In this document: piece after piece, positions 1-64,000 of the stretch
How positions within the stretch are numbered: position 1 is the stretch's first letter
How the letters are laid out: each line of letters begins with the position of its first letter
Source of the DNA: Acidobacteriota bacterium
Lineage (GTDB): Bacteria; Acidobacteriota; JAAYUB01
DNA length: 64,000 nucleotides
Direction: 5' to 3'
Assembly: GCA_018001935.1 (NCBI GenBank)
Contig: JAGNHB010000018.1
Span: 14,286-78,285, forward strand
Program-made: the position numbers and the translations under genes
Notes under the pieces: generated by a model
What the model was told of the DNA's origin: nothing
What the model saw: the letters and a program-made list of their open reading frames with translations, nothing else
Database searches by the model: none

Positions 1-1
1 A

Positions 2-148
2 ATGGCCGAAAAACGCTTTCCGGACCAGCCAGAGCAGCACGGTGGAGTCCTTCCCGATGGACCAGAGCATGCAGAGGCGGTCGAAGTGCTTGTAGGCTTC
101 CCGCAGGATGTAGACGGAGCGGTTCTCCAGTTCCGTCAGGTGTTTCAT
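2..148 (-). CDS. cysD: sulfate adenylyltransferase subunit 2, N-terminal 49 aa only (gene runs off the window start)
   Basis: reverse-strand translation [49 protein letters not shown] matches the CysD PAPS-reductase-like N-terminus; ATG overlaps the cysC stop (ATGA). Confidence 0.8.
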
Positions 149-798
149 GAAACCTCCTCCGCTCCCTGCCCGGGTGCACCCGCCCAGGACGGCCGCTGGC
201 GGGCTTCCAGGCCGTCCGTCAGGGCGAGCAGCCGGTCGAGGGCCCCGGCGGGGGACAACGCCTCGGTGTCCAGGACCAGCTCGGGCTCGAGGGGCTCCTC
301 GTAGGGGTCGTCGATGCCGGTGAAGCCGGGGAGCCCGCCGGCCCGGGCCTTCCGGTAGAGCCCGTTCACGTCCCGGCGCTCGCAGGTCTCGAGGCTGCAG
401 CGCACGTGGACCTCGGCGAACTCGCCCGGGGCGAAGAGGGCCCGGACCCGGTCCCGGTCCGCCCGGTAGGGGGAGATGAAGGCGGCGACCACGCCCAGCC
501 CGGCCTCCACCAGGAGCCTCGCGACCTCCCCGGCGCGGCGGATGTTCTCCCGCCGGTCCTCCGCCGAGAAGCCGAGCCCGGCGTTCAGGCCCGTGCGAAG
601 ATGGTCTCCGTCCAGGTGGAAGACCCGCCGCCCGCGGCGGTGAAGTTCGGCCTCCAGCATCCGCGCCAGGGTCGACTTGCCGGAGCCGGACAGCCCCGTG
701 AGCCAGACCAGCCAGGAACCGTGCCCGTTCAGGCGCCGCCGGTCGTTCACGCCGAGGGCGCGGGGGCAGGGGTTGAGTTCTTGCCGGGTGTCACACAT
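145..798 (-). CDS. cysC: adenylyl-sulfate (APS) kinase
   Basis: P-loop [13 protein letters not shown] and APS kinase core FHLDGDHLR; stop overlaps cysD start. Confidence 0.9.
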
Positions 799-825
799 CT
801 TCTATATCCTTCTCGCTCTCTCCCC

Positions 826-1050
826 TCGGTATCGGTATCGGTATCGGAATCGCCATCGGTATCGCTTTCGGTATCGCAATCGCCATCGATATCGGAATCG
901 GTATCGGTGTCGCAATCGCAATCGGTGCCGCCTGTTCCCCGGTCTGGAAGCCTAGATAGCGACAGCGACTGCGATACCGATACCGAATTCCGACCCCGAT
1001 AGCGATTCCGACCCCGATACCGGTGGGGTATCGGGGGAACCCCTCTCTGA
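826..1050. repeat. composite tandem-repeat element: inverted arrays of hexamers (CGGTATC/GGAATCG versus CGATACC/CGATTCC) forming a long imperfect hairpin
   Basis: read directly: ggtatcggtatcggtatcggaatcgccatcggtatcgc ... gcgataccgataccgaattccgaccccgatagcgattccgaccccgataccggtggggtatcgggggaacccctc. Confidence 0.85.
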
Positions 1051-1082
1051 AAAAACAGACTATAGCACGAGAAGGGGGGGCA

Positions 1083-1895
1083 TCACAAACCCCATCCCGA
1101 GCCCTGGGGCTCGTGGCCCCACCGTTCCTGGATCTTCCGCTCCAGGTAGCCGAAGACCAGGCGGTCGGCCAGCAGGCCCAGGAGCATGATGACGCCCATG
1201 ACGGCCACCACCTGGGGCATGTCGTGCAGTTCCCGCCCCGTGGTCAGCAGGGCGCCGAGGCCGGTGTCCACGTAGAGCAGCTCGGCGGCCATGAGGGAGC
1301 GCCACGCGAAGGACCACCCCATCTTGGCGCCGGTGACCACGGCGGGGAGGGACGCGGGGAGCACCACGTGGAGGTAGGCCTGCCGCGCGCCGGCGCCCAG
1401 CATGCGGGCCGCGCGAAGGTAGAGGGGCGGGATGGCCCGGACGCCGTCGCGCACTGACAGGGTGAGGGCCATCAGGGAGCCCATGACCACCACGAAGAGC
1501 ATCCCCTCCTCGCCCAGGCCGAACCACAGGATGGCCAGGGGGAGCCAGCAGATGCTGGGGATGGCCTGGAGGCCCAGCGCCAGGGAGCCGATGGTGGCGT
1601 CGGCCCACCGGACGCGCCCCAGGAGGAGGCCCAGGGGAACGCCGCCCGTCACGGACAAGGCGTACCCCAGCAGGAGCCGCTGCAGGCTGGCTGCCGCGGC
1701 CGCCGGGTAGCTCCCGTTGGCGAACCCCGTCCAGAAGGACTGCGCCACCTGGAGCGGCGAGGGGAAAAGCACGGGGTCCCAGATCCGGGCGGCGTGGAGG
1801 CCGTGCCAGAGGAGGACCAGGCCCCCGAAGAAGCCGACCTGCAGCAGGGCCCGGCCGAGACGTCCGCGGCTTTCCCCGGCGCGCGCGGTGCTCAT
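1083..1895 (-). CDS. ABC transporter permease (NitT/TauT family, SsuC-like)
   Basis: multi-TM permease with the ABC-2/BPD signature region; start overlaps upstream ATPase stop (ATGA). Confidence 0.8.
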   Translation of the reverse strand: MSTARAGESRGRLGRALLQVGFFGGLVLLWHGLHAARIWDPVLFPSPLQVAQSFWTGFANGSYPAAAAASLQRLLLGYALSVTGGVPLGLLLGRVRWADATIGSLALGLQAIPSICWLPLAILWFGLGEEGMLFVVVMGSLMALTLSVRDGVRAIPPLYLRAARMLGAGARQAYLHVVLPASLPAVVTGAKMGWSFAWRSLMAAELLYVDTGLGALLTTGRELHDMPQVVAVMGVIMLLGLLADRLVFGYLERKIQERWGHEPQGSGWGL

Positions 1896-2695
1896 GACCC
1901 GCCTCCCGCCGCCGGTGCCGAGGCCTCCGGCGCAACGGCCCCCGGGCCGGCCTGGGAACGGAGGTCGTCCCGAATCACGGAGGCGATCCGCACCAGCTCC
2001 ACGTCCTCGAGGTGGCGTCCGCGGGGGAGGTCGACCGGGTACTCCCGGTGGATCGACCCGCCCCGGACGGACATCAGGATCACCCGCTCACCGAGCCGGA
2101 CGGCCTCGCGGACGTTGTGGGTCACGAAGATCACCGTCTTGCGGGTGGTCTGCCAGATCCGCTCCAGTTCCTCGTGGAGTTCGTCGCGGGTCTGGGCGTC
2201 CAGGGCGGCGAAGGGCTCGTCCATGAGCAGGATCTCGGGGTCCTTGGCCAGGGCGGCGGCCAGGGCGACCCGCTGGCGCATGCCGCCCGAAAGCTCGTGA
2301 GGCCAGGCCCGGGCGAAGTCGGTCAGCCCCACCGTGCGGAGGAGCGAGTGGGCCCGCTCGGTGCGCTCCCGGGGGGGAAGGCCCGCCATGCGCAGGGCGA
2401 AGGCCACGTTCTGCGACGCGTTGAGCCAGGGGAAGAGGGGCGGTTCCTGGAAGATCATCCCGCACTCGCGCGAGGGTCCCGTGACGGGGACGCCGCCGAT
2501 GCGGACCTCGCCCCGGTCGGGCTTCTCCAGCCCGGCGACGAGATTGAGGAGGGTGGACTTGCCGCAGCCCGAGGACCCCACCACGCAGAGGAACTCCCCC
2601 GGGGCCATCGACAGGGTGACGTCCGTGGCGGCCGGCACGGGGCCGGAGCGCTGCTGGAAGCTCTTGGAGATGTGGTCGAGTTCGACGCGTTTCAA
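1892..2695 (-). CDS. ABC transporter ATP-binding protein (SsuB/TauB-like)
   Basis: Walker A GSSGCGKST, signature LSGGMRQRV, Walker B LLMDEPF; start inferred (TTG near 2695), while the longer upstream ORF extension is high-GC read-through. Confidence 0.75.
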   Translation of the reverse strand: MKRVELDHISKSFQQRSGPVPAATDVTLSMAPGEFLCVVGSSGCGKSTLLNLVAGLEKPDRGEVRIGGVPVTGPSRECGMIFQEPPLFPWLNASQNVAFALRMAGLPPRERTERAHSLLRTVGLTDFARAWPHELSGGMRQRVALAAALAKDPEILLMDEPFAALDAQTRDELHEELERIWQTTRKTVIFVTHNVREAVRLGERVILMSVRGGSIHREYPVDLPRGRHLEDVELVRIASVIRDDLRSQAGPGAVAPEASAPAAGGGS

Positions 2696-2724
2696 AGCTG
2701 CCGCCTGTGCACCGCGGTCCGCCG

Positions 2725-3807
2725 TCAGGGTTGGACCGGGGGAAGGTTCATCGCCTGCAGCACGGCACCGAGCGGGGCGAGCTCGAACAGTCCCCCGATG
2801 TCGTCGGGACCGTACCCCGGCGGCAGGTAACCCAGGTCCCGGGCCCGGGCCGCCGACTCCCTCATGGAGGCGACCCCCGGGTCCCAGGTCAGCTTCATGC
2901 GGGAAAACGCCTCCGACAGGATTTCCCGGGACAGGGGTTTCTGCATGACGGCCTCGAGGCCGGCCCGGATGACGTCCACCGCTTCCGCCGGGTGGTCCAG
3001 GGACCACCGGGTGGTCTCCACGTGGGCTTCGACGAACTTTCGGACCACGTCGGGGCGCTGCCGGACCCAGTCCTCCCGGACCACCAGGACCGCGGTGGTG
3101 AACCGGCCCCCGGGCCACAGGGAAGTCTCGTCGATCAGGATCTCCCCCCCCGCCTCCCGGCACAGGCGGGTGGCCCAGGGCTCGGGGACCCACGCGGCGT
3201 CCAGGCTCCCCTGGCGGAAGAGCATGAGGATCTCGGGGTTCTTCACCGGCTTGACCTTGACGTCCGTCCCCGGGGTGAACCCCTGCTGCTTCAGCCAGGC
3301 CCTCAGGGTGATGTCCTGGGTGTTGCCCAGTTCCGGCGAGGCCACGGTGCGCCCCTTCAGGTCGGCCGGGGCACGGAGGCCCAGTTCCCTGCGGACCACC
3401 AGCGAGGCCCCGCCCGAGGTGGCGCCGGCGACGATGCGCAGGGCGCCCTTGCCGGCGCGGAGGTAGGCGTTGATGGCGGGGTTGGGGCCGACGTAGGCGA
3501 TGTCGATCTCGCCGGCCAGGAGCGCCTCCATCTCCGTCGGGCCGGCGTTGAAGACCTTGTAGGCCACCGGCAGGCCCGTCTTCGCCTCGAAGGTCCCCTT
3601 GGCGCGTCCGATGATGGCCTGGGCGTGGGTGATGTTGGCGAAGTAGCCGACACGGAGGGTCCCCGAGGCGACGCCGTCCTTTCGACCGCAGGCGGCGCCG
3701 GCGAGCAGGAGGGCGACCACGGCGGGGACCGCGGCGAGGGATCGAAGGCCGGCGGCGCGCCGACGCGGTGCCGGGAGAAGACACAACGGGCTGAAATTAA
3801 AGGTCAT
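2725..3807 (-). CDS. ABC substrate-binding lipoprotein, aliphatic sulfonate/NitT-TauT family (SsuA-like)
   Basis: signal peptide with lipobox LLAGAACG; periplasmic binding protein fold typical of SsuA/TauA. Confidence 0.8.
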   Translation of the reverse strand: MTFNFSPLCLLPAPRRRAAGLRSLAAVPAVVALLLAGAACGRKDGVASGTLRVGYFANITHAQAIIGRAKGTFEAKTGLPVAYKVFNAGPTEMEALLAGEIDIAYVGPNPAINAYLRAGKGALRIVAGATSGGASLVVRRELGLRAPADLKGRTVASPELGNTQDITLRAWLKQQGFTPGTDVKVKPVKNPEILMLFRQGSLDAAWVPEPWATRLCREAGGEILIDETSLWPGGRFTTAVLVVREDWVRQRPDVVRKFVEAHVETTRWSLDHPAEAVDVIRAGLEAVMQKPLSREILSEAFSRMKLTWDPGVASMRESAARARDLGYLPPGYGPDDIGGLFELAPLGAVLQAMNLPPVQP

Positions 3808-3936
3808 GCTTGTCCTCTTTGAATCCGGAGACCGATTGACCGATCACTCTAGCAGGAACCCCCGGCCGCCGTCAACCCTCAATCCGGGGACGTCAAGGTT
3901 GGGGAGGGAGGGCGGGAACCCCTCTGCCGAGGGGTT

Positions 3937-6843
<2,907 letters not shown>

Positions 6844-6860
<17 letters not shown>

Positions 6861-7866
6861 GCAGCCGGAACGCGGGGAGGGCGGCGAGCATCCCCTCGTC
6901 CTCCAGGTCGAGGCCGCCCCGTTGCGCCACACGGACGACCCCCGGCATCTCGTGGAACGCGCCCGCGGGGTCGTGCAGCAGGATCTCCGGCCGCTCGTCG
7001 ATTCCGGCCTCGGAGCGGATCTCGGCGAAAATACCCCCGTCCAGGCGGATCTCCTCGTCCAGCGGGGCGCCGGCCACCGTGCGGAGGATGTAGTCCTCCA
7101 GTTTCCGCGGGTTAAGCAGCGCCGTGCGGTGCGAGAATACCGCCGTCAACCGGAAACCCGTCAGGGCCGGGCGGGAAACCGGTCCCCCGGGGGAGGGCGC
7201 CGCGCCGCAGGCCACCGGCGGCACGCTCCCGGTATCGCGTCCGCGGGGCGGGGCGGGGGTGACGGCCCCGGGGCAAGGGCCCGGGGCGCCGGCGTCGCCG
7301 GGGGGGGGCGGGGCACTCCGGCCCCCGTCAGCCCGGGGCGGCCTTTCCCGAAGGCAGAAAACGGTGGTCCGGTGCGGCCCCACGTGCACCCACGCCAGCG
7401 GGACGCCGCCGGGCAGACCGGCTTCCCGCGCCCGCGTCAGCCCCGCCGCCAGGGTGAAGTGCGGGGCGGGGGCGACGAGGGCGCCGGGGAGCTGGCGGAG
7501 CGCCTCGAGCTGGAGACCGGGGAAGGGGCGGTTCCGGTCGTGGTGGTACAGGTCCGCGACGCGACCGCCCGAGTCCAGGACATGGGAGAGGACCTGGCGC
7601 TCCGCGGACGGGGCGGCGTCGTCGAACCCCGGGGGGAGGTCCGAGCAGAGGGCCACGAGGCAGGCCGCGGGGCGTTCCGCCGCCGGCAGGCCCCGAAGGA
7701 AGGCGCCGAGGGGGACGCGTTCCTGCCGGCGGCCCGTTGGCACGCCGGGAGGGTCGAAGGGCGGGGGGCCCGGGAAGGATCGCCGGAAGGCGAGGTCGTC
7801 CTCCCGGACCAGGGTGAAGAGGGTCTCTTCCTCGAACAACCGGATGAGCAGGACGGCACAATCCAT
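6844..7866 (-). CDS. hypothetical protein with internal Pro/Gly-rich low-complexity insert
   Basis: ORF with conserved-looking N- and C-terminal segments; no family recognised. Confidence 0.45.
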
Positions 7867-8039
7867 GGATCAGGCAGGTCTCCCGTGCGATTTCGACCGG
7901 CGACGGGGAAACTGTAGCAGATTGGCGGGGGAAAGGGAAGGGGGCCCGACCGGTTCGGACCCCCTGAGGTTCCTCTGGTATGACGAAGCATCCGGGGTCG
8001 AGGGGTTGTCCTGCCTCCGACCTCGTCCGCTTCGCCCAC

Positions 8040-11000
8040 TCACGGGGTGAACGAGACGGGCGGGAAAAAGTCGATCCAGATGGGGTTGGTCAGGGCCCGT
8101 TTCCGCGGGTTGATGACCGACCGGACCTCGGCCCGGTAGTACAGGCCCGGCTTCACGTCCACCTGCCAGATGTGGGCCCCAAGGTAGCAACTGTCGGGGA
8201 CGACGGTTTCCGTTCCGCCGACGGTCCCCTTGTAGACCACGATGTCGAGGTTGGGGTTGTCCTGAAGGTTGGGGACCAGGACGTAGAGATCCCCCTTGTC
8301 GCGGAGGGGTTCGATGCTGGTGGCGGTGTACAGCGTCTGCCCCATGTGGAGGAAGCTCCCGTCGGTCCAGACGTTGTTCACCCGCTTGTACGGGAGCAGG
8401 TAGATGGCGATGTCGGGGCCGGTGGAGACGTAGCTGTAGCCGGACCTGACGGCGCTCAGGACGGAGGCGGTCGTGGGTTGGGGCGCGTAGGCCACCGTCC
8501 GGGTGGTGAAGAGGCTGTCGTGGCGTGCCGGGGCGGCGAGGTCACGGCACTCGGGGGGAAGCAGGCCGCTCCCGCCCACGATCCGGGTCTTGATGCCCTT
8601 CAGCAGCCGGTGTTTCACCCAGCTGTCGATGCTCTGCATGTCGTCCGTGTCGAAGCGGCCGTCGATGGCGACGAGGCCGTGCTCCCCGGAGAAAAAGGGC
8701 CAGGAGGTCGCCAGGACTTCGTCCGGGTCGTTCACCGCCCAGGCGCTCGTGGTCTCGCATCCCGGGTGGCTGATCAGGGAGAGCGCCCCCGGCTCCGTCT
8801 TCACCTGGTTGAGCACCCCCTGGGTGGATTGACCCGGCGCGATCTCGCCGGAGAAGTTGACCGCGTTCACGTGGATCTCGTCGGCGTTCACCGTGCGCTC
8901 CAGCAGGGTGGTCTTCACTTCCTGGCCGGGGATGAGCAGGCGGTCGTCGTTGGAGTAATAGCCGCAGTAGAGCCGGTGCCAGCCGAAGATGTCGCCGTAC
9001 CCCGAGTAGCCGAAGTTTTCCAGCGTGAGGTTGGCCCAGTCCAGGTAACGGTTGGTCAGGATGTCCGGGATGAGCGGGAAGCTCCAGTGCGGCCCGTTGC
9101 AGTCCCCGAGGTTCATCTGGGCGTCTCCCTCCCGCCAGTTCGCGTGAACCACCGCCTGGTCGAGCTTCCGGAAGCAGAAGTGAGGGAGCAGACTGTAGTG
9201 GACGTAAGGGTGCATGGGGAAATTGACATTGTATTCCCCCTCCGGGTCCCAGTCGTAGGCGTAGTGGCAGGCGTAGTCAGGTTCCCAGTGACGCCAGTCG
9301 GGGAACTCGTACCGCACTTTCGCCGCCGGCTTCCCCTTGGGGAAGAGGTCCCCCTTGGCCCGGACGAAGGCCCGGATCTCCCCCGGTCCGGACAGGTCGG
9401 CCGTGAAGAAGGTGTTCCGTGACCCCGAGGGGATGTCCCCCCGGAAGAGGAGCCGGTGGTTGGCCCCCGTCACGAAGCCTTCCAGGGGGACCGTGGAGCT
9501 GGTGCTCAGGCAGACCTGGGTCGGAAACTTCCACATGTTGGAGACCACCCCGCTGGCGGCGCTGTACCAGGGCGACAACGGGAGGTTCTCCAGAGGCGCG
9601 TACTTCCGGAACGCCAGGGAGGCGCTGGTGATGGCCGGGTTCGCGATGGACACGTCCAGGAACCCGGCGAAGAGCAGGTGGAAGACCTGGCCCCGGTACT
9701 CGGTGTTCCCCCAGAGCGGGAACCCCGCGGTCTTGAACCAGTCGCTCTCGTCGAAGCTGCCGATGAACTCCACGAGCGGGTGTTTTCGCCCCTCGTTGGT
9801 GTTGAACTGGCTCACGGGGCGGTTCAGGGCGCGGGTGAGCAGTTCGTCGGCCCCGGCATGGCCGATGAGCACCAGCTTCGACATGGCGAGGCTGTTGTAG
9901 AACGGCTCGAAGTTGTGGAGCAGGTTCTCGTCCGCGTTGTCCCAGCAGTCCATCCCCGCGGAACCGAAGTTCCCCAGCTCCCCGTTGATCCGGGCCAGGG
10001 CGTTGGGCGGGAAGAGGGGTTCCTTGATATAGTTGGCGGGGTTCTTCATCCAGGCCGCCAGCGTGTCGGGATCCTGGCCGGTGATCTCCTCGCAGAGCCA
10101 TTCCAGCACCCGGTCCTTGATCTCCTCCTTCAGGGCGGCGAGCGGGTCCAGGTACGCCAGGTAGTCCATGACGTCGCTGAACAACTCGTCCAGGGCCACC
10201 AGGATGTCCGGCTCCCCGCACATGCTGGACAGGTACTGGTCCGCCCAGGCCTGCAGGACGTCCACGGCGTCGTAGCCGTTCTCCCCCTTCTCGTCGTCGC
10301 TCAACACGAGCTTCCCCTGGGTGACGAGGCGGCCCACCTCCGCGTTGGCGTAAACCCAGGCGCTGAGCCCGGTGTCGATGTCGGCGACCCAGTTGATGCA
10401 GTACGTCCGGATCAGGTTCTGGAACCAGTCACCGGGGTTCAGCCGTCCGATGGCGTCCCCCAGCGATTGTCGCAGCCGTATGAACACGTCGAGGTGCTTG
10501 GGGAAACCGGTCTTCTGGAACAGCGGGTTGAACCCGGAGGCGACGGACCCGTTGAAGAGGATGGCCCGGAGGGAGAACATCCGGGGGGAGCAGCCCCCGT
10601 CGGCAGACCAGCCGATCTTCTGGTCCACGTAGGTTTCCACCAGCATGTGGCGGGCGATGTTCTGAGCCTCCGCGGACGTGATCCCGTCGGTGACCTTGGG
10701 AAAAGGGCCGCCGGCCCAGCTGTTCACCCAGGTGTGCCCGAAGAGGTCGCAGGCCCCGTGGACCATCATGCCCAGCACGAAAGCCTTGCAGGCTTTTTTG
10801 TACTGAGTGCGGGTCAGCCGCGACGCGGTGCGCTCGATGGCCACGTCCTCGAGCATCTGGGACCCCCGGCCCGTGTTGAGGGGGAGGTAGGCCCCCGCGG
10901 GCTCGTCGGTGGTCTCGCTGCCCTCCGGAAGGGCGCAGGCCTTGTCCCACAGGTACTTCACCCACTCGCCGGAGGTCGTCCCCTCCCGGGGGTGGATGAA

Positions 11001-11279
11001 GGCCTGGCCGATGTAGATGTCGGCGTAGGCGTCGGGCCCCACGGTGCCGCCCATGAAGTAGGCGTTGTAGGTGGTGATGAGTTCCAGATGCTCGGCCGGG
11101 ACCTTGAAGTAGCCATAGGGCGGGACCTCCACCCAGCCGCCGTGGTCGTTGCACTCCTTCACCAGCCGGTATCCCAGGAAGGAGTGGGTCTTGGGCTTCC
11201 AGGCGAGGGCGTCCGCCTGAAAGCAGGCCGAGAGGGCGAAAACGGCCAGGGTCATCAGAAATACGGATCGTCGGTTCAT
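8040..11279 (-). CDS. large secreted protein (1079 aa), possible zinc-dependent phospholipase C / S1-P1 nuclease-like N-terminal domain
   Basis: signal peptide MNRRSVFLMTLAVFALSA; mature N-terminus AWKPKTH...GPDAYADIY...H resembles the Zn-PLC Trp/His ligand pattern (weak); GGGAGG RBS upstream of ATG at 11279. Confidence 0.65.
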   Translation of the reverse strand: MNRRSVFLMTLAVFALSACFQADALAWKPKTHSFLGYRLVKECNDHGGWVEVPPYGYFKVPAEHLELITTYNAYFMGGTVGPDAYADIYIGQAFIHPREGTTSGEWVKYLWDKACALPEGSETTDEPAGAYLPLNTGRGSQMLEDVAIERTASRLTRTQYKKACKAFVLGMMVHGACDLFGHTWVNSWAGGPFPKVTDGITSAEAQNIARHMLVETYVDQKIGWSADGGCSPRMFSLRAILFNGSVASGFNPLFQKTGFPKHLDVFIRLRQSLGDAIGRLNPGDWFQNLIRTYCINWVADIDTGLSAWVYANAEVGRLVTQGKLVLSDDEKGENGYDAVDVLQAWADQYLSSMCGEPDILVALDELFSDVMDYLAYLDPLAALKEEIKDRVLEWLCEEITGQDPDTLAAWMKNPANYIKEPLFPPNALARINGELGNFGSAGMDCWDNADENLLHNFEPFYNSLAMSKLVLIGHAGADELLTRALNRPVSQFNTNEGRKHPLVEFIGSFDESDWFKTAGFPLWGNTEYRGQVFHLLFAGFLDVSIANPAITSASLAFRKYAPLENLPLSPWYSAASGVVSNMWKFPTQVCLSTSSTVPLEGFVTGANHRLLFRGDIPSGSRNTFFTADLSGPGEIRAFVRAKGDLFPKGKPAAKVRYEFPDWRHWEPDYACHYAYDWDPEGEYNVNFPMHPYVHYSLLPHFCFRKLDQAVVHANWREGDAQMNLGDCNGPHWSFPLIPDILTNRYLDWANLTLENFGYSGYGDIFGWHRLYCGYYSNDDRLLIPGQEVKTTLLERTVNADEIHVNAVNFSGEIAPGQSTQGVLNQVKTEPGALSLISHPGCETTSAWAVNDPDEVLATSWPFFSGEHGLVAIDGRFDTDDMQSIDSWVKHRLLKGIKTRIVGGSGLLPPECRDLAAPARHDSLFTTRTVAYAPQPTTASVLSAVRSGYSYVSTGPDIAIYLLPYKRVNNVWTDGSFLHMGQTLYTATSIEPLRDKGDLYVLVPNLQDNPNLDIVVYKGTVGGTETVVPDSCYLGAHIWQVDVKPGLYYRAEVRSVINPRKRALTNPIWIDFFPPVSFTP

Positions 11280-11484
11280 GTCAACCTCCCGCTCGATGGT
11301 GGTTGCATTGTCGCCGGGAGCGGGGGGAAACGGAACCGGGGGATATCACCGATCGCGTGGGAGGATTTACCGGTGCGCCGCCTTCGTCGATGCGATGGGC
11401 GAACGGGCCCAAAGCACGATCCCGCCCCGAAGGAGGCGGGATCGGCGGCGTTCTCGAGGCCTGTGCGTCGGGGCGGCCCGCCGG

Positions 11485-14349
11485 CTACTCCAGCTCCAGG
11501 CCGGGGTAACAGCCCAGGGCGGAGCCGTCCAGCGGGAGGATCCGGAGGTCCCCCGCCAACGGCTGGGTGCTCTCCGCCCTGATCCAGGCCACCTCCGGCG
11601 CTTCCGCCCCGAAGAGGTCCTCCAGGGAGGCCGACAGGACGGCCCCCGCCGGGAGGGTCGCCGCGTGGGCAGCACGTTGCGTCCCGGCGGCGTTGAAGCC
11701 CCGCAGGGTGACCTCCGCGGTGGACGCCGACACGTTGGTGAGCCGGAGCCGGGACACGGAAACCCCGGGTGTGCCCGTGAGCGGGAAGCAGAACTTCTTC
11801 AGACCGCTTTCGAAGGCCTCGAGGCCGTCGAAGCGGAAGGGGGCCGTCCGGGAGACCATGAGTTCGAAGCCCATCATCCGACGGGCGCCGTCCAGCCGGA
11901 ACCAGGCCGCCCCGGGGTAGTGGCCGCCCAGCACGGCCCAGACCTCGCGGGTGAGCTGCTGCCGGCCGTAGAGGCCCACGTAGGCGGTGGAGAGGGGGTT
12001 GCCGTCACGGTCGCGGATGTCCACGGTGCAGGTGTTGCCGGCGTTGTCCAGGTTGGTGAAGGTCACCCCGGTGAACCACTCGGCGTCGTCCGGGACCTCG
12101 TTGAAGACGAGGGTGAAGAGGGCGGAAGCGCCGGCGGTCTCCCCGTCCTTGGCCGACGCGTTGAGCGGGCGCGCCGGCAGCCCCGCGAGCCCCTGGTCGC
12201 CCAGTTTCCCGAAGAGTTCGAAGCCGAGGAGGGGCGTCTCGGCGTGGGCCCGGACGTACCGGATCCGGCCGGGGTCCTCGAGGTCGGCGAAGACCTGTTC
12301 CACCAGGCGGACCGCCTTGCCGTTCCCGGGAAGGAGGACCGACCGGGTGGCCAGTTTCTCGCCGGAGTCGGCGTAGGCGTCCAGGTCGGCCTGGACGGGC
12401 CCCGTGCCGGGGTTGACGAGGGTGATCCCCGTGTAGAAGGCCCCGGACTGTCCCGGGGAGACGAAGACGTAGGGGAAGACCAGGTCCGTGTCCCCGTCCG
12501 TCTCGTCGAGGGGAAGGGTCACCAGGGCCTGCCCGTCGGCGGTCCCGAAGGCCAGCACCCCCGCGAGGGCGGTGCGGGTGGAGATCGTCATCCAGGGGTC
12601 GCGGGCGAGGGTTTCCGGCGTGAAGTCGGCGGCGGCGTCCAGGGTGAACTGCTCGCCGGCCCCCAGACTGTCCAGGGTCCGGGTTTCGGCGGGCTGCCCG
12701 TCGGCCCCGTAGGCGTCGAAGCGGACCGGCCCCCCTACGGCGCCGGTGTTCACCAGGGTCAGCCGGGTCCACCAGCCGGGGGTCCCGGCGAGGTGGGCCA
12801 CCCGGTAGACCCGGTTGACGGTGAGGGTGACGGCGGCGCTGTCGGCGTGCCCGTAGGCGTTGCCGACCCGCACCCAGTAGACGGCCGTCTGCCGGGGCTT
12901 GACCTTGAGGGTGGCGGACGTGGCGCCGGAAACGGGGGTGGAGACGTCGCCCGCGGGGCCCGTGTACCACTGGTAGGTCAGCGGGTTGGTCCCCGTGGCC
13001 GTCACGCTGAGGGTTACCGACTGCCCGAAGCTGACCTCCTGGGAGCCGCTCTGGCTGGTGATGGCGGGCGGGACCGGGGGGGCGCCGCCCTGCTGGACCG
13101 TGTGAATCAGGGTCTGGAGGCCGGCGTTGAGACGAACGGAGCCCGTCCGGGGAACCGGGTCGTTGTTGGGGTCCACGGCGAACTGGACGGTCCCGTTGCC
13201 CGAACCGCTGTTGCCGCTGGTGATGTGGACCCAGGGGCTGTTGGTCATGGCGGTCCAGGTGCACCCAACGCCCGCGCTCACCGTGAAGCTCCCCGTCCCC
13301 CCGGTCCACCCCGCCGCGGACTGGGCGGGGTTCATCTGGTAGGTGCAGTTGGGGTCCACGTCGTAGACCAGGTAGCACACCTCGCACGCCACGATGGCGG
13401 AGGTGTACTTGATCCGCATGTAGCCCCCCTCGCCCCAGCCGGCTCCCCAGCTGTTCCGGAGGTAGAAGACGCCCTCGGCGTCGTTCCAGCCCACGAGGGC
13501 GATGGCGTGGTTGGTGGGGGTGTCGTAGCACGGGTTGGAGGAGCAGGCGGTGTTGGTGTCCTCGTAGATGCCGCCGCTGTACGCCTGGAAGGCACTCCCG
13601 GCGTAGACGGCGGCGTCCACCACGCCGTAGGTCAGGATGGCGGTCTTGATGGCGTCCACGTCGCCGCAGGGGACACGGTACCAGCCGGAGAACCGCGTCA
13701 CGGGGTCGCTCCAGTGCGTGCAGCTGCCGGGGTCGTTCTGCTGGTAGGGGAAGAGGGACTCGTCGCAGACGCCGTAGTCCACCAGGGCCTGAAGTTCACT
13801 GTAGGTGTAGTCCGCGCCGCTGCAGCCGTAGAAGTGGCTGCGGTACTCGGACAGGCGGCCCAGGCACCAGATGATGTAGGACTCGGAGAAGTCGGCGCAG
13901 TTGGCGTCGAAGCGCCCCGTGGCGAAGTTGTAGACCCCTTCCGCGGCGGCGTTGGCGCCGAAGGCGTAGCAGGAGCCGCAGCCGCCCTGGTTGCGGACGG
14001 GGCCGATGTAGGCGTGGCCGTTGACGTTCCGCCAGTCGAACTGGGCGGGGAGGCTCAGCTTGCCCAGCACGCCCTGCAGCGGGCCGGCGTCGGATGGCGC
14101 GGCCGGGTCGGCGGGCGTCGCCGGGGGCCGGCGGCTGAGGAACGCCCGCTTCTGTTCCGCCGGCATGTCGTAGACCCAGTTCCGGTCCACGGTGAACCGG
14201 TAGCCGTTGGCCTCGATCTTGGACCGGAGGGCGTCGAGGCTGTCGTCGTCGGCGAAGGGGAGCTTCGGCGACCCCTGGGCGGCGAGCGGGGCGGCCAGGG
14301 ACACGAGGAGGAGGAACCAAACGGCGGGGCGGGGGAAACTGGGCTTCAC
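11485..14349 (-). CDS. secreted papain-family (C1A) cysteine peptidase with Ig-like domain and about 480-aa C-terminal repeat module
   Basis: catalytic motifs QGGCGSCYAFG, NHAIALVGW, NSWGAGWGEGGYMRI; GTG start at 14349 with GGAG RBS and signal peptide VKPSFPRPAVWFLLLVSLAAPLAAQG; the ORF continues upstream only as 5' read-through. Confidence 0.85.
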   Translation of the reverse strand: MKPSFPRPAVWFLLLVSLAAPLAAQGSPKLPFADDDSLDALRSKIEANGYRFTVDRNWVYDMPAEQKRAFLSRRPPATPADPAAPSDAGPLQGVLGKLSLPAQFDWRNVNGHAYIGPVRNQGGCGSCYAFGANAAAEGVYNFATGRFDANCADFSESYIIWCLGRLSEYRSHFYGCSGADYTYSELQALVDYGVCDESLFPYQQNDPGSCTHWSDPVTRFSGWYRVPCGDVDAIKTAILTYGVVDAAVYAGSAFQAYSGGIYEDTNTACSSNPCYDTPTNHAIALVGWNDAEGVFYLRNSWGAGWGEGGYMRIKYTSAIVACEVCYLVYDVDPNCTYQMNPAQSAAGWTGGTGSFTVSAGVGCTWTAMTNSPWVHITSGNSGSGNGTVQFAVDPNNDPVPRTGSVRLNAGLQTLIHTVQQGGAPPVPPAITSQSGSQEVSFGQSVTLSVTATGTNPLTYQWYTGPAGDVSTPVSGATSATLKVKPRQTAVYWVRVGNAYGHADSAAVTLTVNRVYRVAHLAGTPGWWTRLTLVNTGAVGGPVRFDAYGADGQPAETRTLDSLGAGEQFTLDAAADFTPETLARDPWMTISTRTALAGVLAFGTADGQALVTLPLDETDGDTDLVFPYVFVSPGQSGAFYTGITLVNPGTGPVQADLDAYADSGEKLATRSVLLPGNGKAVRLVEQVFADLEDPGRIRYVRAHAETPLLGFELFGKLGDQGLAGLPARPLNASAKDGETAGASALFTLVFNEVPDDAEWFTGVTFTNLDNAGNTCTVDIRDRDGNPLSTAYVGLYGRQQLTREVWAVLGGHYPGAAWFRLDGARRMMGFELMVSRTAPFRFDGLEAFESGLKKFCFPLTGTPGVSVSRLRLTNVSASTAEVTLRGFNAAGTQRAAHAATLPAGAVLSASLEDLFGAEAPEVAWIRAESTQPLAGDLRILPLDGSALGCYPGLELE

Positions 14350-14580
14350 GGGATCACTCCGTCGGGGGATTTGGCGCCCGGGTGGGCAACCGTGCATTCT
14401 ACAACACCGGGTTCCGGGGTGGTGAGGCAAAAGCGGGGTGAACCGAAAAAACGGGCGAACGCCTGTGCGAGCTTGGCGCCAAGACCAGGCGGACCCGGAT
14501 CTGTCCCGCCAAGGAGCCAGGCTCGCAACGCAACGAAGGGAAGGGGGTTGCAAAAATGTCCATCGATCCGAAATTCGCCC

Positions 14581-14609
14581 TTGACCGGGGCGGGAAACGG
14601 GGGTATCTT
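14581..14609 (+). promoter_or_regulatory. candidate sigma70-type promoter (TTGACC, 17-nt spacer, TATCTT) for the 14654 gene
   Basis: cTTGACCggggcgggaaacgggggTATCTTcc, about 45 nt upstream of the AGGAGG RBS and ATG. Confidence 0.45.
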
Positions 14610-14653
14610 CCTTTTGAAAAAAACACGCAGGTTTCATCCTGTGACAGGAGGTT

Positions 14654-15406
14654 GTGATGAGGAAGCTTGTATTGGCCCTGTTCGTCGCCCTTTGCCTGAC
14701 GGCCTTCGTGGTGGGCATCACCCCCGAGGAGAAGCGCCAGTTCGACCTGGAGCACAGCGGTCACGGTTCCTCCCACCAGGTCGGGCCGGGGCTCCTGGGC
14801 GCCCACGCCCTGATCTTCTCCGAGGAATTCGAGGGCGCGGTCCCGCCGGCCGGCTGGACCATGGTCAACAACGCGGGGGGCGCGGTGGTCTGGAACACCA
14901 ACACCTCCTTCAGCGATGGAAACTTTACCGGCGGGGCGGGCAATTGCGCCGAGGCCTGCAGCGACTGTGTCGGGACCGCCGAGTTCGACGTCGAACTCCG
15001 GACCCCCGTCATCAACTGCACGGGCGTCACCAACGCCACCCTGACCTTCAACGCCAACTACCAGAACTTTGCCAACTACGATTTCTTCGCGGTGGACGTG
15101 AGCAACGACGGCGGGACCACCTGGAACAACGTCCTCTCCTGGAACGAGGACCACGGCGGTTTCGGGGCCCTGCCCGGCGTCCCCGTCAACCTGAACATCT
15201 CGGCCTACGCCGACAACCAGCCCAACGTCATGATCCGCTTCCACTACTGGGACCCCAACACCGCGGACTGGGACTGGTACGTGCAGGTGGACAGCGTGGC
15301 CGTCAACGGCGACCAGGCCCCCATCCCCACGGTGTCGCCCGCGGGCCTTCTCGGCCTGGTGGCGGTGCTGGCGGGCGCGGGCTTCCTGGTCTGGCGCCGG
15401 CTGTAA
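14654..15406 (+). CDS. secreted protein with PEP-CTERM-like C-terminal sorting signal
   Basis: N-terminal signal peptide; C-terminus PIPTVSPAGLLGLVAVLAGAGFLVWRRL (P-rich motif, TM helix, RR tail); AGGAGG RBS. Confidence 0.7.
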   Translation: MMRKLVLALFVALCLTAFVVGITPEEKRQFDLEHSGHGSSHQVGPGLLGAHALIFSEEFEGAVPPAGWTMVNNAGGAVVWNTNTSFSDGNFTGGAGNCAEACSDCVGTAEFDVELRTPVINCTGVTNATLTFNANYQNFANYDFFAVDVSNDGGTTWNNVLSWNEDHGGFGALPGVPVNLNISAYADNQPNVMIRFHYWDPNTADWDWYVQVDSVAVNGDQAPIPTVSPAGLLGLVAVLAGAGFLVWRRL

Positions 15407-15437
15407 CGAACGCTATTTGCAATGCTGCCGACCGCTC

Positions 15438-15480
15438 CGTCCCCAGCCGGGGACGGAGCGATCTGTTTTTCCGGGGCAGT
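15438..15480 (+). terminator. rho-independent terminator-like hairpin
   Basis: gctccgtcccc-agcc-ggggacggagc perfect 11-bp stem followed by gatctgttttt. Confidence 0.6.
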
Positions 15481-15660
15481 CAGAGCCGCGCGCGTAAGCA
15501 AGCGGCCATTTCTCCCTCAGAGCCGCGCGCGTAAGCAAGCGGCCATTTTCCCCTCAGAGCCGCGCGCGTGAGCAAGCGGCCATTTTACCTTCGTAAGCAA
15601 GCGTAAGAATTTCCATGATTTACCGCTCCCTAACGGTCGCGGCTCTGACTGTTTCCCGGA
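15470..15660. repeat. three tandem copies of an approximately 42-bp unit (cagagccgcgcgcgtaagcaagcggccatttt...) closed by an inverted arm (ggtcgcggctctg)
   Basis: read directly; the unit core GCCGCGCGCGTAAGCAAGCGG also occurs at 37012 and 52911. Confidence 0.8.
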
Positions 15661-15678
15661 GAGTTGAAAGCCTCCCGA

Positions 15679-17076
15679 TCAGGGGACCTCGCCCGAGGCG
15701 GCAGCGGGGTTTCCATTCCGGGGCGGGGCCGGCGCCCACGGGACCATGACGGAGACGGGGCCGTGGAAGGTGCGGGCCCCGGTGTCCTCGACGTCCTCGA
15801 GGCGGTACCAGTAACGGGTGCGGGGGAAAACGCCCGGGTCCGTGAAGGTGTACGCGGCCCCGCTGATCTCGGACTGTCCCCGGCCCGGGATGAGGGTCTC
15901 CGTGATCCGGGCGTAGGGCCCTTCTTCGGATTCCGCCCGCCAGAGGTGAAAGCCCGCGTTCCGGATCTCGGTTTCGGTGACCCAGTCCAGCCGGACCCCA
16001 CCCTGGCACGGCAGCGCCTCGAAGGAAACCAGTTCGACCAACAGCGGGGTGAGGTCCCGGGCCAGGCAGATGCGAAGGTCACTGCCGGAACCCGTCGGCG
16101 ACCCGCCGTAATACATCCGAAGGGACCCGTCTGGCGCGAGAATCACGTCCGGGGTGTAGGCCCTGCCCGCCCGGTAGGTCGGTGCACTGCCCCCCACGGC
16201 GAAGAGGGGGTTGTTGGCGTCCTTCGTCCAGGTGAGGCCGTCCGGGGACGAGGCGTAGCCGATCCCCTCGTGCGAGGCGGACTGGCCGCCGGAGTACCAG
16301 AGGTGGTAGCCGTTCTCGTCGCGGAAGACGGTGCCGAAGGTGGCGTAGGCGGCGTCCCACGACCCCGACCCGCCGTAGGGGAGAACCGCGCTCGTCGAGT
16401 AGGCGGTCCAGTCGATCCCGTCGCTGGAGTAGGCGAGGCCAAGGCTCTCCGTACCGCCGGAGGTCCCATCGTAGTACATCACGAAGCGGTAGTCCCAAGG
16501 GTCGGTTCCGCTGTTGGACGCGCCGGGTTGGTAGAGCACGCAGGCGGGACCGTAGCTGCCGCGGTTCCAGCCCGTCCCGGACATACCGGTGATGAGGGGG
16601 TTCGACGAACTCTGCGTGACGGCCTGGTCGTCGTCCCAGTCGATGCCGTCGCTCGATTGGGCGGTGTGGAGGTCGTCGAGGGTGTAGGTCATGTTGGACG
16701 TCCAGTACCAGACCCGATAGGGCGCTCCGCCGGTGATCCCGAACCCGTCGGCATCGTAGAGGACTTTGGCGTGCCCGGGGTTGGTCAGGCCCGTGGCGGA
16801 AACGGACGAACCCCAAGCCAGGCCGTCGGAGGACGTGACCATCCGGAGGGTGCCGCTCGCCCCGTACCACATCCGCCAGGTCGCCCCCCCCGACACGCCG
16901 AATGCCTCGTAATCGTAAAGAACGGAGGGGTAGTCCGCCCGCGAACCCGGGTCGACGAGCGGGTTGGCGGTGTAGTCCTCCCAGGCCGTGTAGTCGTGGT
17001 CCGCCCGGAGCGAGCCCACCAGGCAGAGGAAGGCGAGAACGAAGGCTGCCGACCGGATTTCACGCTGGGTTTTCAC
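15679..17076 (-). CDS. secreted BNR/Asp-box repeat beta-propeller protein (sialidase/glycosyl-hydrolase-like) with C-terminal beta-sandwich domain
   Basis: repeated Asp-box-like SSDGIDW, YSSDGIDWT, SSPDGLTWTK; GTG start at 17076 with GGAGG RBS and signal peptide. Confidence 0.7.
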   Translation of the reverse strand: MKTQREIRSAAFVLAFLCLVGSLRADHDYTAWEDYTANPLVDPGSRADYPSVLYDYEAFGVSGGATWRMWYGASGTLRMVTSSDGLAWGSSVSATGLTNPGHAKVLYDADGFGITGGAPYRVWYWTSNMTYTLDDLHTAQSSDGIDWDDDQAVTQSSSNPLITGMSGTGWNRGSYGPACVLYQPGASNSGTDPWDYRFVMYYDGTSGGTESLGLAYSSDGIDWTAYSTSAVLPYGGSGSWDAAYATFGTVFRDENGYHLWYSGGQSASHEGIGYASSPDGLTWTKDANNPLFAVGGSAPTYRAGRAYTPDVILAPDGSLRMYYGGSPTGSGSDLRICLARDLTPLLVELVSFEALPCQGGVRLDWVTETEIRNAGFHLWRAESEEGPYARITETLIPGRGQSEISGAAYTFTDPGVFPRTRYWYRLEDVEDTGARTFHGPVSVMVPWAPAPPRNGNPAAASGEVP

Positions 17077-17137
17077 GGGTGAAACGACCTCCGAGATTCG
17101 TGATGATGAAGGTTGATGCCCTCGAAAAAAGTCCTTT

Positions 17138-17223
17138 TCTCTCACGGAGGCACGGAGAGATGCAAATCGTATTTGATAGAATCAGCAATCCTTATATTTC
17201 TTCTCCGTGCCTTCGTGAGATCG
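17138..17223. promoter_or_regulatory. inverted pair of the conserved motif TCTCCGTGCCTCCGTGAGAGATGCAAATCG, 60-145 nt upstream of the 17076 gene
   Basis: the reverse copy at 17138-17169 is 30/32 identical to 37182-37213; a diverged forward copy lies at 17199-17223. Confidence 0.5.
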
Positions 17224-17508
17224 AAATCCGGACTTTTTCCGAGATCATCGCTCTGCGAAACCGCCGAAGTCACCCCCTTCAAAGCCCCGGCAGTGGACAA
17301 GCTGATCCCATTATAGGGGGGGGTGGATTGAAGTCAAGCCGAAATACGGTTAACTTATTGACGGATCTTGTGGATAATAGCGTTGGGCTTTCTTCGTCCA
17401 TTTACTGTGAAGCCCGAAACTCCCGGAACGATGCGGCCTGTTCCACCCGCGGCGGAAAGGGTGACGGCAACCCCGGGACCGCTCCAGGGCGATCCCGGGG
17501 CGCCGCCT

Positions 17509-19128
17509 TCACGGCAGGCCGAGGTAACTGACCAGGCGCGACTGGTCGACCGCTTCGAGGAACACGTCCCCGAAGATGGGGTGGTCGCTGGTGACCATCA
17601 TCCATACGGCGTCGTTCAGCATGCCCGGGAGGACCGTGACCATGTCTTCGGAACGGCTGCCGCCGGCGAGGAGGAACCCCGCCGGGGAGTCGTAGGTGCC
17701 GACAAGGCTCCCATCCGATGCGAAGGCCTTGACGGTATAAGTGGCGTCAAAGGCTGTCCGGTTGGTGAGGCGCAGCCAGGTCCGCCAGTTCGCAGTGCAG
17801 CGGACCACCGGGAAGAACAGAGCCTTCCGGGACTTGTCGGCTGCCGGCAGGCCGTCGAAGCGGAAGGTGGAGGCGGTTCCGCCGCGGGTCAGGTAGAGTT
17901 CGAAGCCGAGGGCCGGATCGGGCGATGAGACGGTCAGGTAATCGGCCTCGGGGTGGACCGTTCCGTCGAAGACGCTCCAGACTTCCCGGGTGTACTGCTC
18001 CATGGGGTGGATGAGGCGATCCGCCGAGGCCAGGAGGGCGCCGCCCGTGTCCCGCAATTCCGCGTGAAGCGTCTGGTCCGTGGTGGAGAGGTTGCAGAAG
18101 GTGACGCCGGTGTACCAGTTGGTGTTGTCCGGGATTTCGTTGAAGAGGAGTGCCGTGGTGACCCGGTCGGGAGCGCTCTCGAGGCTGCCCCCGCCGGGAA
18201 CCCCTGCGGTCAGGACGCCGCCGGCCCGGTTGAAGGCCGGGAGGCCGGCCAGGCCCGGGCTGCCGAAGTTCCCGAAGAGTTCGAAACCGATGAGGTTCCG
18301 GTCGGAGGCGACGTCCACCAGACGGATGGTGGAGGGGTCCGCCACGCCCGGGAAGCACTCGTTGATGAGACGGACATACTTGCCCATGGCGGGGATGGGC
18401 ACGCTCACGGTGCTCAGGAGGACGCCGGGCTCGCTGTAGGCCTTCAGCTCCACCGTCGCCGCCGCGGGCTTGGTGTTGATGAGGGTGAGCCCCGTGTACC
18501 ACCCCAGGGCCAGCACCACGTAGGGGAAAGTCAGGGCACGGCTGGAGCCGGCCACCATCGGCATGACCACCTGGGAGAGCCCGTCCGTGGTCCCGAACTC
18601 CAGGGCGCCGCGGAGGGGGGCTTCCGAGGACACGGTGATCCAGAGGTCCTGCTGGTACACCGCGGGGTCGAAGAGGGTGTTCACGTCGCGCTGCAGGTGG
18701 GCCCCGGGGGCCAGGGCCGGGGACTTGTACGTCTGGAGCGGTGTGCCCGAGGGGTGGTAGGCGGTGAAGACCACGGGCTCGGCGCCGGCGCCGGTGTTGG
18801 TCACCTGGAGTACCGTCCACCAGGTGGCGGAGCTGGCCGAGTGGGAGGCGTAGAGGAGGGAAGGCGCCGGGGTCAGGAAGCCCCCGGTGAGCTTGAAGGC
18901 GCCGCCGGCGGAAGGGCCGGCGTCGGCCTGGCCGATGACGCCGTCGAGGCCGAAGGGGCGGGCCAGGTCGTACGCGAAGCCCCCCCCGCCGTCCACGGTG
19001 TTCCAGCTCAGGTCGTAGGGCCCGCCGGTCTGGGCCGCGGCGGGGAGCAGCGCGGCGAGGACGAGGGCCGACAGCAGGCCCGGCCGGATTCTGAACGGGT
19101 GTTTCCACATGGCGCACCCCCCGCTCAC
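17509..19128 (-). CDS. secreted repeat-domain protein, paralogous to the C-terminal module of the C1 peptidase
   Basis: signal peptide; shared motifs LIGFELFGNFGSPGLAGLPA, LLFNEIPDNTNWYTGVTF, REVWSVF, LGFELYLTRGG...FRFDGL; GTG start at 19128 overlaps the upstream stop (alternative ATG at 19110). Confidence 0.7.
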   Translation of the reverse strand: MSGGCAMWKHPFRIRPGLLSALVLAALLPAAAQTGGPYDLSWNTVDGGGGFAYDLARPFGLDGVIGQADAGPSAGGAFKLTGGFLTPAPSLLYASHSASSATWWTVLQVTNTGAGAEPVVFTAYHPSGTPLQTYKSPALAPGAHLQRDVNTLFDPAVYQQDLWITVSSEAPLRGALEFGTTDGLSQVVMPMVAGSSRALTFPYVVLALGWYTGLTLINTKPAAATVELKAYSEPGVLLSTVSVPIPAMGKYVRLINECFPGVADPSTIRLVDVASDRNLIGFELFGNFGSPGLAGLPAFNRAGGVLTAGVPGGGSLESAPDRVTTALLFNEIPDNTNWYTGVTFCNLSTTDQTLHAELRDTGGALLASADRLIHPMEQYTREVWSVFDGTVHPEADYLTVSSPDPALGFELYLTRGGTASTFRFDGLPAADKSRKALFFPVVRCTANWRTWLRLTNRTAFDATYTVKAFASDGSLVGTYDSPAGFLLAGGSRSEDMVTVLPGMLNDAVWMMVTSDHPIFGDVFLEAVDQSRLVSYLGLP

Positions 19129-20171
19129 TTGAAGACTTCCTGCTTGATGACCAGGACGTTGAAGGTGATGCCGTCGTGCATGGACGCCAGGTCCTCGTTG
19201 AAGATCGTCCAGCGGTCCCGGAGGGGGTTGTACCAGACCCCGACCACGTGGTTGTGGTACGCGGCGCCCGTGATGAAGTTGCGGGTCACGAAGACCAGGG
19301 CGTACGGGTCGCCGTTGAGGAGCGGGTGATTGATTTCCGTGAAGTTGTCGTTGACATTGGATGTGGTGGTCAGGTGGGTGAACGCCATCCGGTGGTCCCC
19401 CGTGGTCCGGATGGCGCCGTTGCGAACCTCCAGGGCGGTCCCGCCGCCCTCCCCGCGGTAGACGGCGCGGACACCGGCCCCGTCGTACCCGTTCTGTACG
19501 GTTTCACCGTGGACCCCGACCCCGCCGCCGCCGGAGGCGTTGCTGGCGAAGCCGGCGGTCCCGACGGCGTGGGAGAGCGCGCCGCTGTTGCCGATGACGG
19601 CGTACCCCTCGTCGACGGCCGCGTTGTAAGCCTGTACGGTGGCACAGGCCTCCGGGCCGAAGGTCCCGCCGGAACCGGCGCCGCGCGCGGACACCGCCCG
19701 ACCGCAGGTGGTGGCGTTGTTCTCGACGTAGAGAGCGGAGGCGGTCCGGATTCCCCGGATCTCGGCGCCGCAGCGCAGGCCGAGGGCGTAGGGGGCGGCG
19801 GTGAGTAGCTGGCGCGGGGTCAGGTCGGTGTAGGCCCCGGCGTCGGCCCCGGGCCGGACGGAGATTTGAAGGTAGAGAATCTGCCCGTTGAAGATGCCTT
19901 CCCCGAAGTCCAGGAGGGTGCTGAACAGGCCGTTGGCCACCACCAGGTCGTTGACGGTGACGGTGGAGCCCACCTGGGAGCTTGTCGAGAGGCCTTCGAA
20001 GAGCTTGAACTCGAAGTCGTAGGCCCCGTTGGCGGGGAGGCCGTCGTCCGCCAGGCGGCCCTGGTAGGTGATGCCGGTGCCCACGGGAGCGGGTGCGAGG
20101 CGGAGTTCCCCCGCGGCCAGGCACCCGAAGGCGGTGAAAAGGACCCACAGCAGGCAGAGTGCTCGATACAT
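19125..20171 (-). CDS. secreted hypothetical protein with phage-tail-fibre-like N-terminal region
   Basis: signal peptide MYRALCLLWVLFTAFGCLAAG; N-terminal pattern ITYQGRLADDGLPANGAYDFEFKLF...VVANGLFSTLLDFG, common in tail-fibre-like secreted proteins. Confidence 0.65.
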   Translation of the reverse strand: MYRALCLLWVLFTAFGCLAAGELRLAPAPVGTGITYQGRLADDGLPANGAYDFEFKLFEGLSTSSQVGSTVTVNDLVVANGLFSTLLDFGEGIFNGQILYLQISVRPGADAGAYTDLTPRQLLTAAPYALGLRCGAEIRGIRTASALYVENNATTCGRAVSARGAGSGGTFGPEACATVQAYNAAVDEGYAVIGNSGALSHAVGTAGFASNASGGGGVGVHGETVQNGYDGAGVRAVYRGEGGGTALEVRNGAIRTTGDHRMAFTHLTTTSNVNDNFTEINHPLLNGDPYALVFVTRNFITGAAYHNHVVGVWYNPLRDRWTIFNEDLASMHDGITFNVLVIKQEVFK

Positions 20172-20299
20172 GGCAACCTCCTGGATCAGGTATTTTTCGG
20201 ATCTGTGACCGGGGATGCCCCGGTTTTCGGCGTCGATTCACGAAGTTGACAACATTATACACAGGACACGGCGGGGGGCGCAACCGGAAAGGCACTCCA

Positions 20300-20400
20300 G
20301 GGAGGGTGCCCGACACGGAAATGGAACCACGAAATACACGGAAGACACGAAAGGGAAAAGAACCACGAACCACACCAACCACACGAACCGCCTCCGCGGT
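20300..20400. repeat. CACGAAC/ACCACACGAAC short tandem repeat block
   Basis: ggaaccacgaaatacacggaagacacgaaagggaaaagaaccacgaaccacaccaaccacacgaacc; related blocks at 46560-46640 and 63240-63300. Confidence 0.7.
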
Positions 20401-20619
20401 CCCGGAGGGACCGAGGACATCAGTCGGTGGGAACACCGCCTCCGGCGGAGCACCCACCGGCCAGGCTCCCCCATCCCTTCGGGATGCCGCCGACCGCTCC
20501 CGATTTCTTGCTCATCCTGCCCAAGATCTTGCTTTGAAGGTACTGCGCTTTCTTCCGGGACTTCGCCCGGAAAAGTGGCCTCGGCAGGCAACCGGAATCG
20601 ACAACAGGTTGGCAAGAAC

Positions 20620-20680
20620 GCAGCCGCTGAAGCGCCTACCAGCCTTCAGCCTAACAGCCTTCAGCCTATCTCGCCTCCCC
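20620..20680. repeat. CCTTCAGCCTAACAG heptamer-pair repeat overlapping the stop of the 20666 gene
   Basis: cgcctaccagccttcagcctaacagccttcagcctatctcgcc; the TAG stop is inside cagcctatc. Confidence 0.8.
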
Positions 20681-21496
20681 CGCGAGGACCACGTCGGCGG
20701 GAAGGGCGCCGGAAGAAAGGGCCGTGGCCAGGACCCGGGCGTCCAGGAGGGACGGCAACCCGGAGATCATCCCCTGGTCGGTTATCCGGTCGCGGATGAC
20801 GGGGACGGAGAGGGCCCGGCCGTCCAGGACGATGGCCAGCCCCCGGCCGAGGCTCTTCGAGGTGGCGTCCCCGAAGATTCTCGCACCGGCAGGGTCCAGC
20901 GTGAACAGGATGACCGGCCGGCCGTAGGCGTTCTCCGGGGTATCGACCCGGGCGTCCTTCAGGTGCTCCCCGACGAGGACCGGCAGGGATTCCACCAGGA
21001 CGAACAGCCGCTCGGCCTCCCTCCCCTCGCCGACGAAGGGGACCGCCACGTAGCCGGCCGGGTGCTTTCCCTTGAACCGGGCCCGCAACTCGGCTTCCGG
21101 GAGCGGGCCCGGCGCCTCCGGGTGGGCGAGGTGAAACGACAGCAGGGCGCGGGTCGTCAGGAGACGTTGCACCGCCTCCCGGTCGACGGGGGCGTGGAGA
21201 AACACCCGCAGCCGATCCCGGCTTCCGGGTGCCCGGAAGACCTGGGCCTGCTGGCCGTATCGTTCCAGGCGGGACCTCAGGACGGCGCAGGTCCGGTCGA
21301 GGGTGCGGGTGACGGCTTCGGCGGAAAGGGCCGGGTCGAGCCTTACCTCCAGTTCGAGGCGGACCGACGCCTTTTTCCCGCCGGTCGTCGCCTGCGGCGT
21401 GCCGGGCGCTTCGCCGCCGTGCTCGGCTAGAGCCCCGGCCCACAGGGTCGCGCCGAAGAGGATCGCCGCCAATCCATGGAGCCCGTTTCTGTTCAT
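20666..21496 (-). CDS. periplasmic protein resembling the SecD P1-head domain, with no SecD/SecF membrane domain
   Basis: signal peptide MNRNGLHGLAAILFGATLWAGALA; C-terminal LAIVLDGRALSVPVIRDRITDQGMISGLP...SGALPADVVL matches the SecD periplasmic head consensus; GGGGAGG RBS; the ORF continues upstream only as read-through. Confidence 0.6.
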   Translation of the reverse strand: MNRNGLHGLAAILFGATLWAGALAEHGGEAPGTPQATTGGKKASVRLELEVRLDPALSAEAVTRTLDRTCAVLRSRLERYGQQAQVFRAPGSRDRLRVFLHAPVDREAVQRLLTTRALLSFHLAHPEAPGPLPEAELRARFKGKHPAGYVAVPFVGEGREAERLFVLVESLPVLVGEHLKDARVDTPENAYGRPVILFTLDPAGARIFGDATSKSLGRGLAIVLDGRALSVPVIRDRITDQGMISGLPSLLDARVLATALSSGALPADVVLAGEAR

Positions 21497-21556
21497 CCCA
21501 CGCCTCCCCACCCGTCGGCGGACCTTGCCTTGATGTCGTCTCTCATCATAGCACAT

Positions 21557-21572
21557 CCGTATTCTGCGGTTC
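21557..21572. repeat. solo copy of the CCGCAGAATACG inverted-repeat motif overlapping the stop of the 21571 gene
   Basis: ccgtattctgcggttcagtg is the reverse complement of the motif flanking the GxxExxY gene. Confidence 0.6.
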
Positions 21573-23403
21573 AGTGAAGGATGGCGGCCAGGTCGGCGGC
21601 GGTGACGCGGCCGTCGCCGTCGGCGTCGCCGCCGGAGCCGCCGGGGGGCAGGTCGGGGACGTTCCCGGCCAGGAAGGCGGACAGAAGGACGAGGTCGGCG
21701 GCCGTGCGCCGGCCGTCGCCGTCCACGTCCCCGGGGTGGGGTTGCGACACCCGCAGGCGGGACGGGCGGGCCGCGTCCTGGTAGACGGTGTTTACGGCCG
21801 GCCACGCGGGCCCCGCGACGTACAGGGGCCCGCCGTCGTTGCGGTTCAGATCGAAGTGCGGGTAGTCGGCGGAGCAGACCGCGATCCGCAGGCGGTGACC
21901 CGGCAGGACCGTCAGCGCCAGGTCCTGGAGCGTCACCTCCACCTCGTAAACCGCGCCCGGCGCCATCAGGTGCTCCGCCGTGAAGCCGTCCCGGAAGCGC
22001 AGGCGCCGGATCCCCTGGGCCAGGATGATCGACCGCCCGTCGGGGTGGACATCGGTGAGCCGGACGCAGAGGTCGGTGTCCGTCCGGTCGGAGGAGAAGA
22101 ACAGGCCGGCTTTCACGCTGCCGTTGATCCGGAGGGGGACGGCCAGGGACGGCGTCGACCAGGTTCGCACGTCCGGCCGGCTCTCCACCGGTCCCAGGTC
22201 CTGGGGGCCCACCGGGAGGTCCGGGGCGAAGGGGTCGAATCGGGACCCGCCCAGGGCCGGGGTCGGGTCGGCGGGGTCGTAGGTGAAACGCTCCGGGGCG
22301 CCGTCCGACGGCGGGGGCGACCCGGTCAGCGTCCCGCCGGGTTGGAGGTAGAGGGCCGTCTCCACCCGCGCACGGTCGGACCAGCTCTCGCCGGCGACCC
22401 AGGCGTCGGCCCCCACCTGGTAGAAGGTGACGGGCGGCTCCGCGACCCACCCGTTGGCGACGTTCCGCAAATGGTAGTCCCAGAAGCGCACGGTTTTCGC
22501 CTCCGCCACGCCGGCGGCTGCGGGGAAGGTCAGAATTCCCTGCTCCGCCCGGTCCACCTCCCCGTGGAGCCAGGGGCCGAAGAGGAGGCGGTGCTGTTCC
22601 CGGGCCGGCGCCGCGCTGCCTTCCCGGAGGTCGCGGAAGCAGCGGAGGACGTCGTCGGGGAAGTGGTCGAACCAGCCGCCGATGACGTAGCAGGGGACGG
22701 CGATCTCCGCCGCCATGTCGGAATTGGCTTCCATGAGCGCCCAGAAGGCGTCCCGCATCGGGTGGGCGAGGATGAAGCCGGCGTCCGTCAGGCCGAGCTT
22801 TTCCAGGCTCTCCACGTGCTCTTTCCGGTAGTCGCCGCCGAAGTAGTAATCGGAGTACTTGAACAGGAAATCCTTGACCCGCGGGACGCAGCAGACCAGG
22901 TGGGGCGGGCGGTGCCGGGCGGTCTGGAACTGGATGTAGCCCAGGGCGGAGGAGCCCCAGGTCCCCACGCGGCCGTCGCACCAGGGTTGGGCGGCGACCC
23001 ACTCCACGGCGTCGTAGCCGTCAAGCCCGCGGTCGTAGCCGGGGACGGCGGCGGCCGAGGACCCGTAGAAGCCCCGCCAGTCCAGCACCACGTAGTGGTA
23101 GTCCGCCGAGAGGGGGAACATCCCGCCGCTCTGGGGCGGAAAACCCGCCATGGCCCGGTAGAAGTTCTTGTTGTAGGGCGTTTGGATCAGGATCACCGGC
23201 CGGGGGACGGGGGTGGCCCCGTCGAAGGTGTGGACGTCCGCCGCCAGGGCCTTCCCGTCCCGGGTGGGAATGGACACGGCGGTCCAGGTGAGCCCGCGCG
23301 GGGAGGAGGGCCCCGCGCCGGCGCCCGTCCCGGCCGGCAGCGCCCCGCCGGCGACGCACAGGGAAAACAGCAGCACCCGGGTGAAGCGGTGTCGCGATAA
23401 CAA
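21571..23403 (-). CDS. CocE/NonD family (S15 X-Pro dipeptidyl-peptidase-like) hydrolase with C-terminal dockerin
   Basis: VILIQTPYNKN and GRVGTWGSSALGYIQ; C-terminal DVDGDGRRTAADLVLLSAFLAGN plus DADGDGRVTAADLAAIL dockerin repeats; TTG start at 23403 with GGGAGG RBS and signal peptide. Confidence 0.75.
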   Translation of the reverse strand: MLSRHRFTRVLLFSLCVAGGALPAGTGAGAGPSSPRGLTWTAVSIPTRDGKALAADVHTFDGATPVPRPVILIQTPYNKNFYRAMAGFPPQSGGMFPLSADYHYVVLDWRGFYGSSAAAVPGYDRGLDGYDAVEWVAAQPWCDGRVGTWGSSALGYIQFQTARHRPPHLVCCVPRVKDFLFKYSDYYFGGDYRKEHVESLEKLGLTDAGFILAHPMRDAFWALMEANSDMAAEIAVPCYVIGGWFDHFPDDVLRCFRDLREGSAAPAREQHRLLFGPWLHGEVDRAEQGILTFPAAAGVAEAKTVRFWDYHLRNVANGWVAEPPVTFYQVGADAWVAGESWSDRARVETALYLQPGGTLTGSPPPSDGAPERFTYDPADPTPALGGSRFDPFAPDLPVGPQDLGPVESRPDVRTWSTPSLAVPLRINGSVKAGLFFSSDRTDTDLCVRLTDVHPDGRSIILAQGIRRLRFRDGFTAEHLMAPGAVYEVEVTLQDLALTVLPGHRLRIAVCSADYPHFDLNRNDGGPLYVAGPAWPAVNTVYQDAARPSRLRVSQPHPGDVDGDGRRTAADLVLLSAFLAGNVPDLPPGGSGGDADGDGRVTAADLAAILH

Positions 23404-23540
23404 GGCAGGCCTCCCGTCTCGAAAAAACCGGTGGGGATTGCACAGACGCACGTGCCCCCTCGCAGCGTTCAACCTTCGAGGCCCGGAAAGGTTCCAGATG
23501 TTTTTCGCCAACGCCAAATGCCGTTGCCGGCTGGTCGGAG

Positions 23541-23672
23541 GAAAAGGACAAAAGGACCAAAAGGACATAAAGGACGGCACGGAGGGCAAACGGGTTACCC
23601 TGCGGACGCCCCTGCCCCCACCTGCTGTTATGAAGTCCTTTAAGTCCTTTAAGTCCTTCAAGTCCTTCCCGG
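23541..23672. repeat. inverted pair of AAAGGAC heptamer arrays with an approximately 56-nt loop
   Basis: ggaaaaggacaaaaggaccaaaaggacataaaggacgg ... gtcctttaagtcctttaagtcctttaagtccttcaagtcc. Confidence 0.85.
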
Positions 23673-23766
23673 GCGAAACGGTCCCGTGGGGGGAAGGCGG
23701 GAAAGCCACCGGCCTGGCCGCGTCGCGGCTGCAGGAACAGAAGCCGCCCCCCTCCCTCGGCCGCCG

Positions 23767-23845
23767 CCCCGATCGCCGCCGCCCATCGTCGCCCCCCGAT
23801 CGCCGCCGCCCATCGTCGCCCCCCCCGATCGCCGCCGCCCGCTGA
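23767..23845. repeat. three tandem copies of an approximately 28-bp unit CCCGATCGCCGCCGCCCATCGTCGCCCC
   Basis: read directly in the 5' region of the 23915 gene. Confidence 0.85.
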
Positions 23846-23914
23846 AAATGTTTGGCCGGTCCGGCGTTTTGTACTATCATGACTTGGAAAATTCGACGGT
23901 TGCGGGGAACGGCC

Positions 23915-26143
23915 ATGAGCAAATCGTACAGGCATGTCGGGCAGTCGGTGAGGCGGGGTGACGTGGAGGCCAAGATCCGGGGGACGGCCGGCTTCGGCGT
24001 GGACATCACCCCGCCGGGCTGCCTGTGGGGACGGGTCGTCCGGGCGAATGCGCCGCACGGGCGGATGAAGAAAATCGCCTTCGACCCCGCCTTCGACTGG
24101 GCCGGGTTCACCCGGCTGACGGCGGACGACGTCCCGGGGAAGAAAATCCTCCCTTACTTCCTCCAGGACCAGCCCTTCCTGGCGTTCGACACGGTGAAGT
24201 TCCCGGGCGACCCCGTGGCGCTGCTGGCCCACGAGGACCCGGACGCCCTGGAGAGGGCCCTGTCCCATGTCCACGTCGAGGTGGAGCCGCTCCCCGCCGC
24301 CTTCACCATCGAGGACTCCCTGGCGCTCGAGGCCGCCCTCTGGGAGGGGGACAACGTCTTCTGGGAGGTCCTCATCTCCAAGGGCGACCCGGGGCCGGTC
24401 CTGACGGGGCCGGGCGTCACCGTCTTCGACGAGGTCTACGAGACCGGGTCCCAGGAGCAGCTCTACCTCGAACCCCAGAACGTCATCGCCTTCAACGAGG
24501 ACGGGCGGATCCGCATCCTGGGGAGCATCCAGTGCCCCTACTACGTGAAACCCGGCGTGGAGGCCGCGCTGGGCGAACCCGTGGACGTGGAGCAGTCCAC
24601 CACCGGCGGCGCCTTCGGCGGCAAGGAGGACTACCCCACGCTCCTGGCGGCGTGGGCGGCCATGCTGGCGAAGAAGTCGGGGCGGACCGTGAAGATGGTT
24701 TTCGACCGGGACGAGGACTTCGCCTACACCACCAAGCGGCACCCCTCCCGGACCCGCGTCCGCTCCGCCGTGGGGCCGGACGGGAAGCTCCTGGCCATGG
24801 ACATCGACTTTGCCCTGGACGCCGGCGCCTACTGCACCCTCTCGCCGGTGGTCCTCTCGCGCGGCGCCCTCCACGCGGGGAGCGCCTACCTCTGCCCGAA
24901 CCTGCGCATCCTGGGGCGGGCGGTGGCCACCAACACCCCGCCCACGGGCGCGTTCCGCGGGTTCGGCGCCCCCCAGGGCCTCTTCGCCGTGGAGCGCCAC
25001 ATGGACGTCATGGCCCACCGCCTGGGCCGCGACCCCTTGGAATTCCGGCGCCTGAACCTGTTGCGCAACGGCGACACCAACGCCACCGGGCAGCTCTTCC
25101 GGTGGGAGAAGAACCTCCACGGCGTCCTGGACCGCGCCCTCGAGCTTTCCCGCTTCGAGGAGACCCGAAAGGCCGCGGAGGAGAACAACCGCTCCGACGC
25201 GTGGCGCAAGCGAGGTGTGGGCCTTTCCCTGTTCTTCCACGGGAGCGGGTTCACCGGCAGCGGCGAGACCAAGATGCGGAGCGTTGCCCGGCTGGAGGCG
25301 GACCCGGAAGGGTTCGTCGTCATCCGCGTGTCCAGCGTGGAGATGGGGCAGGGGGCCCGGACGGTCCTGGCCCAGATGGTGGCCGAGACCATGGGGATCG
25401 GCCTCGACCAGGTCCGCTACCCCAACCCCGACACGGCCCGGGTCCCCAACACGGGCCCCACGGTGGCGTCGCGCACCACGGCCGTGGTGGGCGGCATCCT
25501 GGTGAAGGCCGCGGAGGCCCTCCGCCGGCGCATCGAGGACGTCACGGGGCGTGTCTGGGAGGACGGCGAGGGCTTTGCCCGGACCCTTCGGGCGGTCCCG
25601 TACGGCATCGTGCCCCTGGCGGAGGACGCGGTCTACGAGCCGCCGCCGGGGCTGGTCTGGGACGAGGAGACCTTCCGCGGCGAGGCCTACGCCGACTACG
25701 CCTGGGCCTGCTACGTGGCCGAGGTGGAGGCGGACCTGCGGGACTACACCGTGACGGTGAAAACCTTCACCGCCGTCCAGGACGTGGGCACCGTCATCCA
25801 CCCCGAGCTGGCCCGCGGGCAGGTGGAAGGGGGCGTGGTGCAGGGGATCGGCTGGACGCTCACCGAGAAGGTCCACTTCAAGGACGGCCGGGTCCTCAAC
25901 CCCGGGTTCTCCGACTACATCATCCTGACCCCCGCGGACCTTCCCGAACTCCGGGTGGACTTCGTCCAGAACCCGTCCCCTCACGGGGGGTATGGGGCCA
26001 AAGGGCTCGGCGAACTCCCCATGGACGGCCCGGCGCCGGCCATCCTGGCCGCCCTGCACCAGGCCCTGGGCCGGGAGTTCAACCGCATCCCCCTGACCCC
26101 GTCCGACCTGTTCCGGGAGCTGGAGACGGACGGAAAATCGTGA
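23915..26143 (+). CDS. xanthine dehydrogenase / aldehyde oxidase family molybdopterin-binding subunit (CoxL-like)
   Basis: a/b hammerhead and MoCo-binding domains (GFGGKED, TLSPVVLSRGALHAGSAY, AFRGFGAPQG, GQGARTVLAQMVAE); no FAD or Fe-S subunit adjacent. Confidence 0.85.
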   Translation: MSKSYRHVGQSVRRGDVEAKIRGTAGFGVDITPPGCLWGRVVRANAPHGRMKKIAFDPAFDWAGFTRLTADDVPGKKILPYFLQDQPFLAFDTVKFPGDPVALLAHEDPDALERALSHVHVEVEPLPAAFTIEDSLALEAALWEGDNVFWEVLISKGDPGPVLTGPGVTVFDEVYETGSQEQLYLEPQNVIAFNEDGRIRILGSIQCPYYVKPGVEAALGEPVDVEQSTTGGAFGGKEDYPTLLAAWAAMLAKKSGRTVKMVFDRDEDFAYTTKRHPSRTRVRSAVGPDGKLLAMDIDFALDAGAYCTLSPVVLSRGALHAGSAYLCPNLRILGRAVATNTPPTGAFRGFGAPQGLFAVERHMDVMAHRLGRDPLEFRRLNLLRNGDTNATGQLFRWEKNLHGVLDRALELSRFEETRKAAEENNRSDAWRKRGVGLSLFFHGSGFTGSGETKMRSVARLEADPEGFVVIRVSSVEMGQGARTVLAQMVAETMGIGLDQVRYPNPDTARVPNTGPTVASRTTAVVGGILVKAAEALRRRIEDVTGRVWEDGEGFARTLRAVPYGIVPLAEDAVYEPPPGLVWDEETFRGEAYADYAWACYVAEVEADLRDYTVTVKTFTAVQDVGTVIHPELARGQVEGGVVQGIGWTLTEKVHFKDGRVLNPGFSDYIILTPADLPELRVDFVQNPSPHGGYGAKGLGELPMDGPAPAILAALHQALGREFNRIPLTPSDLFRELETDGKS

Positions 26144-26241
26144 CCGGAATGAAGGGCATTCGATGATATACTGCAAGGGGATGATGAAAACCGCTTTTGA
26201 ACGAGCCATTGACTCATCCACGCGGGCGTCGGGGGAAACCC

Positions 26242-26475
26242 ATGGTTCAAGCACTGAAGGAAAAAACGACGGTTCAGGCCGGAGGAACCATTCATCTTGA
26301 AATCCCGGGGCTTACTCCGGGAACACCCGTTGAAGTCGTCGTTTATATCGAAAGCAATTCAACCCCGAAGAAAAACTCTCTTGCAAACAGGGTCGGATCC
26401 GCCAAGGGAGGGTTTTATTCACCCGAAGCGGTTGACGGGTTTCTGTCACAGGAGCGCGGTGCGTGGGAAGATTGA
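26242..26475 (+). CDS. vapB: type II antitoxin VapB-like
   Basis: small ORF MVQALKEKTTVQAGGTIHLEIPGL... immediately upstream of and overlapping a PIN gene. Confidence 0.7.
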   Translation: MVQALKEKTTVQAGGTIHLEIPGLTPGTPVEVVVYIESNSTPKKNSLANRVGSAKGGFYSPEAVDGFLSQERGAWED

Positions 26476-26900
26476 GCGAGTTCTTCGGGAAAAAGATCTA
26501 TCTCGATACAAACGTATTGATCTATGCACTCGAAGGGTTCCCGGATTATTCCGGAGTTCTGACGGCTCTGTTCCAGGCGGTCGATCAGGAGCTTTTGAGG
26601 GCTTTCACCAGCGAGTTGACCATTGCGGAAGTGTTGGTGAAGCCATTCATTGATCGAAACCGGGAGAGGGAACATGCCTATCTGGAACTCTTTGACGGTT
26701 CCGGGCCCCTTCACGTCGAACCGGTTACCCGCAGCATCCTGATCGAGGCCGCCCGATTGCGGGCTTTGCACCCCCTTCGCCTTCCGGATGAAATTCACCT
26801 GGCAACCGCTTTTTTTTCAGAGTGTTCTTTCTTTATCACCAATGATTTCCGCATCAACCCCGTCTCCGGTCTGGATGTCATCCGTTTAAGCGAACTGTAA
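26463..26900 (+). CDS. vapC: PIN-domain toxin VapC
   Basis: KIYLDTNVLIYAL with conserved acidic residues, ITNDF; GTG start overlaps the vapB stop; locally lower GC. Confidence 0.8.
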   Translation: MGRLSEFFGKKIYLDTNVLIYALEGFPDYSGVLTALFQAVDQELLRAFTSELTIAEVLVKPFIDRNREREHAYLELFDGSGPLHVEPVTRSILIEAARLRALHPLRLPDEIHLATAFFSECSFFITNDFRINPVSGLDVIRLSEL

Positions 26901-26924
26901 CCTTCATTTTTCAGAGGTGAGTTG

Positions 26925-27998
26925 ATGAGATTATCCGAGATCGCCCGTCTGACGGGTTGCGAACACGTGGGGGAGGACTGCGGGATTGTCGGCGTTTCGG
27001 ACCTGAAGCAGCCGGAACCGGGCACCATCGCCTACGCCGACAGCACCGTCAACGTCCGCCGGCTCCTGGCGAGCCCCGTGGCGGCGCTCCTGGTGGGGCC
27101 CGGCAGCGCCTGCGAGGGGAAACCCCACCTGCGGGCGGCCAACCCCCGGCTGGCCCTGGCGCGCTTGCTGGGGTGCTTCCAGCGACCGTCGAGCCTGCGG
27201 AAGGAGGTCTACCCCGGCGCCTACGTCGAGGAGGGCGCGAAAATCGGGCGGGACGTCGCCATCCTCCCCTTCGCCTGCGTGATGGCGGGCGCCGAGATCG
27301 GCGACGGGAGCGAGCTTCACGCCGGCGTGTACGTCGGCCCAAACGCCCGGGTGGGGAAGGGGTGCGTCCTCAAGGCGGGGGTGGTCGTCGGCGACGGCGT
27401 GGTCCTGGGGGACCGGGTGATCGCCCACCCCAACGCCGTCATCGGCGGCGACGGCTTCGGCTACGCCCCGGACGGCGCGACCCTCGTCAAGATCCCCCAG
27501 ATCGGCACCATCGAGGTGGGGGACGACGCGGAGATCGGCGCCTGCACCACCATCGACCGGGCCACCCTGGGCCGGACCGTGATCGGGAAGGGGACCAAGA
27601 TCGACAACCTGGTGCAGATCGGCCACAACGTCACCGTGGGGGAGAACACCGTCATCATCTCCCAGGTGGGGATCGCGGGGAGCACCCGCATCGGGAACTC
27701 CTGCATCCTGGCGGGGCAGGCGGGGATCACCGACCACGCCGTCATCGAGGACCGGGTCGTCATCGGCGCCATGGCGGGGATCGAGTCGAAGCACGTCAAG
27801 GCCGGGAGCGTCCTCCTGGGGGCCCCCGCCCGGGACCACATGGAGACGAAGCGCATCTTCGCCTGCTTCCCGCGCCTGCCGGACCTGCTGAAACGGGTGG
27901 CGGCCCTGGAGCAGAAATTGCGGGAATTGGAGGGGGAGAGTTCCGGGCGAACCGACCTGGAATCCCCGGCGGCGGATCGGGAACATCGAGTTTTATGA
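26925..27998 (+). CDS. lpxD: UDP-3-O-(3-hydroxyacyl)glucosamine N-acyltransferase
   Basis: N-terminal [11 protein letters not shown]...[17 protein letters not shown] plus left-handed beta-helix hexapeptide repeats; GAGGTG RBS before ATG at 26925. Confidence 0.85.
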
Positions 27999-28109
27999 AA
28001 AAGTGCCATCGCCTCCCGGGCGACGGCTTGAAAAAGAGGTTACGACACTGTTTCGGTTCGTTTCCCGACTTTTTGCGAACCCATCAAACTTCATCCGGGG
28101 AGGCGCAAG

Positions 28110-28502
28110 ATGAGACTGGGTACCAGGCGGCGCGGGTGGGTGAGGGAGTGTTCCCCGGTCATTTGGGCAACGATTCTCGTGATGTTTCTGGGCGCCTGTG
28201 CCGGTCCGGCGGGCAGTTACGATGCGGACAGCATCATTTTCGTGACCGCGGGCGGCAAGATGGACTCCATGGGGAAGACCTCCGCCGACATGGAGGAAAA
28301 GGCCCAACCCGGATTCGGAGATGCCCTGAAGGGCACGATCGTGGTGTTTCGCAGCGATGAGACCTTCGGGGATACGGGCGAGAAAGGGAAGAAGGGCTGC
28401 GCCTACCGCATTACCCCCGAACAGCGTCTGGAATTCCTCGAGGAAGTGGACCTGAACCTGTCCAACCGCCAGCTGGCCGACCACTTCGGCATCCCGAAGT
28501 AA
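28110..28502 (+). CDS. small lipoprotein, hypothetical
   Basis: lipobox VMFLGACAG; GGGGAGG RBS. Confidence 0.5.
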   Translation: MRLGTRRRGWVRECSPVIWATILVMFLGACAGPAGSYDADSIIFVTAGGKMDSMGKTSADMEEKAQPGFGDALKGTIVVFRSDETFGDTGEKGKKGCAYRITPEQRLEFLEEVDLNLSNRQLADHFGIPK

Positions 28503-28565
28503 GCGTCCCGGCGGACAGGCCTCCCGCAAAGCCGGCAAGGCGCAGAACCTCGCGAAGAAATCATC

Positions 28566-28660
28566 GAATCAGGATCACGGACAACAGTCTCCCAGGACCG
28601 CCTCCAGGCGGTCACCGCCTTTCTCGCCAAACAGGCAGGCCAGCAGGGCCGATGCATCAA
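28566..28660 (-). pseudogene. truncated PIN (VapC) toxin remnant, 31 codons
   Basis: MIALDASALLACLFGEKGGDRLEAVLGDCCP then stop; ATG overlaps the antitoxin stop (ATGA); the remainder of the PIN domain is not recoverable in any frame. Confidence 0.5.
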
Positions 28661-28666
28661 GGGCGA

Positions 28667-28918
28667 TCATTCGTCCCCCGTCTCTTCCCGCCGTTCCGCG
28701 AGGAAAGCGTCCACGACGCCCGAGGGCTTTTGCCCGCCGTAGAGGCGATTAACCCACTCCGCAAGCGATTCACGAGGCCGGGCATCCTCTTCCGGACGGC
28801 AGGACTCGGTCAGGATCGCCCGGGCCTCCGCCTCCATGCTCCGATTGGCCCGGGCCGCCCGGAGCCTCGGCCGCGCATGGACCTCCGTTGGGAGATTCTG
28901 GATATTCAGGGTCGCCAT
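28667..28918 (-). CDS. RHH-type antitoxin (FitA/VapB, plasmid-stability family)
   Basis: MATLNIQNLPTEVHARPRLRAARANRSMEAEARAIL matches the Arc/MetJ-type antitoxin consensus. Confidence 0.7.
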   Translation of the reverse strand: MATLNIQNLPTEVHARPRLRAARANRSMEAEARAILTESCRPEEDARPRESLAEWVNRLYGGQKPSGVVDAFLAERREETGDE

Positions 28919-29106
28919 GGGGTCACCTCCTCCTTGCCATGCTTTCATTGTGGGCAATGACTACGATGATATCAAGTCAGTTCCAGGCTTTCACGTCCTC
29001 AGGGATCGCCAAGCGGAAAAACAGGTCCCCGCCGTGGACGGGTGTCGCCAGCGGGGACCTGTTGTGGACAGGTGTCGCGGAAATTCCGTCCGTGGGCGGT
29101 GAGCCC

Positions 29107-31572
29107 TCACTCGTACCGCAGGGCGGCCAGGGGGTCGATGCGGGTGGCGCGGAAGGCGGGGATGTAGCCCGCCAGGAGCCCCACCAGGGCCAGGATGACC
29201 GGGACCGCGACGAACGTGGCGGGGTCGGTGGCGGGGATCCCGAAGAGCATGCTCTCCAGGACGCGGGTCAGGGCGAGCGCACCCGCCAGTCCGAGAACGA
29301 GCCCCAGGGCGATGAGCAGGCCGGCCTGCCCGAGGATGAGCCGGAGGATATCGGCCCCCCGGGCGCCCAGGGCGATGCGGACGCCCATCTCGTGGGTCCG
29401 CTGGGCCACCGAGTACGACATCACGCCGTAGATCCCCACCGCGGAGAGCAGCAGGGCGAGCCCCGCGAAGACCGAGAGGAGCATCATGGAGAAGCGCTGG
29501 GACGCCACCACCTCCGACAGCCGGTCTTCCATCAGGCGGACGTCGGACAGGGCGAGTTCGGGGTCGAGCCGTTTCACTACGGCACGGATCTCGGGGAGGA
29601 ACGTCAGCGGGTCGACGTCGGAGGCCACCACGATCCGCTGGGAGCGGAGGAAGTCGCCGACGGGGAACTCCAGCCAGTCGTCCTGTTCCTGGGCGTAGGG
29701 AGAGTAGGAGCGGGGCTTCGGCTGCAGGTGAAGGGGGCCGTCCTTGACGTCCGCCACCGTCCCTACCACCGTGAGCCACTCCTTTCCCCAGCGAATCCGC
29801 TTCCCGAGCGGGTCCTGCGACGGCCAGTACGCCCGGGCCATGGACTCGCTCACCACGGCCACCGGAACTTGCCCCGCCCGGTCGGCCTCCGTGAAGACAC
29901 GGCCGCGGCGGAGCGGGATCTGCATGGCCTCGAAGTAATCCCCCTGGACCCAGGTCTGGGTGGCGGAGAGGGGGCCCTCCCCCTGGGTCGAATGACCTTC
30001 GACCTCTATGGCGTGCACTTCGCCGATTTCCAGGGGGACGGAGGAAGCGGCGGCCGCCTTGCGGACGCCCGGCAGTTCAGCGGTCCTGGCCAGGACCTGG
30101 TCGTAGAGGTTTCGGATCCTGGGGGCCTTGTCATAGGCATTGTGGGGGAGGGTGAGGGTGAAGGTGAGCACCCGGCGGGCCTTGAAGCCGGGGTCGGTGT
30201 CCAGCAGCCGGAGGAAGCTCCGGACGAGCAGCCCCGCCCCGGTGAGCAGGACCAGCGCCAGGGCCACCTGGACCACCACGAATGCCGATTGGAGCCGGCG
30301 CCGGCCGCGGGAGGCCCCGCCGCTCCGCCCGCCCTCGGCCAGGGCCTCCTGGAAGCTGGTCCGGGAGGCCATGAGGCCCGGGGCCAGGCCGAAAACCAGG
30401 GTGGTCAGGAGGGAGATCCCCAGGGTGTAGAGGAGGACGGTCCCGTCGATGCCGATCTCCTGGGCGCGGGGGAGCCCCTCGGGGACGAGGGAGAGGAACG
30501 CGTCCTTCCCAACGGCGGCCAGGAGGACCCCCAGGGCGCCGCCCAGGACGGAGAGGACCAGCCCTTCCGTCAGCATCTGGCGGACCAGCCTCGCGGGGCT
30601 CGCGCCGAGGGCCCCCCGGATGGCGATTTCCTTGCGGCGGGCCGCGGCGCGGGCCAGGAGCAGGTTCGCCACGTTGGCGCACCCGATCAGCAGGACCAGG
30701 GCCACGGCGGCGAGGAGGATGAACAGGGGGGTCCGGACGTCGCCCACCACCACGGCCTGGAGGGGTTCCACGGACAGGGCGACCCCCGGGAAGACTTCCC
30801 GCAATTTGGCCGGGTAGCTCTCGTCGATCCGCTTCGCCAGGGCGGCGGTTTCCTCCCGGGCGCGTTCCAGCGAGACGCCGGGCTTCAGGCGCCCCACGAC
30901 GCTGTTGTTGAACATGGATCCCTGGGATTCGAATTCCAGGGACGTGAAGGCGATGGGGAAGAACAGTTCCGCGGGCTCGCCGTTGTAAGGGAGACCCTTC
31001 AGGGGAAACTGGACTCCCTCGGGGAGCACTCCCACCACCACGGCGGTGTGCCGGTTCAGGCGGATGGTTTTCCCGACGAGGGCCGGATCGGCGCCGAACC
31101 GCCGCTTCCACAAGCCGTACGACAAGATCACCGCCCCTTCGCCCGGCCGGTCCTCCTCGGCTTGGAACGAACGTCCCCGGACCGGGTTGATCCCCAGCAT
31201 CGGGAAGAGGTTCACCGAGACGCGCGCCCCTTTCACCCGTTCCGGGACCCCGCCCCCGTCGAGATCCACGGTGACGCACTGGAACGCGGCCGTTTCCTCG
31301 AAGCAGGTCTGTTGTTCCTGGAACAGCCGGTAATCGGGCGCGGAGAAGGGGAGTACCGGGAGGTCGGCCTTGGGGATCCCCTCGTTGACGAGGACCAGTC
31401 GCTCGGCGCCGCGAAAAGGGAGCGGCCGGAGCAGGACCGCGTGGACGATGCTGAAGATCACCGTGTTGGCGGCGATCCCCAGCGCGAGGGTGAGGAGGGC
31501 CGCGCCGGCGAAGACGCGGTCCTTCATCAGCATCCGGAAGCCGTATCGAAGGTCTTTGAGCAGCGTGTTCAT
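29107..31572 (-). CDS. ABC transporter permease with duplicated FtsX domain and MacB periplasmic core (ADOP family)
   Basis: 821 aa; two FtsX 4-TM bundles each preceded by a periplasmic MacB_PCD-like domain. Confidence 0.85.
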   Translation of the reverse strand: MNTLLKDLRYGFRMLMKDRVFAGAALLTLALGIAANTVIFSIVHAVLLRPLPFRGAERLVLVNEGIPKADLPVLPFSAPDYRLFQEQQTCFEETAAFQCVTVDLDGGGVPERVKGARVSVNLFPMLGINPVRGRSFQAEEDRPGEGAVILSYGLWKRRFGADPALVGKTIRLNRHTAVVVGVLPEGVQFPLKGLPYNGEPAELFFPIAFTSLEFESQGSMFNNSVVGRLKPGVSLERAREETAALAKRIDESYPAKLREVFPGVALSVEPLQAVVVGDVRTPLFILLAAVALVLLIGCANVANLLLARAAARRKEIAIRGALGASPARLVRQMLTEGLVLSVLGGALGVLLAAVGKDAFLSLVPEGLPRAQEIGIDGTVLLYTLGISLLTTLVFGLAPGLMASRTSFQEALAEGGRSGGASRGRRRLQSAFVVVQVALALVLLTGAGLLVRSFLRLLDTDPGFKARRVLTFTLTLPHNAYDKAPRIRNLYDQVLARTAELPGVRKAAAASSVPLEIGEVHAIEVEGHSTQGEGPLSATQTWVQGDYFEAMQIPLRRGRVFTEADRAGQVPVAVVSESMARAYWPSQDPLGKRIRWGKEWLTVVGTVADVKDGPLHLQPKPRSYSPYAQEQDDWLEFPVGDFLRSQRIVVASDVDPLTFLPEIRAVVKRLDPELALSDVRLMEDRLSEVVASQRFSMMLLSVFAGLALLLSAVGIYGVMSYSVAQRTHEMGVRIALGARGADILRLILGQAGLLIALGLVLGLAGALALTRVLESMLFGIPATDPATFVAVPVILALVGLLAGYIPAFRATRIDPLAALRYE

Positions 31573-31639
31573 GGGATTCCCCTTGATTTCAGTGTTCGGC
31601 GATTCGGTGGCGCGAGAACGAAGTCAGGAGTCAGGAGGA

Positions 31640-31815
31640 AGAGGAGGGATGGGAATAGTGGGAGTTATGGGAATTCTGGGAGTTGTCAAGATGTGGGAGG
31701 AAAGGGGAGAGAAAGGGGCAAGAAGAGGCAAGAACCCCCCAGGCTCCCGCAATTGCCACGAATCCCATAATTCCCATAACTCCCATCATTCCCATCATTC
31801 CCATTCTCCCCTCAC
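31640..31815. repeat. inverted pair of 9-nt tandem arrays (GGGAATGAT/GGGAGTTAT versus CCCATAATT/CCCATCATT) between the ATPase and permease genes
   Basis: gggaatagtgggagttatgggaattctgggagttg ... cccataattcccataactcccatcattcccatcattccc. Confidence 0.85.
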
Positions 31816-31828
31816 CCTGCGCCAACCC

Positions 31829-32530
31829 TCAGTGCCCCCCTCGTGTCTCCTCCACGATCCGGCCGTCGAACAGGTGGATGACCCGGCCAGAGGCGGCGGT
31901 ATAACGGGGGTCGTGGGTCACCATGCAGATGGTGGTCCCTTCCGCGTTGAGCTGGTGCAGCAGGTTCATCACCACCTCGCCGTTCTTGGAGTCCAGGTTC
32001 CCGGTGGGCTCGTCCGCCAGCAGGATCTGGGGCTTGCCCGCCAGCGCCCTCGCCACGGCGGCGCGCTGCTGCTGCCCGCCCGAGAGCTGGGAGGGGTAGT
32101 GCTTCACCCGGTGGGCCAGTTCGACCCGTTCCAGGGCCTCCAGGGCGCGTTTCCGGCGCTCCGCCGCCGGCATCCCCCGGTAGGTGAGGGGAAGCTCCAC
32201 ATTCTCGAGGATGGTGAGGTCGCCGATGAGGTTGAAAGCCTGGAAGATGAAGCCGATCTCCCGGTTTCGGATACGGGCCCGCTCCCGGGCGCCCAGGTCG
32301 GACACCGCGTGGCCGTCGAGGAGGTAGGTCCCCTCCGTGGGGGAATCGAGGAGTCCCAGGAGGGACAGCAGGGTGGACTTCCCGCAGCCGGAGGGGCCCG
32401 CGATGGAGAGGTAGTCCCCCGGGCGGATTTCCAGGTGGATCCCCGCCAGGGCGTGGGTCTCCACCTCGTCGGTGTAGAAGACCTTGCGGATGTTCTCGAG
32501 CTTGATCAGGGATCTGCCGTTGTCGTTCAT
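31829..32530 (-). CDS. ABC transporter ATP-binding protein (MacB/LolD type)
   Basis: Walker A GPSGCGKST, Q-loop, signature LSGGQQQRAAVARAL, Walker B LLADEPTGNLD; ATG at 32530 with GGAGG RBS; the upstream ORF extension is spurious. Confidence 0.9.
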   Translation of the reverse strand: MNDNGRSLIKLENIRKVFYTDEVETHALAGIHLEIRPGDYLSIAGPSGCGKSTLLSLLGLLDSPTEGTYLLDGHAVSDLGARERARIRNREIGFIFQAFNLIGDLTILENVELPLTYRGMPAAERRKRALEALERVELAHRVKHYPSQLSGGQQQRAAVARALAGKPQILLADEPTGNLDSKNGEVVMNLLHQLNAEGTTICMVTHDPRYTAASGRVIHLFDGRIVEETRGGH

Positions 32531-32539
32531 GATATGTTC

Positions 32540-32925
32540 CTCCACTCGGAGCTGTTTTTCGATGGGCATGGGATGTTTATCGGAGTCGGAAAAGGACGAA
32601 AGGACCAAAAGGACCAAAAGGACCAAAGGGACGGCAAGAACCGAAAAACATGAAAGATATGAAAGACATGAAAGACATGATCCCCAACCTCCAGCCCTGG
32701 CCTTCCGCCTTGTGTCTGCAACATCTTTCCGCCTCGTGTCTCCGACAAGCCTTCCGCCTCGTGTCTCCCGCAAACCTTCCGCCTGTTTCCCTTGCGATGC
32801 CGATTGCGATGCCGATTGCGACTGCGATTGCGACTGCGATTGCGATACCGATACCGATACCGATTCCGACCCCGATGGGAAGATCCCCGGACCTTCAGCC
32901 TAACAGCCTTCAGCCTAACAGCCTA
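32540..32925. repeat. composite repeat element: AAAGGAC x5, ATGAAAGAC x3, approximately 21-nt CCTTCCGCCTCGTGTCTCC x3-4, GATKGCGA/GATACC hexamer array, CCGATGGGAAGATCCCCGGACC linker, TTCAGCCTAACAGCC x2
   Basis: read directly; fills the whole 390-bp spacer between macA and the ATPase gene; the macA TAG stop lies in the terminal cagcctac. Confidence 0.9.
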
Positions 32926-34176
32926 CTTCAGCTGTATCCGGTCCGCGTCGCCCAGGCGGGCCGTGTCGGAGAGGATCACCCGGTCGCCGGGGTTGAGGCC
33001 GCGAACCACCTCGATGGTGTTGACGGAGGTGCGGCCGAAGGTGACGGGAACCCGGACGGCAACCGTGCCGTCCCCCTCGAGGCGGAAGACGCTCGCCGTG
33101 CCGTTCTCCTGGGCGTAGGCGGGTCGGCCGACGTACACCACGTCGTCGAGGCGGACGATCTCCACGGTCCCGTCCACGCTGAGGTCGGGGCGCGCACCCT
33201 TGGGCAGTTCACCCTCGAGGGCGATGTCGAGGGTCACCGTGCCGTTGCGGACGGCGGGGTCGATCCGGGCCACGCGCCCGGGGATGACGCCGTTGCGGGT
33301 GTCCACCGTGGCGGGCTGGCCCACGGCCACGTCGCGGGCCTCGGTTTCCCGGACCTTGATCTCGGCCTTGAGCCGGCCGGGGTTGGCCACCCGGGCCAAA
33401 TTGGCGCCGGCGACTACCTGCTGGCCGACTTCCACGGGGACCTCCTGGATCACGCCGTCGATGCCGGCCCGCACCCGCAACGCGGCCAGTTGCTCCTCCC
33501 GGATCCGGCACTGGGCGCGGACCTGTTCAACCCGGGCGCGCTGGACCTCCAGCTGGGCCTTCATGGCGTCGGCGCCGATGGCCAGCCGCTTGACCTCGAT
33601 GGCGTGGCGGGTGTTGAGTTCCTCGGCCCGGAGGCGGGAGCGCTTGAGCTCGACGTCGGAGATGAGACCGTCCCGGGAAAGCTCGGAATTCACGTCGGCC
33701 TGCAGCTTGGCCTGGCTGAAGTCGGACAGGGCGCTGGCCTCCACCGCCTGCTGGGTCAACCGCTGGCTCTCCAGCTGGACCTGCAGGTTGTTGAGTTCCG
33801 CCAGGGAGGCTTTGAGCTGCATCCGGGCGTCCACGACGGTCTCCTCGAGTTCGGGGTTGCTCAGGACCAGGATCTCGGTGTCGGCGCTCACCCGCGCCCC
33901 CGGTTTCACCAGGATCCGCACCACCCGCCCGGACGTCAGGGCCGGGACCAGGGCGACTTCCTCGGTGACCAGGGTGCCCACGCCGCGGACCTGCCGCAGC
34001 ATCCGCCCGCGCTGGACGGTGTCGATCCAGACGGACGCCCTTTCCACCGAGGGAACCGCGGGTTTCATCCGCAGCACGAACCACGCCCCCGCGGCCACGG
34101 CGCCTCCCACCAGGAGGAAAACGGCGATCTGCCGAATCCGCTTCTTCGCCTTTGCCGGTCGATGTTGAATGTCCAT
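32923..34176 (-). CDS. HlyD-family periplasmic adaptor (MacA-like membrane fusion protein)
   Basis: N-terminal TM, long coiled-coil region, beta-barrel and MP domains. Confidence 0.85.
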   Translation of the reverse strand: MDIQHRPAKAKKRIRQIAVFLLVGGAVAAGAWFVLRMKPAVPSVERASVWIDTVQRGRMLRQVRGVGTLVTEEVALVPALTSGRVVRILVKPGARVSADTEILVLSNPELEETVVDARMQLKASLAELNNLQVQLESQRLTQQAVEASALSDFSQAKLQADVNSELSRDGLISDVELKRSRLRAEELNTRHAIEVKRLAIGADAMKAQLEVQRARVEQVRAQCRIREEQLAALRVRAGIDGVIQEVPVEVGQQVVAGANLARVANPGRLKAEIKVRETEARDVAVGQPATVDTRNGVIPGRVARIDPAVRNGTVTLDIALEGELPKGARPDLSVDGTVEIVRLDDVVYVGRPAYAQENGTASVFRLEGDGTVAVRVPVTFGRTSVNTIEVVRGLNPGDRVILSDTARLGDADRIQLK

Positions 34177-34339
34177 GTCTCACCCCCGCACGTCTCAATA
34201 CGCAGATCCCGTGCCAAAAACCGGGCATCGACCCCCTCTCTCGGCCGCCGTCAAATTCCGGGTTCAGACCGCCTCCGCCACCCGAAGTTCTCTAAATGTG
34301 AAAAACGTGAAGTTTAGACAATCGATCCCGCCTTCTGCG

Positions 34340-34389
34340 CCTTCTGTGTATTCTGCGGTCCCAGGCCGCGGAATACGCAGAACATACGG
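34340..34389. repeat. closely spaced inverted pair of the GCAGAATACGCAGAACA motif (hairpin, no ORF between)
   Basis: ccttctgtgtattctgcggtccc-agg-ccgcggaatacgcagaacatacgg. Confidence 0.7.
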
Positions 34390-34662
34390 AAAGCGATTCG
34401 CCTGCGAACGGGGACTCCGCCGGAAGGGGTGTCCGGTTCCGGGACGGGCTGTCCCGAAAGCGGACACTTTCTGGGGGCCCTCCCGCAAACTCTTCGATTT
34501 TCGGGGCCGTCTCCGGGTATAATAGGCCCGTAGGATCGATCGAAAAGGGGGGGAATGCCCGGGGGCCGGGCCGTTCAAGGTTTGGAACCGCCCCGGGTCG
34601 TGGGGCGGGCGGTCCTGGATCGCCCGGTTGCCCGTGTCCACCCCCTCGGGTCAGGATGGTTT

Positions 34663-36834
34663 ATGCCCCAGGTCGGCGACATGATCCGGGAGTACCAGCT
34701 GGAGGCCTTCGTCGGAAAGGGCGGGATGGCCACGGTCTGGAAGGCCCGCCAGACGCTGCTGGACCAGGTCCGGGCCATGAAGGTCATGTCCGAGGTCCTG
34801 GCGGCGGACGAGGGCTTCGGGCAGCGGTTCCGGGCCGAAGCCCAGAACATGGCCCGGCTCGATCACCCCAACGTCCTGTCCATCCACGAGTTTTTCGTCG
34901 AGCGGGGGCTGCACTGCATCGTCATGCCGTTCATCGACGGGGAGTCCCTGGAGGCGCACCTCCGCCGGGGCGGCCCCATGGCGGCGCCGGACGTGGCGCG
35001 GTACGCCCTGCCCGTCCTCAACGCCCTGGATTTCGCCCACGAGCGGGGGCTCGTCCACCGGGACGTCAAGCCGTCCAACATCCTGCTGGACCGGGCGGGG
35101 AAACCCCTGCTCGCCGACTTCGGGATCGCCCTCATGCTGGGCGAGGAGCGCCGGACCCGGACGGGGGCGTCCATCGGGACGCCCCACTACATGAGCCCCG
35201 AGCAGATCTTCCGCCCTCGTCTCGTGGACCGGCGCTCGGACGTCTACGCTTTCGGGTGCGTGATCTACGAGATGCTGGCGGGGCGTCCGCCCTTCATCCA
35301 GGAGGAGGGGGAGTCCACCGAAACGGTGATGCTCAAGCACGAGACCCGGCCGGTGGAACCGCCCGGGCGGTGGAACCCCGGCATCCTGCCGGGCGTCGAG
35401 GCCGTGGTGCTCCGGGCCCTCGCCAAGAAACCCGACGAGCGCTTCCCCACCTGCGCGGAGTTCGCCCGGGCCCTGGCCCGCGAGGCCCGGCCCGCTTCAC
35501 GTCACAACGGGGCCACCATCGTGAAGCCCTCCTCCGCCTTGGCGGCCACCGTCGTCACGCCGCCCCGTCTGCCGACCCCGCCGCCGGTCGCACCGGCCGG
35601 CCCGCCGCCTTGGCCGTCGCCGTCAATGACACCCCCGCCGCCGACCGTCCCGCCGCCGCCGATGACCCCCCCGCCGCTGCAGGGAACGGCGATGGGGGCC
35701 CAGGTCCCGAGCCCGCCGGAGGTGAGCCCCACGATCCGCGACCCTCGTGCCGCCCCCGCCCTTCACCCCGGCGTGCCGGCGGCGATGAAGCGGGCCTCCC
35801 CGGTCCCCCTGGTCGGCGCAGGTCCCCCGGAGACCACCCTTTCGACCCGGGCCGCGCCCCCCGTCCGCCGCGGCCGGGTCAAAGCCCTGGCCTGGTCGGC
35901 GGCGGCTCTGGCGATTGTCCTGGGCATAGTCTTCTTCTTCGTGTTCAGGCCCGGCGGACAGGCCGGCGCCCCCGCTGCGCCCGAGGCTTCGCCCGCCACG
36001 GGGACCGCCGTTCCCGCCGCCGGCCCGTCCGTCGCCGACGCGACCCTCTTCCCGGAAGCGGGCAGGCCGTTCCGCAACTCCCTGGGGATGGTCTTCGTCT
36101 GGGTCGGGCCCGGCGCCTTCAAGATGGGGTCGGAGGAGGACCCCAACGAGGGCCCCCCCCACGCGGTCCGCCTCACGAAACCCTACTTCCTCCAGACCAC
36201 GGAGGTCACCGTGGACCAGTTCCGCCAGTTCGCCCTGGCGGCCGGGTACCGCTCCGAGGCGGAAGTGAGCGGGACGGGTTTCGCCAGCAACGGCAAGGAC
36301 TGGGTCCCCACCGCCGGGGTGTCCTGGCAGAGCCCCGGCTTTCCCCAGAGCGGACAGGACCCGGTGGTCTGCATCACCTGGAACGACGCGCGGGCCTTCT
36401 GCGAGTGGCTGTCGCGGAAAGAGGGCCGGGTCTACCGGCTCCCCACGGAGGCGGAGTGGGAATACGCCTGCCGGACGGGCGCCCCGACCCGCTGGCCCTT
36501 CGCGGGGGACGAGTCCCAGCTCCCGTCCCACGCCTGGTACACCGCCAACGCCCAGGGCCGGACCCACCCCGTGGGGTCCCTCAAGCCCAATGCCTGGGGT
36601 CTTCACGACATGCTGGGGAACGTCTGGGAGTGGTGCGGGGACTTCTACACCGACGTCTACCCGTCCGACCAGGCGGCGACGGACCCCGCGGGCCCCGCGA
36701 CCGGCGACCGGCGGGCGATCCGGGGCGGCGGCTGGGCCGACGGCCCTTCGGACCTCCGGCCCGCCACCCGGTGGGGGTTGCCCCCCACCGACCCCGACAA
36801 CGACACGGGCTTCCGCGTGGTGCTCGTGCCGTGA
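34663..36834 (+). CDS. Ser/Thr protein kinase fused via Pro-rich linker and TM helix to an FGE-sulfatase (SUMF1/formylglycine-generating-enzyme-like) domain
   Basis: kinase motifs GKGGMATVWKA, HRDVKPSNILL, DFGIA, SPEQ; C-terminal FGE-domain hallmarks RGGGW and GFRVV; alternative start at 34681. Confidence 0.85.
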   Translation: MPQVGDMIREYQLEAFVGKGGMATVWKARQTLLDQVRAMKVMSEVLAADEGFGQRFRAEAQNMARLDHPNVLSIHEFFVERGLHCIVMPFIDGESLEAHLRRGGPMAAPDVARYALPVLNALDFAHERGLVHRDVKPSNILLDRAGKPLLADFGIALMLGEERRTRTGASIGTPHYMSPEQIFRPRLVDRRSDVYAFGCVIYEMLAGRPPFIQEEGESTETVMLKHETRPVEPPGRWNPGILPGVEAVVLRALAKKPDERFPTCAEFARALAREARPASRHNGATIVKPSSALAATVVTPPRLPTPPPVAPAGPPPWPSPSMTPPPPTVPPPPMTPPPLQGTAMGAQVPSPPEVSPTIRDPRAAPALHPGVPAAMKRASPVPLVGAGPPETTLSTRAAPPVRRGRVKALAWSAAALAIVLGIVFFFVFRPGGQAGAPAAPEASPATGTAVPAAGPSVADATLFPEAGRPFRNSLGMVFVWVGPGAFKMGSEEDPNEGPPHAVRLTKPYFLQTTEVTVDQFRQFALAAGYRSEAEVSGTGFASNGKDWVPTAGVSWQSPGFPQSGQDPVVCITWNDARAFCEWLSRKEGRVYRLPTEAEWEYACRTGAPTRWPFAGDESQLPSHAWYTANAQGRTHPVGSLKPNAWGLHDMLGNVWEWCGDFYTDVYPSDQAATDPAGPATGDRRAIRGGGWADGPSDLRPATRWGLPPTDPDNDTGFRVVLVP

Positions 36835-37011
36835 CGGCCCGGGCGGCGAGGGGTGCGGGCCCGGCCGGCTGGCCCCGGCGACGTAAACCGGGACGGGGGC
36901 CGGGAGGGGTCCGGGCGATTTTTCGGGAATCGGGGCAGGGCGTGAATCCCTGACCGGTCACCGGCCGTATCTGTAAAACGGGGTGGCGGTTGGGCCGACG
37001 GGAAACCCGTC

Positions 37012-37080
37012 AGCGCCGCGCGCGTAGGCAAGCGGTTGAAGATTTTGCAGTTGCCACCATTTCTCGGTCGCGGCTCCGTT
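37012..37080. promoter_or_regulatory. copy of the GCCGCGCGCGTA(A/G)GCAAGCGGTT(G/A)AAG motif with downstream inverted arm GGTCGCGGCTC
   Basis: cagcgccgcgcgcgtaggcaagcggttgaag ... tctcggtcgcggctccg; compare 52911-52940 and the 15470-15600 tandem copies. Confidence 0.5.
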
Positions 37081-37181
37081 TTGCCGCGGTAACTTTCGGG
37101 CCTGCAATAGCCCGGATTCTGATCTCACTGAGGCAGGGAGACACGGGGAAGAACCCTTACGATTGTTGAGCCCGTCAGATC

Positions 37182-37215
37182 CGATTCGCATTTCTCCGTG
37201 CCTCCGTGAGAGATG
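37182..37215 (+). promoter_or_regulatory. conserved 32-bp motif CGATTCGCATTTCTCCGTGCCTCCGTGAGAGA, 47-78 nt upstream of the sensor-kinase start
   Basis: 30/32 identity to the reverse complement of 17138-17169, which sits at a similar distance upstream of another gene. Confidence 0.5.
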
Positions 37216-37259
37216 AATACGCTTTACCGGGCCGTCAGACTGACTCGACAGGGGCGCCG

Positions 37260-40200
37260 ATGTCTCAACCGAACGAGAACGGGTATCCCACGGTTCCGGG
37301 GCGCCGCCCGGGAAGCCGGCGCGGGCGAATCCCCGGCTGCCCGGAGCCGTCCGGGCCCGCCCGCTTCGCCCTTCCCGCTCTTTTCACCCTGGTGGGGGCC
37401 CTCCTGTGGGCGCCCTTGATCCACGCCCGCGGCAAGGACCTGCTGTTTAACCACCTCTCCCTGGAGGAGGGGCTCTCCCAGGTCTCGGTCACCTGCATCA
37501 TCCAGGACCGGAAGGGGTTCATGTGGTTCGCCACCGAGGGCGGCCTGAACCGCTACGACGGCTACCGTTTCGTCAACTACCGGCACCGGCCCGCCGACCC
37601 GGGCTCGCTGGCCGACAACGCCGTCCACGCCCTGCTGGAGGATCGCCGGGGGAACCTCTGGGCCGCCGCGGGGACCCGGGGCCTGGATCGGCTCGACCCG
37701 GAGTCGGGGGCCTTCGACCATTTCCTGCCCGACCCCCCCAACCCCAACAGCCTGAGCGACGGGCAGGTCACCGCGCTCCTCGAGGGGGGCGCCGCCTCCT
37801 CCCCCTTCCTCTGGATCGGGACCCTCAAGGGGGGGATGCAGCGGCTGGAGGTCAACCGGCGTCGGTTCACCACCTACCGCCACCTCCCGGACGACCCCGG
37901 GAGCCTCGGCCACGACACGGTCAACGGCATCCTCGAGCAGCCGGGGAGCGGCGGCAACGTCCTGTGGGTCGCCACCGCCGGCGGCCTGGACCGCTTCGAC
38001 GTCCGGCTCAACCGCTTCACCCACTTCCGGGCCGGCCCGGGGGGGCTGAGCCACGATCACGTGAAGGCCATCGCGTTCACCGACCCTTTGACCCTCTGGG
38101 CGGGAACGCTCGGGGGCGGTCTCAACCGGCTCGACCTCCGGACCGGTGCGGTGACGGTGTTCCGGAAGGTGGAGCAGGACCCCGCGAGCCTCAGCGACGA
38201 CTTCGTCAACGTCCTGCTCCGCGACTCCGCCGGCCGGCTCTGGGTCGGCACCGACAAGGGGCTCAACCTCCGGGTGGAGGACCCGCCGGGCTTCGTCCGC
38301 TTCCTCCACAACCCCTTCTTCTCCGCCGGGCTCAACGACAGCATGATCGTCTCCCTCTGCGAGGACCGTTCCCAGGTCCTCTGGGTGGGGACGTGGAGCG
38401 GCGGCATCAACAAGGCCGACAACAAGGCCCCGATGTTCACGGCCGTGCTCCAGCGGCCGGGTGAAGCGAATTCGCTGATCCACAACACCGTGAGGGACAT
38501 CGTGCAGGACCGCCGGGGCGCCCTCTGGATCGGGACCACCGAGGGCCTGGACCGGTACGACCGGGCGACGGGCGTCTTCACCCACTTTCTCCGGGACCCT
38601 GCCCGTCCGGACAGCCTCAGTTTCAACTACGTCCTCGACCTCTACGAGGACGGCCAGGGGACGCTCTGGGTCGGGACCATGCGGGGCCTCAACCGCTACG
38701 ACGACCGCACGGGGGTGTTCCGGCGCCATTTCCACGACCCCGCGAACCCCGCGAGTCTCAGCTCCGACGAGATCCAACGGGTGATCGACGACCCGGTCGA
38801 GCCCGACCGGTACCTCTGGGTCGGGACCCGGGACCGCGGGCTGAACCGCTTCGACAAGGCGACCGGGGCGTGCGTCCGCTACCTGCACGACCCGGGCAAC
38901 CCCCTGAGCATGGGGAACGACAAGGTGTACGCTCTTCTTCCCGCGGGCGGCGGGAAGCTGTGGGTGGGGACCTGGGAGGGGCTCGACCGCTTCGATCCCG
39001 GCACGGGCGTCTTCGAGCACTTCCCCAGCGACCCGGGCAACCCCGCATCCCTGAGCAACGGGCGGGTGACCTGCATCGAGCGCGACCCCTCCGGGCACGC
39101 CGACGTCCTGTGGGTCGGGACCTGGGGCGGCGGCCTGAACCGGTTCGACGTGAAGGCCCGCACCTTCCGGAGCTACTCGGAGAACACGGGGTTCCCGTCC
39201 GACCTGGTGTCCGGCGTCCTGGCGGACGGCGACGGCAAGCTCTGGGTCAGTTCCCCCCGGGGCGTGGCCCGGTTCGACCCCGCCACCGGGGAGGCCCGGG
39301 CCTACACGGTCCCCGTGGGGGAGAAAAACAACGCCTACAACGGGGGGGCTTTCTTCCGGGGCGCGGACGGGGAGATGTTCTTCGGCGGGCTGTGGGGAAT
39401 GACGAGTTTCTTCCCCCGGAACGTCCGGGACAACCCCCACGTGCCGCCGGTGGTCCTGACCTCGTTCCGGGTGTTCAACCGGGAAGCCGCGCTTCCCCGG
39501 CCGCTTTCGGAGACCCGGGAGATCGTCCTCTCCCACGCCGACAAGTACCTCGCCTTCGAATTCGCGGGCCTGGAGTACACCGCACCGGGCCGGAATCGGT
39601 ACAAGTTCCGCCTGGAGGGGTTCGACGCCGACTGGGTCCAGACCGATGCCGGCCACCGGACGGCCACCTACACCAACCTGGACCCGGGCGAGTACACCTT
39701 CCGGGTCATCGCCTGCAACAACGACGGCGTCTGGAACCCGGAGGGCGTGTCCGTCCGGGTCGTCGTCGTGCCACCCTTCTGGCGGACCACCGGCTTCCGG
39801 GTCCTGACGGCGGCCGTGCTGGTGCTGGCCGTCTTCGGGCTCTACCGCCTGCGGGTCCGCCACATCCGCCGGCGGGCGCGCGAACTGGAGGAAACCAACC
39901 GGGTCCTGAACCGGGAGGTCCTCGAGCGGCAGCGGGCGGAGGCGCAGGTCCGCAAGAGCGAGCAGCGGCTCCTGACCTTCCTGGAGACCGCCCAGGAAGG
40001 CTTCATCGAGGTGGACGAGCAGGAGATCGTCCTGGACGTGAACCCGGAGCTGTGCCGGATCATGGGCCGCCCCCGGGAGGAACTCCTGGGCCGGAGCTTC
40101 TTCGACTTCATCCGCCAGGAGGACCTGGAGAGCTTCCAGGAGGAGGTGGGGAGGCGGGCGAAGGGGAAGACGGGCTCCTACGCCCTCACGCTCATCAAGC

Positions 40201-41513
40201 CCGACACCACCCCCGTCCACTGCCTGGTGAACGCCTCGCCCCTCTTCGACCCGGACGGCCGCCGGCGGGGCTCCTTCGCCCTGGTCACCAACATCACGGA
40301 GATGAAGCAGGCGGAGGCCCAGCTCCGGCAGGCCCAGAAGATGGAGACCATCGGCACCCTGGCCGGCGGGCTCGCCCACGACTTCAACAACGTCCTGGGC
40401 GGCATCTCGGGGACGCTGTCGGTCATCAAGTTCAAGTACCGCGGCAAATCGTCCATCGGCGTCCAGGAACTGGAGCCGCACCTCCGGGTCATGGAGGAGG
40501 CTTCCGCACGGGCGGCGGACATGGTGAAGCGGCTGCTGACCCTGTCCCGGCAGCAGGAACTGGCCTTCGAGAGCGTGGACCTCGGCGTGTCGGTGTCCAA
40601 CGTGATTACCCTCTGCGAGAACACCTTCGACAAGTCCATCGGGATCCGGTGGTCCCCGCCCGCGGAAGCGGCCCGGGTCCGGGCGGACGCCACGCAGGTG
40701 GAGCAGGTCCTCCTCAACCTCTGCGTGAACGCCTCCCACGCCATGACCCTCATGCGCCCGGAGACGGATCCGCCGGGGGGGACCCTGACGGTGTCCCTGC
40801 GGAAAATCCTCTCCGACAAGATCTTCTGCTACACCCACCCCGAGGCCGGGGAGCTGAAGGCGTTCTGGGTGGTCAGCATCAGCGACACGGGCGTGGGGAT
40901 GAGTTCGAAGATCATCGCCAAGATGTTCGACCCCTTCTTCACCACCAAGCAGAAAGGGGTCGGCACGGGGCTCGGCCTGTCCACGGTCTACAGCATCGTC
41001 CAGCAGCACGGCGGCTTCATCGACGTCTACTCCGAGCCCGGCATCGGCTCCACCTTCAACGTGTACTTCCCCGTCCCGGCGGGCGAGAAGGCGGGCGGGG
41101 CGGGGGCCGGGGAGGAGGAGCCCCTCCCGCGGGGCACCGGGACCATCCTGGTGGTGGATGACGAGAAGGCCATCCGCGACGCGGCGAAGGCCTTCCTGGA
41201 GTACTGCGGGTACACGGTCCTGCTGGCCGGGGACGGCCTGGAGGCGGTGGACGTCTTCCGCGCCCGGCACGCGGAGATCCGGGTGGTCCTGCTGGACGTG
41301 GTGATGCCGCGGATGTCCGGGCGGGAGGCTTTCCTCGAGCTGCGAAAGATCCGGCCGGACGTGCGGGTCATTGTTGCCTCCGGTTTCCAGATTGACGGCC
41401 GGGTCCGGTCGCTCCTGGACCTGGGCGCGCAGGACACCATCCACAAGCCGTTTGCATTAAACGAATTAGCCCACAAGATCGCCGCCCTCGCCCCCGACTT
41501 TACCGCCGAGTAA
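37260..41513 (+). CDS. hybrid sensor histidine kinase / response regulator with periplasmic two-component-regulator beta-propeller repeats and Y_Y_Y domain
   Basis: many LWVGT/GGLNR propeller repeats, TM helix, coiled coil, PAS, HisKA (LAHDFNNVLGGI), HATPase_c (ISDTGVGM...GTGLGLS), REC (ILVVDDE...VLLDVVMP). Confidence 0.85.
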   Translation: MSQPNENGYPTVPGRRPGSRRGRIPGCPEPSGPARFALPALFTLVGALLWAPLIHARGKDLLFNHLSLEEGLSQVSVTCIIQDRKGFMWFATEGGLNRYDGYRFVNYRHRPADPGSLADNAVHALLEDRRGNLWAAAGTRGLDRLDPESGAFDHFLPDPPNPNSLSDGQVTALLEGGAASSPFLWIGTLKGGMQRLEVNRRRFTTYRHLPDDPGSLGHDTVNGILEQPGSGGNVLWVATAGGLDRFDVRLNRFTHFRAGPGGLSHDHVKAIAFTDPLTLWAGTLGGGLNRLDLRTGAVTVFRKVEQDPASLSDDFVNVLLRDSAGRLWVGTDKGLNLRVEDPPGFVRFLHNPFFSAGLNDSMIVSLCEDRSQVLWVGTWSGGINKADNKAPMFTAVLQRPGEANSLIHNTVRDIVQDRRGALWIGTTEGLDRYDRATGVFTHFLRDPARPDSLSFNYVLDLYEDGQGTLWVGTMRGLNRYDDRTGVFRRHFHDPANPASLSSDEIQRVIDDPVEPDRYLWVGTRDRGLNRFDKATGACVRYLHDPGNPLSMGNDKVYALLPAGGGKLWVGTWEGLDRFDPGTGVFEHFPSDPGNPASLSNGRVTCIERDPSGHADVLWVGTWGGGLNRFDVKARTFRSYSENTGFPSDLVSGVLADGDGKLWVSSPRGVARFDPATGEARAYTVPVGEKNNAYNGGAFFRGADGEMFFGGLWGMTSFFPRNVRDNPHVPPVVLTSFRVFNREAALPRPLSETREIVLSHADKYLAFEFAGLEYTAPGRNRYKFRLEGFDADWVQTDAGHRTATYTNLDPGEYTFRVIACNNDGVWNPEGVSVRVVVVPPFWRTTGFRVLTAAVLVLAVFGLYRLRVRHIRRRARELEETNRVLNREVLERQRAEAQVRKSEQRLLTFLETAQEGFIEVDEQEIVLDVNPELCRIMGRPREELLGRSFFDFIRQEDLESFQEEVGRRAKGKTGSYALTLIKPDTTPVHCLVNASPLFDPDGRRRGSFALVTNITEMKQAEAQLRQAQKMETIGTLAGGLAHDFNNVLGGISGTLSVIKFKYRGKSSIGVQELEPHLRVMEEASARAADMVKRLLTLSRQQELAFESVDLGVSVSNVITLCENTFDKSIGIRWSPPAEAARVRADATQVEQVLLNLCVNASHAMTLMRPETDPPGGTLTVSLRKILSDKIFCYTHPEAGELKAFWVVSISDTGVGMSSKIIAKMFDPFFTTKQKGVGTGLGLSTVYSIVQQHGGFIDVYSEPGIGSTFNVYFPVPAGEKAGGAGAGEEEPLPRGTGTILVVDDEKAIRDAAKAFLEYCGYTVLLAGDGLEAVDVFRARHAEIRVVLLDVVMPRMSGREAFLELRKIRPDVRVIVASGFQIDGRVRSLLDLGAQDTIHKPFALNELAHKIAALAPDFTAE

Positions 41514-41628
41514 GAACAGCCGCACAAAACCCGAAAAAAAACTCGGAATTTCTTCCGCAGAAACGTTGATATAGGAGGGAGTGATTGCCCTGAGGTCATG
41601 ATTCTTCCCGTCGGCGATGATCTGTTCT

Positions 41629-41655
41629 GAACCGCAGAATACGCAGAACACGCAG
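41629..41655 (+). repeat. left inverted repeat GAACCGCAGAATACGCAGAACACGCAG flanking the GxxExxY gene
   Basis: about 21/27 identity to the reverse complement of 42328-42354. Confidence 0.7.
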
Positions 41656-41806
41656 ATGTAGAAGTGTAGCGATTATAGGGTTTGAGGATGGAAAGAGGTG
41701 ATGCCAGAGATGAGAAGAGAATTCGTGAAGGGGGTGGAAGAGATTTGAAAGATGTGGGAAGTGGGCCGGAGGAGGGTGTGAAAAGAACTTGAGGAAGAGG
41801 AGGTGG

Positions 41807-42262
41807 ATGATGGGGGTCAGGCAGAGTGCTTCCGATTCGGACGGTTTTCCTTTGAAAGACGAGGGATACGCAATCCTGGGTGCCGTGTTTGAAGTGTACA
41901 AGGTGATGGGGTGTGGTTTCCTTGAGGCTGTTTACCAGGAGTGCCTCGAGTACGAGTTCGAAGACCGGGGAATTCCCTTCGAGGCGAACCCGAACCTCAC
42001 CATCGATTTCAAGAAGCGACGCTTGAAGAGGAAATATCAACCTGATTTTCTGTGTTTCAGCCAGATTGTGGTGGAACTCAAAGCGGTCTCGGCGCTGATT
42101 CCCGAGTATCGTGCCCAGCTTCACAATTACTTGAAAGTTTCCGGCATGACCGTCGGTTACCTTGTCAATTTCGGGCATTTCCCCCTTGTGGAATACGAAC
42201 GCATCATCCGGACCGACCCGGAGAAGGGACGCCAAAACGGGAGCACGAACGGGGAACCGTGA
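41807..42262 (+). CDS. GxxExxY family protein (PD-(D/E)XK nuclease superfamily)
   Basis: LKDEGYAILGAVFEVYKVMGCGFLEAVYQECLEYEF...QPDFLC...IVVELKAV; strong GAGGAGG RBS; AT-richer flanks. Confidence 0.75.
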   Translation: MMGVRQSASDSDGFPLKDEGYAILGAVFEVYKVMGCGFLEAVYQECLEYEFEDRGIPFEANPNLTIDFKKRRLKRKYQPDFLCFSQIVVELKAVSALIPEYRAQLHNYLKVSGMTVGYLVNFGHFPLVEYERIIRTDPEKGRQNGSTNGEP

Positions 42263-42327
42263 TGGCCTTCCGATGACACCATCTCCGTCTCTCAGATAGA
42301 CCGAAAAAATAGATAATATAACTCTTT

Positions 42328-42354
42328 CTGCTTATTCTGCGTATTCTGTGGTTC
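42328..42354 (-). repeat. right inverted repeat (reverse complement GAACCACAGAATACGCAGAATAAGCAG) flanking the GxxExxY gene
   Basis: ctgcttattctgcgtattctgtggttc; overlaps the stop codon of the sensor kinase gene. Confidence 0.7.
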
Positions 42355-43774
42355 ACTCAGGATTGGGCGGGGGGGGAGGTGCTGGGGCGGGGAGGGCGGG
42401 GATGCGGACCCGGAACACCGCCCCCTGGCCCGGCTCGCTCTCCACTTCCACGCTCCCCCGGTGCAGCTCCACCAGGTCCTTGACGATGGAGAGCCCCAGG
42501 CCCGTGGAGTGCTCGCCGCCCGTCGGCCGGGCGCTGAGGCGCTGGAATCGCCCGAAGACCCGCTCCCGGTCGCCCTCCGACAGGCCGGGCCCCCGGTCGT
42601 GGACCTCGAAGCGGACTTCCCCGTTCTCCCGGCACAGCCGCAGGAAAATCACCCCCCCCGGCGGCGAGAACTTGACGGCGTTGCTCACCAGGTTGTCCAT
42701 GACCTGCTGGAGGCGCAGCCGGTCCCCCCGCACGCGACACCCCTCCCCGGGCTCCAGCACGAGGGTCTGCCCCTTTCGCGCCGCCAGCGGCCGGTTGAGG
42801 CTGACCACCGACTCCGCCAGCGGCCCCAGGAGCAGTTCCTCCTCCACCAGCTGGAGGCGGCCGGTGTCGATGACCACGGTGTCCAGCAGCTCGTTGATGA
42901 GGGTCACCATCTTCTCGGAGGCGCTGATGATCATCTCCAGCTGTTCGATCCCCTTCCGGTCTTCCTTGATCCGCCGCCGGAGAAGTTTCGAGAACCCGGT
43001 CACGACCTGGAGCGGGTTCTTCAGGTCGTGGGCGGCGACGGCGAGGATGGAACTCTTGAGGTCGTTCACCTGCCGAAGTTCCTCGTTGGTCCGCCGCAGC
43101 TCGTCGGCCGTGGTCTCCAGGCTCCGGTTGGCCTCCATGAGCTTCAGCTGCACCCGTTGGAGCTGGATGTTGCTCAGGTGGATGGTCTGCTGGGCGACGA
43201 AGTTGTCGCGGCGGGCCCGTTCGAGGAGAACGGCCGCCACGACGGCGATGAGCGTCGCCTCGGCGAAGTTGAACAGCCCGTAGAGCCGCTGGGGGGTGTC
43301 GAAGCGCATCCCCCGGCACAGGCCAAGGGCGGCGAAGAGGGCGATGGAAAGGGCGATCAGCCACAGGGAATTCTTGCGGCCCAGGGGCGCCATGGGGAGG
43401 ATCAGCAGGATGATGCTGAAGCCGCCGAGGTACACGGGGTCGCCGCCCACCAGCCCGAGGATGGCGCCGGCCGAGAGGTTCAGGTAGGCGAAGAGGGCCA
43501 GGAGGAGGACGTGGCTGTTCTCGCGGACCCGGGGGAGGGCCAGCAGGGCGAGGACGCCGGCCCCGACGACGGTGAGGCCGAGCCTCAGGGCGGTCACGAG
43601 GTCGTTGCCGGGGAAGAGATGGCGGTCCACCAGGAGGAAGGGGATCCAGGCCGCCAGGGAGGCCAGGGCGGCGGGCAGCACCAGGGGCCGGCTCAGGCGC
43701 TCCAGGTCCATCCCGAAGGCGTAGTCGCCGAACAGTTCCTCGTGCCCCGCGAGGTCGGGCGCGTCGTCGTGCAT
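42353..43774 (-). CDS. membrane sensor histidine kinase (orphan, no cognate regulator adjacent)
   Basis: 6 TM helices, coiled coil, HisKA AHDLKNPL, HATPase_c N/G boxes (HDRGPGLS, GLGLSIV); ATG at 43774 with GGAGG RBS. Confidence 0.8.
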   Translation of the reverse strand: MHDDAPDLAGHEELFGDYAFGMDLERLSRPLVLPAALASLAAWIPFLLVDRHLFPGNDLVTALRLGLTVVGAGVLALLALPRVRENSHVLLLALFAYLNLSAGAILGLVGGDPVYLGGFSIILLILPMAPLGRKNSLWLIALSIALFAALGLCRGMRFDTPQRLYGLFNFAEATLIAVVAAVLLERARRDNFVAQQTIHLSNIQLQRVQLKLMEANRSLETTADELRRTNEELRQVNDLKSSILAVAAHDLKNPLQVVTGFSKLLRRRIKEDRKGIEQLEMIISASEKMVTLINELLDTVVIDTGRLQLVEEELLLGPLAESVVSLNRPLAARKGQTLVLEPGEGCRVRGDRLRLQQVMDNLVSNAVKFSPPGGVIFLRLCRENGEVRFEVHDRGPGLSEGDRERVFGRFQRLSARPTGGEHSTGLGLSIVKDLVELHRGSVEVESEPGQGAVFRVRIPALPAPAPPPPPNPE

Positions 43775-43949
43775 GACCGGGATTTCCTCCCCGTGGGCGG
43801 CCGCGATCCCGGATTTCACGCCGGGCGGCTCCCGGCGGCCGCGCCTGTCCGAATTGTACCCCAGAGTCGAGGGCTTGTTCAACCGGTCTGAAAAGCCCGC
43901 AACGTTGACCGTTCCTGCGCTCGTGCCGCCTCCCTGGCGATTCGTTTTC

Positions 43950-44300
43950 CTTCGCGATCTTGGCGCCTTGGCGAGAGCCGACCCGGATCTTGATCTCGTA
44001 AAGGCGCAAAGATCGCAAAGGAAGACTGCAAAAGGAAGGGAGAAGATCGAGGGTTGCGGGCTGTAGTCGACAAGGGGGCCGCCGATCCCGGTCGCGAGCG
44101 CGTCCCCGGTCGAGTGCGACAGCGCGTGCGAGTGCGGCTGCGACAGCGCATGCGATTGCGATTGCGATTGCGATTGCGACGGCGATTGCGACGGCGATTG
44201 CGATACCGATAGCGATTGCGATACCGACCCCGATACCGATACCGACCTCGATGGGAACCCCTCCGGACCTACAGCCTACAGCCTATAGCCTACAGCCTAA
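43950..44300. repeat. composite repeat element: GCAAAG block, long GCGAYWGCGA/GATACC hexamer array, CTCGATGGGAACCCCTCCGGACC linker, CCTACAG x4
   Basis: read directly; lies immediately downstream of the 44312 gene. Confidence 0.9.
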
Positions 44301-44311
44301 CCCGGCGGCGG

Positions 44312-45715
44312 TCAGGCGGGGTCGAGTTCGGAGCAGAACGGGACCACCTTTCCGCCCGGTTGGTCGTCACCGAGGCGCTCGTCGATGCGGACGGTGATCC
44401 TGACCCCCTTCCCGAAAAGCGCCCGGAGCCGCTTCGCGATGGCGGCGGGGTCCAGGGGGCAGCCCGGGGCGGGGCGGAGGGCGAGGGTGCACGACCCGTC
44501 GCGGTGCTGCACGAACGCGTGCTGCAGGACGATCCACTCCCGGATGACCCGGCCGATGTCCACCGGCCCCACCCGGCTGCCGTCCGCCGCGCGGAACGTC
44601 ACCGGGGCCCGGGCCTGGAGGTCCAGCAGGCGCGGGACGGGGTCGGCCCCCGGCGGGTCGCTCCAGGAGAGGCGGGCGACGTCGCCGGTCCGGTAACGGA
44701 GCAGTGGGAGGTAGGGGTTTCGCCCGCCGGTGACGCTGATCTCGCCCGGTTCACCCTCGGGGACGGGTCGGCCGTCCGCGTCCACGATCTCGACGTAGAG
44801 GTCGGCGGGCAGGAGGGTGAAACCGGGGGCGTCGGGGGCGGCGTAGCCGATGACGCCGGTCTCCGTAGTGGCGTAGGTGTCGATCACCGGACAGCCGTAC
44901 GCGTCCTCCAGTCGCCGCTTCAGGCCGGAATCCAGGGCGACCGCCGAGCTGATCATGGCGGCGGGCTTCACCGGGATTTCCCAGGCCAGCAACCGGGCGT
45001 ATCCCAACGGGTCGCCCGTCAGGAAGAGGGGCGCAAGGTCCGCGAGGAAACGGCGGGCCGCCGCGGGGGTCCAGGCATGCGGGTGCAGGTTGACCTTGGC
45101 GAAGGCGGCGTTGCCCCATACCGCGAAGACGGTGGCAAAGACGACCGTGGTTCGGTGGGCGCTGAGGTTGACGCAGGCCGTGACCGTCTCGTCGAAGGAA
45201 AGCCGGACGCCGTGGCGTTCCAGCACGAATTCCAGGAAGGCGTGGTTCGTCGCCATGGTGACGGGGTGGTGGGGGACGTAGAGGGCGTGGCCGGTCACCC
45301 CCGAGGTCTCGTAGGTGATGAGGCGGGAAAGGTCGGCGTCGCGGGGAACGATCCGCTCGAGGCGGGCGGCGAGGTCCGCACGGCGCATCGTGGGTACCCG
45401 GGCCCAGTCGCGGGCCAGATTCAGCCCTTTCGGCAGCGCGTCCGCGAACCAGGGCGAGCGGCGGCGCATCGCCCGCGCCCAGGCGCGGATCGCGGCCGGG
45501 GGGCGGCCGTCGCCGGGGCGGCGGCCTTCCCGGATCGACCGGCGCACGACGTCCACGGCGGGGAGGTCTCCCGGGAGCAGCCGGTCGCCGGTGGCGAAGT
45601 TCCACGCCGGGGCGTCGGGGTGCTGGAGAATCCCCCGGAGCCGCTCCCAGGCCCCGACCGTGATCAGGGGGTTTCGCTCTCTCTGCTCAGCGGGGATGAA
45701 CTGTTCCGTCTCCAT
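44312..45715 (-). CDS. phenylacetate-CoA ligase-like adenylate-forming enzyme (PaaK/CapK/F390-synthetase family)
   Basis: adenylation-domain core YETSGVTG (AMP-binding TSGTTG-like); other conserved segments match the family only loosely; ATG at 45715. Confidence 0.7.
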   Translation of the reverse strand: METEQFIPAEQRERNPLITVGAWERLRGILQHPDAPAWNFATGDRLLPGDLPAVDVVRRSIREGRRPGDGRPPAAIRAWARAMRRRSPWFADALPKGLNLARDWARVPTMRRADLAARLERIVPRDADLSRLITYETSGVTGHALYVPHHPVTMATNHAFLEFVLERHGVRLSFDETVTACVNLSAHRTTVVFATVFAVWGNAAFAKVNLHPHAWTPAAARRFLADLAPLFLTGDPLGYARLLAWEIPVKPAAMISSAVALDSGLKRRLEDAYGCPVIDTYATTETGVIGYAAPDAPGFTLLPADLYVEIVDADGRPVPEGEPGEISVTGGRNPYLPLLRYRTGDVARLSWSDPPGADPVPRLLDLQARAPVTFRAADGSRVGPVDIGRVIREWIVLQHAFVQHRDGSCTLALRPAPGCPLDPAAIAKRLRALFGKGVRITVRIDERLGDDQPGGKVVPFCSELDPA

Positions 45716-45789
45716 GCCTTGCCTCGCTATCCCAACCCGGATGAACCGGAAAAGCACCACGGATGAATACGGATCACGCGGACTCACCA

Positions 45790-45900
45790 GAAAAAAACAG
45801 GCGATCTCAACCTCTCGCGAAGGCGCAAAGCCGCCAAGCCTCGCAAAGTCGGAACCGGGAAAAGAGGGACCTTTGCGAAGCTTTGCGTCTTCGCGCCTTT
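45790..45900. repeat. GCGCAAAG-type inverted repeats
   Basis: gaaggcgcaaagccgccaagcctcgcaaagtc ... cctttgcgaagctttgcgtcttcgcgcctttgcg. Confidence 0.7.
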
Positions 45901-45954
45901 GCGTGAAACCGAGGAAACGATCCTCGTCCAGGGTTGTTCAGAGACCAATCGCCT

Positions 45955-46539
45955 CTACCAGTCGCTCGCGGCCCGGGCGGCGGCTTCCCGGGCCTTCTCC
46001 GCCCGGAGGCGTTCCCGCAGTTCCCGCGCCCGCTCCTGCTGGGCCCGGGTGGCTTCGATGAGCTGCGCCCGGCGGACGCTGTCGAGGGTGGCGAGGCGGT
46101 CCGCCGCCTGCTCCATCGTCTCGCCCGGCGGTTCGATCCCCAGCGACCGCAGGCAGAGGCGAACCAGCTCCTCCCGACGGTCCGGGTCCCCGACGAAGGC
46201 GTCGGCGTTGACCACGGTCGCCAGTTCCCTCAGGCGATCGTCGAGGAAGGCCTGGACGCGGGCGGGCGGGGGCGGTGGCTGCCGGAGGCTCTCGTCCGCC
46301 AGGAGCCAGCAGCCGACCAGCACCAGCCGGAGCCAGTCGCGGTCGCCCTTGCCAGGCCCCGTGAAGGCGCGGAGTTCCAGTTCGGAGAGTGACACGCCCG
46401 CCAGGTCGAGGACCAGGTCGTGCACCACGGCGTCCACCCGGACGGCGCCCTTCCCCCGCAGGCAGGGCTCCGCCAGGAAGTCCGGGGGGCACTCGCTCAG
46501 TCGGTGCATCAGGCGGTCCAGGGACATCTCAGGAAGCAT
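45955..46539 (-). CDS. hypothetical protein with C-terminal coiled coil
   Basis: ATG at 46539 (MLPEMSLDRLMHRLSE); no family recognised. Confidence 0.45.
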   Translation of the reverse strand: MLPEMSLDRLMHRLSECPPDFLAEPCLRGKGAVRVDAVVHDLVLDLAGVSLSELELRAFTGPGKGDRDWLRLVLVGCWLLADESLRQPPPPPARVQAFLDDRLRELATVVNADAFVGDPDRREELVRLCLRSLGIEPPGETMEQAADRLATLDSVRRAQLIEATRAQQERARELRERLRAEKAREAAARAASDW

Positions 46540-46559
46540 GCCAACCTCACTCGGAGTAT

Positions 46560-47030
46560 AAACCAAGAACCACACGAAACAGCGACCACGAAACACTTGA
46601 AAACGGAACCGCAAACCGCACGAAAGAGAACCGCCCCTTGTTTGTCGGGAAGGCGGACCGAATTCCCGCGAAGAAACAGGACAGGCCGGAAATCAACCGC
46701 TCGAGGGCGTTCTGGTTTTCCGGGAAAGGACGAAAGGACTTAAAGGACCAAAACGACCCAAAGGACAGGGTGGGCGGCCACTTTTTCTCCGCGGTCCGGT
46801 TCGGGGATCCCGCACCGTGATCCGTTTCTTCTCATCGCTCCCCTTCATCCCCTTCATCCCCTTCATCCCATTCATCCCATTCATCCCATTTATCCCATTT
46901 ATCCCATTCATCCCATCATTCCCATTCTCCCCACTCTCTGCTTTCTTCTCTCTTTTTCTTTGCTTTCTTTGCTCTCTTTGCTTTCTTTGCGGTTTCTGCT
47001 CTCTTTGTGGCTTCCCCCGGTTTCGCGCCC
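46560..47030. repeat. composite repeat region: CACGAAC block, AAAGGAC x5, CCCATTCAT 9-mer x10, CTTTGCTTT array
   Basis: read directly. Confidence 0.9.
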
Positions 47031-47031
47031 G

Positions 47032-48807
47032 TCACTTCCTGTAAAGTCGGCGGGCGAAGGCGCGGGCGAAGTCCACCATTTCCTCCTGGGTGTTGACGAA
47101 GTGGACGTTCCAGCCCTGCTCCCGGAGTCGTTGAACCTCGGGCGATGCGTAAGACTCCGGCATGTGCAGCACGAAGGTGCCGCCCCCCCTCGCCGCCGCC
47201 AGGGCCCGGGCGGCGACCCCCCAGCCGTCCGGTGCGTCCTCCAGCATGTGGAAGATGTCGTGGTCGGACACCACCATGACGTGGACGGGATTGCGGGGGG
47301 GCGGCCCTTTCAGGAACGCATCCTCCAGCCGGAGGACCCCGAAGGCGTAGCCGGTGCCGAGGTAGTTGACCAGGACCTCCAGGACTTCCGCCGGGTTGCG
47401 GATGAACCCGCGGGTCTGGTGGAATTTTCCCGGTTCGCCGGAGAGGCACGCCATCACCCGCGCCCCGGCCCGCAGCGCCGACAGGGCCACGATGGCGCCC
47501 GCCAGGACCGGGTGGGAGAGATGCGCCGCCGGGTTGAGCATGGAGCCCGAGCAGTCGATGCCGAGGTAGAGGTCGGTGGGGACCCGGGCGGGCTCGGGGC
47601 CCTCCACCGCCCCGTGGAGCCGCCGGACCGTGGTCACGCCGGGGATCACCACCGGACTGCGGACGGCCGTCTCCACCCAGTCGATCTCCTGGGGGCTTCG
47701 GCCCGTGTCCCACACGTCCACGCCCTCGGGTTGGGGTTCCATGGATTTCCCGAGGACCTTGACGGGAAAGCGGATCAGGTGGGGAATGGCCCGCTCCCGG
47801 TAGTAGCGGGCGACCAGGTCCTGCTCGGGAACGTCCACCCCGAGGCCCCGCATCAGCGCGGTGTACGCCTCGGGGTCGCGGTACGTCTTCACCCCGCCCA
47901 CGGTCTCCTTCCCGTCACCCGCCACGGGCGCCTTCTCGGGGGCCGCCGCCTCCCCCGTCACCAGCGGGTCCTCGGCGGGGTGGACGGCGGCCTCCTCGTC
48001 CGCCTCGATCTCGGCCAGGCCGTCGGGGACCTCGATCCCGGCGCCCGCCTGCGCGGTGTCGAGCCAGATCATCCGCCCCCGGCCCAGGCCTTCCTGCTCC
48101 GGTATCTCCAGAAAGTAGGGGAGCAGCAGCGCGGCGAAGCGGCCAGCGCCCTTGAGCCAGTCCTTCGCGTAGACGCGGACGACCCGGGCCCCGAGGCCGG
48201 CGTCCACCTCCAGGGCGGGGTCGGGCGGCCCCGCCGCCGCCAGCGTCCCGCCCGGCAGGGCCCACAGGACCTCGTAGATCCGCATGTAGAGGCGCCACAG
48301 CCGGTCGTCTTCCCTCGTTTTGCCCCTGAGCGCCCGGTAGACGGCGGCCATGTCGAGGCCGGCGCCGCGCTGGAGACGGTCGTTGACCAGGAGGTCGGCG
48401 TAGAGGTTGGCCGCCAGTCCCGCGAAGGCCTCGCGGGTGGGGAGGCCCGCGCGCATGCGGGCCAGGAGGCGGCCGTTGTCGGCCAGGTCGGCGGGGCACA
48501 GGGCGTGGTGCCCCGCCTCGTGGGCCAGGATGGCGGTGGCCAGGGCGTGGTGACCGGCTTCGTGGGCCGGGATGGCGGGGTCGCGCTGGTCCAGTCCCAG
48601 TTCCTGGATTTTCCGGAGGTTGATCACCACGGTGTGGTCGAGGAGCCGGATCATGGCGATGGAATCGTAGATCCCCTCGTCCTCCTCCCTCAGGCGCCAC
48701 GTGGGCGGCCTCAGGCGCAGGAAGGGGCTCCAGGCCGCCAGGGCCGCCGGCCAGCACGCCTCCCACCCGGCCTGCAGGGAAGCGAGCGCGGCGTCCTTCG
48801 CCCTCAC
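47032..48807 (-). CDS. vWA (MIDAS) domain protein with N-terminal HExxH metallopeptidase-like motif (DUF2201-like architecture)
   Basis: MIDAS DLYLGIDCSGSM; duplicated HEAGHHAL; GTG start at 48807 overlaps the upstream stop (GTGA); alternative ATG at 48654. Confidence 0.7.
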   Translation of the reverse strand: MRAKDAALASLQAGWEACWPAALAAWSPFLRLRPPTWRLREEDEGIYDSIAMIRLLDHTVVINLRKIQELGLDQRDPAIPAHEAGHHALATAILAHEAGHHALCPADLADNGRLLARMRAGLPTREAFAGLAANLYADLLVNDRLQRGAGLDMAAVYRALRGKTREDDRLWRLYMRIYEVLWALPGGTLAAAGPPDPALEVDAGLGARVVRVYAKDWLKGAGRFAALLLPYFLEIPEQEGLGRGRMIWLDTAQAGAGIEVPDGLAEIEADEEAAVHPAEDPLVTGEAAAPEKAPVAGDGKETVGGVKTYRDPEAYTALMRGLGVDVPEQDLVARYYRERAIPHLIRFPVKVLGKSMEPQPEGVDVWDTGRSPQEIDWVETAVRSPVVIPGVTTVRRLHGAVEGPEPARVPTDLYLGIDCSGSMLNPAAHLSHPVLAGAIVALSALRAGARVMACLSGEPGKFHQTRGFIRNPAEVLEVLVNYLGTGYAFGVLRLEDAFLKGPPPRNPVHVMVVSDHDIFHMLEDAPDGWGVAARALAAARGGGTFVLHMPESYASPEVQRLREQGWNVHFVNTQEEMVDFARAFARRLYRK

Positions 48808-49823
48808 GCCGGCACCGCCGCCAGGAGCCACACGACGTGGCTCCGTTCCAGGGCCACCGCCAGGGTCTCGCCGTCGGCGGCGGCGGTGCCGGCGCCGGAC
48901 AGCTCGGGGACGCACGCTTCCAGGCCCCGGAAGCGCACCCGGCCCCCGGGCTGAAGGTGGGCCGCCACCGCCGTCCCGGACGGCCGGGGCGGGACCGGGT
49001 CGTCCGCCCGGGTGAGGGTGCAGCCGAAGTGGTCGGCGTGGATTTCCCGGACCGTTTCGCCGTCGGTGGCCAGGAGGCGGCGGCCGTCCGCGGCCACCCA
49101 CGGCGGGCGGGCGAAGGGGCCGCCGAAGCCGCGAAAGGCGCCCGTTCGCGCCATGACCCGGAGGGCCAGGCTTTCGGCGGGCCCCGGTCGGCGAGGGTCG
49201 TACCACCGGCTGATGCACAGGCCCTCCAGCGCCCGGCGCACCCCGGCCTCGTCCACGCCGGGGGTCCCCAGGACCGCGGCCTGCAGCGGCGGGGGGAGCG
49301 TCCGGCACACCGCCAGGGCCGACGGGCGATAGTGGGCGAGACCGACGGTCCAGGCCAGGACCTGCCCCGCCGCCAGCAGTTCGCCGGGGTTGCGGGCCAG
49401 GGGGGAAACCCCGGCCAGGGCCGCCGTCCAGCGCTCCAACGCCGGTCGCCCGTGTTCAGCCACCGCCAGGGCGCCGTTGAAGACCGCCGCCAGGACCTGC
49501 CGCGGGGCCGCCGCCAGGTGGGGCAGGAGCCGGGGCAGGGCCGTCTCCCAGGCCCGGGCGGGGAGGGGCGAGACGGCCCGGGGACCGAGCAGCCGCAGGG
49601 CGAAGAGGTCGAGGGAGACGTCGCAGAGGGCGTGGACCAGCGCGTCCAGGTTGGGGAGACCCCCGCCGGCGGCCGCCGACACCAGGCGGTCCACCGGGCC
49701 GCGGAGGTGCTCCAGGTACTCCCCGGCGTCGAGTCCGGGCCAACGCTCCCGGGCCTCGGCGAAGCGTGCATTGAAGGCGTCGCGGTCCCGGGCGAGGACG
49801 TTTTGGAAGACGGGGTGGATCAC
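48804..49823 (-). CDS. hypothetical protein encoded between the AAA+ and vWA genes (candidate vWA-MoxR-associated component)
   Basis: GTG start at 49823 overlaps the AAA+ stop (GTGA), and the stop overlaps the vWA start; mostly alpha-helical, Ala/Leu-rich. Confidence 0.55.
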   Translation of the reverse strand: MIHPVFQNVLARDRDAFNARFAEARERWPGLDAGEYLEHLRGPVDRLVSAAAGGGLPNLDALVHALCDVSLDLFALRLLGPRAVSPLPARAWETALPRLLPHLAAAPRQVLAAVFNGALAVAEHGRPALERWTAALAGVSPLARNPGELLAAGQVLAWTVGLAHYRPSALAVCRTLPPPLQAAVLGTPGVDEAGVRRALEGLCISRWYDPRRPGPAESLALRVMARTGAFRGFGGPFARPPWVAADGRRLLATDGETVREIHADHFGCTLTRADDPVPPRPSGTAVAAHLQPGGRVRFRGLEACVPELSGAGTAAADGETLAVALERSHVVWLLAAVPA

Positions 49824-51409
49824 GGCTTCCACTTCAGCCAGCGCAGGTAGTTGGTGTAGCGCTGGTGGAGGTACTTCAGCTTCAGGATCCGGTCGTACAT
49901 GTGGCCGTAGAGCTTGCGGGAGGCGCTCCACTCCCGGAGCACCTTCTCCACCTTCGCCAGGCGCCTGCGCACGTCGCCCTCGGCGACCCCCACGAGGCCG
50001 CTGCCGAACTCCTCCTCCAGCGGGGTCAGCGGGTCCGCGCGGTCGAGGTCGAGGCGGTCGTACTCCTTGCACGCGGCGTCGAAAAGGCTGCGGATCCAGC
50101 TCACGCGGTCGGTCCGGAGGGCGGCGTTGCGGCCCTGCTCGAAGAAGGGGCTCTCGGGGTTGGGCACCAGTTTGTCCTGGAGGACGAAGGGGAGGACCTG
50201 CCGGACGTCCTCGAAGTCGACGCTGGGTCTCCCCCGGAACCAGGCCGCGGCCTTGACGTAGGCCAGGGCCGTCATGAGGGCGCGCACCGAGAGGCCGTTC
50301 AAGGTCTGGCCGCCCAGGTCCACGGCGCGGTCGCGGCCGGTCTCCCCGGCGGCGAGGGCGACGAGGTCGGCGCCGGCGAGCTTGACGGTGTCCTTGGTCA
50401 TGTACTCCACCTGGTGGGCGGCGGGCTCGAAGAACTCGAAGTGCCCCGCGAAGAACTCCAGACGCTTCAGGAGCGGGGCGGGGAAGCCCACGGCGCGGAC
50501 CTGGGCCTCCGCGGCGTCCAGCTCGGTCTCGGTGAAGACGAGGCGGGACGGGACCACCTCCTCGGGGCGGACGTTCTCCTCGAGGCGCGTCAGCAGCTCC
50601 CCGAGGAAACGGGTGTTGAAGTGGAGGGCCCGGACCACCACGTCGATACGGTCGCGCAGGGCCTCGATCACCTGGTAGGTCCCGCCGCCGGCGTCGTCGT
50701 TGGCCGTGAGGTACCAGGCCGCCTCGGGGCACTCGAAGACCTGGTCGTACATCTCGGCGTAGTTGTCCGCCATGACGGTGAGGAGGGCGGACTGGGTGCG
50801 GGTGGGGATGCGGTTGTACTCGTCGATGATCTTGATGCGCATCCCGAGCCACTTCCGCCAGGCGATGCGGATGTCCTCGTTGCTGGCGGCGCTCACCATG
50901 GAGCTGGGGAGGGGGTTGCCCAGGAGGTCCGCCACGGTCATCTGGGGCTGGCCGTGCTGGATGGCCCGCCGGATCTCCCGCAACGAGTAGCCCGACAGGA
51001 CGCCCATGAGGATGGCGATGGCGGTTTTCCCCCGCCCGGGGCCGCCCACCAGCAGGCAGCGGCGCCGCACCGCCAGGGTGAGGAGGGGCAGCAGCACGAA
51101 ACTGGAGTAGCTCTGGTCGCTCGGAAGCCGAACGGTGACCTTCGCGTCGCCGAACTCGTAGGAGAGGGGCGGCGTGTCGTTGTACTCGATATCGTAGTGG
51201 GGGCTGATGATGGCGTGGTTGGTGACCCAGAAGTACACCTGGCGGAACTTCTCGTCCAGCGGCACCGCGCCGGGCTCCGCGGCGCGGCCGTCGTCCACGG
51301 GGCCCTGGTAGAGGTCCGCCACGTCGAAGCGGGGCCGCCCCGCCGCCGGCGACGCCGGGTGCGTGGGCGCCTCGGAGACCTTCTCGTAGTCGCGCTTGAA
51401 AAACCCCAT
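49820..51409 (-). CDS. MoxR-like AAA+ ATPase with long N- and C-terminal extensions
   Basis: Walker A GGPGRGKT, Walker B/sensor IIDEYNRIPTRTQSALLTVMAD (MoxR signature); GGAGGG RBS before ATG at 51409. Confidence 0.8.
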   Translation of the reverse strand: MGFFKRDYEKVSEAPTHPASPAAGRPRFDVADLYQGPVDDGRAAEPGAVPLDEKFRQVYFWVTNHAIISPHYDIEYNDTPPLSYEFGDAKVTVRLPSDQSYSSFVLLPLLTLAVRRRCLLVGGPGRGKTAIAILMGVLSGYSLREIRRAIQHGQPQMTVADLLGNPLPSSMVSAASNEDIRIAWRKWLGMRIKIIDEYNRIPTRTQSALLTVMADNYAEMYDQVFECPEAAWYLTANDDAGGGTYQVIEALRDRIDVVVRALHFNTRFLGELLTRLEENVRPEEVVPSRLVFTETELDAAEAQVRAVGFPAPLLKRLEFFAGHFEFFEPAAHQVEYMTKDTVKLAGADLVALAAGETGRDRAVDLGGQTLNGLSVRALMTALAYVKAAAWFRGRPSVDFEDVRQVLPFVLQDKLVPNPESPFFEQGRNAALRTDRVSWIRSLFDAACKEYDRLDLDRADPLTPLEEEFGSGLVGVAEGDVRRRLAKVEKVLREWSASRKLYGHMYDRILKLKYLHQRYTNYLRWLKWKP

Positions 51410-51499
51410 GGGGCCCTCCGTCTTTTTCGATGTTCCGCGGACACCATCGAACGACCGTCATTCGTCGCTCACCGGTGCTTCCTTCGGGGTTGGTTTCGC

Positions 51500-51830
51500 T
51501 GTCACCGGCGGTTTCGAGGCGAAAGGACGAAAGGACCAAAAGGACCCAAAGGACCAAAAGGACCGCGACAAGCCGGTGCCGGATGCAACGAGACCGTAAC
51601 CGGCATTGCCATCGCTGTGGGTATCGCTGTCGCCGTCGTCGCTGTCGCCGTCGTCGCAGCCTCCGATCCCGTCTCCCTCATCGTCAGCCCCTGGCCGTCC
51701 TTTGCGTCCCTTTGGTCCCTTTGGTCCTTTCGTCCTTTGATTCCGACCTCGATCCCGATTGCGACAGCGACCCCGATCCCAACCCCGATGGAAAATCCGA
51801 AAAGAACCGGTGTACGTCCCGAAACATAGG
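51500..51830. repeat. composite repeat element: AAAGGAC array, GC-rich hexamer block, inverted GTCCTTT array, GATYCCGA hexamers, CCCCGATGGAAAATCCG linker
   Basis: read directly upstream of the AAA+ gene. Confidence 0.85.
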
Positions 51831-52115
51831 GCGAATCCGCCGGGATGTCAACGCGAAAACGGGTCGTAACCCATTCCGGACAGGGGAGGTCGGAACCACG
51901 GACCACACGCAAGAGAAAGGTTGTTCTGCCTGTTCTCTGTCCGTGAAGTTTTGCCGAGGCACGAGTGAGGATTATCCTAATTTGTGGCTCGAAATACGGT
52001 GGGCATCGCGATACAATGAATCTTGAAGAAAAATGGGGAGGATGTTCGGGCTGCGAAACAAAGAGGGACCACTTTCTTTCGGTCGGAGAAGTTTGAACCG
52101 CACGAGGTGAAGTTC

Positions 52116-52415
52116 ATGTTGGAGATTGACAAGATCAAACCAGAGATCGCCGCCCTCTGCAAGCGCTTGTATGTCAGGCGCCTGGAACTTTTCGGCTCGG
52201 CGGTTACGAAGGAGTTCGGTCCGGGGAGCGATGTGGACTTTCTTGTCGAATTCGACCGGGGAAAGGGGGATCTCTTCAACTGGTTTTTTGAGTTGAAAGA
52301 GGAGCTGGAGAGACTGGTATCAAGGCCGGTGGATGTCATCGTCACAGACGCGATCCGGGATTCTTTCTTCAGGAAAGTGATAGAGCAAACCCGGACGTTG
52401 CTGTATGCCGCTTGA
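52116..52415 (+). CDS. minimal nucleotidyltransferase (MNT) antitoxin
   Basis: LELFGSAVTKEFGPGSDVDFLVEF nucleotidyltransferase-fold motif (GS...DxD); ORF may begin at 52023. Confidence 0.7.
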   Translation: MLEIDKIKPEIAALCKRLYVRRLELFGSAVTKEFGPGSDVDFLVEFDRGKGDLFNWFFELKEELERLVSRPVDVIVTDAIRDSFFRKVIEQTRTLLYAA

Positions 52416-52617
52416 GATCAAGAAAACTCTTTTTGACATCGTGGCTCCCTCTTTGTTTTCAAGGATTACAAACGCCCAGCGGATTGCAGGCTTCCGCAAT
52501 ATTATCGCCCACGGATACGATGCGGTCGATGAAGCCATTGTCTGGGAGGCGGCTACCGTCCACTTGCCAATTCTGAAGGCGGAAATCGAGCACTGGATGG
52601 AGGCTGACGAGAGGTGA
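52405..52617 (+). CDS. HepT-like (DUF86) toxin, apparently short or N-terminally truncated
   Basis: Rx4HxY motif RNIIAHGYD; only 70 codons versus about 115-140 typical. Confidence 0.5.
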   Translation: MPLEIKKTLFDIVAPSLFSRITNAQRIAGFRNIIAHGYDAVDEAIVWEAATVHLPILKAEIEHWMEADER

Positions 52618-52865
52618 ACCTGATGCAGGAATTCGAGGTGGCGGTGGAGAAGGGGGAGGACGGCAGCTACCGCGCGTCCGTTCCCGGTCTGCCGGGCTGC
52701 GAAGCCCGGGCGAAGAACCTGGAGCAGTTGATGCCCCGGGTGCGCCAGGCTGTCCTGTCCCGGCTCGCGGAGGAAGGCGGCGGGCCCGGCGCCGGGGACG
52801 AGCTCGTGTTGCGGGTGTCCATCTCGCTGCCCGCGCCCTGGGCCCCCTTCCCGCGCGAGTGCTGA
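52614..52865 (+). CDS. HicB-family antitoxin-like protein (no HicA found)
   Basis: EFEVAVEKGEDGSYRASVPGLPGCEARAKNLEQL matches the HicB N-terminal consensus. Confidence 0.6.
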   Translation: MNLMQEFEVAVEKGEDGSYRASVPGLPGCEARAKNLEQLMPRVRQAVLSRLAEEGGGPGAGDELVLRVSISLPAPWAPFPREC

Positions 52866-52910
52866 GACGTTCGCCGCGGGGGCGGCCATCCGGCAGGTCG
52901 GAAACCAGCC

Positions 52911-52940
52911 GAAGCCGCGCGCGTAAGCAAGCGGTTAAAG
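52911..52940 (+). promoter_or_regulatory. copy of the GCCGCGCGCGTAAGCAAGCGGTTAAAG motif, 30-60 nt upstream of the 52970 start
   Basis: about 26/30 identity with 37012-37042. Confidence 0.45.
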
Positions 52941-52969
52941 ATCTGTTATTTACCACTTGGAGGTGCGTA

Positions 52970-54199
52970 ATGGTGAGACGGAGCGTGTTCCGCGTTTCGG
53001 CGGTCGGCGTGTGCCTGCTGCTGGCCGTCCTGGCCGCGACCCCGTGCCCGGCCCAGAAAAAGGCCGCCACGGCCCCGCCAAAGCCGGCCCCCGCCGCGCA
53101 GAAAGCGACCCCGGCCGCGGCCCCGGAGAAGATCGTGCCGTGTCCGCCCGACTTTGTGCTGGAAAAAGAACTCCCCGGCGAGGACCCCTTCTGGGTCTAC
53201 CGGCCCACCTTCTCGCCGGACGGCCTCACCGCCGCCGGTTTCCTCCACTCCAGCCACAAGATCCTGATCTGGGACCTCAAGACGGCGAAGGTGATCAAGG
53301 AGTACGACGAGTCGGTCCACGGCATGCCGGCCCTGGACGGGTTTGAGTACACCGCGGACGGCAAGATGCTGATCCTGATCTACCGGGACCTCCCGCTGAA
53401 GTTCCTGGACCTCGCCGCGGGGAAGGTGGTCCGCACCCTGCCCACCGCGGCGGACCCCAAGAAGGTCTACGACTACGCCTTCAGCCCGGACATGAAGCTC
53501 CTGGCCTTCGGGACCACCACCGGCATCAAGCTGTGGGACCTGGAGAAGGGCGCCCAGATCGCCACGTACCTCGACGGGAAGACCGTCAGCGGCCTGGACA
53601 TCGTCTACTACAAGACGAAGGAGGGCAAGCTCGTCCGACTCATGGCCTACGGGCTGTTCCTGGGGAAAGGGGCCGAGTTCCGCGACGTGGCGGGGATCAT
53701 CGATCTCGACACCGGGGCGGTGAAGCCGGTCCTCAACGACGTTCCGAAGGAGAAGGTGAAACTGGGCGACATGACCCTCTTCTGGGTCTCCTTCGAGCAC
53801 GGCGGCGGCTACCTGATGGTGGGCTACTCGGTCTTCCCGCCCCAGGTGACCGCGGGCGTCTACCTGGTGGGGACGGCCACCGGCAAGTACCTGGCCGACC
53901 ACGCCCTGGAGCAGTACATCCTGATGTACGACGCCTGCTACCTCTGGAAGCCCTTCTACGGCTATCTGGTCTGCACCAGGAACATGAAAGTGGACCCCTA
54001 CAAGGTGAGCACGGAGTTCCTGGTGATCACGAAGACGGACGGGCTCACGGCCATCGACTGCACCCGCGAGGACAAGCTGGCGGTGCAGTCCGTCACCGTC
54101 GCCCGGGACCAGTCCCGGGCGCTGATCGCCACCAAGGCCTCCCAGGCGGCCCCCAGCAAGGTGTACCTGTACCGCCTGGTGCCCAAGACGCCGAAGTAG
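52970..54199 (+). CDS. secreted WD40/beta-propeller-like protein
   Basis: signal peptide MVRRSVFRVSAVGVCLLLAVLAATPCPA; repeated LxxWDL/FSPD blade-like motifs; GGAGG RBS. Confidence 0.65.
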   Translation: MVRRSVFRVSAVGVCLLLAVLAATPCPAQKKAATAPPKPAPAAQKATPAAAPEKIVPCPPDFVLEKELPGEDPFWVYRPTFSPDGLTAAGFLHSSHKILIWDLKTAKVIKEYDESVHGMPALDGFEYTADGKMLILIYRDLPLKFLDLAAGKVVRTLPTAADPKKVYDYAFSPDMKLLAFGTTTGIKLWDLEKGAQIATYLDGKTVSGLDIVYYKTKEGKLVRLMAYGLFLGKGAEFRDVAGIIDLDTGAVKPVLNDVPKEKVKLGDMTLFWVSFEHGGGYLMVGYSVFPPQVTAGVYLVGTATGKYLADHALEQYILMYDACYLWKPFYGYLVCTRNMKVDPYKVSTEFLVITKTDGLTAIDCTREDKLAVQSVTVARDQSRALIATKASQAAPSKVYLYRLVPKTPK

Positions 54200-54213
54200 T
54201 GGCGCAAGCCAAA

Positions 54214-54240
54214 GTGGTGGCGCAAGCTTCAGCTTGCGCG
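54214..54240 (+). terminator. hairpin gcgcaagc-ttca-gcttgcgc after the 54199 gene (no T-tract)
   Basis: perfect 8-bp stem; between convergent genes. Confidence 0.35.
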
Positions 54241-54494
54241 GGAACTCAATCGGCGGCTCTCTGTCTCCGGAAGGCCTTTCCCGGCCGCTGCCGCCCAGAT
54301 CGGACCGATCGGTCGGATCCGACGGATCGGTCCGATGCTGCCCCTCCCCGTCCTCGGCCGTTCAGGCTCCGGCGGCGTGCGGGTCCTTCGCAACCCGGGC
54401 CGTCTGGGGCCGACCGCGCCGCTCCGCGGACTGCGCGGCGCGGGGAAAGCGGCGCTCCGGCAACCTGCGCACCGCACTCCGCAGCGGAGACGGC

Positions 54495-54650
54495 GGCGGC
54501 GATCCCGATTGCGACAGCGATCCCGATTACGACAGCGAGAGCGATTGCGATACCGATACCGATACCGATGGGAACCCCTCCGGACCTACAGCCTACAGCC
54601 TTCAGCCTTCAGCCTTCAGCCTAAACCCCTTCAGCCTATCCCCTACCTTC
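54495..54650. repeat. composite repeat element: GATCCCGATTGCGACAGC hexamer array, CCGATGGGAACCCCTCCGGACC linker, CCTACAG/CCTTCAG heptamers
   Basis: read directly; the giant gene's TAG stop lies in the terminal ccctacc. Confidence 0.9.
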
Positions 54651-57600
54651 CCGGCGGTGCGGCCTCCTTCACCACGGCGCCGTCGGTGTCGCTGAGGACG
54701 AGAATGGCGAAGCGGTCCGTGCGGTCCAGGTCGTCGGTGCTCAGCGAGGCGTAGTCGAAGCGCCCGCGCAGGTCGGTGTAGCCGTCCTTGTAGAAGTTGA
54801 CGGAGCCGTCCTTCCACCGGGCGTACACCTTCACGTAGGCCTTGGACACGGGCCGGCCGCCGGCCTCGCGGGTCACCTTGACCTGCCCGAAGGCCTCCAC
54901 CACCTGCACGGTGAGCGCGCCGCCGTGGCAGGGGGTGGTCCGGGTCACGCCGCCGCCCTCGGCCGAGACCACCACGTCGGCGTTCTGCAGGCCGGGCGGG
55001 AGGTCCACCACGGTCCGGGTCGCCCCCGGCGCCGGCTTGACCACACGTGTCTCCTTTGCCCTCACGACCGCGGCCTGCCCGGCGGTGGCCCCCCCGAACG
55101 GGTCGCGGGAGAAGAGCACCTCGGCGTCCGTGGGGTGGAAGCCCAGGCGGATCTCCGGCACGTTGCGGTGCTCCAGGACGATCTTCCGCCCCTCCACCTT
55201 CAATTCCAGCGAGGGTTCCGTGGACGCCAGCGCCTCCTGCCGGCGGTTGCGGTCGTTGCGGTCGGGGGCCGCCGCACCCGCGCGCCCCTCCATCTCGTCC
55301 AGCTGTGCCAGGACGTCGCCGAAGCGTTCGGCCCAGCGCTTGACGGGGTGGCTTTTGTAGCCCTGCGCCAGGGCCCGGGCCGTGGCGGGCGTGTCGGTGA
55401 AGAAGGCCAGCCAGGCGGCGCAGTAGTCGTACTGGAGCCGGGTGGCGAGCTTGCCCGCATCCACCTTGGCGAAGAGGTCCCGCCCCTCGGGGATGCGGTC
55501 CTGCAGGAGCAGGTAGTAAGCCGCCTCGAGCCGGTCGGCGTCGGTCAGTGTGGGCCTGAAGGCCAGCAGGTTCAGGAAGGCCTGGTACTGGGCCGACAGG
55601 CGGTCGTTGGGGATGGTCCGCTGCTTCCCGAAGGTGTGGGCGCGGGCGTTGACCAGGGGCTCGTACTCCAGGTGCCGGTAGGCGCCGATCGCGGCGGGGT
55701 CGAGATCCAGGAGCGGGCTCTGGAGGAAGGGCCCCAACCGGTCCCGGAAGTCGGGGCGGTGGAGGAGGAATTCCCGGATGGCGGGCACGTCCTTGTGGCG
55801 GACGCCGTAGGAAAAGAGGTCGGCGTCGTAGACGTGGCGCCGGGTCAGGACGTCTAGGGCGGCCCGGTAGAAGGCCGCGTCCTTCACCCGCCAGGCGATC
55901 CGGCCGAGGCGGACCCCGTTGAGGTTCTCTTCGCCCAGGTAGCGCAGGACATCCTCGGGCGGCGCGTCCTGGGAGATGTAGGACCAGGAGGTTTTATCGA
56001 TGACGCTGGGCGTCTCCACCACATGCAGGGGCTTCGCCTCGCAGGCGGCCAGGGGGACGCCGCCCGCCGAGACCTGGGCCGGGTAGTGGGCGAACTCCCC
56101 GGGCTTCGGGAAGTAGAAGAAGTACATGAGCTGCCTCGTGGCGTAGGGGTCCAGCAGGACCGGGACGCTTCGGGTGACCCTGCCGGCGCTGACGGGGACC
56201 GCTCCCCGCGGCACCTGGAGCAGCACGTCCAGGCGCTTGCGCAGCCCGCCCGGGTTGGTCAGGACCACGCGGCAGCCGTAGACCACCCGCGGCAGGAACT
56301 CGCCCTCCACGTACTTCTCCTGGGGCTCGCCGTTGATCATGACGGTGTCCTCATCGGGGCGGAAGAAGCGCTGGGTGGCCAGGATGGAGGCCCCCGCGGG
56401 CTTGCTCTCCCCGGCTTCCCGGATTTCCCGCACCACGGCCAGGGCGGGACTCGCCGCCTTGAGGGTGAAGGCGGTCCCCTCCGCTTTCGTCTCGGGTTTT
56501 TCGGCCTTGAAGGGGACGTCCAGGACCGCCAGGGCGGCCAGGGTCTCGGTCAGGCTCCCCGGCGCCTCCAGGACGTGGGGCGAGCGGAAGCCGTCGCCGC
56601 CCTCGTGGAGGACGAAGTCGAGCCAGAAGCGGTTCGGGCGGACCCGCCCGGGGGACTCGGCCGCGGGGGCGAGCCGGTAGTAGTCGCTCTCGGCCAGTTC
56701 CCTGGTCCGCTCCACCTGGCGGAAGGCGGCCGGGGCGTCCATGCGCCGGGCCTTCATGGCGGCGGGCGCCGGGCGGGGCGCGGACGGCTGCATGGCGGCC
56801 TTCTCCTTCTTGGCGAAATAGCCGTCTCTAGAGCTTTCATCCGCCTCTTCACTCGCCAAGGGCGCGGACGACGCGACCGTGATCTGGTCCGCGGAGATGC
56901 CGGCCTCCGGCATGCCAGAAATCTGGTCCTCCGCGGCTTCACGTGCCTCCTCGAGCCCCAGCCGGTCGCCGGCGTCGAGGCCCTCGATGCCCAGGGCCGT
57001 GTCGAAGCGGAGGACCAGTTCGTCCACGGAGGGAGGGTTCGACTCGAGGTGTTTTCGAATCCAGTCCGCCACCGCCTTGCGCTCCTCGGGGACGCGCACC
57101 GCCAGGAACGCCTTCTCCAGGGTGTTGAGCCGTTCGAAGGCGAAGGGTCGCCGGTACGCGGCCAGGTCCTCCTCCAGCAGGAACTTGTCGATGAAGGTCT
57201 TGGTGAGCTTGTTCTTCAGGTAGGGGCGCACCACCCGGTCGAACCAGGGGCGGTCCTTGAAGTAGAGGAAGAGGTGCAGCTCGTGGGAGGCGCAACGGCC
57301 GTAGGCCTCCGCCCGCTCGGCTTCGCTCATCTTGTCCCAGCGCGGGAGGAAGGCGAACTCGCCGAGGGCGCCGTCGGGGCTGACGGCGGAGAAAAGCCGG
57401 TAGGCCCGGTCGAGGTCGTCCACCAGGACCAGTTTGGCGCTGGTGAGGTCGGCGATGGCGACGGACTCGCCCGCGGCGAGGGGCCGGACCGCCTTCTGCT
57501 CCGTGAAGCGCTTCGCGGGGTCGAGCCCCTCGGCGAGGCACAGGTCGCGGAAGGCGGCGGGCGTCTCGGGAAAGGGGAAGACCCGGCAGGCGGACCGTCG

Positions 57601-60600
57601 CTCGTCGACGGCCAGGACCCGCACCAGTTGGGCGTCTCCCAGGTCCTTGCGGGGGACGGTCACCACACCGTTGGCGTCGGGCCGGAGGTTCGCCAGGAAG
57701 ACGCCGGGGTTGCGGAGGAACTCCAGGGATTCGTAGCCCCCCGGAAGGGCCACGGAGAGCTTGGTTCCCGCATCGCCCCGGGATGCGCCGGCCCATCCTC
57801 CCGCAGCGCCCGCGCCGTACCCTTCGCCGGCCATGCCCGCCTGGACGCCCGTCTCGGTCTTCTCCACCGCCCAGGGGTTGAGGAGGAGCCCCGGCCGGGG
57901 GAGCGTGTTCCCCGGCAGGCGAGGCGCGCGCTGCCGTTCCAGGATGTAGCGCATCTCGTCGTCCAGGGCGCGCCCGCCGGTGTAGTCCGAAAGGGGGACG
58001 CCCACCAGGGCCGACGCCGGGCCCGGGAAGGCGAAGGGCGTCAGGTCGGCGAACAGGTCGTGGTCGGGGAGGAATCGCGAGGCGGCGACGTGCACGCGCG
58101 TCCCGGCCGTCCAGTTCGCCAGCTGGATGCGGACGGCCTCGGCGCCCGCGTCCAGGCGGATCACCTGGAGCGGCTCGGGCGTGGCGGCGTCCCACCGCCG
58201 GTCGCCGTCGCGCAAGCGGCCTTCCGCGCCTTCGGGCGGGGCCAGCCGCACGCCGATCACCCGGCCATCGTCGGGAAGGTACAGTTCGTAGGCGCCCGCC
58301 GGGAGGTCCTTGAGGACGAGGAAGCCGTCCTCCCGGCCGAGGGCGGCGGAGCGGTCGTGCAGGGCCACCCCGCGGTCCCCTCGCTCCAGGAGGAAGGGCG
58401 GCGGGCCGTCCGCCGCCGCGCCGGGGATGCGCACGGGCGCCCCGGCGGGGCGGACGACGGGGGACTCCAGGAGGTAGCGGTCCGTGGGGAGCGTCCAGGA
58501 GCGCTGGACGGGTTCCGCCTGGGCCTGGACGGCCGTGACGCCCGGGAGCTTCCCGAGCCGGACGCGCCCGTTCGCGTCGGTCCGCAGCAGGAAGTCCAGC
58601 GTTTCCTTGAAGTCCCGGTGGGTCAGCTGCACCATCACGGCCCGGCCGACCCGCGCTTCGCCGGACTTCCCGAGAAGGTCAACGGCGTAACCGCCCTCGG
58701 CGAGGGAGAGGAAGAGCGCCTCGGTGGCGTCGGTGGCGTCGATGCCGTTGAGGGGGAAGCTCGCCGTGCTGGAAAGGTCCCGGGGCTCCCCGCCCTGGGC
58801 GGGCCTCACCTTCGCCTTCAGCGTGAAGGTGATGGACGTCAGCCGCTCGGGGACCTGGAAGGCGTAGACCGGCTCGAGTTCCCCCTTGAGCGCAAAGTTG
58901 GGGACCTCCCGGACCGATTGGGCGCGGTCCAGGTCCCCGGTGGCGACGACCAGGACCGGGGACTCCAGACAGTCGAGCCCGATCGGTTTGCCGTTGATCG
59001 TGAGGACCGGCCGGACGGCCACGGTGGCCGTCTTCCCGGCCAGGAGCGCCTCCCGCTCCACGTGGAAGCCGGCGTCCAAGCGGTAGTTCTCGGCGAGGTG
59101 GTCCAGGGTGCCCAGGGAGACGGACTCCCCGGCCAGGAAGGCGACGTTTTTCGTCCCGGGCCGCTCGGAGTAGGGGAGGACGATCGTCCCGTCCGCCGCG
59201 GAACGGTAGAGGCGGTTTTCCATCCACAGGCCGGCGTCCTTCACGATACGGCCCGACTCGTCCAGGACCGTGACGTGCTGGCCGTCAGCGGCAGGTTCCG
59301 TCAGGGCGGTCAGGCGCCCCTTCTGGACCAGGGCGCGCACGCTGCGGCCGTTCCCGATGAAGTCCACCACGTACAGGCCCCGCCCGGACAGCTCGGGGAA
59401 GTCGTAGGACCGGACCACCCGCCGCACCGGCGGTTCCTCGTAGGTGAAGGAGCGCTCGGCGGTGGGGAGGATCCCCTCCAGGTCGGCGTTCCGCTCGAAG
59501 GCGGCCGCGGTGCCCGCCCGGCGGAAGGCCAGCAGGTCGACGGCGTAGACCTTGACCAGGAGGGTCTTGATGTTCTTGACGGCGAGGGAGAGCTTCACCG
59601 GGTCGGCGGCGCCGAAGGTCCGCGGGTTGACGGGGAGGAACTCCAGGTCCACCCGTTCCTTCAGGGCGTCGGCCACCACGGGGGTCAGAACGGCGGTCAG
59701 GCGCTGGGGGTCCCCCTTGCCGGCCAGGAGCCGGGTCTCGGCCCAGAGTTTCTGAAGGTACCCGCTCTCGATGAACTCCGCGAACTCGGCGGGCGTGTCG
59801 GCGTCCTCGAGAAACCGGGCCAGGTAGTCGCGGACCAGGGGCTCGTCGTCGCCCGCGCCCAGCAGGGCGAGCTGGCTCCCCCACGAGGAGTTCATGTCGC
59901 CCAGCGACTGGCGTCCGCCGGACTTGGCCCGGAAGTCGGGGTTGACGTAGCCGGCGGCCTTCGGCAGGCGCAGGTAGGCCAGGAAACGGGCCCGGTCGTA
60001 GGTGCCCCGGGTCCGGTCCTCGAGGAGGCGGTGGTAGAGGACGAGGGCTTTCAACCCGTCGAAGGCGGGGGCCAGGCGTTCAGCGAAAGCTTGAAGACGC
60101 TCGAGATACGCCATGCGCTCCGCGGGGGAGGCCTCCAGCTGGGCGGCGCCGTCCCGCGGGCGCAGGCGGACGAGGCAGGCGCCCACGTAGTTGGTGTTCC
60201 GGAGCAGGGCGGGCCGGAGTGCGGCCAGTTCGTCCAGCTGCTCCTGTGTCAGTTGACGGTGGACCATGTAGTCGCCGAAGCCGCGCTCGGGGTGGGCGTC
60301 CAGGTCCTCGGCGACCCAGCGGGCCAGGTCGGGGAGGATGGGGAGTTGAAGCCGCTTGAGGATCTCGTGCTTGAGGCGGGCGTCCGGGTTCAGGGCCGCC
60401 AGGCGGGGCAGGGCCGAGTCGTTGAAGCGGGAGAGCCCGGGGTCCTGCGCGAGGTACTTCGCCGCCAGTTTCCCGAAGTCCAGGGCGTCCGGGGCGAGGG
60501 TGGACGGCGTGGTGTCGGCCCCGGCCGCGTTCTCGCGCTCGTGGTCGAAGCGCAGGCCCAGCTCGTCCTTCAACCGGGTCAGGGATTTCTCCGGGTCGGC

Positions 60601-60912
60601 GCTGTAGAGCAGGAGGATCTGCCGGCACAGGAGCTGCCGGCGCCGGTCGGAGTCGCCGAGCGCTTCGCGCCACTGCTGGAGGAGGGTGTCCGCCTCGGCG
60701 AGCTTGCCCTGGTGCTGGTACAGGAGGCATCGGTAGTAGAAGTGCTCCTCGGAGCCCGGCACCAGCTGGGCCAGCGCGGCCTCGCGGTCGGGGGCCAGGG
60801 CGAAGGTCTCCTCGAAGCCCACGGGGCTCTGGGCGCAGAGGGCCCCCGTGAAGACCGGAAGTCCCAGGAGCCAGAACAGGGCGGTGAAGGCAAGGCGGGA
60901 AGCGTGGCGCAT
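54643..60912 (-). CDS. giant secreted protein (2089 aa) with N-terminal helical/TPR-like region, multiple beta-sandwich (macroglobulin-like?) domains and C-terminal transthyretin/CarboxypepD_reg-like domain
   Basis: ATG at 60912 with GGAGG RBS and signal peptide MRHASRLAFTALFWLLGLPVFTGALCAQ; no thioester CxEQ seen. Confidence 0.75.
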   Translation of the reverse strand: MRHASRLAFTALFWLLGLPVFTGALCAQSPVGFEETFALAPDREAALAQLVPGSEEHFYYRCLLYQHQGKLAEADTLLQQWREALGDSDRRRQLLCRQILLLYSADPEKSLTRLKDELGLRFDHERENAAGADTTPSTLAPDALDFGKLAAKYLAQDPGLSRFNDSALPRLAALNPDARLKHEILKRLQLPILPDLARWVAEDLDAHPERGFGDYMVHRQLTQEQLDELAALRPALLRNTNYVGACLVRLRPRDGAAQLEASPAERMAYLERLQAFAERLAPAFDGLKALVLYHRLLEDRTRGTYDRARFLAYLRLPKAAGYVNPDFRAKSGGRQSLGDMNSSWGSQLALLGAGDDEPLVRDYLARFLEDADTPAEFAEFIESGYLQKLWAETRLLAGKGDPQRLTAVLTPVVADALKERVDLEFLPVNPRTFGAADPVKLSLAVKNIKTLLVKVYAVDLLAFRRAGTAAAFERNADLEGILPTAERSFTYEEPPVRRVVRSYDFPELSGRGLYVVDFIGNGRSVRALVQKGRLTALTEPAADGQHVTVLDESGRIVKDAGLWMENRLYRSAADGTIVLPYSERPGTKNVAFLAGESVSLGTLDHLAENYRLDAGFHVEREALLAGKTATVAVRPVLTINGKPIGLDCLESPVLVVATGDLDRAQSVREVPNFALKGELEPVYAFQVPERLTSITFTLKAKVRPAQGGEPRDLSSTASFPLNGIDATDATEALFLSLAEGGYAVDLLGKSGEARVGRAVMVQLTHRDFKETLDFLLRTDANGRVRLGKLPGVTAVQAQAEPVQRSWTLPTDRYLLESPVVRPAGAPVRIPGAAADGPPPFLLERGDRGVALHDRSAALGREDGFLVLKDLPAGAYELYLPDDGRVIGVRLAPPEGAEGRLRDGDRRWDAATPEPLQVIRLDAGAEAVRIQLANWTAGTRVHVAASRFLPDHDLFADLTPFAFPGPASALVGVPLSDYTGGRALDDEMRYILERQRAPRLPGNTLPRPGLLLNPWAVEKTETGVQAGMAGEGYGAGAAGGWAGASRGDAGTKLSVALPGGYESLEFLRNPGVFLANLRPDANGVVTVPRKDLGDAQLVRVLAVDERRSACRVFPFPETPAAFRDLCLAEGLDPAKRFTEQKAVRPLAAGESVAIADLTSAKLVLVDDLDRAYRLFSAVSPDGALGEFAFLPRWDKMSEAERAEAYGRCASHELHLFLYFKDRPWFDRVVRPYLKNKLTKTFIDKFLLEEDLAAYRRPFAFERLNTLEKAFLAVRVPEERKAVADWIRKHLESNPPSVDELVLRFDTALGIEGLDAGDRLGLEEAREAAEDQISGMPEAGISADQITVASSAPLASEEADESSRDGYFAKKEKAAMQPSAPRPAPAAMKARRMDAPAAFRQVERTRELAESDYYRLAPAAESPGRVRPNRFWLDFVLHEGGDGFRSPHVLEAPGSLTETLAALAVLDVPFKAEKPETKAEGTAFTLKAASPALAVVREIREAGESKPAGASILATQRFFRPDEDTVMINGEPQEKYVEGEFLPRVVYGCRVVLTNPGGLRKRLDVLLQVPRGAVPVSAGRVTRSVPVLLDPYATRQLMYFFYFPKPGEFAHYPAQVSAGGVPLAACEAKPLHVVETPSVIDKTSWSYISQDAPPEDVLRYLGEENLNGVRLGRIAWRVKDAAFYRAALDVLTRRHVYDADLFSYGVRHKDVPAIREFLLHRPDFRDRLGPFLQSPLLDLDPAAIGAYRHLEYEPLVNARAHTFGKQRTIPNDRLSAQYQAFLNLLAFRPTLTDADRLEAAYYLLLQDRIPEGRDLFAKVDAGKLATRLQYDYCAAWLAFFTDTPATARALAQGYKSHPVKRWAERFGDVLAQLDEMEGRAGAAAPDRNDRNRRQEALASTEPSLELKVEGRKIVLEHRNVPEIRLGFHPTDAEVLFSRDPFGGATAGQAAVVRAKETRVVKPAPGATRTVVDLPPGLQNADVVVSAEGGGVTRTTPCHGGALTVQVVEAFGQVKVTREAGGRPVSKAYVKVYARWKDGSVNFYKDGYTDLRGRFDYASLSTDDLDRTDRFAILVLSDTDGAVVKEAAPPGR

Positions 60913-61379
60913 GACATCCTCCGTTTGGGCGACAGTCGTGGCGGGGGCGCAAGCCTCGACCTCGCGCAGCGCCGCGAAGTCGCAACACCTCGCAAGGAAG
61001 CCATGAGGTTTGGGCCGGATCCAGGGCCTCGGAGGGGATCGTCGCTGCGAAACCTCGGAGCCATCCTGTTTTTCCCTGCGGGCTGTCTTGCGCGTCCACG
61101 TGTATTGGACACCCATCCGGACGTTTTCACCAGATATTTTTTGCAGGGTTTTTCACCTCCGGTCCTGACCTGGCCGGAAAACGCCTCGATCCCCGCCGGG
61201 GGATCAATTTGAATGGACCGATGGGGAGTGCGGCGCGGAGGCTTGCCGGAGCGCCGCTTTGCGACAAGCCCCAGGCGCAAGGCGCGCAGGCCGCCGGAGC
61301 GCCGAATTCCCGTCGCCGCCGACCCGTCGTTTCGGCCTCGGGTCCGACCCAATGCCGCCACCCCGCAGGATACGGGTGC

Positions 61380-61702
61380 CAGGTGTTGGTTAACTTCGCT
61401 TCCACCAGTTCGTCGACCGCCCCGTCGCGAACCACGACGAAATCGACCTCGCGGCCGTCCCGGTCGCGCAGGAACGCGAGCTCCCACTCCTCGCCGGTGT
61501 AGTCCTCCAGGAAGTCGATCTTCTTCCGCAGGTGCGTGGCGACCAGGTTCTCGAACCGTGCGCCCGGTTGCCGGTCCTCGGGGCAATCAACGTCCAGGTT
61601 GTCGTAGAAGTACGCCTTGAAAGGTCCCTGCACGGCCCGGGCCACGTTGACCGAGTAGGGCCGCACCACGAAGACCAGGTACATCCGGCTGAGGATCTCC
61701 AC
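61380..61702 (-). pseudogene. 5'-truncated fragment of a DUF4143-containing AAA+ ATPase gene
   Basis: PFKAYFYDNLDV...ARFENLVATHL...EVDFVVV...VEAK matches the DUF4143 C-terminal domain; no AAA domain upstream; the ORF tail runs into low-complexity sequence. Confidence 0.5.
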
Positions 61703-61840
61703 CCAGTGGGGAAGATGGGCGACCTGTTACGGCAATCTCCCAATGAAATCCAACCGTCCTTTGCGCACATAGGCCATTCCCGTTTCCACGAATGATCGAA
61801 AAAAGCCCGCACAGATCAGACGGTCGAGATCGCCGTACCG

Positions 61841-62668
61841 TCACAGCCCGCCACGCACCGGCCACACGGAGGAGGAGACCGTTTTTAAGCCCGCCACAGG
61901 GGTCAAGACGCCGTCCGACAGCCTCACGTACCAGGCGTACGTTGGCACGTCGGTGTAGGTGGTACTCGTCCACGCGAAGGCCGGGACGCCGGTGAAGGGT
62001 GGGCCAGGAGGCCACCCCGGGCCCAAGCTGTGCAACTCGTTTGCGTTGGGCAGCCGCCAGTCTCCCTCGGCCGACCCATCACTCAAGTTGCACTCGCCGC
62101 TGTGCAGCGTCTTGGCGGAACTCAAGGCCGCAGTCCATGTCTGCGTACCAAGGCAAGAAGCGTCCTTCAGCCAGATCAGCGCCGTCAGGTTATCGGTGAC
62201 CGTGCCGTCGCCGTTGTCTGTGAAGCGCACCCCCGTCCACGCCGGCGTGTTGTACCCACCACCGCTCATAGTGGGCACCACGGCTGGATCGATGCCCGCC
62301 CGGTACTCACCGTCCTGGCCTGTTCCCGAGCAGGCGATCACGTTGCCCGCCTCATCGTAGCACGTTGTCTGGCCGGTCTTGGCCACGCGCTTCGCCAGCG
62401 CGCGCGGCTGCGCTTTGGCCATGATCTCGTCCAGCGTATGCATCGTGCTCCCCGGCCCGCTCGTCGGCTCCGTGAACCCGCTCAGCTTCACGAAGTAGTA
62501 GCCCGTCGTCAGCCGCTGGTAGATCTGCTCCAGCGTGTACATCCGCGAGCCGGGATCGGCCGGCCCGGCAACCGGCTCCAGCTCCCCAGCCCGTACGACG
62601 CCGGCTGCCGCGAGCAGCAGGCCGATGATCAAACCGATCACGACAACAAACAGGGTTTTGCTGCGCAT
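61841..62668 (-). CDS. DUF1566 (Lcl C-terminal domain) protein with N-terminal TM anchor
   Basis: TGQTTCYDEAGNVIACSGTGQDGEY...RFTDNGDGTVTDNLTALIWLKD...DWRLPNANEL; ATG at 62668 with GGAGG RBS; lower-GC region. Confidence 0.7.
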   Translation of the reverse strand: MRSKTLFVVVIGLIIGLLLAAAGVVRAGELEPVAGPADPGSRMYTLEQIYQRLTTGYYFVKLSGFTEPTSGPGSTMHTLDEIMAKAQPRALAKRVAKTGQTTCYDEAGNVIACSGTGQDGEYRAGIDPAVVPTMSGGGYNTPAWTGVRFTDNGDGTVTDNLTALIWLKDASCLGTQTWTAALSSAKTLHSGECNLSDGSAEGDWRLPNANELHSLGPGWPPGPPFTGVPAFAWTSTTYTDVPTYAWYVRLSDGVLTPVAGLKTVSSSVWPVRGGL

Positions 62669-63239
62669 TGTGAACCTCCCCGGTGCTGTTCCCGGATGCT
62701 TGGGTGAATCATCCTGATCCACGTTACCTGTCTCCTGCCACGCAACTCTACCCGAATTTCCCGGCGTTGGTGCGTGGATCCACATTGAGCGGCGAGGTGG
62801 GGGTCGTACACCGCGGCTCGCCGGGGATCGTCCCGCACGTTACGGACAGGAAGTCGGTTTTTCGATGATCCGTGGGCATGGGTGGAAAATATTCGGAAAT
62901 GGGGAAGCAGTCAAGAGAATTCCGAGCTGACAATAGCTTCATCATCGGCCGCCACCTGGGCGTCCCGGAAGCGGAGGTGGACAAGCTCATCCGGCAGTAC
63001 ATCGAATCGACCCGGGTGGACTTCCCGGACCGCCCGGACGTTTTTCCTCCGGGGTTGTAGCGACCGTAGGCCAGGTGCCCTTTGCCACTCGAAGTGTCGT
63101 GAGTCCGTTGATCCATTTTCGGCGAATTTGAAGTCTGAGTCAAATCTGCCGCGGCAATTTGCAACTCCAGTCAAGTGATGCCGTCAACGGTGCCCCATTC
63201 ACTCTTGGACCCATCTTCGACAGTTGGAGACCAACCTAA

Positions 63240-63300
63240 CCCGGATAAACCGGAATGGAACCACGAACCACACGAACCACACGAAAAAGATCGGACAGGA
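63240..63300. repeat. CACGAAC-type short tandem repeat block
   Basis: ggaatggaaccacgaaccacacgaaccacacgaaaaag. Confidence 0.7.
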
Positions 63301-63438
63301 AATCTTTGCCAATATGACAAAAAGTGCACTTTGAAGGTACTACCGCTCAACCTCCAAACCAACGTGTCGAAGATGGGGTCGATATGTTGGAAACGGAACC
63401 GGGTTACCCACATTATTACCCAGATAATTGGATCTTAC

Positions 63439-64000
63439 CTACATTCTCCGCCAACGGGCGTTACGTCCCATGCCGAGGCATTCCAGTTGGCCGGCCGCTT
63501 TGCGGGCTTTGATCGTCCTCCGGATCAAATCGATACTCACTTCCGGGCAGGCGCGCCGAACGTCCCCCACGCTGAACTCACCCATGACTTGCTGGAGAAA
63601 ACGATCAACCCTCTCGGTCTTCTCCCCCCGCAGCGAATCGAATGATCCGACTCTTTCGATGAACTCGTCGTAGGCCTTTTTCAAGATGAACAACAGGTAG
63701 CCGATGTAGGGCCAGGGATCGTGATTTCCCTCATGCCACCCTTGGGAGCTCTCTTTCAAGGTCTCGTAATACCTCTCCTTGTTTTCTTCGATCAAGCGTT
63801 CGAGGCTGATGTAGCGGCCTACTTCGATCCCCAGATGGTAACAGGTCAAAAGTAACAGCAGGCGGGAGACCCGGCCATTTCCGTCCCGAAAGGGGTGAAT
63901 GCAGAGGAAGTCCAGGTTGAGCGCGGCGATGAGAACAACGGGGGCAATGGCGTGTTCCTTGATTTCTTCCTCCCACAGCGCGAACGCGGACTGCAGGTAA
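63439..64000 (-). CDS. Fic/Doc family protein, C-terminal part (5' end beyond the window)
   Basis: Fic motif IHPFRDGNGRVSRLLLLL in the reverse-strand translation near 63880-63930; C-terminal winged-helix-like tail. Confidence 0.8.
   Translation of the reverse strand, partial: YLQSAFALWEEEIKEHAIAPVVLIAALNLDFLCIHPFRDGNGRVSRLLLLLTCYHLGIEVGRYISLERLIEENKERYYETLKESSQGWHEGNHDPWPYIGYLLFILKKAYDEFIERVGSFDSLRGEKTERVDRFLQQVMGEFSVGDVRRACPEVSIDLIRRTIKARKAAGQLECLGMGRNARWRRM

Follow-up and report, generated by a model that had tools for sequence, protein, structure and literature searches.

The intergenic DNA of the window, the 64,000-nt stretch of an uncultured Acidobacteriota metagenome-assembled genome analysed here, carries many short-period tandem arrays whose best reading is a variant of two known kinds of element, long simple-sequence repeats (STRR/LSSR) and intervening-sequence (IVS) elements. 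On sequence grounds, the array families look like gene-less relatives of selfish 'intervening-sequence' cassettes, present in many bacteria, whose small gene encodes a GxxExxY nuclease or a four-helix bundle. The probability is roughly one half that they are lineage-specific IVS-like hairpin element families with arms of tandem 6-9-nt units, mostly gene-less or solo, whose length changes by slippage and which share the transcripts of host operons.

Array content and assembly support

Arrays with a period of 5-12 (Tandem Repeats Finder [TRF], score >=40) total 1480 nt in the window versus 0-103 nt per sequence in 20 Markov-1 randomisations. The 10,358 non-coding nt (16% of the window) hold 1310 array bases, versus 170 in the 53,642 coding nt. 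The original prediction of short-period arrays at a list of intergenic loci is borne out by TRF at 12 of them (826-1022, 6663-6852, 20328-20389, 20634-20670, 23542-23667, 31649-31804, 32590-32925, 44111-44299, 46724-47007, 51522-51777, 54499-54638 and 63262-63285), and 45813-45906 is an imperfect GCAAAG hairpin. The list holds 13 loci rather than the "14 or more" announced, and its description of the intergenic DNA as almost entirely arrays is overstated, since TRF covers 10-53% of the affected spacers. Arrays are present in 14 of the 26 spacers of at least 100 nt, or about half.

Logan contigs from four runs (SRR11088395, SRR11088414, SRR11088472 and SRR8648014) exhibit 100% identity to the window over 826-1022 (three independent assemblies), 31638-31806 (SRR11088414) and 41628-42355 (four samples). 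This base-for-base match across assemblies of three to four samples indicates that the arrays are neither artefacts nor length-variable at that scale. Short-read contigs do stop within long arrays (at 6700 of the window for L020, 51559 for L001 and 32620 for L280), which would suit misassembly or chimerism in a metagenome-assembled genome, but given the agreement of the four runs and the like arrays at the matching site of a sister species, artefacts have next to no likelihood. For the three arrays covered by Logan contigs, that reading is refuted. Among the 3-4 samples these three arrays are constant in length; array length at a shared site does differ in the sister species.

Elements of the window

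The first element (822-1027) lies in the spacer between an ABC permease gene and cysC and is an e/E inverted hexamer pair identified by TRF, (TCGGTA)n then (CGATAC/CGATTC)n, with 41-nt inverted arms and a predicted sense-strand RNA fold of -122 kcal/mol (z -7.9). It is followed by a four-part composite at 6563-6852 (TRF; fold z -9.6 on one strand and -11.2 on the other), which consists of a G-rich 14-mer array (6563-6643), a 9-mer array (6657-6765), a C-rich tract and F heptamers (6823-6852) that hold the TAG stop of the minus-strand gene 6844-7866. The 9-mer array, GTCAGACCT switching to GTCTGACTT, is self-complementary with 54-nt arms because its unit changes half-way from GTCAGAC to GTCTGAC. 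Two A arrays on the plus strand are solo copies of the GxxExxY-cassette arm type, identified by TRF and by alignment to cassette arms. The first, (CACGAA N2-3)n at 20318-20395, was aligned to the arms of contigs L273 and L284 and is also matched by arm-derived extensions of database GxxExxY proteins; the second, GGAACCACGAACCACACGAACCACACGAA, is located at 63252-63292. In the plus-strand F heptamers at 20634-20670 (CCTTCAG/CCTAACAG; TRF), the last unit provides the TAG with which the minus-strand gene 20666-21472 terminates. At 23542-23667, TRF identified a B/b hairpin composed of (AAAGGAC)n, a 59-nt loop and (GTCCTTT)n (fold z -3.8 on one strand and -6.7 on the other).

The macA-ABC-macB operon contains a c/C hairpin at 31638-31806, (ATGGGAAT)n, a loop and (ATTCCCAT)n, with 49-nt arms that are 82% complementary (TRF and folding). 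The multi-module block at 32590-32925 (plus strand, TRF) is unpaired and unstructured (z about 0). It is composed of B (32590-32632), H, GAAAGACAT (32643-32680), I, a 25-mer repeated 3.4 times (32700-32784), E hexamers (32792-32873), a linker (32874-32894) and F heptamers (32892-32925); the F block includes the TAG stop of macA, which aligns end to end with its homologue. An ORF-less mini-hairpin of the CGCAGAA cassette-arm type is found at 34326-34400 (TRF and arm alignment), and a complete cassette at 41628-42355 (plus strand) comprises a 29-nt arm (GAACCGCAGAATACGCAGAACACGCAGA), a GxxExxY/PDDEXK_3 gene (41789-42262) and an inverted arm that is 90% complementary. The mini-hairpin and the cassette arms (41628-41656 and 42327-42355) had been missed previously.

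The plus-strand block at 43944-44299 (TRF and inverted-arm search) joins a d/D hairpin (43944-44026; 33-nt arms), E hexamers (44111-44252), the linker (44250-44270) and F heptamers (44268-44299), and its end lies 12 nt away from the TGA that terminates the minus-strand gene 44312-45715. A D/d hairpin of GCAAAG-type units (45813-45906) has 36-nt arms that are 83% complementary (fold z -3.8 on one strand and -3.9 on the other). The unpaired plus-strand block at 46556-47007, identified by TRF and without structure on folding, contains A (46556-46634), B (46724-46766), C, (TCCCATTCA) repeated 10 times (46839-46931), and d, (CTTTGC)n (46935-47007); its composition is three-letter, with no G in the C module and no A in the d module. 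A nested hairpin at 51479-51793 has outer E-type arms (51479-51519 and 51747-51793) around B/b arms (51522-51566 and 51694-51738) and lies between a promoter-like site predicted by promoter scan (51851-51823, minus strand) and the ATG at 51409; its sense-strand fold is -179 kcal/mol (z -8.8). E hexamers, the linker (54567-54587) and F heptamers make up the block at 54499-54645 (plus strand, TRF), whose degenerate final unit provides the TAG stop of a gene encoding 2090 aa (54643-60912, minus strand).

Homology among copies

The five window copies of the hexamer (E) family and a copy in the sister species exhibit one polar layout, GCGACA to GCGATT to CCGATA, ending in CCGAYNCCGATGGGAA. The linker GATGGGAANNNCYCCGGACCT is matched exactly at 32874, 44250 and 54567 (3 observed vs 0.29 expected), and the same heptamers follow in all three E-linker-F copies. 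Cassette arms from other organisms can be aligned with the CACGAA (A) arrays one unit at a time. The shared layout, the identical linker and heptamers and the A-arm alignment support the proposal that the arrays are homologous, copy-pasted sequence families rather than the outcome of independent slippage, and the proposed common module order and linker are likewise upheld. B arrays are also alike at their starts. The module order along the strand is A<B<C/H/I<E<linker<F in all multi-module spacers, and unpaired arrays share one orientation throughout the window, with a strongly strand-asymmetric, near three-letter composition. The E-linker-F composite is absent among the 120 other F-array contigs listed. 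Mobility is unproven, as neither target-site duplications nor a transposase nor a site in both empty and filled form came to light.

A competing explanation is that these are ordinary LSSR/STRR-type repeats, produced neutrally by slippage at each site, without mobility or any link to cassettes. LSSRs (Mrazek 2007) are intergenic tandem repeats of 5-11-nt units, heptamers being the commonest (PMC4679880); examples there and in PMC4692102 include cyanobacterial STRR heptamers, Xanthomonas GGGAATC, Nostoc GGGGAYT and Beggiatoaceae TAACTGA. The window arrays resemble this class in their head-to-tail 6-9-nt units, heptamer component, strong intergenic bias, many loci per genome and occasional inverted pairs, and sister species of that class keep repeats in the same spacer at differing lengths. 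The sister species examined here shares an arrayed site with altered length, as in the Xanthomonas report, and heptamer arrays of many differing units are widespread across metagenomes. At least 120 metagenome contigs (GC 0.31-0.69) match (CCTWCAG)3. The view that such DNA is not normal for bacteria is therefore not upheld, nor is the view that it belongs to no named element, since the repeats fit the LSSR/STRR class and 23S rRNA intervening sequences have the same build of a hairpin with an ORF (PMC4990558). However, the loci share non-repetitive linkers and an internal order of unit variants, one arm sequence surrounds GxxExxY genes across organisms of GC 0.46-0.69, array lengths are constant in 3-4 samples, and slippage alone would not predict inverted pairing at eight loci. 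The window also differs from the class in that at least eight unit families follow one another in a set order, joined by non-repeat linkers that are conserved, roughly one spacer in two is affected, and 6-nt and 9-nt periods equal the 7-nt period in frequency; a small-gene cassette link does not appear in the published LSSR descriptions found. Slippage on its own is thus a rather unlikely explanation.

Cassettes encoding GxxExxY and PF05635 proteins

The product of gene 41789-42262 is a GxxExxY protein of the PD-(D/E)XK type (Pfam E 1.9e-37; TIGR04256 E 5.6e-38), and the flanking inverted repeats of its cassette score 20 (z 13). Of 13 independent GxxExxY loci, which span several phyla, nine have flanking inverted arms (scores 13-36, z 5-28), among them those of the Acidobacteria window, of metagenome contigs, of Bernardetia and of Bacteroides finegoldii; the remaining four have no clear arms, and 31 ordinary window genes used as a control score at most 11. 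The arms of the nine loci consist of two to three units of NNACRCRGAA, the same units of about 9 nt that make up the CACGAA arrays of the window; the window A arrays and an array of the relative align with these arms. Five PF05635 (23S rRNA IVS protein) genes on metagenome contigs (E 1e-14 to 9e-35) lie between short tandem heptamer arrays. One of them, on contig L033, is flanked by inverted (GGCTGAA)4 and (CCTTCAG)4, the latter being the F unit of the window. Seven further cassettes whose surroundings have called or annotated genes point the same way as the adjacent genes, and arm-to-gene gaps are 1-35 nt in most strong cases, which fits co-transcription. The gene tie in the window concerns only the A/CGCAGAA arm type; no gene-bearing copies were seen for B, C, D, E or G. 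Arrays flank ordinary genes too, and some association would be expected by itself because arrays and small genes both occupy spacers.

The Coxiella IVS, termed a 'selfish element', likewise has a 28-bp terminal inverted-repeat stem, an internal S23p ORF and RNase III cleavage, and such elements are regarded as selfish, their tolerance being put down to RNase III, which excises the stem (PMC4990558). The terminal inverted repeats of about 28-30 bp that form a stem round a small ORF, and the metagenome PF05635 genes between arrays of the same kind, F-type heptamers included, are points of likeness. In contrast to IVSs, which are inserted in rRNA helices 9, 25 or 45, the window elements lie between protein-coding genes, their ORF is GxxExxY (PF13366) rather than PF05635, their arms are tandem short units, most copies are ORF-less, and RNase III cleavage is predicted only. 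According to PMC3116915 and PMC3733652, REP/BIME elements are also extragenic hairpin-forming repeats dispersed over intergenic and intercistronic spacers in mosaic blocks, and the REPIN-RAYT system pairs a small nuclease-type gene with flanking inverted repeats that it reputedly disperses. The window lacks the 20-40-bp unitary palindrome with a GTAG or CGTC head, its arms being tandem arrays; the associated proteins are PD-(D/E)XK or four-helix-bundle proteins rather than HUH/Y1 transposases, and no RAYT was seen within the window. MITEs with internal minisatellites, as described for Porphyromonas gingivalis (PMC4596501), are similarly non-autonomous repeated intergenic elements containing tandem repeats, but the window elements have no terminal inverted repeats bounding a defined unit and no target-site duplications were found.

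Folding and genomic context

Inverted pairs with long hairpins, as originally predicted, are confirmed at eight loci (fold z -3.8 to -11); several multi-module spacers did not conform, as 32570-32922, 46528-47031 and the E-linker-F blocks lack an inverted counterpart and are unstructured (z about 0 to +3). The hairpins contain 52 G-U pairs on the gene-sense strand vs 25 on the other, an approximately twofold excess that hints at selection at the RNA level, could be compositional and is drawn from repeated units that are not independent observations. An action of the elements on the chromosome rather than on transcripts, as cruciforms, G-quadruplexes or nucleoid-organising sites, is improbable. 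The C module has evenly spaced GGG tracts (four at 31649-31684 on the plus strand, about ten at 46839-46931 on the minus strand) that resemble the quadruplex-forming GGGAATC and GGGGAYT of Xanthomonas and Nostoc (PMC4692102), the long near-perfect palindromes could extrude as cruciforms, and the unpaired arrays are co-oriented in a window of uniform positive GC skew. Most families, however, are without G-tracts, the periods are out of phase with the DNA helical repeat, and the G-U excess points to RNA.

The sister species (85-87% nt identity) retains the hexamer hairpin in the spacer orthologous to 822-1027, at the same site with altered sequence and different length. Arrays are positioned inside an operon and in 5' leaders, between promoter-like sites and start codons. 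A homologous macA-ABC-macB operon on contig L264 is without the c/C hairpin; its spacers are 33 and about 100 nt vs 353 and 256 nt in the window. Retention of the arrays as cis-regulatory RNA or DNA modules for a putative host benefit is doubtful, if less so than a chromosomal role. Candidate roles would be CsrA/S1/Csp-type binding arrays (as proposed for TAACTGA), REP/BIME-like mRNA-stabilising or processing hairpins, or strand-specific insulators against Rho or antisense transcription. The positions in leaders and intercistronic spacers, the fixed module order, the common orientation and three-letter asymmetry of unpaired arrays, and the hairpin retained despite sequence change would suit such roles, as would the F strand, which as read by the upstream gene has stops in all three frames. 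On the other side, adjoining genes are functionally unrelated, terminator-like sites are not enriched (11 vs 10.5 expected; 9 vs 10.9), homologous operons function without arrays, F has no constant direction with respect to the adjacent gene in other contigs, and no candidate binding protein was found.

Proposed life cycle of the elements

As IVS-like families, the elements would have as their complete form a small gene between two inverted arms, GxxExxY here and elsewhere also the PF05635 four-helix-bundle 'IVS protein', with most copies in this genome being hairpins without a gene, single arms or strings of arms drawn from more than one family. They lie in intergenic and intercistronic spacers, some abutting a stop codon exactly, and would be transcribed along with host genes. 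Inverted pairs would then form long double-stranded RNA stems like the RNase III substrates in rRNA intervening sequences, and unpaired three-letter arrays would remain single-stranded. The hairpin mechanism cannot directly explain the F, E and B blocks without partners, because no hairpin forms there. Array length would drift slowly through replication slippage, and copy number would grow through a copy-paste step that the cassette-encoded nuclease may catalyse, as RAYT spreads REPINs. What is unusual in the window is the density of these elements, the number of unit families joined in fixed order, and the link to GxxExxY/IVS-protein cassettes.

Distribution and stability of the arrays

Genes were called from codon usage and GC3 and checked against Pfam. 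The window has a G+C content of 69%, is approximately 16% non-coding and carries most of its genes on the minus strand; it contains no rRNA, and tRNA and Rfam scans of the window gave no match. Tandem Repeats Finder (TRF) identified short-period arrays at every locus named in the original prediction. Arrays with periods of 5-12 nt cover 1480 nt, compared to 0-103 nt in 20 Markov-1 randomisations, with 1310 nt located in the 10,358 non-coding nt and 170 nt in the 53,642 coding nt, an enrichment of approximately 40-fold. Their units fall mostly outside ORFs, and the adjoining genes have unrelated housekeeping functions. As in the long simple-sequence repeats (LSSR/STRR) of other bacteria, units of 5-11 nt are joined head to tail into arrays longer than expected by chance, which favour intergenic DNA and recur at many loci (14 of the 26 spacers of at least 100 nt). 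The affected spacers had been described as consisting almost entirely of arrays; the arrays are present there, but TRF coverage amounts to 10-53% of these spacers.

The arrays are not assembly artefacts, as they are reproduced at 100% identity by independent Logan assemblies (SRR11088395, SRR11088414, SRR11088472 and SRR8648014) at 826-1022, at 31638-31806 and in the arms flanking a GxxExxY gene. The longer arrays end short-read contigs at 6700, 32620 and 51559, which is expected for dispersed repeats. Array lengths are stable among the 3-4 samples compared, three of which come from one study series, and within this small set the stability argues against phase-variable behaviour. Contingency repeats, whose number varies between cells or strains and switches a gene, were rejected on the same 100% identity in these few samples and on the position of the units, mostly outside ORFs and next to unrelated housekeeping genes.

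Repeats of longer period also occur. In a convergent spacer, at 15480-15586, 2.9 head-to-tail copies of a 37-nt unit (TCAGAGCCGCGCGCGTAAGCAAGCGGCCATTTTCCCC) share 95% identity, and the first 12 nt of this unit recur in inverted form (CGCGGCTCTGAC) approximately 50 nt downstream (15637-15648); this repeat is of another kind than the 6-9-nt arrays. At 23762-23840, 2.8 copies of a 27-nt unit (CGCCCCCCGATCGCCGCCGCCCATCGT) lie a short distance upstream of the promoter-like site (23852-23880) of a molybdopterin oxidoreductase gene.

Unit families and homology between copies

The arrays were assigned to unit families named by letter, with lower case for inverted copies. The units are CACGAA N2-3 (A), AAAGGAC N1-2 (B), TCCCATTCA or ATTCCCAT (C), GCAAAG (D), the hexamers GCGACA, GCGATT and CCGATA (E), CCTACAG, CCTTCAG or CCTAACAG (F), GTCAGACCT (G), GAAAGACAT (H) and a 25-mer (I). 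The five E copies of the window and one from a sister species exhibit a single polarity, from GCGACA-type through GCGATT-type to CCGATA-type hexamers, and all six have a terminal sequence in common (...CCGAYNCCGATGGGAA). Three of the five window copies (32590-32925, 43944-44299 and 54499-54645) continue into the same linker followed by F heptamers. The B copies have like starts, the module order on the plus strand is constant (A, B, C or H/I, E, linker, F), and the orientation is identical in all unpaired copies. The common E polarity, linker and module order bear out the proposal that the copies form related sequence families and are not independent microsatellites. Local slippage, as invoked for LSSR/STRR, would leave homology in the unit only, and it does not account for polar structures and linkers common to several loci or for arms conserved across organisms.

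The linker (GATGGGAANNNCYCCGGACCT) occurs three times in the window where 0.29 occurrences are expected, in agreement with the original prediction. In a collection of GTDB representatives, which includes neither the source genome nor a linker-bearing relative, the 18 single matches obtained lie inside ordinary sequence of unrelated taxa and are attributed to chance.

The unpaired arrays use approximately three letters, with A and B almost lacking T, C lacking G and d lacking A, and this composition explains the absence of folding (z about 0 to +3). A general rule based on Rho and C-richness was rejected; the plus strand is C-rich in A, C, d, I and F, but not in B and H, and E is neutral.

Secondary structure

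Long hairpins formed by inverted pairs had been proposed as frequent among the arrays. They are confirmed at eight loci (z of -3.8 to -11 against shuffled sequence), but not for the unpaired multi-module blocks, which have no structure. The hairpin at 815-1045 has a predicted energy of -122 kcal/mol on the sense strand and the nested hairpin at 51470-51805 one of -179 kcal/mol. The 9-mer array at 6657-6765 is a self-contained hairpin in which the unit switches mid-array from GTCAGAC to its complement GTCTGAC. Across the folds, the sense strand of the flanking genes has 52 G-U pairs and the other strand 25, an approximately twofold excess that gives a modest hint that the RNA form of the hairpins matters. 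The G-quadruplex pattern (four or more G3+ tracts, separated by loops of at most 7 nt) is present only in the C family, at 31649-31684 on the plus strand and 46839-46931 on the minus strand, and the other families are devoid of G-tracts.

A further unit type is found at 54298-54336, downstream of a plus-strand WD40-like gene, where a near-perfect palindromic array of 9-mers, (GATCGGACC)n, forms a loop-less fold-back whose 19-nt arms are 95% complementary. Intrinsic termination was considered for the hairpins and rejected, with terminator-like sites not enriched and no T-runs adjoining the hairpins.

Position relative to genes

Most arrays are located between genes of the same strand, including within operons. 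In the macA-ABC-macB operon the spacers are 353 and 256 nt long and filled with arrays, whereas those of a homologous operon on database contig L264 (77% nucleotide identity) are 33 and about 100 nt long and lack arrays. This contig carries the best non-self match to the ABC ATPase (P0122) and is used here as a comparison lacking arrays rather than as the genome of a sister species. Since MacA can be aligned with its homologue through the last residue, the F block begins exactly at the native stop. Two hairpins probably lie in 5' leaders, one upstream of cysC following a conserved TGCTATAGT motif and the other preceded by a TTGACA-17-TATGTT site and followed by the ATG at 51409.

The F heptamers have a recurrent relationship with stop codons. 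Read on the strand of the upstream gene they are (CTGTAGG/CTGAAGG)n, which contains stops in all three frames. In four of five cases (6844, 20666, 32923 and 54643) the last F unit contains the TAG with which the upstream minus-strand gene ends, and at each of these gene ends the stop is followed by G and is in phase with the heptamer; in the remaining case 12 nt separate the end of the block from the stop. The usual stop expected in such a GC-rich genome is TGA. The F element may provide the stop codon or take its place; alternatively, TAG-G may be its target. Among the 129 F arrays listed from metagenome contigs, ORFs of at least 100 codons end in the array 51 times on the stop-rich strand and 19 times on the other, a comparison set aside as biased because the stop-rich strand ends any ORF, whether genuine or spurious.

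Gene-bearing cassettes

At one locus of the window, 41628-42355, a GxxExxY / PDDEXK_3 gene (41789-42262) is enclosed by a 29-nt arm and an inverted second arm that is 90% complementary to it. This locus and 12 further independent ones from plasmids, metagenomes and viral contigs gave a set of 13, and inverted arms composed of two or three NNACRCRGAA units flank the gene at nine of them (scores 13-36, z 5-28). A tenth locus, from Treponema, has a weaker pair of 11 nt, and 31 ordinary window genes score at most 11 in the same flanking-arm test. The arms are 28-31 nt long at the other GxxExxY loci, the distance from arm to gene is 1-35 nt for most strong cases, and the cassette gene is co-oriented with its neighbours in all seven further examples that have gene calls or annotation. 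The A arrays of the window and an array of a relative align unit for unit with GxxExxY arms, as exemplified by TGGAACCACGAAATACACGGAAGACACGAAAGG in the window and GTAAACCACGGAATACACGGAAAACACGGAAAGG in database contig L273. A mini-hairpin without a gene at 34326-34400 has the arm type of the GxxExxY cassettes.

A second family, PF05635, named for the 23S rRNA intervening sequence protein, is found in a similar setting. Among the F-array contigs listed, five (L028, L033, L089, L128 and L142) carry a PF05635 gene (E 1e-14 to 9e-35) with short tandem arrays on both sides. The gene of L033 lies between inverted (GGCTGAA)4 and (CCTTCAG)4, and the array units around the others are AAGGCAG, AAAGCCT, GGAATG-type or GAAAACAGAAA. 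PF05635 proteins located outside rRNA are very numerous.

The association between gene and arm is restricted to certain families. Within the window only the A/CGCAGAA arm type is tied to a gene, F arrays are tied to one only in other organisms, and no gene-bearing copy of B, C, D, E or G was found in the window or the database contigs examined. Ordinary genes are flanked by arrays as well. Searches of the gene-less hairpins for GxxExxY or PF05635 pseudogene remnants gave no credible match, only arm-derived extensions. GxxExxY had no match in the phage collection and a profile scan of viral contigs identified only two loci; no transposase, including the IS200/IS605-like Y1 type (RAYT) that REPIN repeats flank, was found among the window proteins scanned with Pfam.

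Many GxxExxY database proteins (among P0242-P0360) have N- or C-terminal extensions that are translated arm arrays, corresponding to 41617-41655, 42325-42351, 20321-20353 and 63259-63297 of the window, so gene callers run into the arms. Many GxxExxY genes are located on contigs of 500-1500 nt, which suggests that the cassette arms break assemblies. On a Persicobacter plasmid (CP012852.1, 593045-594589) the GxxExxY gene lies amid GGGATT/AATCCC heptamer arrays that resemble both the C module of the window and two quadruplex-forming repeats, GGGAATC of Xanthomonas and GGGGAYT of Nostoc. It may follow that the heptamer repeats in the literature belong with the GxxExxY-cassette arrays. On contig L077, a complete palindrome of approximately 105 nt with GCAGAT units is present on each side (5785-5890 and 6365-6470) of a GxxExxY gene that is 51% identical, so the repeated unit can be a whole hairpin per side and not one arm per side.

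Toxin-antitoxin-like genes occupy the lower-GC patches of the window (52023-52865, 26243-26900 and 63439-64000). They include a MntA/HepT-like pair with E-values of 1e-11 and 3e-8, below curated cut-offs. Several others, a HicB-like ORF, a PIN/VapC-like pair and a Fic/DOC-like gene, were assigned by inspection of the sequence alone. A Fic gene adjoins the GxxExxY cassette in Treponema.

Arrays in related and unrelated genomes

Two contigs from a sister species (L021 and L022) have the same gene order as the window, with 85-87% identical DNA and an 81% identical ligase. Their orthologous permease-cysC spacer contains an inverted (ATCGGT)n / (CGATTG, CGATAC)n hairpin (fold z -3.3) whose arm lengths differ from those of the window, and retention of the site with a change in length has likewise been described for Xanthomonas heptamers. 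A (TTCGTG)n array is present at the start of both contigs, upstream of ligA. No arrays were found on L023, from a more distant relative with 61% ligase identity. The NAD-dependent DNA ligase of the window (3937-6492, minus strand) is 851 aa long compared to about 660-700 aa in most homologues, with a split Pfam adenylation domain and a 21-nt repeat in the 5' region of the gene (6397-6481); the 81% identical ligases of the relatives have extra length likewise (824-832 aa).

A scan of metagenome contigs for (CCTWCAG)3 returned at least 120 contigs with GC contents of 0.31 to 0.69. Among those listed, 22 contain at least three distinct short-period arrays, most of them heptamers that differ in unit, and in several the inverted partner follows immediately after a stop codon. 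The close inverted pairs of the listed contigs are ordered CTGWAGG, loop, CCTWCAG in nine of nine cases, which places the stop-rich arm first on either strand. The E-linker-F composite was found in none of the 129 F arrays in the 120 contigs listed, and it is thus specific to the lineage of the window. Viral-contig (AAAGGAC)3 arrays were considered as kin of the B module and rejected; 70 of 132 lie in long ORFs encoding collagen-like KGQ repeats, and an inverted partner is present in one.

Comparison with named systems

The cataloguing of intergenic heptamer-type repeats goes back to 1990, and they are over-represented in many bacteria. The original prediction regarded the arrays as abnormal and unlike anything named. 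This view is not upheld, as two reports already describe intergenic 5-11-nt repeats as a class, with heptamers as the commonest category and a function given as unknown (PMC4679880, PMC4692102). The arrays of the window are a new and extreme case of this class in Acidobacteria. The study of Xanthomonas and Nostoc states that the role of the repeats is still to be elucidated (PMC4692102), and GxxExxY (PF13366), a family of very large size, is listed as being of unknown function (PMC3424549).

The architecture is that of the intervening sequences (IVS) of 23S rRNA, in which an inverted-repeat stem of approximately 28-30 bp surrounds a small ORF; they are removed by RNase III and regarded as selfish (PMC4990558). 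The cassette around 41789-42262 likewise has terminal inverted repeats. The IVS ORF, where there is one, is S23p/PF05635, whereas that of the window is PF13366/TIGR04256 and PF05635 has no match in the window. Furthermore, IVS are located in helix 9, 25 or 45 of the 23S rRNA, whereas all copies in the window lie between protein-coding genes. The cassette also recalls the REPIN-RAYT arrangement, in which a nuclease-type gene is flanked by dispersed hairpin repeats (PMC3116915, PMC3733652). REP/BIME elements themselves are imperfect palindromes of 20-40 bp with a GTAG/CGTC head, whereas the window arms are 30-100 nt of tandem 6-9-nt units in which GTAG is confined to the F unit. MITEs were rejected, since the aligned copies have no recurring boundary or target-site duplication, as was CRISPR, which has 24-48-nt repeats and unique spacers where the window units are 6-9 nt and strictly contiguous. 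A full-text search of one literature library, within the text it made available, returned no description of GxxExxY or PF05635 cassettes bounded by such arrays outside rRNA.

Interpretation and significance

The IVS-like architecture, together with the REPIN-RAYT-like arrangement, leads us to interpret the arrays of the window as IVS-like hairpin elements with tandem-unit arms, a reading to which we assign a probability of about one half. One element is read as complete and most of the others as gene-less hairpins, solo arms or concatenations of arms. Such elements would be tolerated in spacers, resized by slippage and multiplied by some copying step. The arrays would be transcribed and, by analogy with IVS, their stems might be cleaved by RNase III. 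The elements may be mobile, and the GxxExxY protein may have a role in them.

A broader proposal, which we consider rather doubtful, is that the STRR/LSSR arrays of cyanobacteria, Xanthomonas, Beggiatoaceae and Acidobacteria could be the arms, or the decayed or solo remains, of a widespread and so far undescribed class of hairpin cassettes and not mere products of slippage. The autonomous forms would carry either a GxxExxY PD-(D/E)XK nuclease or a PF05635 four-helix-bundle protein, resembling REPIN-RAYT with a different enzyme. They would be carried along in host transcripts, and stem cleavage would neutralise them; the 23S rRNA IVS would be just one special case.

In practical terms, the arrays break short-read assemblies, with contigs ending inside them and many GxxExxY genes located on contigs under 1.5 kb, and they mislead gene callers, with the result that database proteins bear arm-translated extensions. 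If the physical link between the repeats, GxxExxY and PF05635 is true, it would provide a testable explanation for each of them: the repeats would be the arms of elements, the small proteins would be element-encoded factors and the intervening sequences of rRNA would be one insertion niche among many. The finding thereby offers a testable origin for a long-standing unexplained class of repeats.

Follow-up and report, generated by a model that had tools for sequence, protein, structure and literature searches.

Tandem G-rich heptamers at many intergenic loci have been described in Xanthomonas (GGGAATC) and Nostoc (GGGGAYT), where the G-rich strand is either sense and within 50 bp of, or overlapping, a stop codon or antisense just upstream of an ORF; some arrays form inverted pairs, and arrays lie between co-directional ORFs (Rehm et al. 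2015, PMC4692102). The TAACTGA direct repeats of Beggiatoaceae, Cyanobacteria and Bacteroidetes place a stop in each of the three frames, and they overlap with the stop codon of the gene upstream (MacGregor 2015, PMC4679880). Cyanobacterial short tandemly repeated repetitive (STRR) sequences are 7-bp tandem repeats dispersed in intergenic regions, including the intra-operon hupS-hupL spacer; hairpins are possible when they are inverted, and a role in transcript stability or translational coupling has been suggested but is unproven (PMC2670836). In Geobacter metallireducens, 'global regulator binding sites' of 4-5 tandem units of 7-8 nt are present at dozens of sites between genes and frequently occur as inverted pairs (PMC2700814).

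G-rich heptamers near or over stop codons are thus already published for Xanthomonas and Nostoc, with TAACTGA as a similar case; what is new here is another such repeat, in Acidobacteria. We analysed one 64-kb stretch of an uncultured Acidobacteria genome containing 28 genes (the window), to which all window counts refer. Its CAGCCTA/CAGCCTT arrays, which read (TAGGCTG/AAGGCTG/TTAGGCTG)n on the sense strand, follow the same positional rule as the heptamers of Xanthomonas and Nostoc, but differ from them in unit sequence, in having GG runs only, in bringing their own stop triplet and in being joined to a linker and hexamer arrays; moreover, the unit GGCTGWA spans many phyla and viral contigs, unlike those one-genus repeats. 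STRR sequences and the window heptamers are both 7-bp tandem, intergenic and intra-operon, whereas their units and phylum differ, and to our knowledge stop-codon sharing is not a described feature of STRR. The REP/BIME elements of enterobacteria and pseudomonads resemble the window arrays in being dispersed, just past stops and also intra-operon, and their units contain GTAG; however, REPs are imperfect palindromes mobilised by RAYT, whereas the units in the window arrays are repeated directly and show neither a palindrome nor a significant fold. When a REP lies within about 15 nt of a stop codon, it reportedly affects how the upstream gene is translated. TAACTGA shares with the window heptamers a patchy distribution across phyla and the lack of an evident mobilising mechanism, but is AT-rich, lies mostly a few nt upstream of start codons and has been proposed to act in translation initiation (PMC4679880). 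The pairs of G. metallireducens resemble inverted 9-mer and 6-mer array pairs that are present in the window, but consist of other units and were read as DNA-binding sites upstream of operons, with no link to stops reported (PMC2700814).

Heptamer arrays at gene ends in the window

Tandem Repeats Finder detected repeats of period 7, with 8-nt variants, in 3.4-5.6 copies at five loci (Table 1); array 4 is a fifth array, absent from the original prediction. All 12 copies of CAGCCTA in the window are on the same strand and within the five arrays, the 6 copies of CAGCCTT lie in the same intergenic arrays and on that strand, and no copy of either falls within a conserved stretch of any protein. The TAG-bearing strand is sense to the adjoining gene in 5/5 arrays, and in all five the G-rich strand is sense and either overlaps the stop or lies within 50 bp of it, with array-to-stop offsets of 0, 0, 0, 0 and 12 nt. 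As predicted from the sequence, the TAG stops of four minus-strand ORFs (CTA on the '+' strand) lie within the repeats: three are inside the array as called, and the fourth, at locus 5, belongs to a degenerate first unit and is separated by 5 nt from the called array (54585-54638). The four ORFs are real, with a GC3 of about 0.9 over the 3' 100-250 codons and with homologues, except that the ORF first proposed at locus 2 (20666..23002, 778 aa) is two genes, 20666..21496 being the one that ends in the array. Of the five arrays, four begin at the stop codon; the 3' intergenic spacers are 318-494 nt long, and under uniform placement in the spacer the chance of starting at the stop would be roughly 0.01 per locus. 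TAG ends 8 of the 28 window genes, and 4 of these 8 bear arrays.

Table 1. Coordinates of the arrays, adjoining genes, linkers and hexamer arrays in the window
Locus	Feature	Position	Strand	Details
1	Heptamer array 1	6823..6852	-	sense AGG CTG TAG GCTGTAG GCTTTAG GTTTAG; holds stop of gene 6844..7866
1	Gene 1, 340 aa, lineage-restricted, no Pfam match	6844..7866	-	TAG stop 6844-6846
2	Heptamer/octamer array 2	20634..20670	-	sense AGA TAG GCTGAAG GCTGTTAG GCTGAAG GCTGGTAG; holds stop of gene 2
2	Gene 2, 276-aa secreted protein resembling SecD P1-head domain	20666..21496	-	TAG stop 20666-20668
3	hlyD to ABC ATPase spacer	32531..32922	-	almost all tandem arrays (7-, 6-, 25-, 9-mers)
3	Hexamer array (CGATWS)n, copy 1	32792..32869	-	Tandem Repeats Finder
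3	Linker copy 1	32874..32893	-	GATGGGAAGATCCCCGGACC ('+' strand); between hexamer and heptamer arrays
3	Heptamer/octamer array 3	32892..32925	-	sense AAG TAG GCTGTTAG GCTGAAG GCTGTTAG GCTGAAG; holds stop of HlyD-like gene
3	HlyD/MacA-type periplasmic adaptor gene, 417 aa	32923..34176	-	TAG stop 32923-32925, ancestral position; first in hlyD-macB operon
4	Composite hexamer array, copy 2	44111..44252	-	Tandem Repeats Finder
4	Linker copy 2	44250..44269	-	GATGGGAACCCCTCCGGACC; identical to copy 3
4	Heptamer array 4	44268..44299	-	sense TTAGGCTG TAGGCTA TAGGCTG TAGGCTG TAGG; begins 12 nt past TGA of 44312..45787
4	AMP-binding enzyme gene	44312..45787	-	TGA stop 44312-44314, outside array
5	Composite hexamer array, copy 3	54499..54569	-	Tandem Repeats Finder
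5	Linker copy 3	54567..54586	-	GATGGGAACCCCTCCGGACC
5	Heptamer array 5 and degenerate proximal units	54585..54645	-	sense AGG TAG GGGA TAGGCTG AAGGGGTT TAGGCTG (AAGGCTG)3 (TAGGCTG)2
5	2157-aa gene, no Pfam match	54643..61116	-	TAG stop 54643-54645

Successive 7-nt units shift the reading frame, 7 being no multiple of 3, so that each of the three sense frames of an array meets a stop within 21 nt, and the stop triplet is retained in both unit variants; an array may therefore touch or share a stop, and reaches at most a few codons into an ORF. The antisense strand is stop-free in all frames, which explains the long antisense ORFs through the arrays. The arrays are non-coding heptanucleotide tandem repeats, i.e. 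long simple-sequence repeats, with at least three 7-nt units head to tail at dispersed non-coding loci, the G-rich strand sense and stop-proximal, and variation among strains.

Several known classes were considered for these arrays. Rfam gave no match at the gathering threshold across the whole window. An intrinsic (Rho-independent) terminator was rejected because no terminator-like site (GC-rich hairpin followed by a U tract) was found at arrays 3 or 4 and because array 3 is intra-operonic, and the sense-strand RNA of loci 3 and 5 folded no better than shuffled sequences (z +0.61 and -0.74). Runs of G in the units are GG only, G3+ runs occurring only in the flank of locus 1; G-quadruplex potential is thus weak, and the arrays fall outside the subclass with G-quadruplex-forming G3+ tracts of the type described by Rehm et al. 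RAYT-mobilised REP/BIME elements were also rejected, as the TAG-type units contain GTAG but form no palindrome and no significant fold.

At loci 3-5 the heptamers are joined to a 20-nt linker and a hexamer array. Loci 4 and 5 carry the same linker sequence, which locus 3 matches in 15/20 positions, and, since this unique linker and the hexamer array are common to all three, the composite has been copied between at least three loci; arrays 1 and 2 carry neither part. No terminal inverted repeats were found flanking composites 3-5, nor any recognisable target-site duplication or shared distal boundary, the copies diverging past the hexamers. The lack of the inverted repeat, the target-site duplication and a defined length speaks against an insertion derived from a MITE or transposon.

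C-termini of the adjoining genes and array changes among strains

It had been proposed, as one of two possibilities, that the C-terminal residues of the four proteins are encoded by the repeat, the proteins being shortened or extended. This was not borne out in the window, where no residue was gained or lost and, for 3 of the 4 proteins, the end of repeat-free orthologues coincides with that of the window protein or differs by at most two residues. The HlyD-like C-terminus DRIQLK* falls in the same column as the DR[IV][RQ]L[KRN]* seen in almost all 60 orthologue C-termini examined, and most of these orthologues are 417 aa long, as is the window protein. The 2157-aa protein ends in EAAPPGR*, and most of 116 homologues from other phyla have EAAPPKR* at the aligned position. 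At gene 1, one relative without the repeat has AAG CTG TAG at the same position, and another is 2 codons longer. Gene 2 is without a close orthologue, and its domain homology reaches residue 271-274 of 276, i.e. to 2-5 residues before the stop. A coding tandem repeat or C-terminal extension was thus rejected for the window. In other taxa, the proposed scenario of element-encoded C-termini appears to operate, since real IspG, LpxK, EamA and CbiM-PDGLE genes end in array-encoded (L)KAEG*.

Between strains, the unit type and copy number of the heptamers change fast, and the array is sometimes absent. At gene 1, array-free alleles were found (L007 and L009, 81-83% protein identity), the sequence 3' of the gene differs between three strains, and synteny is lost exactly past the stop. 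At hlyD, the TAG is followed by (GCTGTAG)n in L003, by GGGTTTAGGCTGTAGGCTGTG in L005 and by alternating 8/7-mers in the window, so that three differing arrays follow the same TAG in strains with 94-100% protein identity, with synteny kept across the array. Distant hlyD orthologues have TGA or TAA followed by a spacer of 33-51 nt with a ribosome-binding site and then the macB ATPase start, whereas the spacer has grown to about 390 nt in the window; arrays have thus inserted into an operon spacer, and the location of array 3 suggests that it is co-transcribed with the hlyD-macB operon. As to the idea that the arrays re-define the stop, this is weakly possible at hlyD, where the stop is TAG in the array-bearing clade and TGA/TAA, at the same position, in repeat-free orthologues; at gene 1 the TAG is present even without the repeat.

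We consider the most probable reading, at a probability of about 0.62, to be that non-coding heptamer arrays lie directly 3' of genes with the stop-bearing strand sense, sharing ancestral stops and leaving the proteins unchanged. The G-rich, stop-bearing strand is sense to the gene just upstream and can abut or share its stop harmlessly; the shared TAG would be native to the gene and would stand where the ancestral stop stood, and all sequence 3' of it would be untranslated repeat. Growth and shrinkage would proceed by replication slippage; seeding or capture may occur at unit-like sequence, as exemplified by the gene ends AAGCTG TAG and AGCTGAAG TAG compared with the unit GGCTG[T/A]AG; and purifying selection on the C-terminus would purge variants reaching further upstream. 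It is possible that the arrays have a role in RNA stability, in RNA polymerase or ribosome pausing, in protein binding or through a weak G-rich structure.

Slippage and micro-homology seeding are proposed from four junctions. The ends of gene 2 (GCGAGA TAG) and of the 2157-aa gene (GGAAGG TAG) resemble the unit weakly, and local seeding alone leaves the recurrence of one unit at five loci and across phyla unexplained. Random placement with selection predicts variable gaps or short tails, as in other taxa, rather than four exact zero-length junctions. With regard to a pre-existing hlyD TAG, outgroups have TGA/TAA, and the TAG may have come with the array.

The heptamer in other genomes and viral contigs

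Three tandem units of GGCTGWA had at least 120 matches in species-representative genomes of many phyla, about 17 being expected by chance, and at least 120 in viral contigs, compared with 14 and 25 for order-permuted heptamers; the (GGCTGWA)n-type repeat sequence was in no paper of the full-text literature searched. Among 325 pairs of GGCTGWA arrays and gene ends from other genomes and viral contigs, with genes called by a heuristic of ORF length and codon-position GC and the 'overlap' class partly inflated by construction, the median gap to the co-directional gene end was 5 nt in the stop-strand sense orientation and 58 nt in antisense (p = 3e-14). Gaps of 1-20 nt do not arise by construction and made up 32% in sense and 11% in antisense. 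Together with the 5/5 in the window, these results uphold the predicted preference of the arrays for gene 3' ends and show it to have a fixed orientation; this part of the original interpretation stood, whereas element-encoded C-termini were not supported in the window. For non-GGCTGWA heptamers, gaps of 1-20 nt were equally frequent in the stop-bearing and the opposite orientation (23% vs 22%), the small-gap excess of the stop-bearing orientation being wholly in the overlap class, and 62% of other heptamers in the same genomes contained stop triplets, compared with 55% expected. In viral contig L211, several genes in a row are followed by arrays, which lie between co-directional genes. A second context common in viral contigs is (CAGCCTT)n placed 8-17 nt ahead of start codons.

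One possible, though in our view unlikely, alternative is that the arrays are a functional signal past the stop, i.e. a conserved cis-element that is read by machinery found in all bacteria and that bacteria and their phages both use. Such a signal could possibly catch read-through or frameshifted ribosomes, pause RNA polymerase after the ORF, or tune mRNA decay or the next cistron through an RNA-binding protein or a weak G-rich structure. The idea of pausing draws on the fit of each unit to G-11 G-10 ... T-1 G+1 of the elemental pause consensus. The occurrence of the heptamer in many phyla and viral contigs well above permuted controls is consistent with a signal, as are its orientation-dependent fit to stops at 1-20 nt as well, the succession of arrays in L211, their retention within an operon spacer and the stop triplet preserved in both unit variants. 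However, the arrays are dispensable and turn over fast, being absent at 81-83% and made of other units at 94% protein identity; the position upstream of viral-contig starts does not fit; stop triplets are only slightly enriched in other heptamers; and the Xanthomonas GGGAATC repeats lie near stops yet without a stop triplet. It is likewise rather doubtful that (GGCTGWA)n, instead of being one among many microsatellites born of slippage, is a single element conserved across phyla (Acidobacteriota, the Planctomycetota-Verrucomicrobiota group, Desulfobacterota, Bacteroidota, Gemmatimonadota, Proteobacteria and Cyanobacteria, plus their phages), placed about 0-20 nt from stops because it acts on universal machinery either as translation ends or in the course of transcription; such an element may act as a tandem RNA polymerase pause site, as a three-frame stop trap, or as a protein- or ribosome-binding platform setting expression of the upstream and next cistrons.

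Further possible explanations: mobility, neutral retention and artefact

It also seems improbable that heptamers, linker and hexamers together form a non-autonomous mobile composite which uses its heptamer end to integrate at TAG, or at a comparably short target, its terminal TAG merging with the gene stop. As the genome has 68% GC, tolerated TAG sites would be mostly stops, and the element would thus land on stops. The unique linker common to three loci points to such a composite, and so do the start of the arrays at TAG for the four TAG genes and 12 nt downstream for the lone TGA gene, the filled and empty alleles among strains, the synteny break exactly after the gene 1 stop and the confinement of the hlyD TAG to the array-bearing clade. 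Against it stand the lack of terminal inverted repeats, recognisable target-site duplication and common distal boundary and the missing linker and hexamers of arrays 1 and 2; furthermore, no transposase, integrase or other mobile-element gene was found in the 64-kb window (26/28 genes scanned against Pfam), and a search of JGI metagenome contigs gave only one chance match to the linker. By a rough count, only 8 stop TAGs stand among perhaps 100 tolerated TAG sites, so that TAG targeting alone under-predicts the 4/5 observed.

Equally doubtful is a neutral origin with neither targeting nor function, by which arrays arise anywhere in spacers and in either orientation, deletion bias erodes the spacer, and the native stop can be lost only where the sense strand of the array has stops in all frames, so that only such arrays come to touch or overlap gene ends. 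This would account for the confinement of the small-gap excess of non-GGCTGWA heptamers to the overlap class, with equal proportions at 1-20 nt, and for the array-encoded tails of varying length (KAEG, LKAEG) in other taxa. It does not predict four tail-free junctions at the ancestral stop position, the orientation effect of GGCTGWA is also present in the non-overlap class, and window spacers grew rather than eroded, as at hlyD. Finally, coincidence or an artefact of assembly or frame, with ORFs running to the first stop in the repeat or contigs mis-joined at repeats, is very improbable: short-read contigs of other samples do break within arrays and the sequence after gene 1 is unlike among three strains, but the gene-TAG-array junctions are reproduced by independent assemblies from several samples, synteny is kept across the hlyD array, the positions would very rarely arise by chance, and C-termini that match orthologues to the residue exclude a frame error.

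For annotation, stops embedded in the arrays are genuine and the proteins intact. Short-read assemblies break at the arrays, and ORF calling can go astray, as in the merged 778-aa ORF and in the long antisense ORFs across the arrays. Stop-proximal heptameric repeats, which are little studied, are now extended to Acidobacteria, and one heptamer recurs over many phyla and viral contigs under the same positional rule. If this recurrence reflects function, the arrays would be a widespread, uncharacterised signal at bacterial gene ends; if it reflects mutation and tolerance only, they would be a clean case of repeat content, i.e. stops in all frames of one strand, dictating where repeats survive.

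Heptamer arrays and the gene ends they adjoin

The window, assigned by its homologues and a source name to an uncultured Acidobacteria metagenome-assembled genome, has a GC content of 68% and contains 12 copies of CAGCCTA, all on one strand and all within five arrays. Reading of the sites and listing of the ORFs verified that CTA on the '+' strand at 6844, 20666, 32923 and 54643 represents the TAG of minus-strand ORFs. The original prediction placed all four stops inside the repeat; this was true for the first three, which lie within period-7/8 arrays detected by Tandem Repeats Finder, whereas the fourth, ending the gene for a 2157-aa protein, sits in a degenerate unit 5 nt past the array. At the remaining array (array 4 below), the TGA of the adjoining gene is located 12 nt before the repeat. 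A codon-position GC plot revealed real coding at the 3' ends of all array-adjoining ORFs and divided what had been taken for a single 778-aa ORF at 20666 into two genes, the array-terminated one encoding a protein of 276 aa similar to the SecD P1-head domain.

Arrays and other features of the window (junctions in sense direction, relative to the minus-strand genes)
Feature	Coordinates	Strand or adjoining gene	Junction or unit
Array 1	6823-6852	gene 1 (6844..7866)	...AGG CTG TAG GCTGTAG GCTTTAG...
Array 2	20634-20670	gene 2 (20666..21496)	...AGA TAG GCTGAAG GCTGTTAG...
Array 3	32892-32925	hlyD (32923..34176)	...AAG TAG GCTGTTAG GCTGAAG...
Array 4	44268-44299	44312..45787	
Array 5	54585-54638	2157-aa gene (54643..61116)	...AGG TAG GGGA TAGGCTG...
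(Asp-X)n reading	32792-32903	+	
(Asp-X)n reading	44111-44290	+	
(Asp-X)n reading	54499-54640	+	
ligA ORF	3937-6525		
Tandem repeat in ligA ORF	6397-6481		21-nt unit
Hairpin after gene 1	6526-6843		GTCAGACCT x 11
Insertion in gene 1	~7166-7331		
Tandem repeat	15477-15651		TCAGAGCCGCGCGCGTAAGCAAGCGGCCATTTTCCCC x 2.9
Inverted array pair	826-1022		
Inverted array pair	23542-23667		
Inverted array pair	31638-31806		
Inverted array pair	51522-51738		

In the sense direction, the arrays are composed of (TAGGCTG / AAGGCTG / TTAGGCTG)n, with the stop codon as the first element at genes 1 and 2, hlyD and the 2157-aa gene. Since neither 7 nor 8 is divisible by 3, TAG or TGA appears in all three sense frames; the antisense strand (CAGCCTA/CAGCCTT) has no stop triplet. 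With stops in every sense frame and none antisense, an array can adjoin a stop codon or include it, yet is unable to invade an ORF.

It had been proposed that the elements either redefine the stop or encode the C-terminal residues. Alignment with orthologues revealed no altered C-terminus in the window, the arrays supplying at most the stop triplet. The hlyD product (417 aa, as in most of the 60 orthologues inspected) terminates with DRIQLK, in the column where nearly all of these orthologues have their own DR[IV][RQ]L[KRN] end, and the terminal VVKEAAPPGR of the 2157-aa protein lines up with V[VI]REAAPPKR in the majority of 116 homologues (Planctomycetota, Myxococcota and others). Database relatives of gene 1 number only three; among them, L009 (81% identity) carries AAG CTG TAG in the corresponding place and L007 (83% identity) extends two codons further, both being free of heptamers after the stop. 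For gene 2, which lacks a close orthologue, similarity to stand-alone SecD-head proteins reaches residue 271-274 of 276. The shared TAG in this genome is the gene's own stop and, as judged from the aligned sequences, the proteins are unaltered by the arrays.

The arrays are non-coding heptameric repeats. On the '+' strand, the adjacent hexamers would encode (Asp-X)n and then DG(N/K)xxGP, in frames that stop in the heptamers (e.g. ORF 32484..32903); these ORFs were judged non-coding, with a GC3 of about 0.5 vs about 0.9 in real genes, ends that differ among the three copies and a start conserved in none.

Strain variation, composites and neighbouring spacers

Variation of the heptamers between related strains was evident at the hlyD locus, where AAG TAG is shared by all strains of 94-100% protein identity and the arrays after it differ: about seven TAGGCTG units in L003, GGGTTTAGGCTGTAGGCTGTG in L005, and in the window alternating 8-/7-mers followed by a linker-hexamer module that is absent from the other strains. 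These strains are carried by the samples SRR11088395, SRR11804627 and SRR22401302. Distant orthologues (64-74% identity) end at the same residue, with TGA or TAA, the TAG being confined to the window's lineage among the hlyD orthologues compared. Their stop is followed by a spacer of 33-51 nt, containing a ribosome-binding site, that leads to the ATG of a MacB-type ABC ATPase; judging from this length, the lineage of the window has filled the hlyD operon spacer with approximately 390 nt of repeats. Downstream of gene 1, each of the three strains has a different post-stop sequence, with a synteny break precisely at the array, the stop being followed by ligA in the window and by an ABC transporter and a PqqD gene in L007. 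Short-read contigs of other samples end within the arrays, so that copy number is unreadable from them, yet they independently reproduce the gene-TAG-array junctions, and an assembly artefact is very unlikely.

Arrays 3-5 form one end of a composite in which the heptamers are followed by a unique 20-nt linker (GGTCCGGAGGGGTTCCCATC on the sense strand) and an array of hexamers, (GGTATC/GCAATC)n. Two loci have the same linker sequence, to which the third is 15/20 identical, and the copies diverge past the hexamers. Search of JGI metagenome contigs with the linker gave one chance match only, within coding sequence of a low-GC organism. The window genes scanned against Pfam (26/28) are ordinary chromosomal genes (ligA, cysC, ABC transporters, kinases), and no mobile-element gene was found among them; that the arrays derive from a mobile element targeting TAG appears unlikely.

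Other spacers of the window are rich in arrays of 6-, 9-, 14-, 25- and 37-nt units, several as inverted pairs that could form long repeat-built hairpins. The units of these pairs are the hexamers TCGGTA/CGATAC and the 9-mers AAAGGACCA/GTCCTTTGG and ATGGGAATT/TCCCATAAT, the same 9-mer units being found again at several loci (32590, 46725 and 51522). The 37-nt repeat, located between 11485..14721 and 15679..17145 with a partial inverted copy 40 nt downstream, has its units in tandem without spacers and is not a CRISPR array. It was also noticed that gene 1 has an insertion of about 55 aa, rich in Pro/Gly/Ala and of low complexity, that is missing in the relatives of 81-83% identity, and that the ligA ORF encodes 862 aa vs about 670 aa for typical LigA, with the adenylation domain matched in two stretches and a tandem repeat in the 5' part; its excess length may reflect an insertion or an over-extended start.

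A role as terminators was ruled out at the loci tested: neither array 3 nor array 4 has a terminator-like site (scan of 31500-47100), and neither locus 3 nor locus 5 has a significant RNA fold. Among the loci folded, only locus 1 gave a significant fold, in which the spacer after gene 1, heptamers excepted, makes up a single large hairpin (-170 kcal/mol, z = -4.85) whose parts are a G-rich arm, a 9-mer array complementary to itself and a C-rich arm of 14-mers. An Rfam search of the whole window returned no family match, and GGGGTTCCC was unconvincing as a recurrent motif (8 matches vs 3.7 expected). The arrays may resemble the ops element (GGCGGTAG), the 5' GTAG of REP and the RNA polymerase pause consensus, which we take as leads only; a functional signal located after the stop seems doubtful.

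GGCTGWA arrays in other genomes and viral contigs

The pattern GGCTGWAGGCTGWAGGCTG was found in at least 120 stretches of one-genome-per-species contigs, vs about 17 expected by chance, the listed matches coming from Verrucomicrobiota, Planctomycetota, Acidobacteriota, Gemmatimonadota, Desulfobacterota, Bacteroidota, Nitrospirota, Proteobacteria, Cyanobacteria and others, isolates included; Acidovorax sp. PRC11, Desulfuromonas sp. CSMB_57 and Thermobacterium salinum TK19130 are examples of carriers that can be cultivated. Viral contigs gave at least 120 matches, often with several arrays per contig, vs 14 and 25 for two heptamers of the same composition in permuted order. With genes called heuristically by ORF length and codon-position GC, the 5' neighbour in GGCTGWA orientation was the end of a co-directional gene for 62/105 bacterial and 69/144 viral arrays listed (median gap 6-7 nt), and the second commonest was the start of an opposite-strand gene; on the other side, the median distances to convergent gene ends were 105 and 58 nt. 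For arrays detected by Tandem Repeats Finder, the median gap to the gene end was 5 nt where the stop-bearing strand was sense vs 58 nt where it was antisense (p = 3e-14), with non-overlapping gaps of 1-20 nt in 32% vs 11%. The stop-array association noted in the window is real and non-random.

Element-encoded C-terminal residues, which the window genes lack, apparently do exist in other taxa, where Pfam-confirmed genes (IspG, LpxK, EamA, CbiM-PDGLE, APS kinase and FlgD) run 1.5-2.5 units into the array. These genes and one for an ABC ATPase (loci L019, L021, L038, L062, L121, L123 and L126) end in (L)KAEG with a TGA within (GGCTGAA)n.

Many GGCTGWA arrays elsewhere are paired with an inverted (TWCAGCC)n array located 10-40 nt downstream, and the two make up hairpins with stems of 15-35 bp (L025, L058, L077, L144, L150, L154, L180 and others); the L077 hairpin lies between convergent ORFs, both running into its arms. 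No such partner was found in the window. In viral contigs L146, L167, L173, L187 and others, which exemplify the second commonest neighbour class, the arrays have the opposite orientation, and (CAGCCTT)n lies 8-17 nt upstream of start codons (ATG) in pyrimidine-rich leaders with CACCTCC, identical rather than complementary to the anti-Shine-Dalgarno sequence, and in L211 and similar viral contigs an array follows each of several consecutive genes.

Across the 240 loci fetched (L014-L133 and L143-L262), tandem repeats of period 7 clearly predominated (1006 Tandem Repeats Finder rows); periods 6 and 9 had 127 and 370 rows, respectively. Of 875 period-7 arrays, 511 had other units, recurrently TGATGAA, AGTCGAG, GGCTAAA and GGATGAA. 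Stop content was rejected as a general property of heptamer arrays, since the other units were only slightly enriched (62% with a stop triplet vs 55% expected).

Origin of the association and relation to known repeats

Two gene ends, AAGCTG TAG and AGCTGAAG TAG, which are older than the arrays or flank them, already resemble the unit GGCTG[T/A]AG, suggesting seeding or capture by micro-homology. We infer that arrays would have been seeded or captured at such unit-like gene ends and would then have changed by slippage; the linker common to three loci indicates that the composites have also been copied between loci. A neutral "buffer" effect towards deletions seems improbable as the explanation.

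The arrays belong to a known, poorly understood repeat class. G-rich heptameric repeats of Xanthomonas (GGGAATC) and Nostoc (GGGGAYT), some in inverted pairs and most transcribed, were described by Rehm et al. 2015 (PMC4692102), and their positional rule is that found here for GGCTGWA. Cyanobacterial STRR heptamers occur inside operons, e.g. hupS-hupL, and have been proposed, so far without proof, to affect transcript stability or translational coupling (PMC2670836), and Geobacter metallireducens has families of tandem hepta-/octanucleotides, often as inverted pairs (PMC2700814). In the full-text library searched, no paper had the GGCTGAA / GGCTGTA array sequence in a relevant context. The heptamer itself is new to the class, as are its occurrence in Acidobacteria as part of a heptamer-linker-hexamer composite and the fact that it recurs in different phyla and in viral contigs.

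Follow-up and report, generated by a model that had tools for sequence, protein, structure and literature searches.

Tandem and single hairpin repeats in an Acidobacteriota genome are very probably REP-like elements of the class 3 Y1/HUH transposase family

Introduction

In an intergenic region of an Acidobacteriota genome, three GC-rich units stand head to tail and are followed by an arm that pairs with them. Single copies of the same core lie elsewhere in the window, by which we mean the whole 64-kb stretch of DNA that was analyzed (G+C = 68%), and these single copies lie ahead of genes. What are these repeats, and do they act on the genes beside them? A preliminary description had treated them as a hairpin-forming repeat family with a possible link to gene starts. 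We find that the window repeats are very probably REP-like elements of the family tied to class 3 Y1/HUH transposases (TnpA_Y1 class 3). The array, which we call site 1, is a BIME/REPIN-like cluster of this known REP family and is selfish intergenic DNA, not a gene-specific regulatory signal. Three features had gone unnoticed: the closing arm is a second REP type, the 23-mers are hairpins behind a CnGA foot, and the system to which they belong is a published Y1/HUH system.

Y1/HUH proteins fall into class 1 (IS200/IS605), class 2 (TnpA_REP/RAYT) and a small new class 3 (Quentin et al. 2018, BMC Genomics 19:475; PMC6006769). That 2018 survey held only 24 class 3 proteins, with the motifs NHVH, W[TA] and YV[VI][AENY]EQ and with hosts mainly in the Planctomycetes, Acidobacteria and Proteobacteria (PMC6006769). 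Class 3 REP-like sequences have a CnGA foot and number about 600 in Solibacter usitatus, which has three class 3 genes; those in Table S1 include CCGAGCCGCGACCGTAAGGGAGCGGA from Legionella pneumophila and CAGAGCCGCGACCGTTAGGGAGCGTCCCG from S. usitatus, with the structure ((((..((....))..)))) (PMC6006769). The host of the window, an Acidobacteria MAG, falls inside this published host range.

Results

A tandem array and an inverted arm between convergent genes

Site 1 lies between a MAM/IPTL-CTERM gene on the + strand that ends at 15406 and a 488-aa ORF on the - strand that stops at 15679. The 37-nt unit TCAGAGCCGCGCGCGTAAGCAAGCGGCCATTTTCCCC occurs there three times head to tail at 15480-15590 (unit 1, 15480-15516; unit 2, 15517-15553; unit 3, 15554-15590). 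That the units are three in number and near-identical is borne out by TRF (2.9 copies, 95% matches, score 193), which returned a period of 37 nt in place of the 42 bp first proposed. A repeat search of the window put the identity of the three 37-nt copies at 100%, 95% and 89%. The features of the site are as follows.

15481-15505, + strand: REP unit 1, A-type, with a CAGA foot and the hairpin GCCGCGCGCGTAAGCAAGCGG; 0 mismatches to the A consensus
15518-15542, + strand: REP unit 2, A-type; 95% identity to unit 1, spacer included
15555-15579, + strand: REP unit 3, A-type, with a GTGA loop; 1 mismatch, in the tetraloop
15592-15603, + strand: fourth A-type copy, from the repeat search, 5'-truncated, with the 3' half CGTAAGCAAGCG alone kept
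15623-15647, - strand: inverted B-type REP unit (the "closing arm"), which reads CAGAGCCGCGACCGTTAGGGAGCGG; 1 mismatch to the B consensus
15470-15660, no strand: whole composite palindromic element, A-A-A-(half A)-B', with an outer stem TCCGGG...CCCGGA beyond the REPs

The closing arm CCGCTCCCTAACGGTCGCGGCTCTGACTG (15623-15651) does pair with the unit start, as had been proposed: over 26-29 nt, its complementarity to the beginning of each 37-nt unit is 81-83%, with a best value of 83% over 29 nt. Folded as ssDNA, 15470-15660 reached -45.5 kcal/mol (z = -3.85), and as RNA -86.9 kcal/mol (z = -5.45); in both cases none of 200 shuffles was as good. In the resulting long imperfect hairpin, the B' arm is paired with unit 1, and the inner units retain their separate small hairpins. 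The palindrome extends outward to about 15470-15660, and each unit is also a small hairpin of its own and not solely one arm of a large one. Unit 3 is separated from the B' arm by 43 nt; these two arms are 81% complementary, and the 106-nt fold has -20.8 kcal/mol (z = -3.5).

The most likely origin of the A-A-A-(half A)-B' array is a single A/B' doublet in which a 37-nt block of REP and spacer was duplicated locally in tandem, with a partial deletion later. Local duplication is favored over three separate insertions because the 14-nt spacers were co-duplicated (CCATTTCTCCCTCA, CCATTTTCCCCTCA, CCATTTTACCTTCG), and the half unit indicates the later deletion. A CRISPR array was ruled out at this site, where the A-type units are contiguous, joined by a constant 14-nt linker and without CRISPR spacers.

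An intrinsic terminator at 15433-15470, with a 12-bp stem that has 10 G-C pairs and is followed by TCTGTTTTT, closes the MAM/IPTL-CTERM gene. Because it adjoins the REP array, little transcription probably enters the array from that side. An ORF of 1,418 aa at 11278-15534 (+) crosses two REP units. It does not pass the codon-position G+C test and is therefore most probably a spurious shadow of the gene at 11485-14721 (-). For annotation, ORFs that read through the repeat, such as this one, are probably spurious, and REP translations such as ..SRARKQAV.. are a likely source of false hypothetical proteins.

Two hairpin types with one design

The A-type 23-mer is GAGCCGCGCGCGTAAGCAAGCGG, which by itself folds as ((((..((....))..)))) behind a 5' CnGA foot. 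Its B-type sister is found in the closing arm as GAGCCGCGACCGTTAGGGAGCGG and has the consensus GAGCCGCGACCGTnAGGGAGCGG; this second 23-mer, whose reverse complement is CCGCTCCCTnACGGTCGCGGCTC, often adjoins the A core upstream or downstream in inverted orientation. Each hairpin is built from a 4-bp outer stem (CCGC/GCGG), a 2x2 internal loop that starts from a conserved G.A, a 2-bp inner stem and a GNNA tetraloop. The two types share one hairpin and differ in the inner pair, which is flipped (G-C in A, C-G in B), and in the internal loop (GC/AA in A, GA/GA in B). A is imperfectly complementary to B, so inverted neighbors form longer REPIN/BIME-like hairpins.

The ssDNA minimum-free-energy fold of unit 1 is ....(((((..((....))..))))). 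at -7.5 kcal/mol, and both A-type and B-type units take the published ((((..((....))..)))) shape as ssDNA; single-unit folds were weak against shuffles (z = -1.6 to +0.6 for A-type, z = -2.3 for B-type). Copies were counted twice, with anchors on the outer stem in one tally and on the loop region in the other; the tallies cover about 260-320 copies. The counts were as follows.

Pair 10-17: G-C 143, C-G 97
Pair 11-16: C-G 220, T-A 20, G-C 6
Pair 6-21: G-C 280, G-T 13, A-T 9, C-G 2
Positions 8/19: G.A in 243 of 257
Loop: GNNA, as GTAA, GTGA, GTCA, GTTA, GCAA or GCGA

GTGA, the loop of unit 3, is the second commonest in the family. The foot is largely constant: of the approximately 260-320 copies, about 90% have C at -2 and about 90% have GA at positions 1-2. 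In the window the foot is CAGA in all three units and on the - strand of the closing arm, and it is slightly mutated at 37011 and 52909. In the core alignment, conservation begins sharply at the junction of yGA and GCC and ends sharply after GCGG.

We measured covariation in 104 distinct 23-mers gathered with sequence anchors on one or the other stem, a choice that favors conserved copies; in this set 93.6% of cells pair, against 82.4% in shuffles. Double-change cells numbered 54 where 11.3 were expected, and compensatory changes occurred at four of the six pairs and in both stems. Not one of 500 shuffles reached the observed values, and all slid controls collapsed. These results demonstrate that the hairpin is under selection.

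The closing arm matches a published class 3 REP

The reverse complement of 15624-15647 is CAGAGCCGCGACCGTTAGGGAGCG, which is identical at 24/24 positions to entry 0 of S. usitatus ABJ83664.1 in Table S1. The window repeats share with the published class 3 REPs the same 23-26-nt sequence (in the B arm), the CnGA foot and the weak hairpin shape; the signatures of the bracketed protein described below and the host phyla are also the same (PMC6006769). They differ in the A-type GAGCCGCGCGCGTAAGCAAGCGG that dominates the window, in which C10-G17 has become G10-C17 and the internal loop A.G has become C.A. A search of Table S1 of PMC6006769 for the A-type string 'gcaagcgg' gave 0 occurrences. Judged by its sequence, the A-type is a new variant inside the described family that is absent from the published table. 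Two further differences are that PMC6006769 describes neither A/B' heterotypic doublets nor a tandem 37-nt array and that the cognate gene was not found inside the 64-kb window. A literature search for the literal repeat sequence returned nothing relevant.

Single copies in the window lie in ordinary intergenic spacers

The 21-nt core GCCGCGCGCGTAAGCAAGCGG was found with at most 1 mismatch at 15485, 15522, 15559, 37015 and 52914, always on the + strand. Five matches in the window against 0.00 expected (100 shuffles) mean that the repeat is real and that chance is excluded. The matches at 37015 (1 mismatch) and 52914 (0 mismatches) belong to 23-mer cores that stand without an array, at 37013-37035 (site 2) and 52912-52934 (site 3), which brings the window to 3 loci and 6.5 units per 64 kb. 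The features at these two sites are as follows.

37011-37035, + strand: single A-type REP with a mutated foot CAGC and a GTAG loop; 2 mismatches
37054-37076, - strand: B-type partner arm, degenerate, with the GAGCCGCGACCG half alone kept; 6 mismatches to the B consensus
52909-52934, + strand: lone A-type REP with a CCGA foot and one extra A; core match with 0 mismatches

Single copies had been noted before at both sites, the first with an arm downstream. Both cores are present and so is the arm GGTCGCGGCTC downstream of 37013, but the arm is degenerate, and the 81-nt region of the site 2 pair folds no better than shuffles (z = +1.2). At site 3, a search around 52912 found no partner arm. Site 2 is flanked on the + strand by a Ser/Thr-kinase/FGE-sulfatase fusion gene that ends at 36834 and a hybrid sensor kinase gene that starts at about 37206. 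Site 3 lies 47 nt 3' of a HicB-like gene and 35 nt 5' of the ATG at 52970 of a WD40-like gene, which is preceded by GGAGG; the earlier remark that this copy sits just before a ribosome-binding site is correct.

Could the repeats control these genes? At two of the three window sites the repeat precedes a + strand gene in the same orientation, in one case by the short distance just given, and the hairpin would form in RNA too. Such a cis-regulatory element (a 5'-UTR RNA, a riboswitch-like structure or a transcription factor or promoter site) acting on the genes at 37206 and 52970 is, in our assessment, extremely unlikely. The genes that flank the three sites are unrelated (hybrid histidine kinase, WD40-like and MAM/IPTL-CTERM), and site 1 lies between convergent genes, past a terminator. 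A sigma-70 promoter scan around site 1 gave no sites. Rfam gave 0 matches over the whole window at gathering score and, at E <= 1 around site 1, two chance-level matches of which neither lies on the repeat. In other genomes the copies occur in both orientations and in inverted doublets, are depleted in divergent promoter spacers and bracket a transposase gene, as detailed below. Thus the supposed link to gene starts is not upheld. One of the window sites lies in a convergent gene pair and two in tandem pairs, and the two "upstream of gene" cases are plain tandem intergenic spacers. For annotation of the window, this removes a candidate regulatory motif.

Two further candidates were considered at the single copies and set aside. 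A -35/-10 reading of the core at site 3, matched by hand, was dropped with only 3/6 + 3/6 positions in agreement. An integron attC site had been prompted by the GTTRRR-like GTTGAAG/GTTAAAG that follows the core at two sites; it was rejected because site 1 lacks this tail, as does the family in general, in which the sequence 3' of the core varies. There are no tRNA or tmRNA genes in the window, so tRNA-linked integration is not indicated.

Directly upstream of site 3 is a lower-GC islet at 52023-52865 (58% versus 68% for the window) with genes for an MNT-type nucleotidyltransferase, a HepT-like RNase fragment (70 aa) and a HicB-like antitoxin. In a search for an empty site, the closest relatives of the WD40-like flanking gene were only 65% identical, and in a related strain (89% identical MoxR) the contigs stop before the repeat region. 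Repeats of this kind may explain why short-read assemblies of this organism break at such sites.

Copies in other genomes are single units and inverted doublets

We scanned a species-representative genome collection with GCCGCGCGCGTRRGCAAGCGG and found the A-type core at no fewer than 120 loci, so the family does have further copies. Among the matches listed, the hosts were mostly Acidobacteriota (Bryobacterales, Solibacteraceae), and the others were Planctomycetota, Verrucomicrobiota (including a closed 6.0-Mb chromosome), Binatia, Chloroflexota and delta, beta and other Proteobacteria. Several of the MAGs among these matches had multiple loci, for example CAWAPW01 with four. Nearly half of the A units at the genome loci were lone (61 of 140; 44% singletons). 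The rest were mostly paired with an inverted B, either head-to-head or tail-to-tail, across spacers of 5-147 nt, and direct arrays like that of the window accounted for a few of the 140. This arrangement across genomes is BIME/REPIN-like. Separately, nine viral or proviral contigs in IMG/VR (L203-L211) carry the exact A-type 23-mer.

Viewed by itself, site 1 resembles a 170-190-nt element with 29-nt imperfect terminal inverted repeats, and the family is multi-copy and intergenic, as would be expected of a MITE derived from a DDE-type insertion sequence, with the A/B' arms as terminal inverted repeats and a classical transposase acting in trans. The lone 23-mers among the A units speak against this, and doublets in both head-to-head and tail-to-tail form with such a range of spacers are unlike a fixed-length MITE. 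There is no target-site duplication around 15470-15660, where the flanks are inverted and not direct, and the sole gene seen bracketed by the repeats encodes a Y1/HUH transposase. We therefore regard a MITE as highly unlikely.

We then sorted 104 classifiable REP clusters from other genomes by the type of spacer that holds them, with genes called crudely by GC position. The results were as follows.

Tandem spacers: 56% observed, approximately 47-56% background
Convergent spacers: 34% observed, 22-27% background
Divergent spacers: 11% observed, 22-26% background

For the depletion in divergent spacers, the binomial p is 0.004 to 0.0002. Like classical REPs, these repeats avoid promoter-only spacers.

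This distribution, with its enrichment between convergent genes, could also reflect a structural element selected by the host, such as a bidirectional terminator, an mRNA 3'-end stabilizer or a site for a nucleoid protein. The very stable composite RNA fold at site 1 is in keeping with such a role, and abstracts of the literature assign roles of this kind to classical E. coli REPs. As a rival to the REP reading it is nonetheless very unlikely. A canonical intrinsic terminator already stands just upstream of site 1, and the REP hairpins of the window have no T-run 3' of them on either strand. Purifying selection against promoter insertions would by itself predict the same location bias, and the bracketing of a transposase gene would be left unexplained. 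As a secondary effect, a structural role is compatible with the REP reading.

The repeats bracket a gene for a class 3 transposase

At one locus (L050), an ORF of 165 aa that contains an HVH motif stands between two REP groups, and there and at L121 both A-type and B-type units lie on each side of the gene. A metagenome scan for the approximately 164-aa protein yielded 80 loci (L121-L200). Where the flanks are long enough, most of the genes have one B unit 26-60 nt ahead of the start codon and a second, inverted B unit 14-24 nt past the stop codon. This inverted B pair around the gene is the classic REPtron arrangement. The flanking pair of each gene shares a lineage-specific variant (...GACTGTAAAGGA... 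on both sides, ...GACCGCAAGGGA... on both sides, ...GAGTGTGAACGA...), and the two ends therefore co-evolve or are homogenized within each lineage. Over L121-L200 we also saw CTGTAAAG, CCGCAAGG, AGTGTGAAC or CCATAGG as lineage variants at both gene ends.

Homologs of the protein numbered 2,735 at E <= 1e-5, most of about 164 aa, and many carry the JGI label "REP element-mobilizing transposase RayT". An alignment of 27 sequences contains an invariant H-V-H and an invariant Tyr in YVVxEQG, and NHVH, W[AS] and YVVxEQ agree with the signature motifs of class 3. Profile matches fell below threshold: NCBIfam REP_Tyr_transpos scored 21.5 bits against a cut-off of 80, Pfam Y1_Tnp 22.2 against a cut-off of 23, and the NCBIfam IS200 transposase family matched the 165-aa protein weakly and sub-threshold. 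A search of PDB sequences with the protein profile gave chance matches only. We modeled the protein with AlphaFold (AF2; pLDDT 78.7, pTM 0.78) and searched the fold of the model against the PDB; the best match was 4ER8 (E. coli TnpA_REP with a REP hairpin), followed by the IS200, ISDra2 and IS608 TnpA proteins. As modeled, the REP-bracketed protein has the Y1/HUH fold.

The 64-kb window contains no class 3 transposase gene by tblastn or by HMM search with filters off, an absence that is expected for a low-copy gene. A tblastn search with the transposase against 72,556 plasmids (PLSDB) gave no match and hence no sign of a plasmid vehicle.

Tandem partial duplications of the foot and the 5' half of the REP were frequent, especially adjoining the transposase gene (L164 at about 470-560; L140 at about 3890-3945; L158 at about 375-415), and at L003, L076, L106 and L115 they lie just 5' of the core. 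Examples are CTGAGCCGCGACCTA, present four times with a 15-nt period, and CCGAGCCGCGACCAGTAT, with an 18-nt period. The breakpoints recur at the foot and within the 5' stem, and could be footprints of a cleavage/rejoining reaction.

Discussion

How the repeats might spread

We assume that the genome of the window contains a cognate transposase gene elsewhere, itself bracketed by an inverted REP pair. By analogy with TnpA of IS200/IS605 elements (IS608/ISDra2) and with E. coli TnpA_REP, the transposase would recognize the hairpin and foot on ssDNA, cut and rejoin. Cutting and rejoining in this manner would disperse REPs or REP doublets and seed copies in intergenic DNA, if the analogy holds. 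We infer mobilization and catalysis by the class 3 enzyme, and any effect on the host (mRNA 3'-end protection, termination) would likewise be a matter of inference.

Comparison with related systems

The canonical REP/BIME elements served by class 2 RAYT (E. coli TnpA_REP, 4ER8) are, like the repeats described here, short extragenic GC-rich hairpins with a conserved 5' tetranucleotide foot, they occur as two REP types in alternating orientation, and they bracket their gene with inverted REPs (REPtron). With 4ER8 as the top match, the predicted protein fold is also the same. However, the canonical foot is GT[AG]G, whereas here it is CnGA with no GTAG or GTGG before the stem, and the stem is much weaker, with 4+2 bp and an internal loop. 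The Y-motif of the class 3 protein is of the IS200-like Y----Q type, unlike that of class 2 RAYT. Class 2 REPs are lineage-specific, whereas the REP described here is nearly identical across phyla.

The REPIN doublet is reportedly the mobilized unit. Like REPINs (Bertels & Rainey 2011), two inverted REPs and a short spacer here make a longer imperfect hairpin, at site 1 and in degenerate form at site 2. Unlike in REPINs, the two arms belong to different REP types, singletons make up 44% of units, and head-to-head and tail-to-tail doublets both occur. The subterminal hairpins of IS200/IS605 elements (IS608, ISDra2) are also imperfect ssDNA hairpins that serve a Y1/HUH transposase of related fold, with a guide or cleavage motif nearby. 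By contrast, the IS608/ISDra2 hairpins are found only at the two ends of the insertion sequence and not as hundreds of scattered orphans, and the repeats described here far outnumber the gene, unlike in IS200/IS605.

Possible movement between phyla

Within the IS200/RAYT superfamily, class 3 Y1 transposases are, to our knowledge, the branch that has received least study. Our searches gave about 2,700 protein clusters and a REP core that is conserved to the nucleotide across phyla. Among the matches listed, the exactly conserved 23-nt A-type hairpin occurs across the groups named above, from Acidobacteriota to Proteobacteria. REPIN-RAYT systems are marked by strictly vertical inheritance and a single-copy RAYT, and the multi-phylum identity of the core sits uneasily with this. 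It is possible, though we hold the idea tentatively and think it doubtful as a whole, that the class 3 REP system is horizontally mobile between phyla, that the A and B hairpins are a specificity pair and that the 5'-half duplications are footprints of cleavage and rejoining. If true, a horizontal inter-phylum REP system would contrast with the vertical, lineage-specific class 2 REPIN-RAYT systems. The A and B hairpins might be read by different paralogous transposases, or jointly as a heterotypic doublet. With their CnGA feet, both types are ready substrates for biochemistry, and the family offers a test case for horizontal spread of REPs. For specialists the interest lies in the family picture (the cross-phylum core, the two compensated pairing types and the 5'-half duplications) and less in the window locus.

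Other repeats in the window

The REPs were correctly described as a distinct GC-rich, hairpin-forming family, separate from the short-period arrays of 6-9 nt in the window. These arrays form about 10 intergenic blocks, each of several adjacent arrays with periods of 6-9 nt or, in some, 12-27 nt, and have no sequence relationship to the REPs. The blocks are as follows.

826-1022, 6563-6852, 20328-20670, 23542-23840 and 31622-31804
32590-32925, 44111-44299, 46724-47007, 51522-51777 and 54190-54638

Motifs common to the blocks are CGATAC/TGCGAT, CCTACAG/CCTTCAG, AAAGGACC and TCCCATTCA, and short-read contigs of this organism end at one block. A tandem repeat with a 42-nt period (2.4 copies, 85% matches) at 48481-48580 lies under long ORFs and is also unrelated to the REPs.

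Follow-up and report, generated by a model that had tools for sequence, protein, structure and literature searches.

Results

The gene analyzed here lies on the minus strand of a 64-kb stretch of acidobacterial DNA, the whole of which we call the window. It occupies positions 20666–21496 including its stop codon (coding sequence 20669–21496), and its product is 276 aa long. A sequence-only reading of the window had quoted an ORF of this length containing LAIVLDGRALSVPVIRDRITDQGMISGLP...SGALPADVVL, and the translation agrees with the quoted protein. Taken mechanically, the minus-strand ORF that ends at 20666 has 778 codons and begins with a GTG at 23002, and toward its upstream end it overlaps a gene for an S15 peptidase (21574–23403) that is read in another frame. 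The ATG at 21494–21496, rather than this GTG, is well supported by the sequence as the true start, because a Shine–Dalgarno-like GGAGG read directly from the sequence (21503–21507, minus strand) stands 6 nt upstream of it, because the N-terminal pattern MNR.G is common to the protein and its homologue P0002, and because genes called independently on two Logan contigs encode the same 276-aa product. NCBI lists an identical protein under the name “hypothetical protein KA419_09225 [Acidobacteria bacterium],” and the GC3 of the gene (0.88) is typical for coding frames in the window.

Upstream of the gene, 74 nt away on the same strand, is the S15 gene (21574–23403), whose product Pfam identifies as a secreted, dockerin-bearing X-Pro dipeptidyl-peptidase of family S15. 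A type I dockerin in an acidobacterial MAG suggests that a cohesin-type scaffold exists somewhere. Both genes belong to a same-strand run of genes for exported proteins (11485–23403, minus), in which Pfam analysis identified a papain-type C1 peptidase of 1091 aa that also has BACON and Ig domains, proteins of 488 and 539 aa without a family, a DUF7452 protein, the protein described here, and the S15–dockerin protein. Tandem repeats occupy positions 23542–23840, between the S15 gene and a divergent molybdopterin-dehydrogenase gene (27 bp in 2.8 copies, the 9-bp unit AAGTCCTTT in 3.9 copies, and 17 bp in 1.9 copies). On the 3' side, a non-coding gap of 494 bp (20172–20665, minus) contains no noteworthy ORF or Rfam family, and neither a terminator nor a promoter could be identified convincingly. 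At 20634–20668 the sequence GCCTAACAGCCTTCA, 15 bp long, is directly repeated in 2.3 copies that adjoin the stop codon of the gene and overlap it, and 9-bp repeats are found farther into the gap, at 20328–20389.

The protein begins with a segment (residues 1–24, MNRNGLHGLAAILFGATLWAGALA; 21425–21496, minus) that, by sequence and hydrophobicity scan, is either a signal peptide or an anchor left uncleaved at the N terminus. Its parts are a basic n-region, a hydrophobic core of 17 residues, and an A-L-A motif, with no lipobox Cys; read by eye, the export-signal pattern is MNRNGLH, then GLAAILFGATLWAGALA, then ALA/EH. The N terminus could thus be a Sec signal peptide of the SPase I type, cleaved between ALA and EH, or it could remain as an anchor; aligned with canonical SecD fragments, its hydrophobic segment sits at the position of SecD TM1. 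Residues 1–69 contain no Cys at all, so the lipoprotein lipobox pattern [LVI][ASTVI][GAS]C is absent. Next comes a flexible linker rich in Pro, Gly, and Thr (residues 25–42, EHGGEAPGTPQATTGGKK; 21371–21424, minus), consistent with pLDDT values below 50 for residues 5–36 in an AF2 model. This linker of ~18 residues stands in place of the canonical LGLDLxGG (Sec_GG) junction, and its counterpart in P0002 is longer and alike in composition.

The remainder of the chain corresponds to P1, the first periplasmic domain of SecD. The N-terminal part of the base subdomain (residues 43–125; 21122–21370, minus) is modeled by AF2 with pLDDT above 90 and has the order strand–helix–strand–strand–helix–strand; the canonical base motif R.R.D..GV.EP.I is degraded in it. 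The head subdomain and its connection follow (residues 126–267; 20696–21121, minus), with the Pfam SecDF_P1_head match at residues 163–267. The head carries the LAIVLDG..S.PVI...I...G.I.G....A..LA..L.SGALP motifs, with Pro (GLP) in place of its conserved Phe (G.F). A last β-strand (residues 268–276, ..VVLAGEAR; 20669–20695, minus), placed by alignment and modeled by AF2 as strand 268–275, returns to the base, and the stop codon (20666–20668, minus) falls at the boundary between P1 and TM2.

Profile, structure, and fold searches agree on the identity of this domain. The Pfam SecDF_P1_head model (PF22599) matches with E = 1.1e-24 (86.9 bits versus a gathering cutoff of 27), covering positions 10–114 of its 114. 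The SecD_1st model (PF21760) reaches only 15.5 bits over residues 67–124, below its cutoff of 27; the base fold is present despite this weak score, as judged by the AF2 model and by superposition of the whole P1 on 3AQO. The TIGR01129 secD model aligns residues 48–271 with positions 16–232 of 397 (E = 1.2e-28), and its score of 100.4 bits is below the cutoff of 244.4 since nothing in the protein matches the membrane half of the model. The best PDB sequence match is 3AQO, the isolated P1 of Thermus thermophilus SecDF (E = 4e-18, residues 65–271), followed by full-length SecDF; the alignment to 3AQP starts at about residue 47/48. The AF2 model, built from a 75-sequence alignment, has a mean pLDDT of 88, with values above 90 for residues 40–276 and below 50, indicating disorder, for residues 5–36. 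Foldseek against the PDB at E ≤ 1e-5 returned SecDF only (5YHF, 3AQO, 5XAP, 5XAN, 3AQP, 5XAM, and 5MG3), with E of ~1e-18 and a TM-score, normalized by the length of 3AQO_C, of 0.78; the matches after these had E > 0.01.

These data confirm that the protein holds a complete P1, base and head, at residues ~44–276. The similarity to the SecD P1 head that had been noticed from the sequence is therefore real, but the description of a head alone is too narrow, since the homology spans the whole of P1. The same reading had called the protein a soluble paralog with a signal peptide; the export-type pattern is visible at the N terminus, and the protein may be soluble or membrane-anchored, its N terminus being either cleaved or an anchor. 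Neither a PF02355 match in Pfam nor a hydrophobic segment after P1 in the hydrophobicity scan was found, and the SecD/SecF core is absent in sequence, profile, and fold searches alike, as had been claimed. The protein is not a SecD: it has no membrane core and no adjacent or fused SecF partner, and it scores below the family threshold. That it is an intact, stand-alone homologue of SecD P1 we regard as practically certain.

When the window protein, P0002 (68% identity), and P0003 (34% identity) are aligned with canonical SecD fragments, their ends differ by only a few residues. This common end point immediately precedes the E-E-R-x-V-G-P-S-L-G motif through which canonical SecD enters TM2. Searches of the 64-kb window by tblastn with three SecD fragments and five full-length SecD or SecDF proteins matched only the P1 ORF and gave no remnant of a SecD core, in the downstream gap or elsewhere; SecF-like regions were likewise absent from the 64 kb when the SecDF fusions P0009, P0028, P0037, and P0041 were used. 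The gene is thus not a broken secD, because the ORF ends at the P1/TM2 boundary, no core remnant is present in the 64 kb, and P0002 ends alike. Within the window, the disrupted secD that the sequence-only reading had offered as the alternative is ruled out by this shared end point and by the lack of membrane-core debris. Comparison with P0002 gives dN = 0.20, dS = 0.51, and dN/dS = 0.38, and the gene is a coding sequence under purifying but not strong selection, this ratio indicating moderate constraint.

A HMMER search of 1.84 billion representative sequences gave 5463 matches at E ≤ 1e-3, none of which, besides the query itself, scored better than 1e-30. The best 150 matches, together with earlier ones, were classed by the end of the P1 match, by later hydrophobic segments, and by the VGPSLG motif. 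The classed set comprises ~79 canonical SecD or SecDF proteins, ~49 proteins that end at most 25 residues after P1, and ~16 in which P1 is followed by a single C-terminal TM helix, the latter bearing an Arg-rich tail after the helix; short forms number ~65 (~40%) among the best 150 of 5463 representative matches. Most of the ~49 short proteins bear a signal peptide of their own, and a lipobox is present in at least 13–18 (P0003, P0013, P0024, P0035, P0060, P0063, P0087, P0129, and others). Some of the ~49, those with an LGLDLxGG N terminus, are probably fragments of canonical SecD at contig ends. P0016, P0049, P0101, and P0110, with this N terminus or a trailing VGPSLG, are probably such pieces and were given no weight as evidence. 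Six short forms (P0003, P0156, P0129, P0060, P0008, and P0032) are complete genes with unrelated flanks, on contigs that for the first four measure 592, 100, 102, and 176 kb, respectively.

The short forms fall into more than one family. A profile of the P0003-type lipoproteins retrieves 94 clusters (at 90% identity), all of at most 302 aa and none with the SecD_SecF domain PF02355; several are on contigs of 0.15–2.5 Mb, and all score at least 238 bits, versus at most 224 for the first canonical SecD in the list. A distinct family has the order signal peptide–P1–single C-terminal TM–Arg-rich tail (P0008, P0012, P0014, P0026, P0038, P0044, P0061, P0074, and P0386; loci L012 and L015). On an 8.4-Mb contig, the P0386 gene directly follows a Band_7/flotillin gene and a gene for a 321-aa protein without assignment, and it precedes a CHAT protease gene. 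Simple clustering by identity places the window protein in a small group of its own with P0002 and P0129. The P0003 family is not nearer to it than canonical SecD is, and its best match overall is P0007, a canonical SecD of 534 aa, at 37% identity. On this basis, the short forms probably arose more than once. The lineage of the window protein is tiny, consisting of itself, P0002, and perhaps P0129, and no close relative was found in 185,579 species-representative genomes (two scans) or in JGI metagenome contigs (one scan). The window protein is one small lineage among many motor-less P1 proteins.

JGI/IMG gives most P1-only proteins the name “preprotein translocase subunit SecD” or else “protein-export membrane protein SecD,” despite their lack of the membrane domain, and NCBI labels them “hypothetical protein.” Neither Pfam nor NCBIfam contains a dedicated P1-only model, and the NCBIfam matches are to SecD and SecDF models only, all below their cutoffs. 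A full-text search of the literature returned papers on full-length SecDF and no description of P1-only proteins. The P1 domain itself is known; the P1-only architecture is not described in the literature searched.

The breadth of this set bears on whether the window gene could be a functionless leftover of a secD duplication or truncation, now decaying. The only moderate constraint (dN/dS of 0.38), the very small lineage, and the degraded base motifs would all be expected of such a gene. Against these stand the clean domain boundary, an export signal and Shine–Dalgarno sequence of its own, an end point identical to that of a homologue that has diverged by 32%, a fold predicted with high confidence, the absence of membrane-core debris from the window, and the occurrence of the same architecture in dozens of independent lineages. 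We therefore consider decay very improbable.

P1 also occurs as a module in other architectures, each known from a single representative and read from the protein sequence. P0078 (675 aa) joins a Ser/Thr kinase (Pkinase, 3e-39) through a TM segment to a complete P1 (SecD_1st, 2e-11; P1_head, 7e-29), and here P1 appears to be the extracytoplasmic sensor domain of the kinase. P1 lies C-terminal to an RDD membrane domain in P0051, and in P0057, a lipoprotein of 674 aa, it is found at the end of the chain after an N-terminal extension of 440 aa. P0081 and P0088 each have two P1 heads in tandem.

Neighborhoods give less uniform information. Neighbors differ across the seven short-form loci examined, and no conserved operon partner was found among them. 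The S15–P1 gene order is common to loci L001 and L004, and S15 is the only neighbor shared with the closest homologue; on the P0002 contigs, S15 and P1 are followed by an S9 peptidase. An M20 peptidase lies downstream of P0008. The window (26901–27995, plus) and the P0156 locus L007 (11734–12762) each encode an LpxD-like hexapeptide acyltransferase at most a few kilobases from their P1-only gene, and MacB/FtsX permeases are encoded near the window gene (29110–31623) and near P0060. Both families are abundant, and their recurrence, at two loci each, is probably due to chance.

Column conservation was assessed for 73 canonical P1 sequences and, separately, for 57 from short forms, both sets selected by similarity to the query; in the head motifs (query positions 176–267) it is equal in the two sets. 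The conserved head columns are G176, A182, F198, F208, T212, LAIVLD 220–225, S230, P232, I234, I238, G242, I244, G246, A253, L260, G263, L265, and P266. The base motif R.R.D..GV.EP.I...TA (positions 74–117), in contrast, is conserved in canonical SecD only and is relaxed in the short forms. A relaxed base with a kept head fits a domain that has no coupling partners (the TM core and SecF P4) and retains the activity of its head. The short forms also differ in their tethering devices, which include a lipobox, an N-terminal hydrophobic segment with a flexible linker (as in the window protein), and a C-terminal TM helix with a basic tail. The existence of at least three distinct routes to tethering suggests that closeness to the membrane surface matters for these proteins and that P1 works there.

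Discussion

The periplasmic region of SecDF has been reported to contact an unfolded protein that mimics a precursor, and its movements are thought to pull the chain from SecYEG (PMC5974789). The window protein would be exported through Sec and would then consist of P1 only, a ferredoxin-like base subdomain with a hinged head subdomain, joined by a flexible linker to a signal peptide or anchor. Because TM2–6 of SecD, all of SecF, and the proton pathway are missing, it would have no PMF-driven power stroke. It could instead act as a passive, membrane-proximal binder of unfolded chains that leave SecYEG or cross the periplasm, that is, as a holdase or as a ratchet that prevents backsliding, and its clients may be chiefly the many secreted hydrolases encoded nearby. 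Three observations argue for such a passive holdase or ratchet for unfolded exported polypeptides: the head keeps the constraints of real SecD, the periplasmic region of SecDF contacts unfolded precursor, and the short forms are tethered to the membrane. We infer substrate binding, the details of localization, and any link to Sec, and we favor this reading tentatively, giving it somewhat less than an even chance of being correct.

Two further possibilities can be set against this one. First, SecF P4 and the TM core are the normal packing partners of the P1 base, and a free P1 might use the same subdomain to bind SecDF, SecYEG–YidC, BAM, or periplasmic chaperones, so that the protein would be a docking or regulatory subunit that modulates or extends the holo-translocon. 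The periplasmic domains of SecDF do take part in contacts within the holo-translocon and between HTL and BAM (PMC8669966), and membrane tethering would keep short forms near the translocon. This model seems unlikely, however, because the base motifs kept in canonical SecD are the very ones relaxed in the short forms, the reverse of what a docking surface would predict, and because no sec gene is found nearby in any locus examined.

Second, P1 may have been repurposed as a binding module apart from export, either as a sensor of ligands or peptides or as a partner that presents substrates to adjacent peptidases. The S15 gene lies only 74 nt upstream on the same strand, an order kept in the 68%-identical homologue, where an S9 peptidase is found downstream; P0008 has its M20 peptidase downstream; and in P0078 a Ser/Thr kinase carries P1, apparently as its sensor domain. 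Nevertheless, there are no peptidase neighbors at the P0003, P0156, P0129, P0060, P0032, and P0386 loci, synteny at 68% identity may be mere inheritance, and the head keeps the positions conserved in true SecD. A role linked to peptidases is thus a rival that we rank below the holdase reading and judge improbable.

The holdase reading can be extended from the window protein to the whole set. Motor-less, tethered P1 proteins could be widespread and unrecognized extracytoplasmic modules for binding unfolded proteins, the stand-alone forms acting as energy-independent holdases or ratchets at the Sec exit and the kinase fusions sensing stress in secretion or envelope folding. We regard this broader proposal as speculative and its correctness as doubtful. 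If it were true, the P1 head would be an autonomous substrate-binding unit that could be dissected without the SecDF motor.

How the P1 head of SecDF engages translocating chains is hard to study because the head sits on a PMF-driven motor of 12 TM segments. Natural P1-only proteins with kept head positions suggest that P1 may be active by itself, and they offer small soluble models for tests of substrate binding. The kinase–P1 and RDD–P1 fusions hint at a role in sensing. At a more practical level, the “SecD” label on P1-only proteins can mislead inference of Sec content, and automated counts of SecD may be inflated. The domain is familiar, the lineage of the window protein is tiny, and its function is proposed by inference; the populous set of motor-less P1 proteins is nonetheless unexpected and should be experimentally useful to Sec specialists.

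Several known systems invite comparison. PpiD/YfgM are membrane-anchored periplasmic chaperones at the Sec exit, and Skp and SurA are soluble holdases. They resemble the role proposed here, energy-free binding of unfolded chains near the inner membrane, only by analogy of function; there is no kinship in sequence or fold, the fold search having returned SecDF only. SecDF paralogues, such as the Vibrio SecDF2 that is regulated by VemP (PMC11470409), resemble the window gene in being a second secD-derived gene, a housekeeping copy being presumed in the genome of the latter. They are, however, full-length motors with 12 TM segments, whereas the window protein has no membrane core. Closer in layout are the P1-only lipoproteins of Pyrinomonadaceae-type Acidobacteriota (the P0003 family), which come from the same phylum, consist of an export signal and P1, end at the P1/TM2 boundary, and are 255–270 aa long. 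Even so, they are only 25–34% identical to the window protein and form a separate similarity cluster, and they have a lipobox Cys where it has none. Finally, relative to T. thermophilus SecDF, the window protein lacks TM2–12, P4, and the Asp and Arg residues of the proton pathway, and thus would have no PMF-coupled movement; its N terminus is a signal peptide or anchor with a disordered linker in place of the TM1 and LGLDLxGG of SecDF; and its base motifs have diverged, as the SecD_1st score of 15.5 bits reflects. What it shares with the P1 of that protein (3AQO; full length, 3AQP, 5YHF, and 5XAP) is the fold of two subdomains, base and head, and the motifs of the head.
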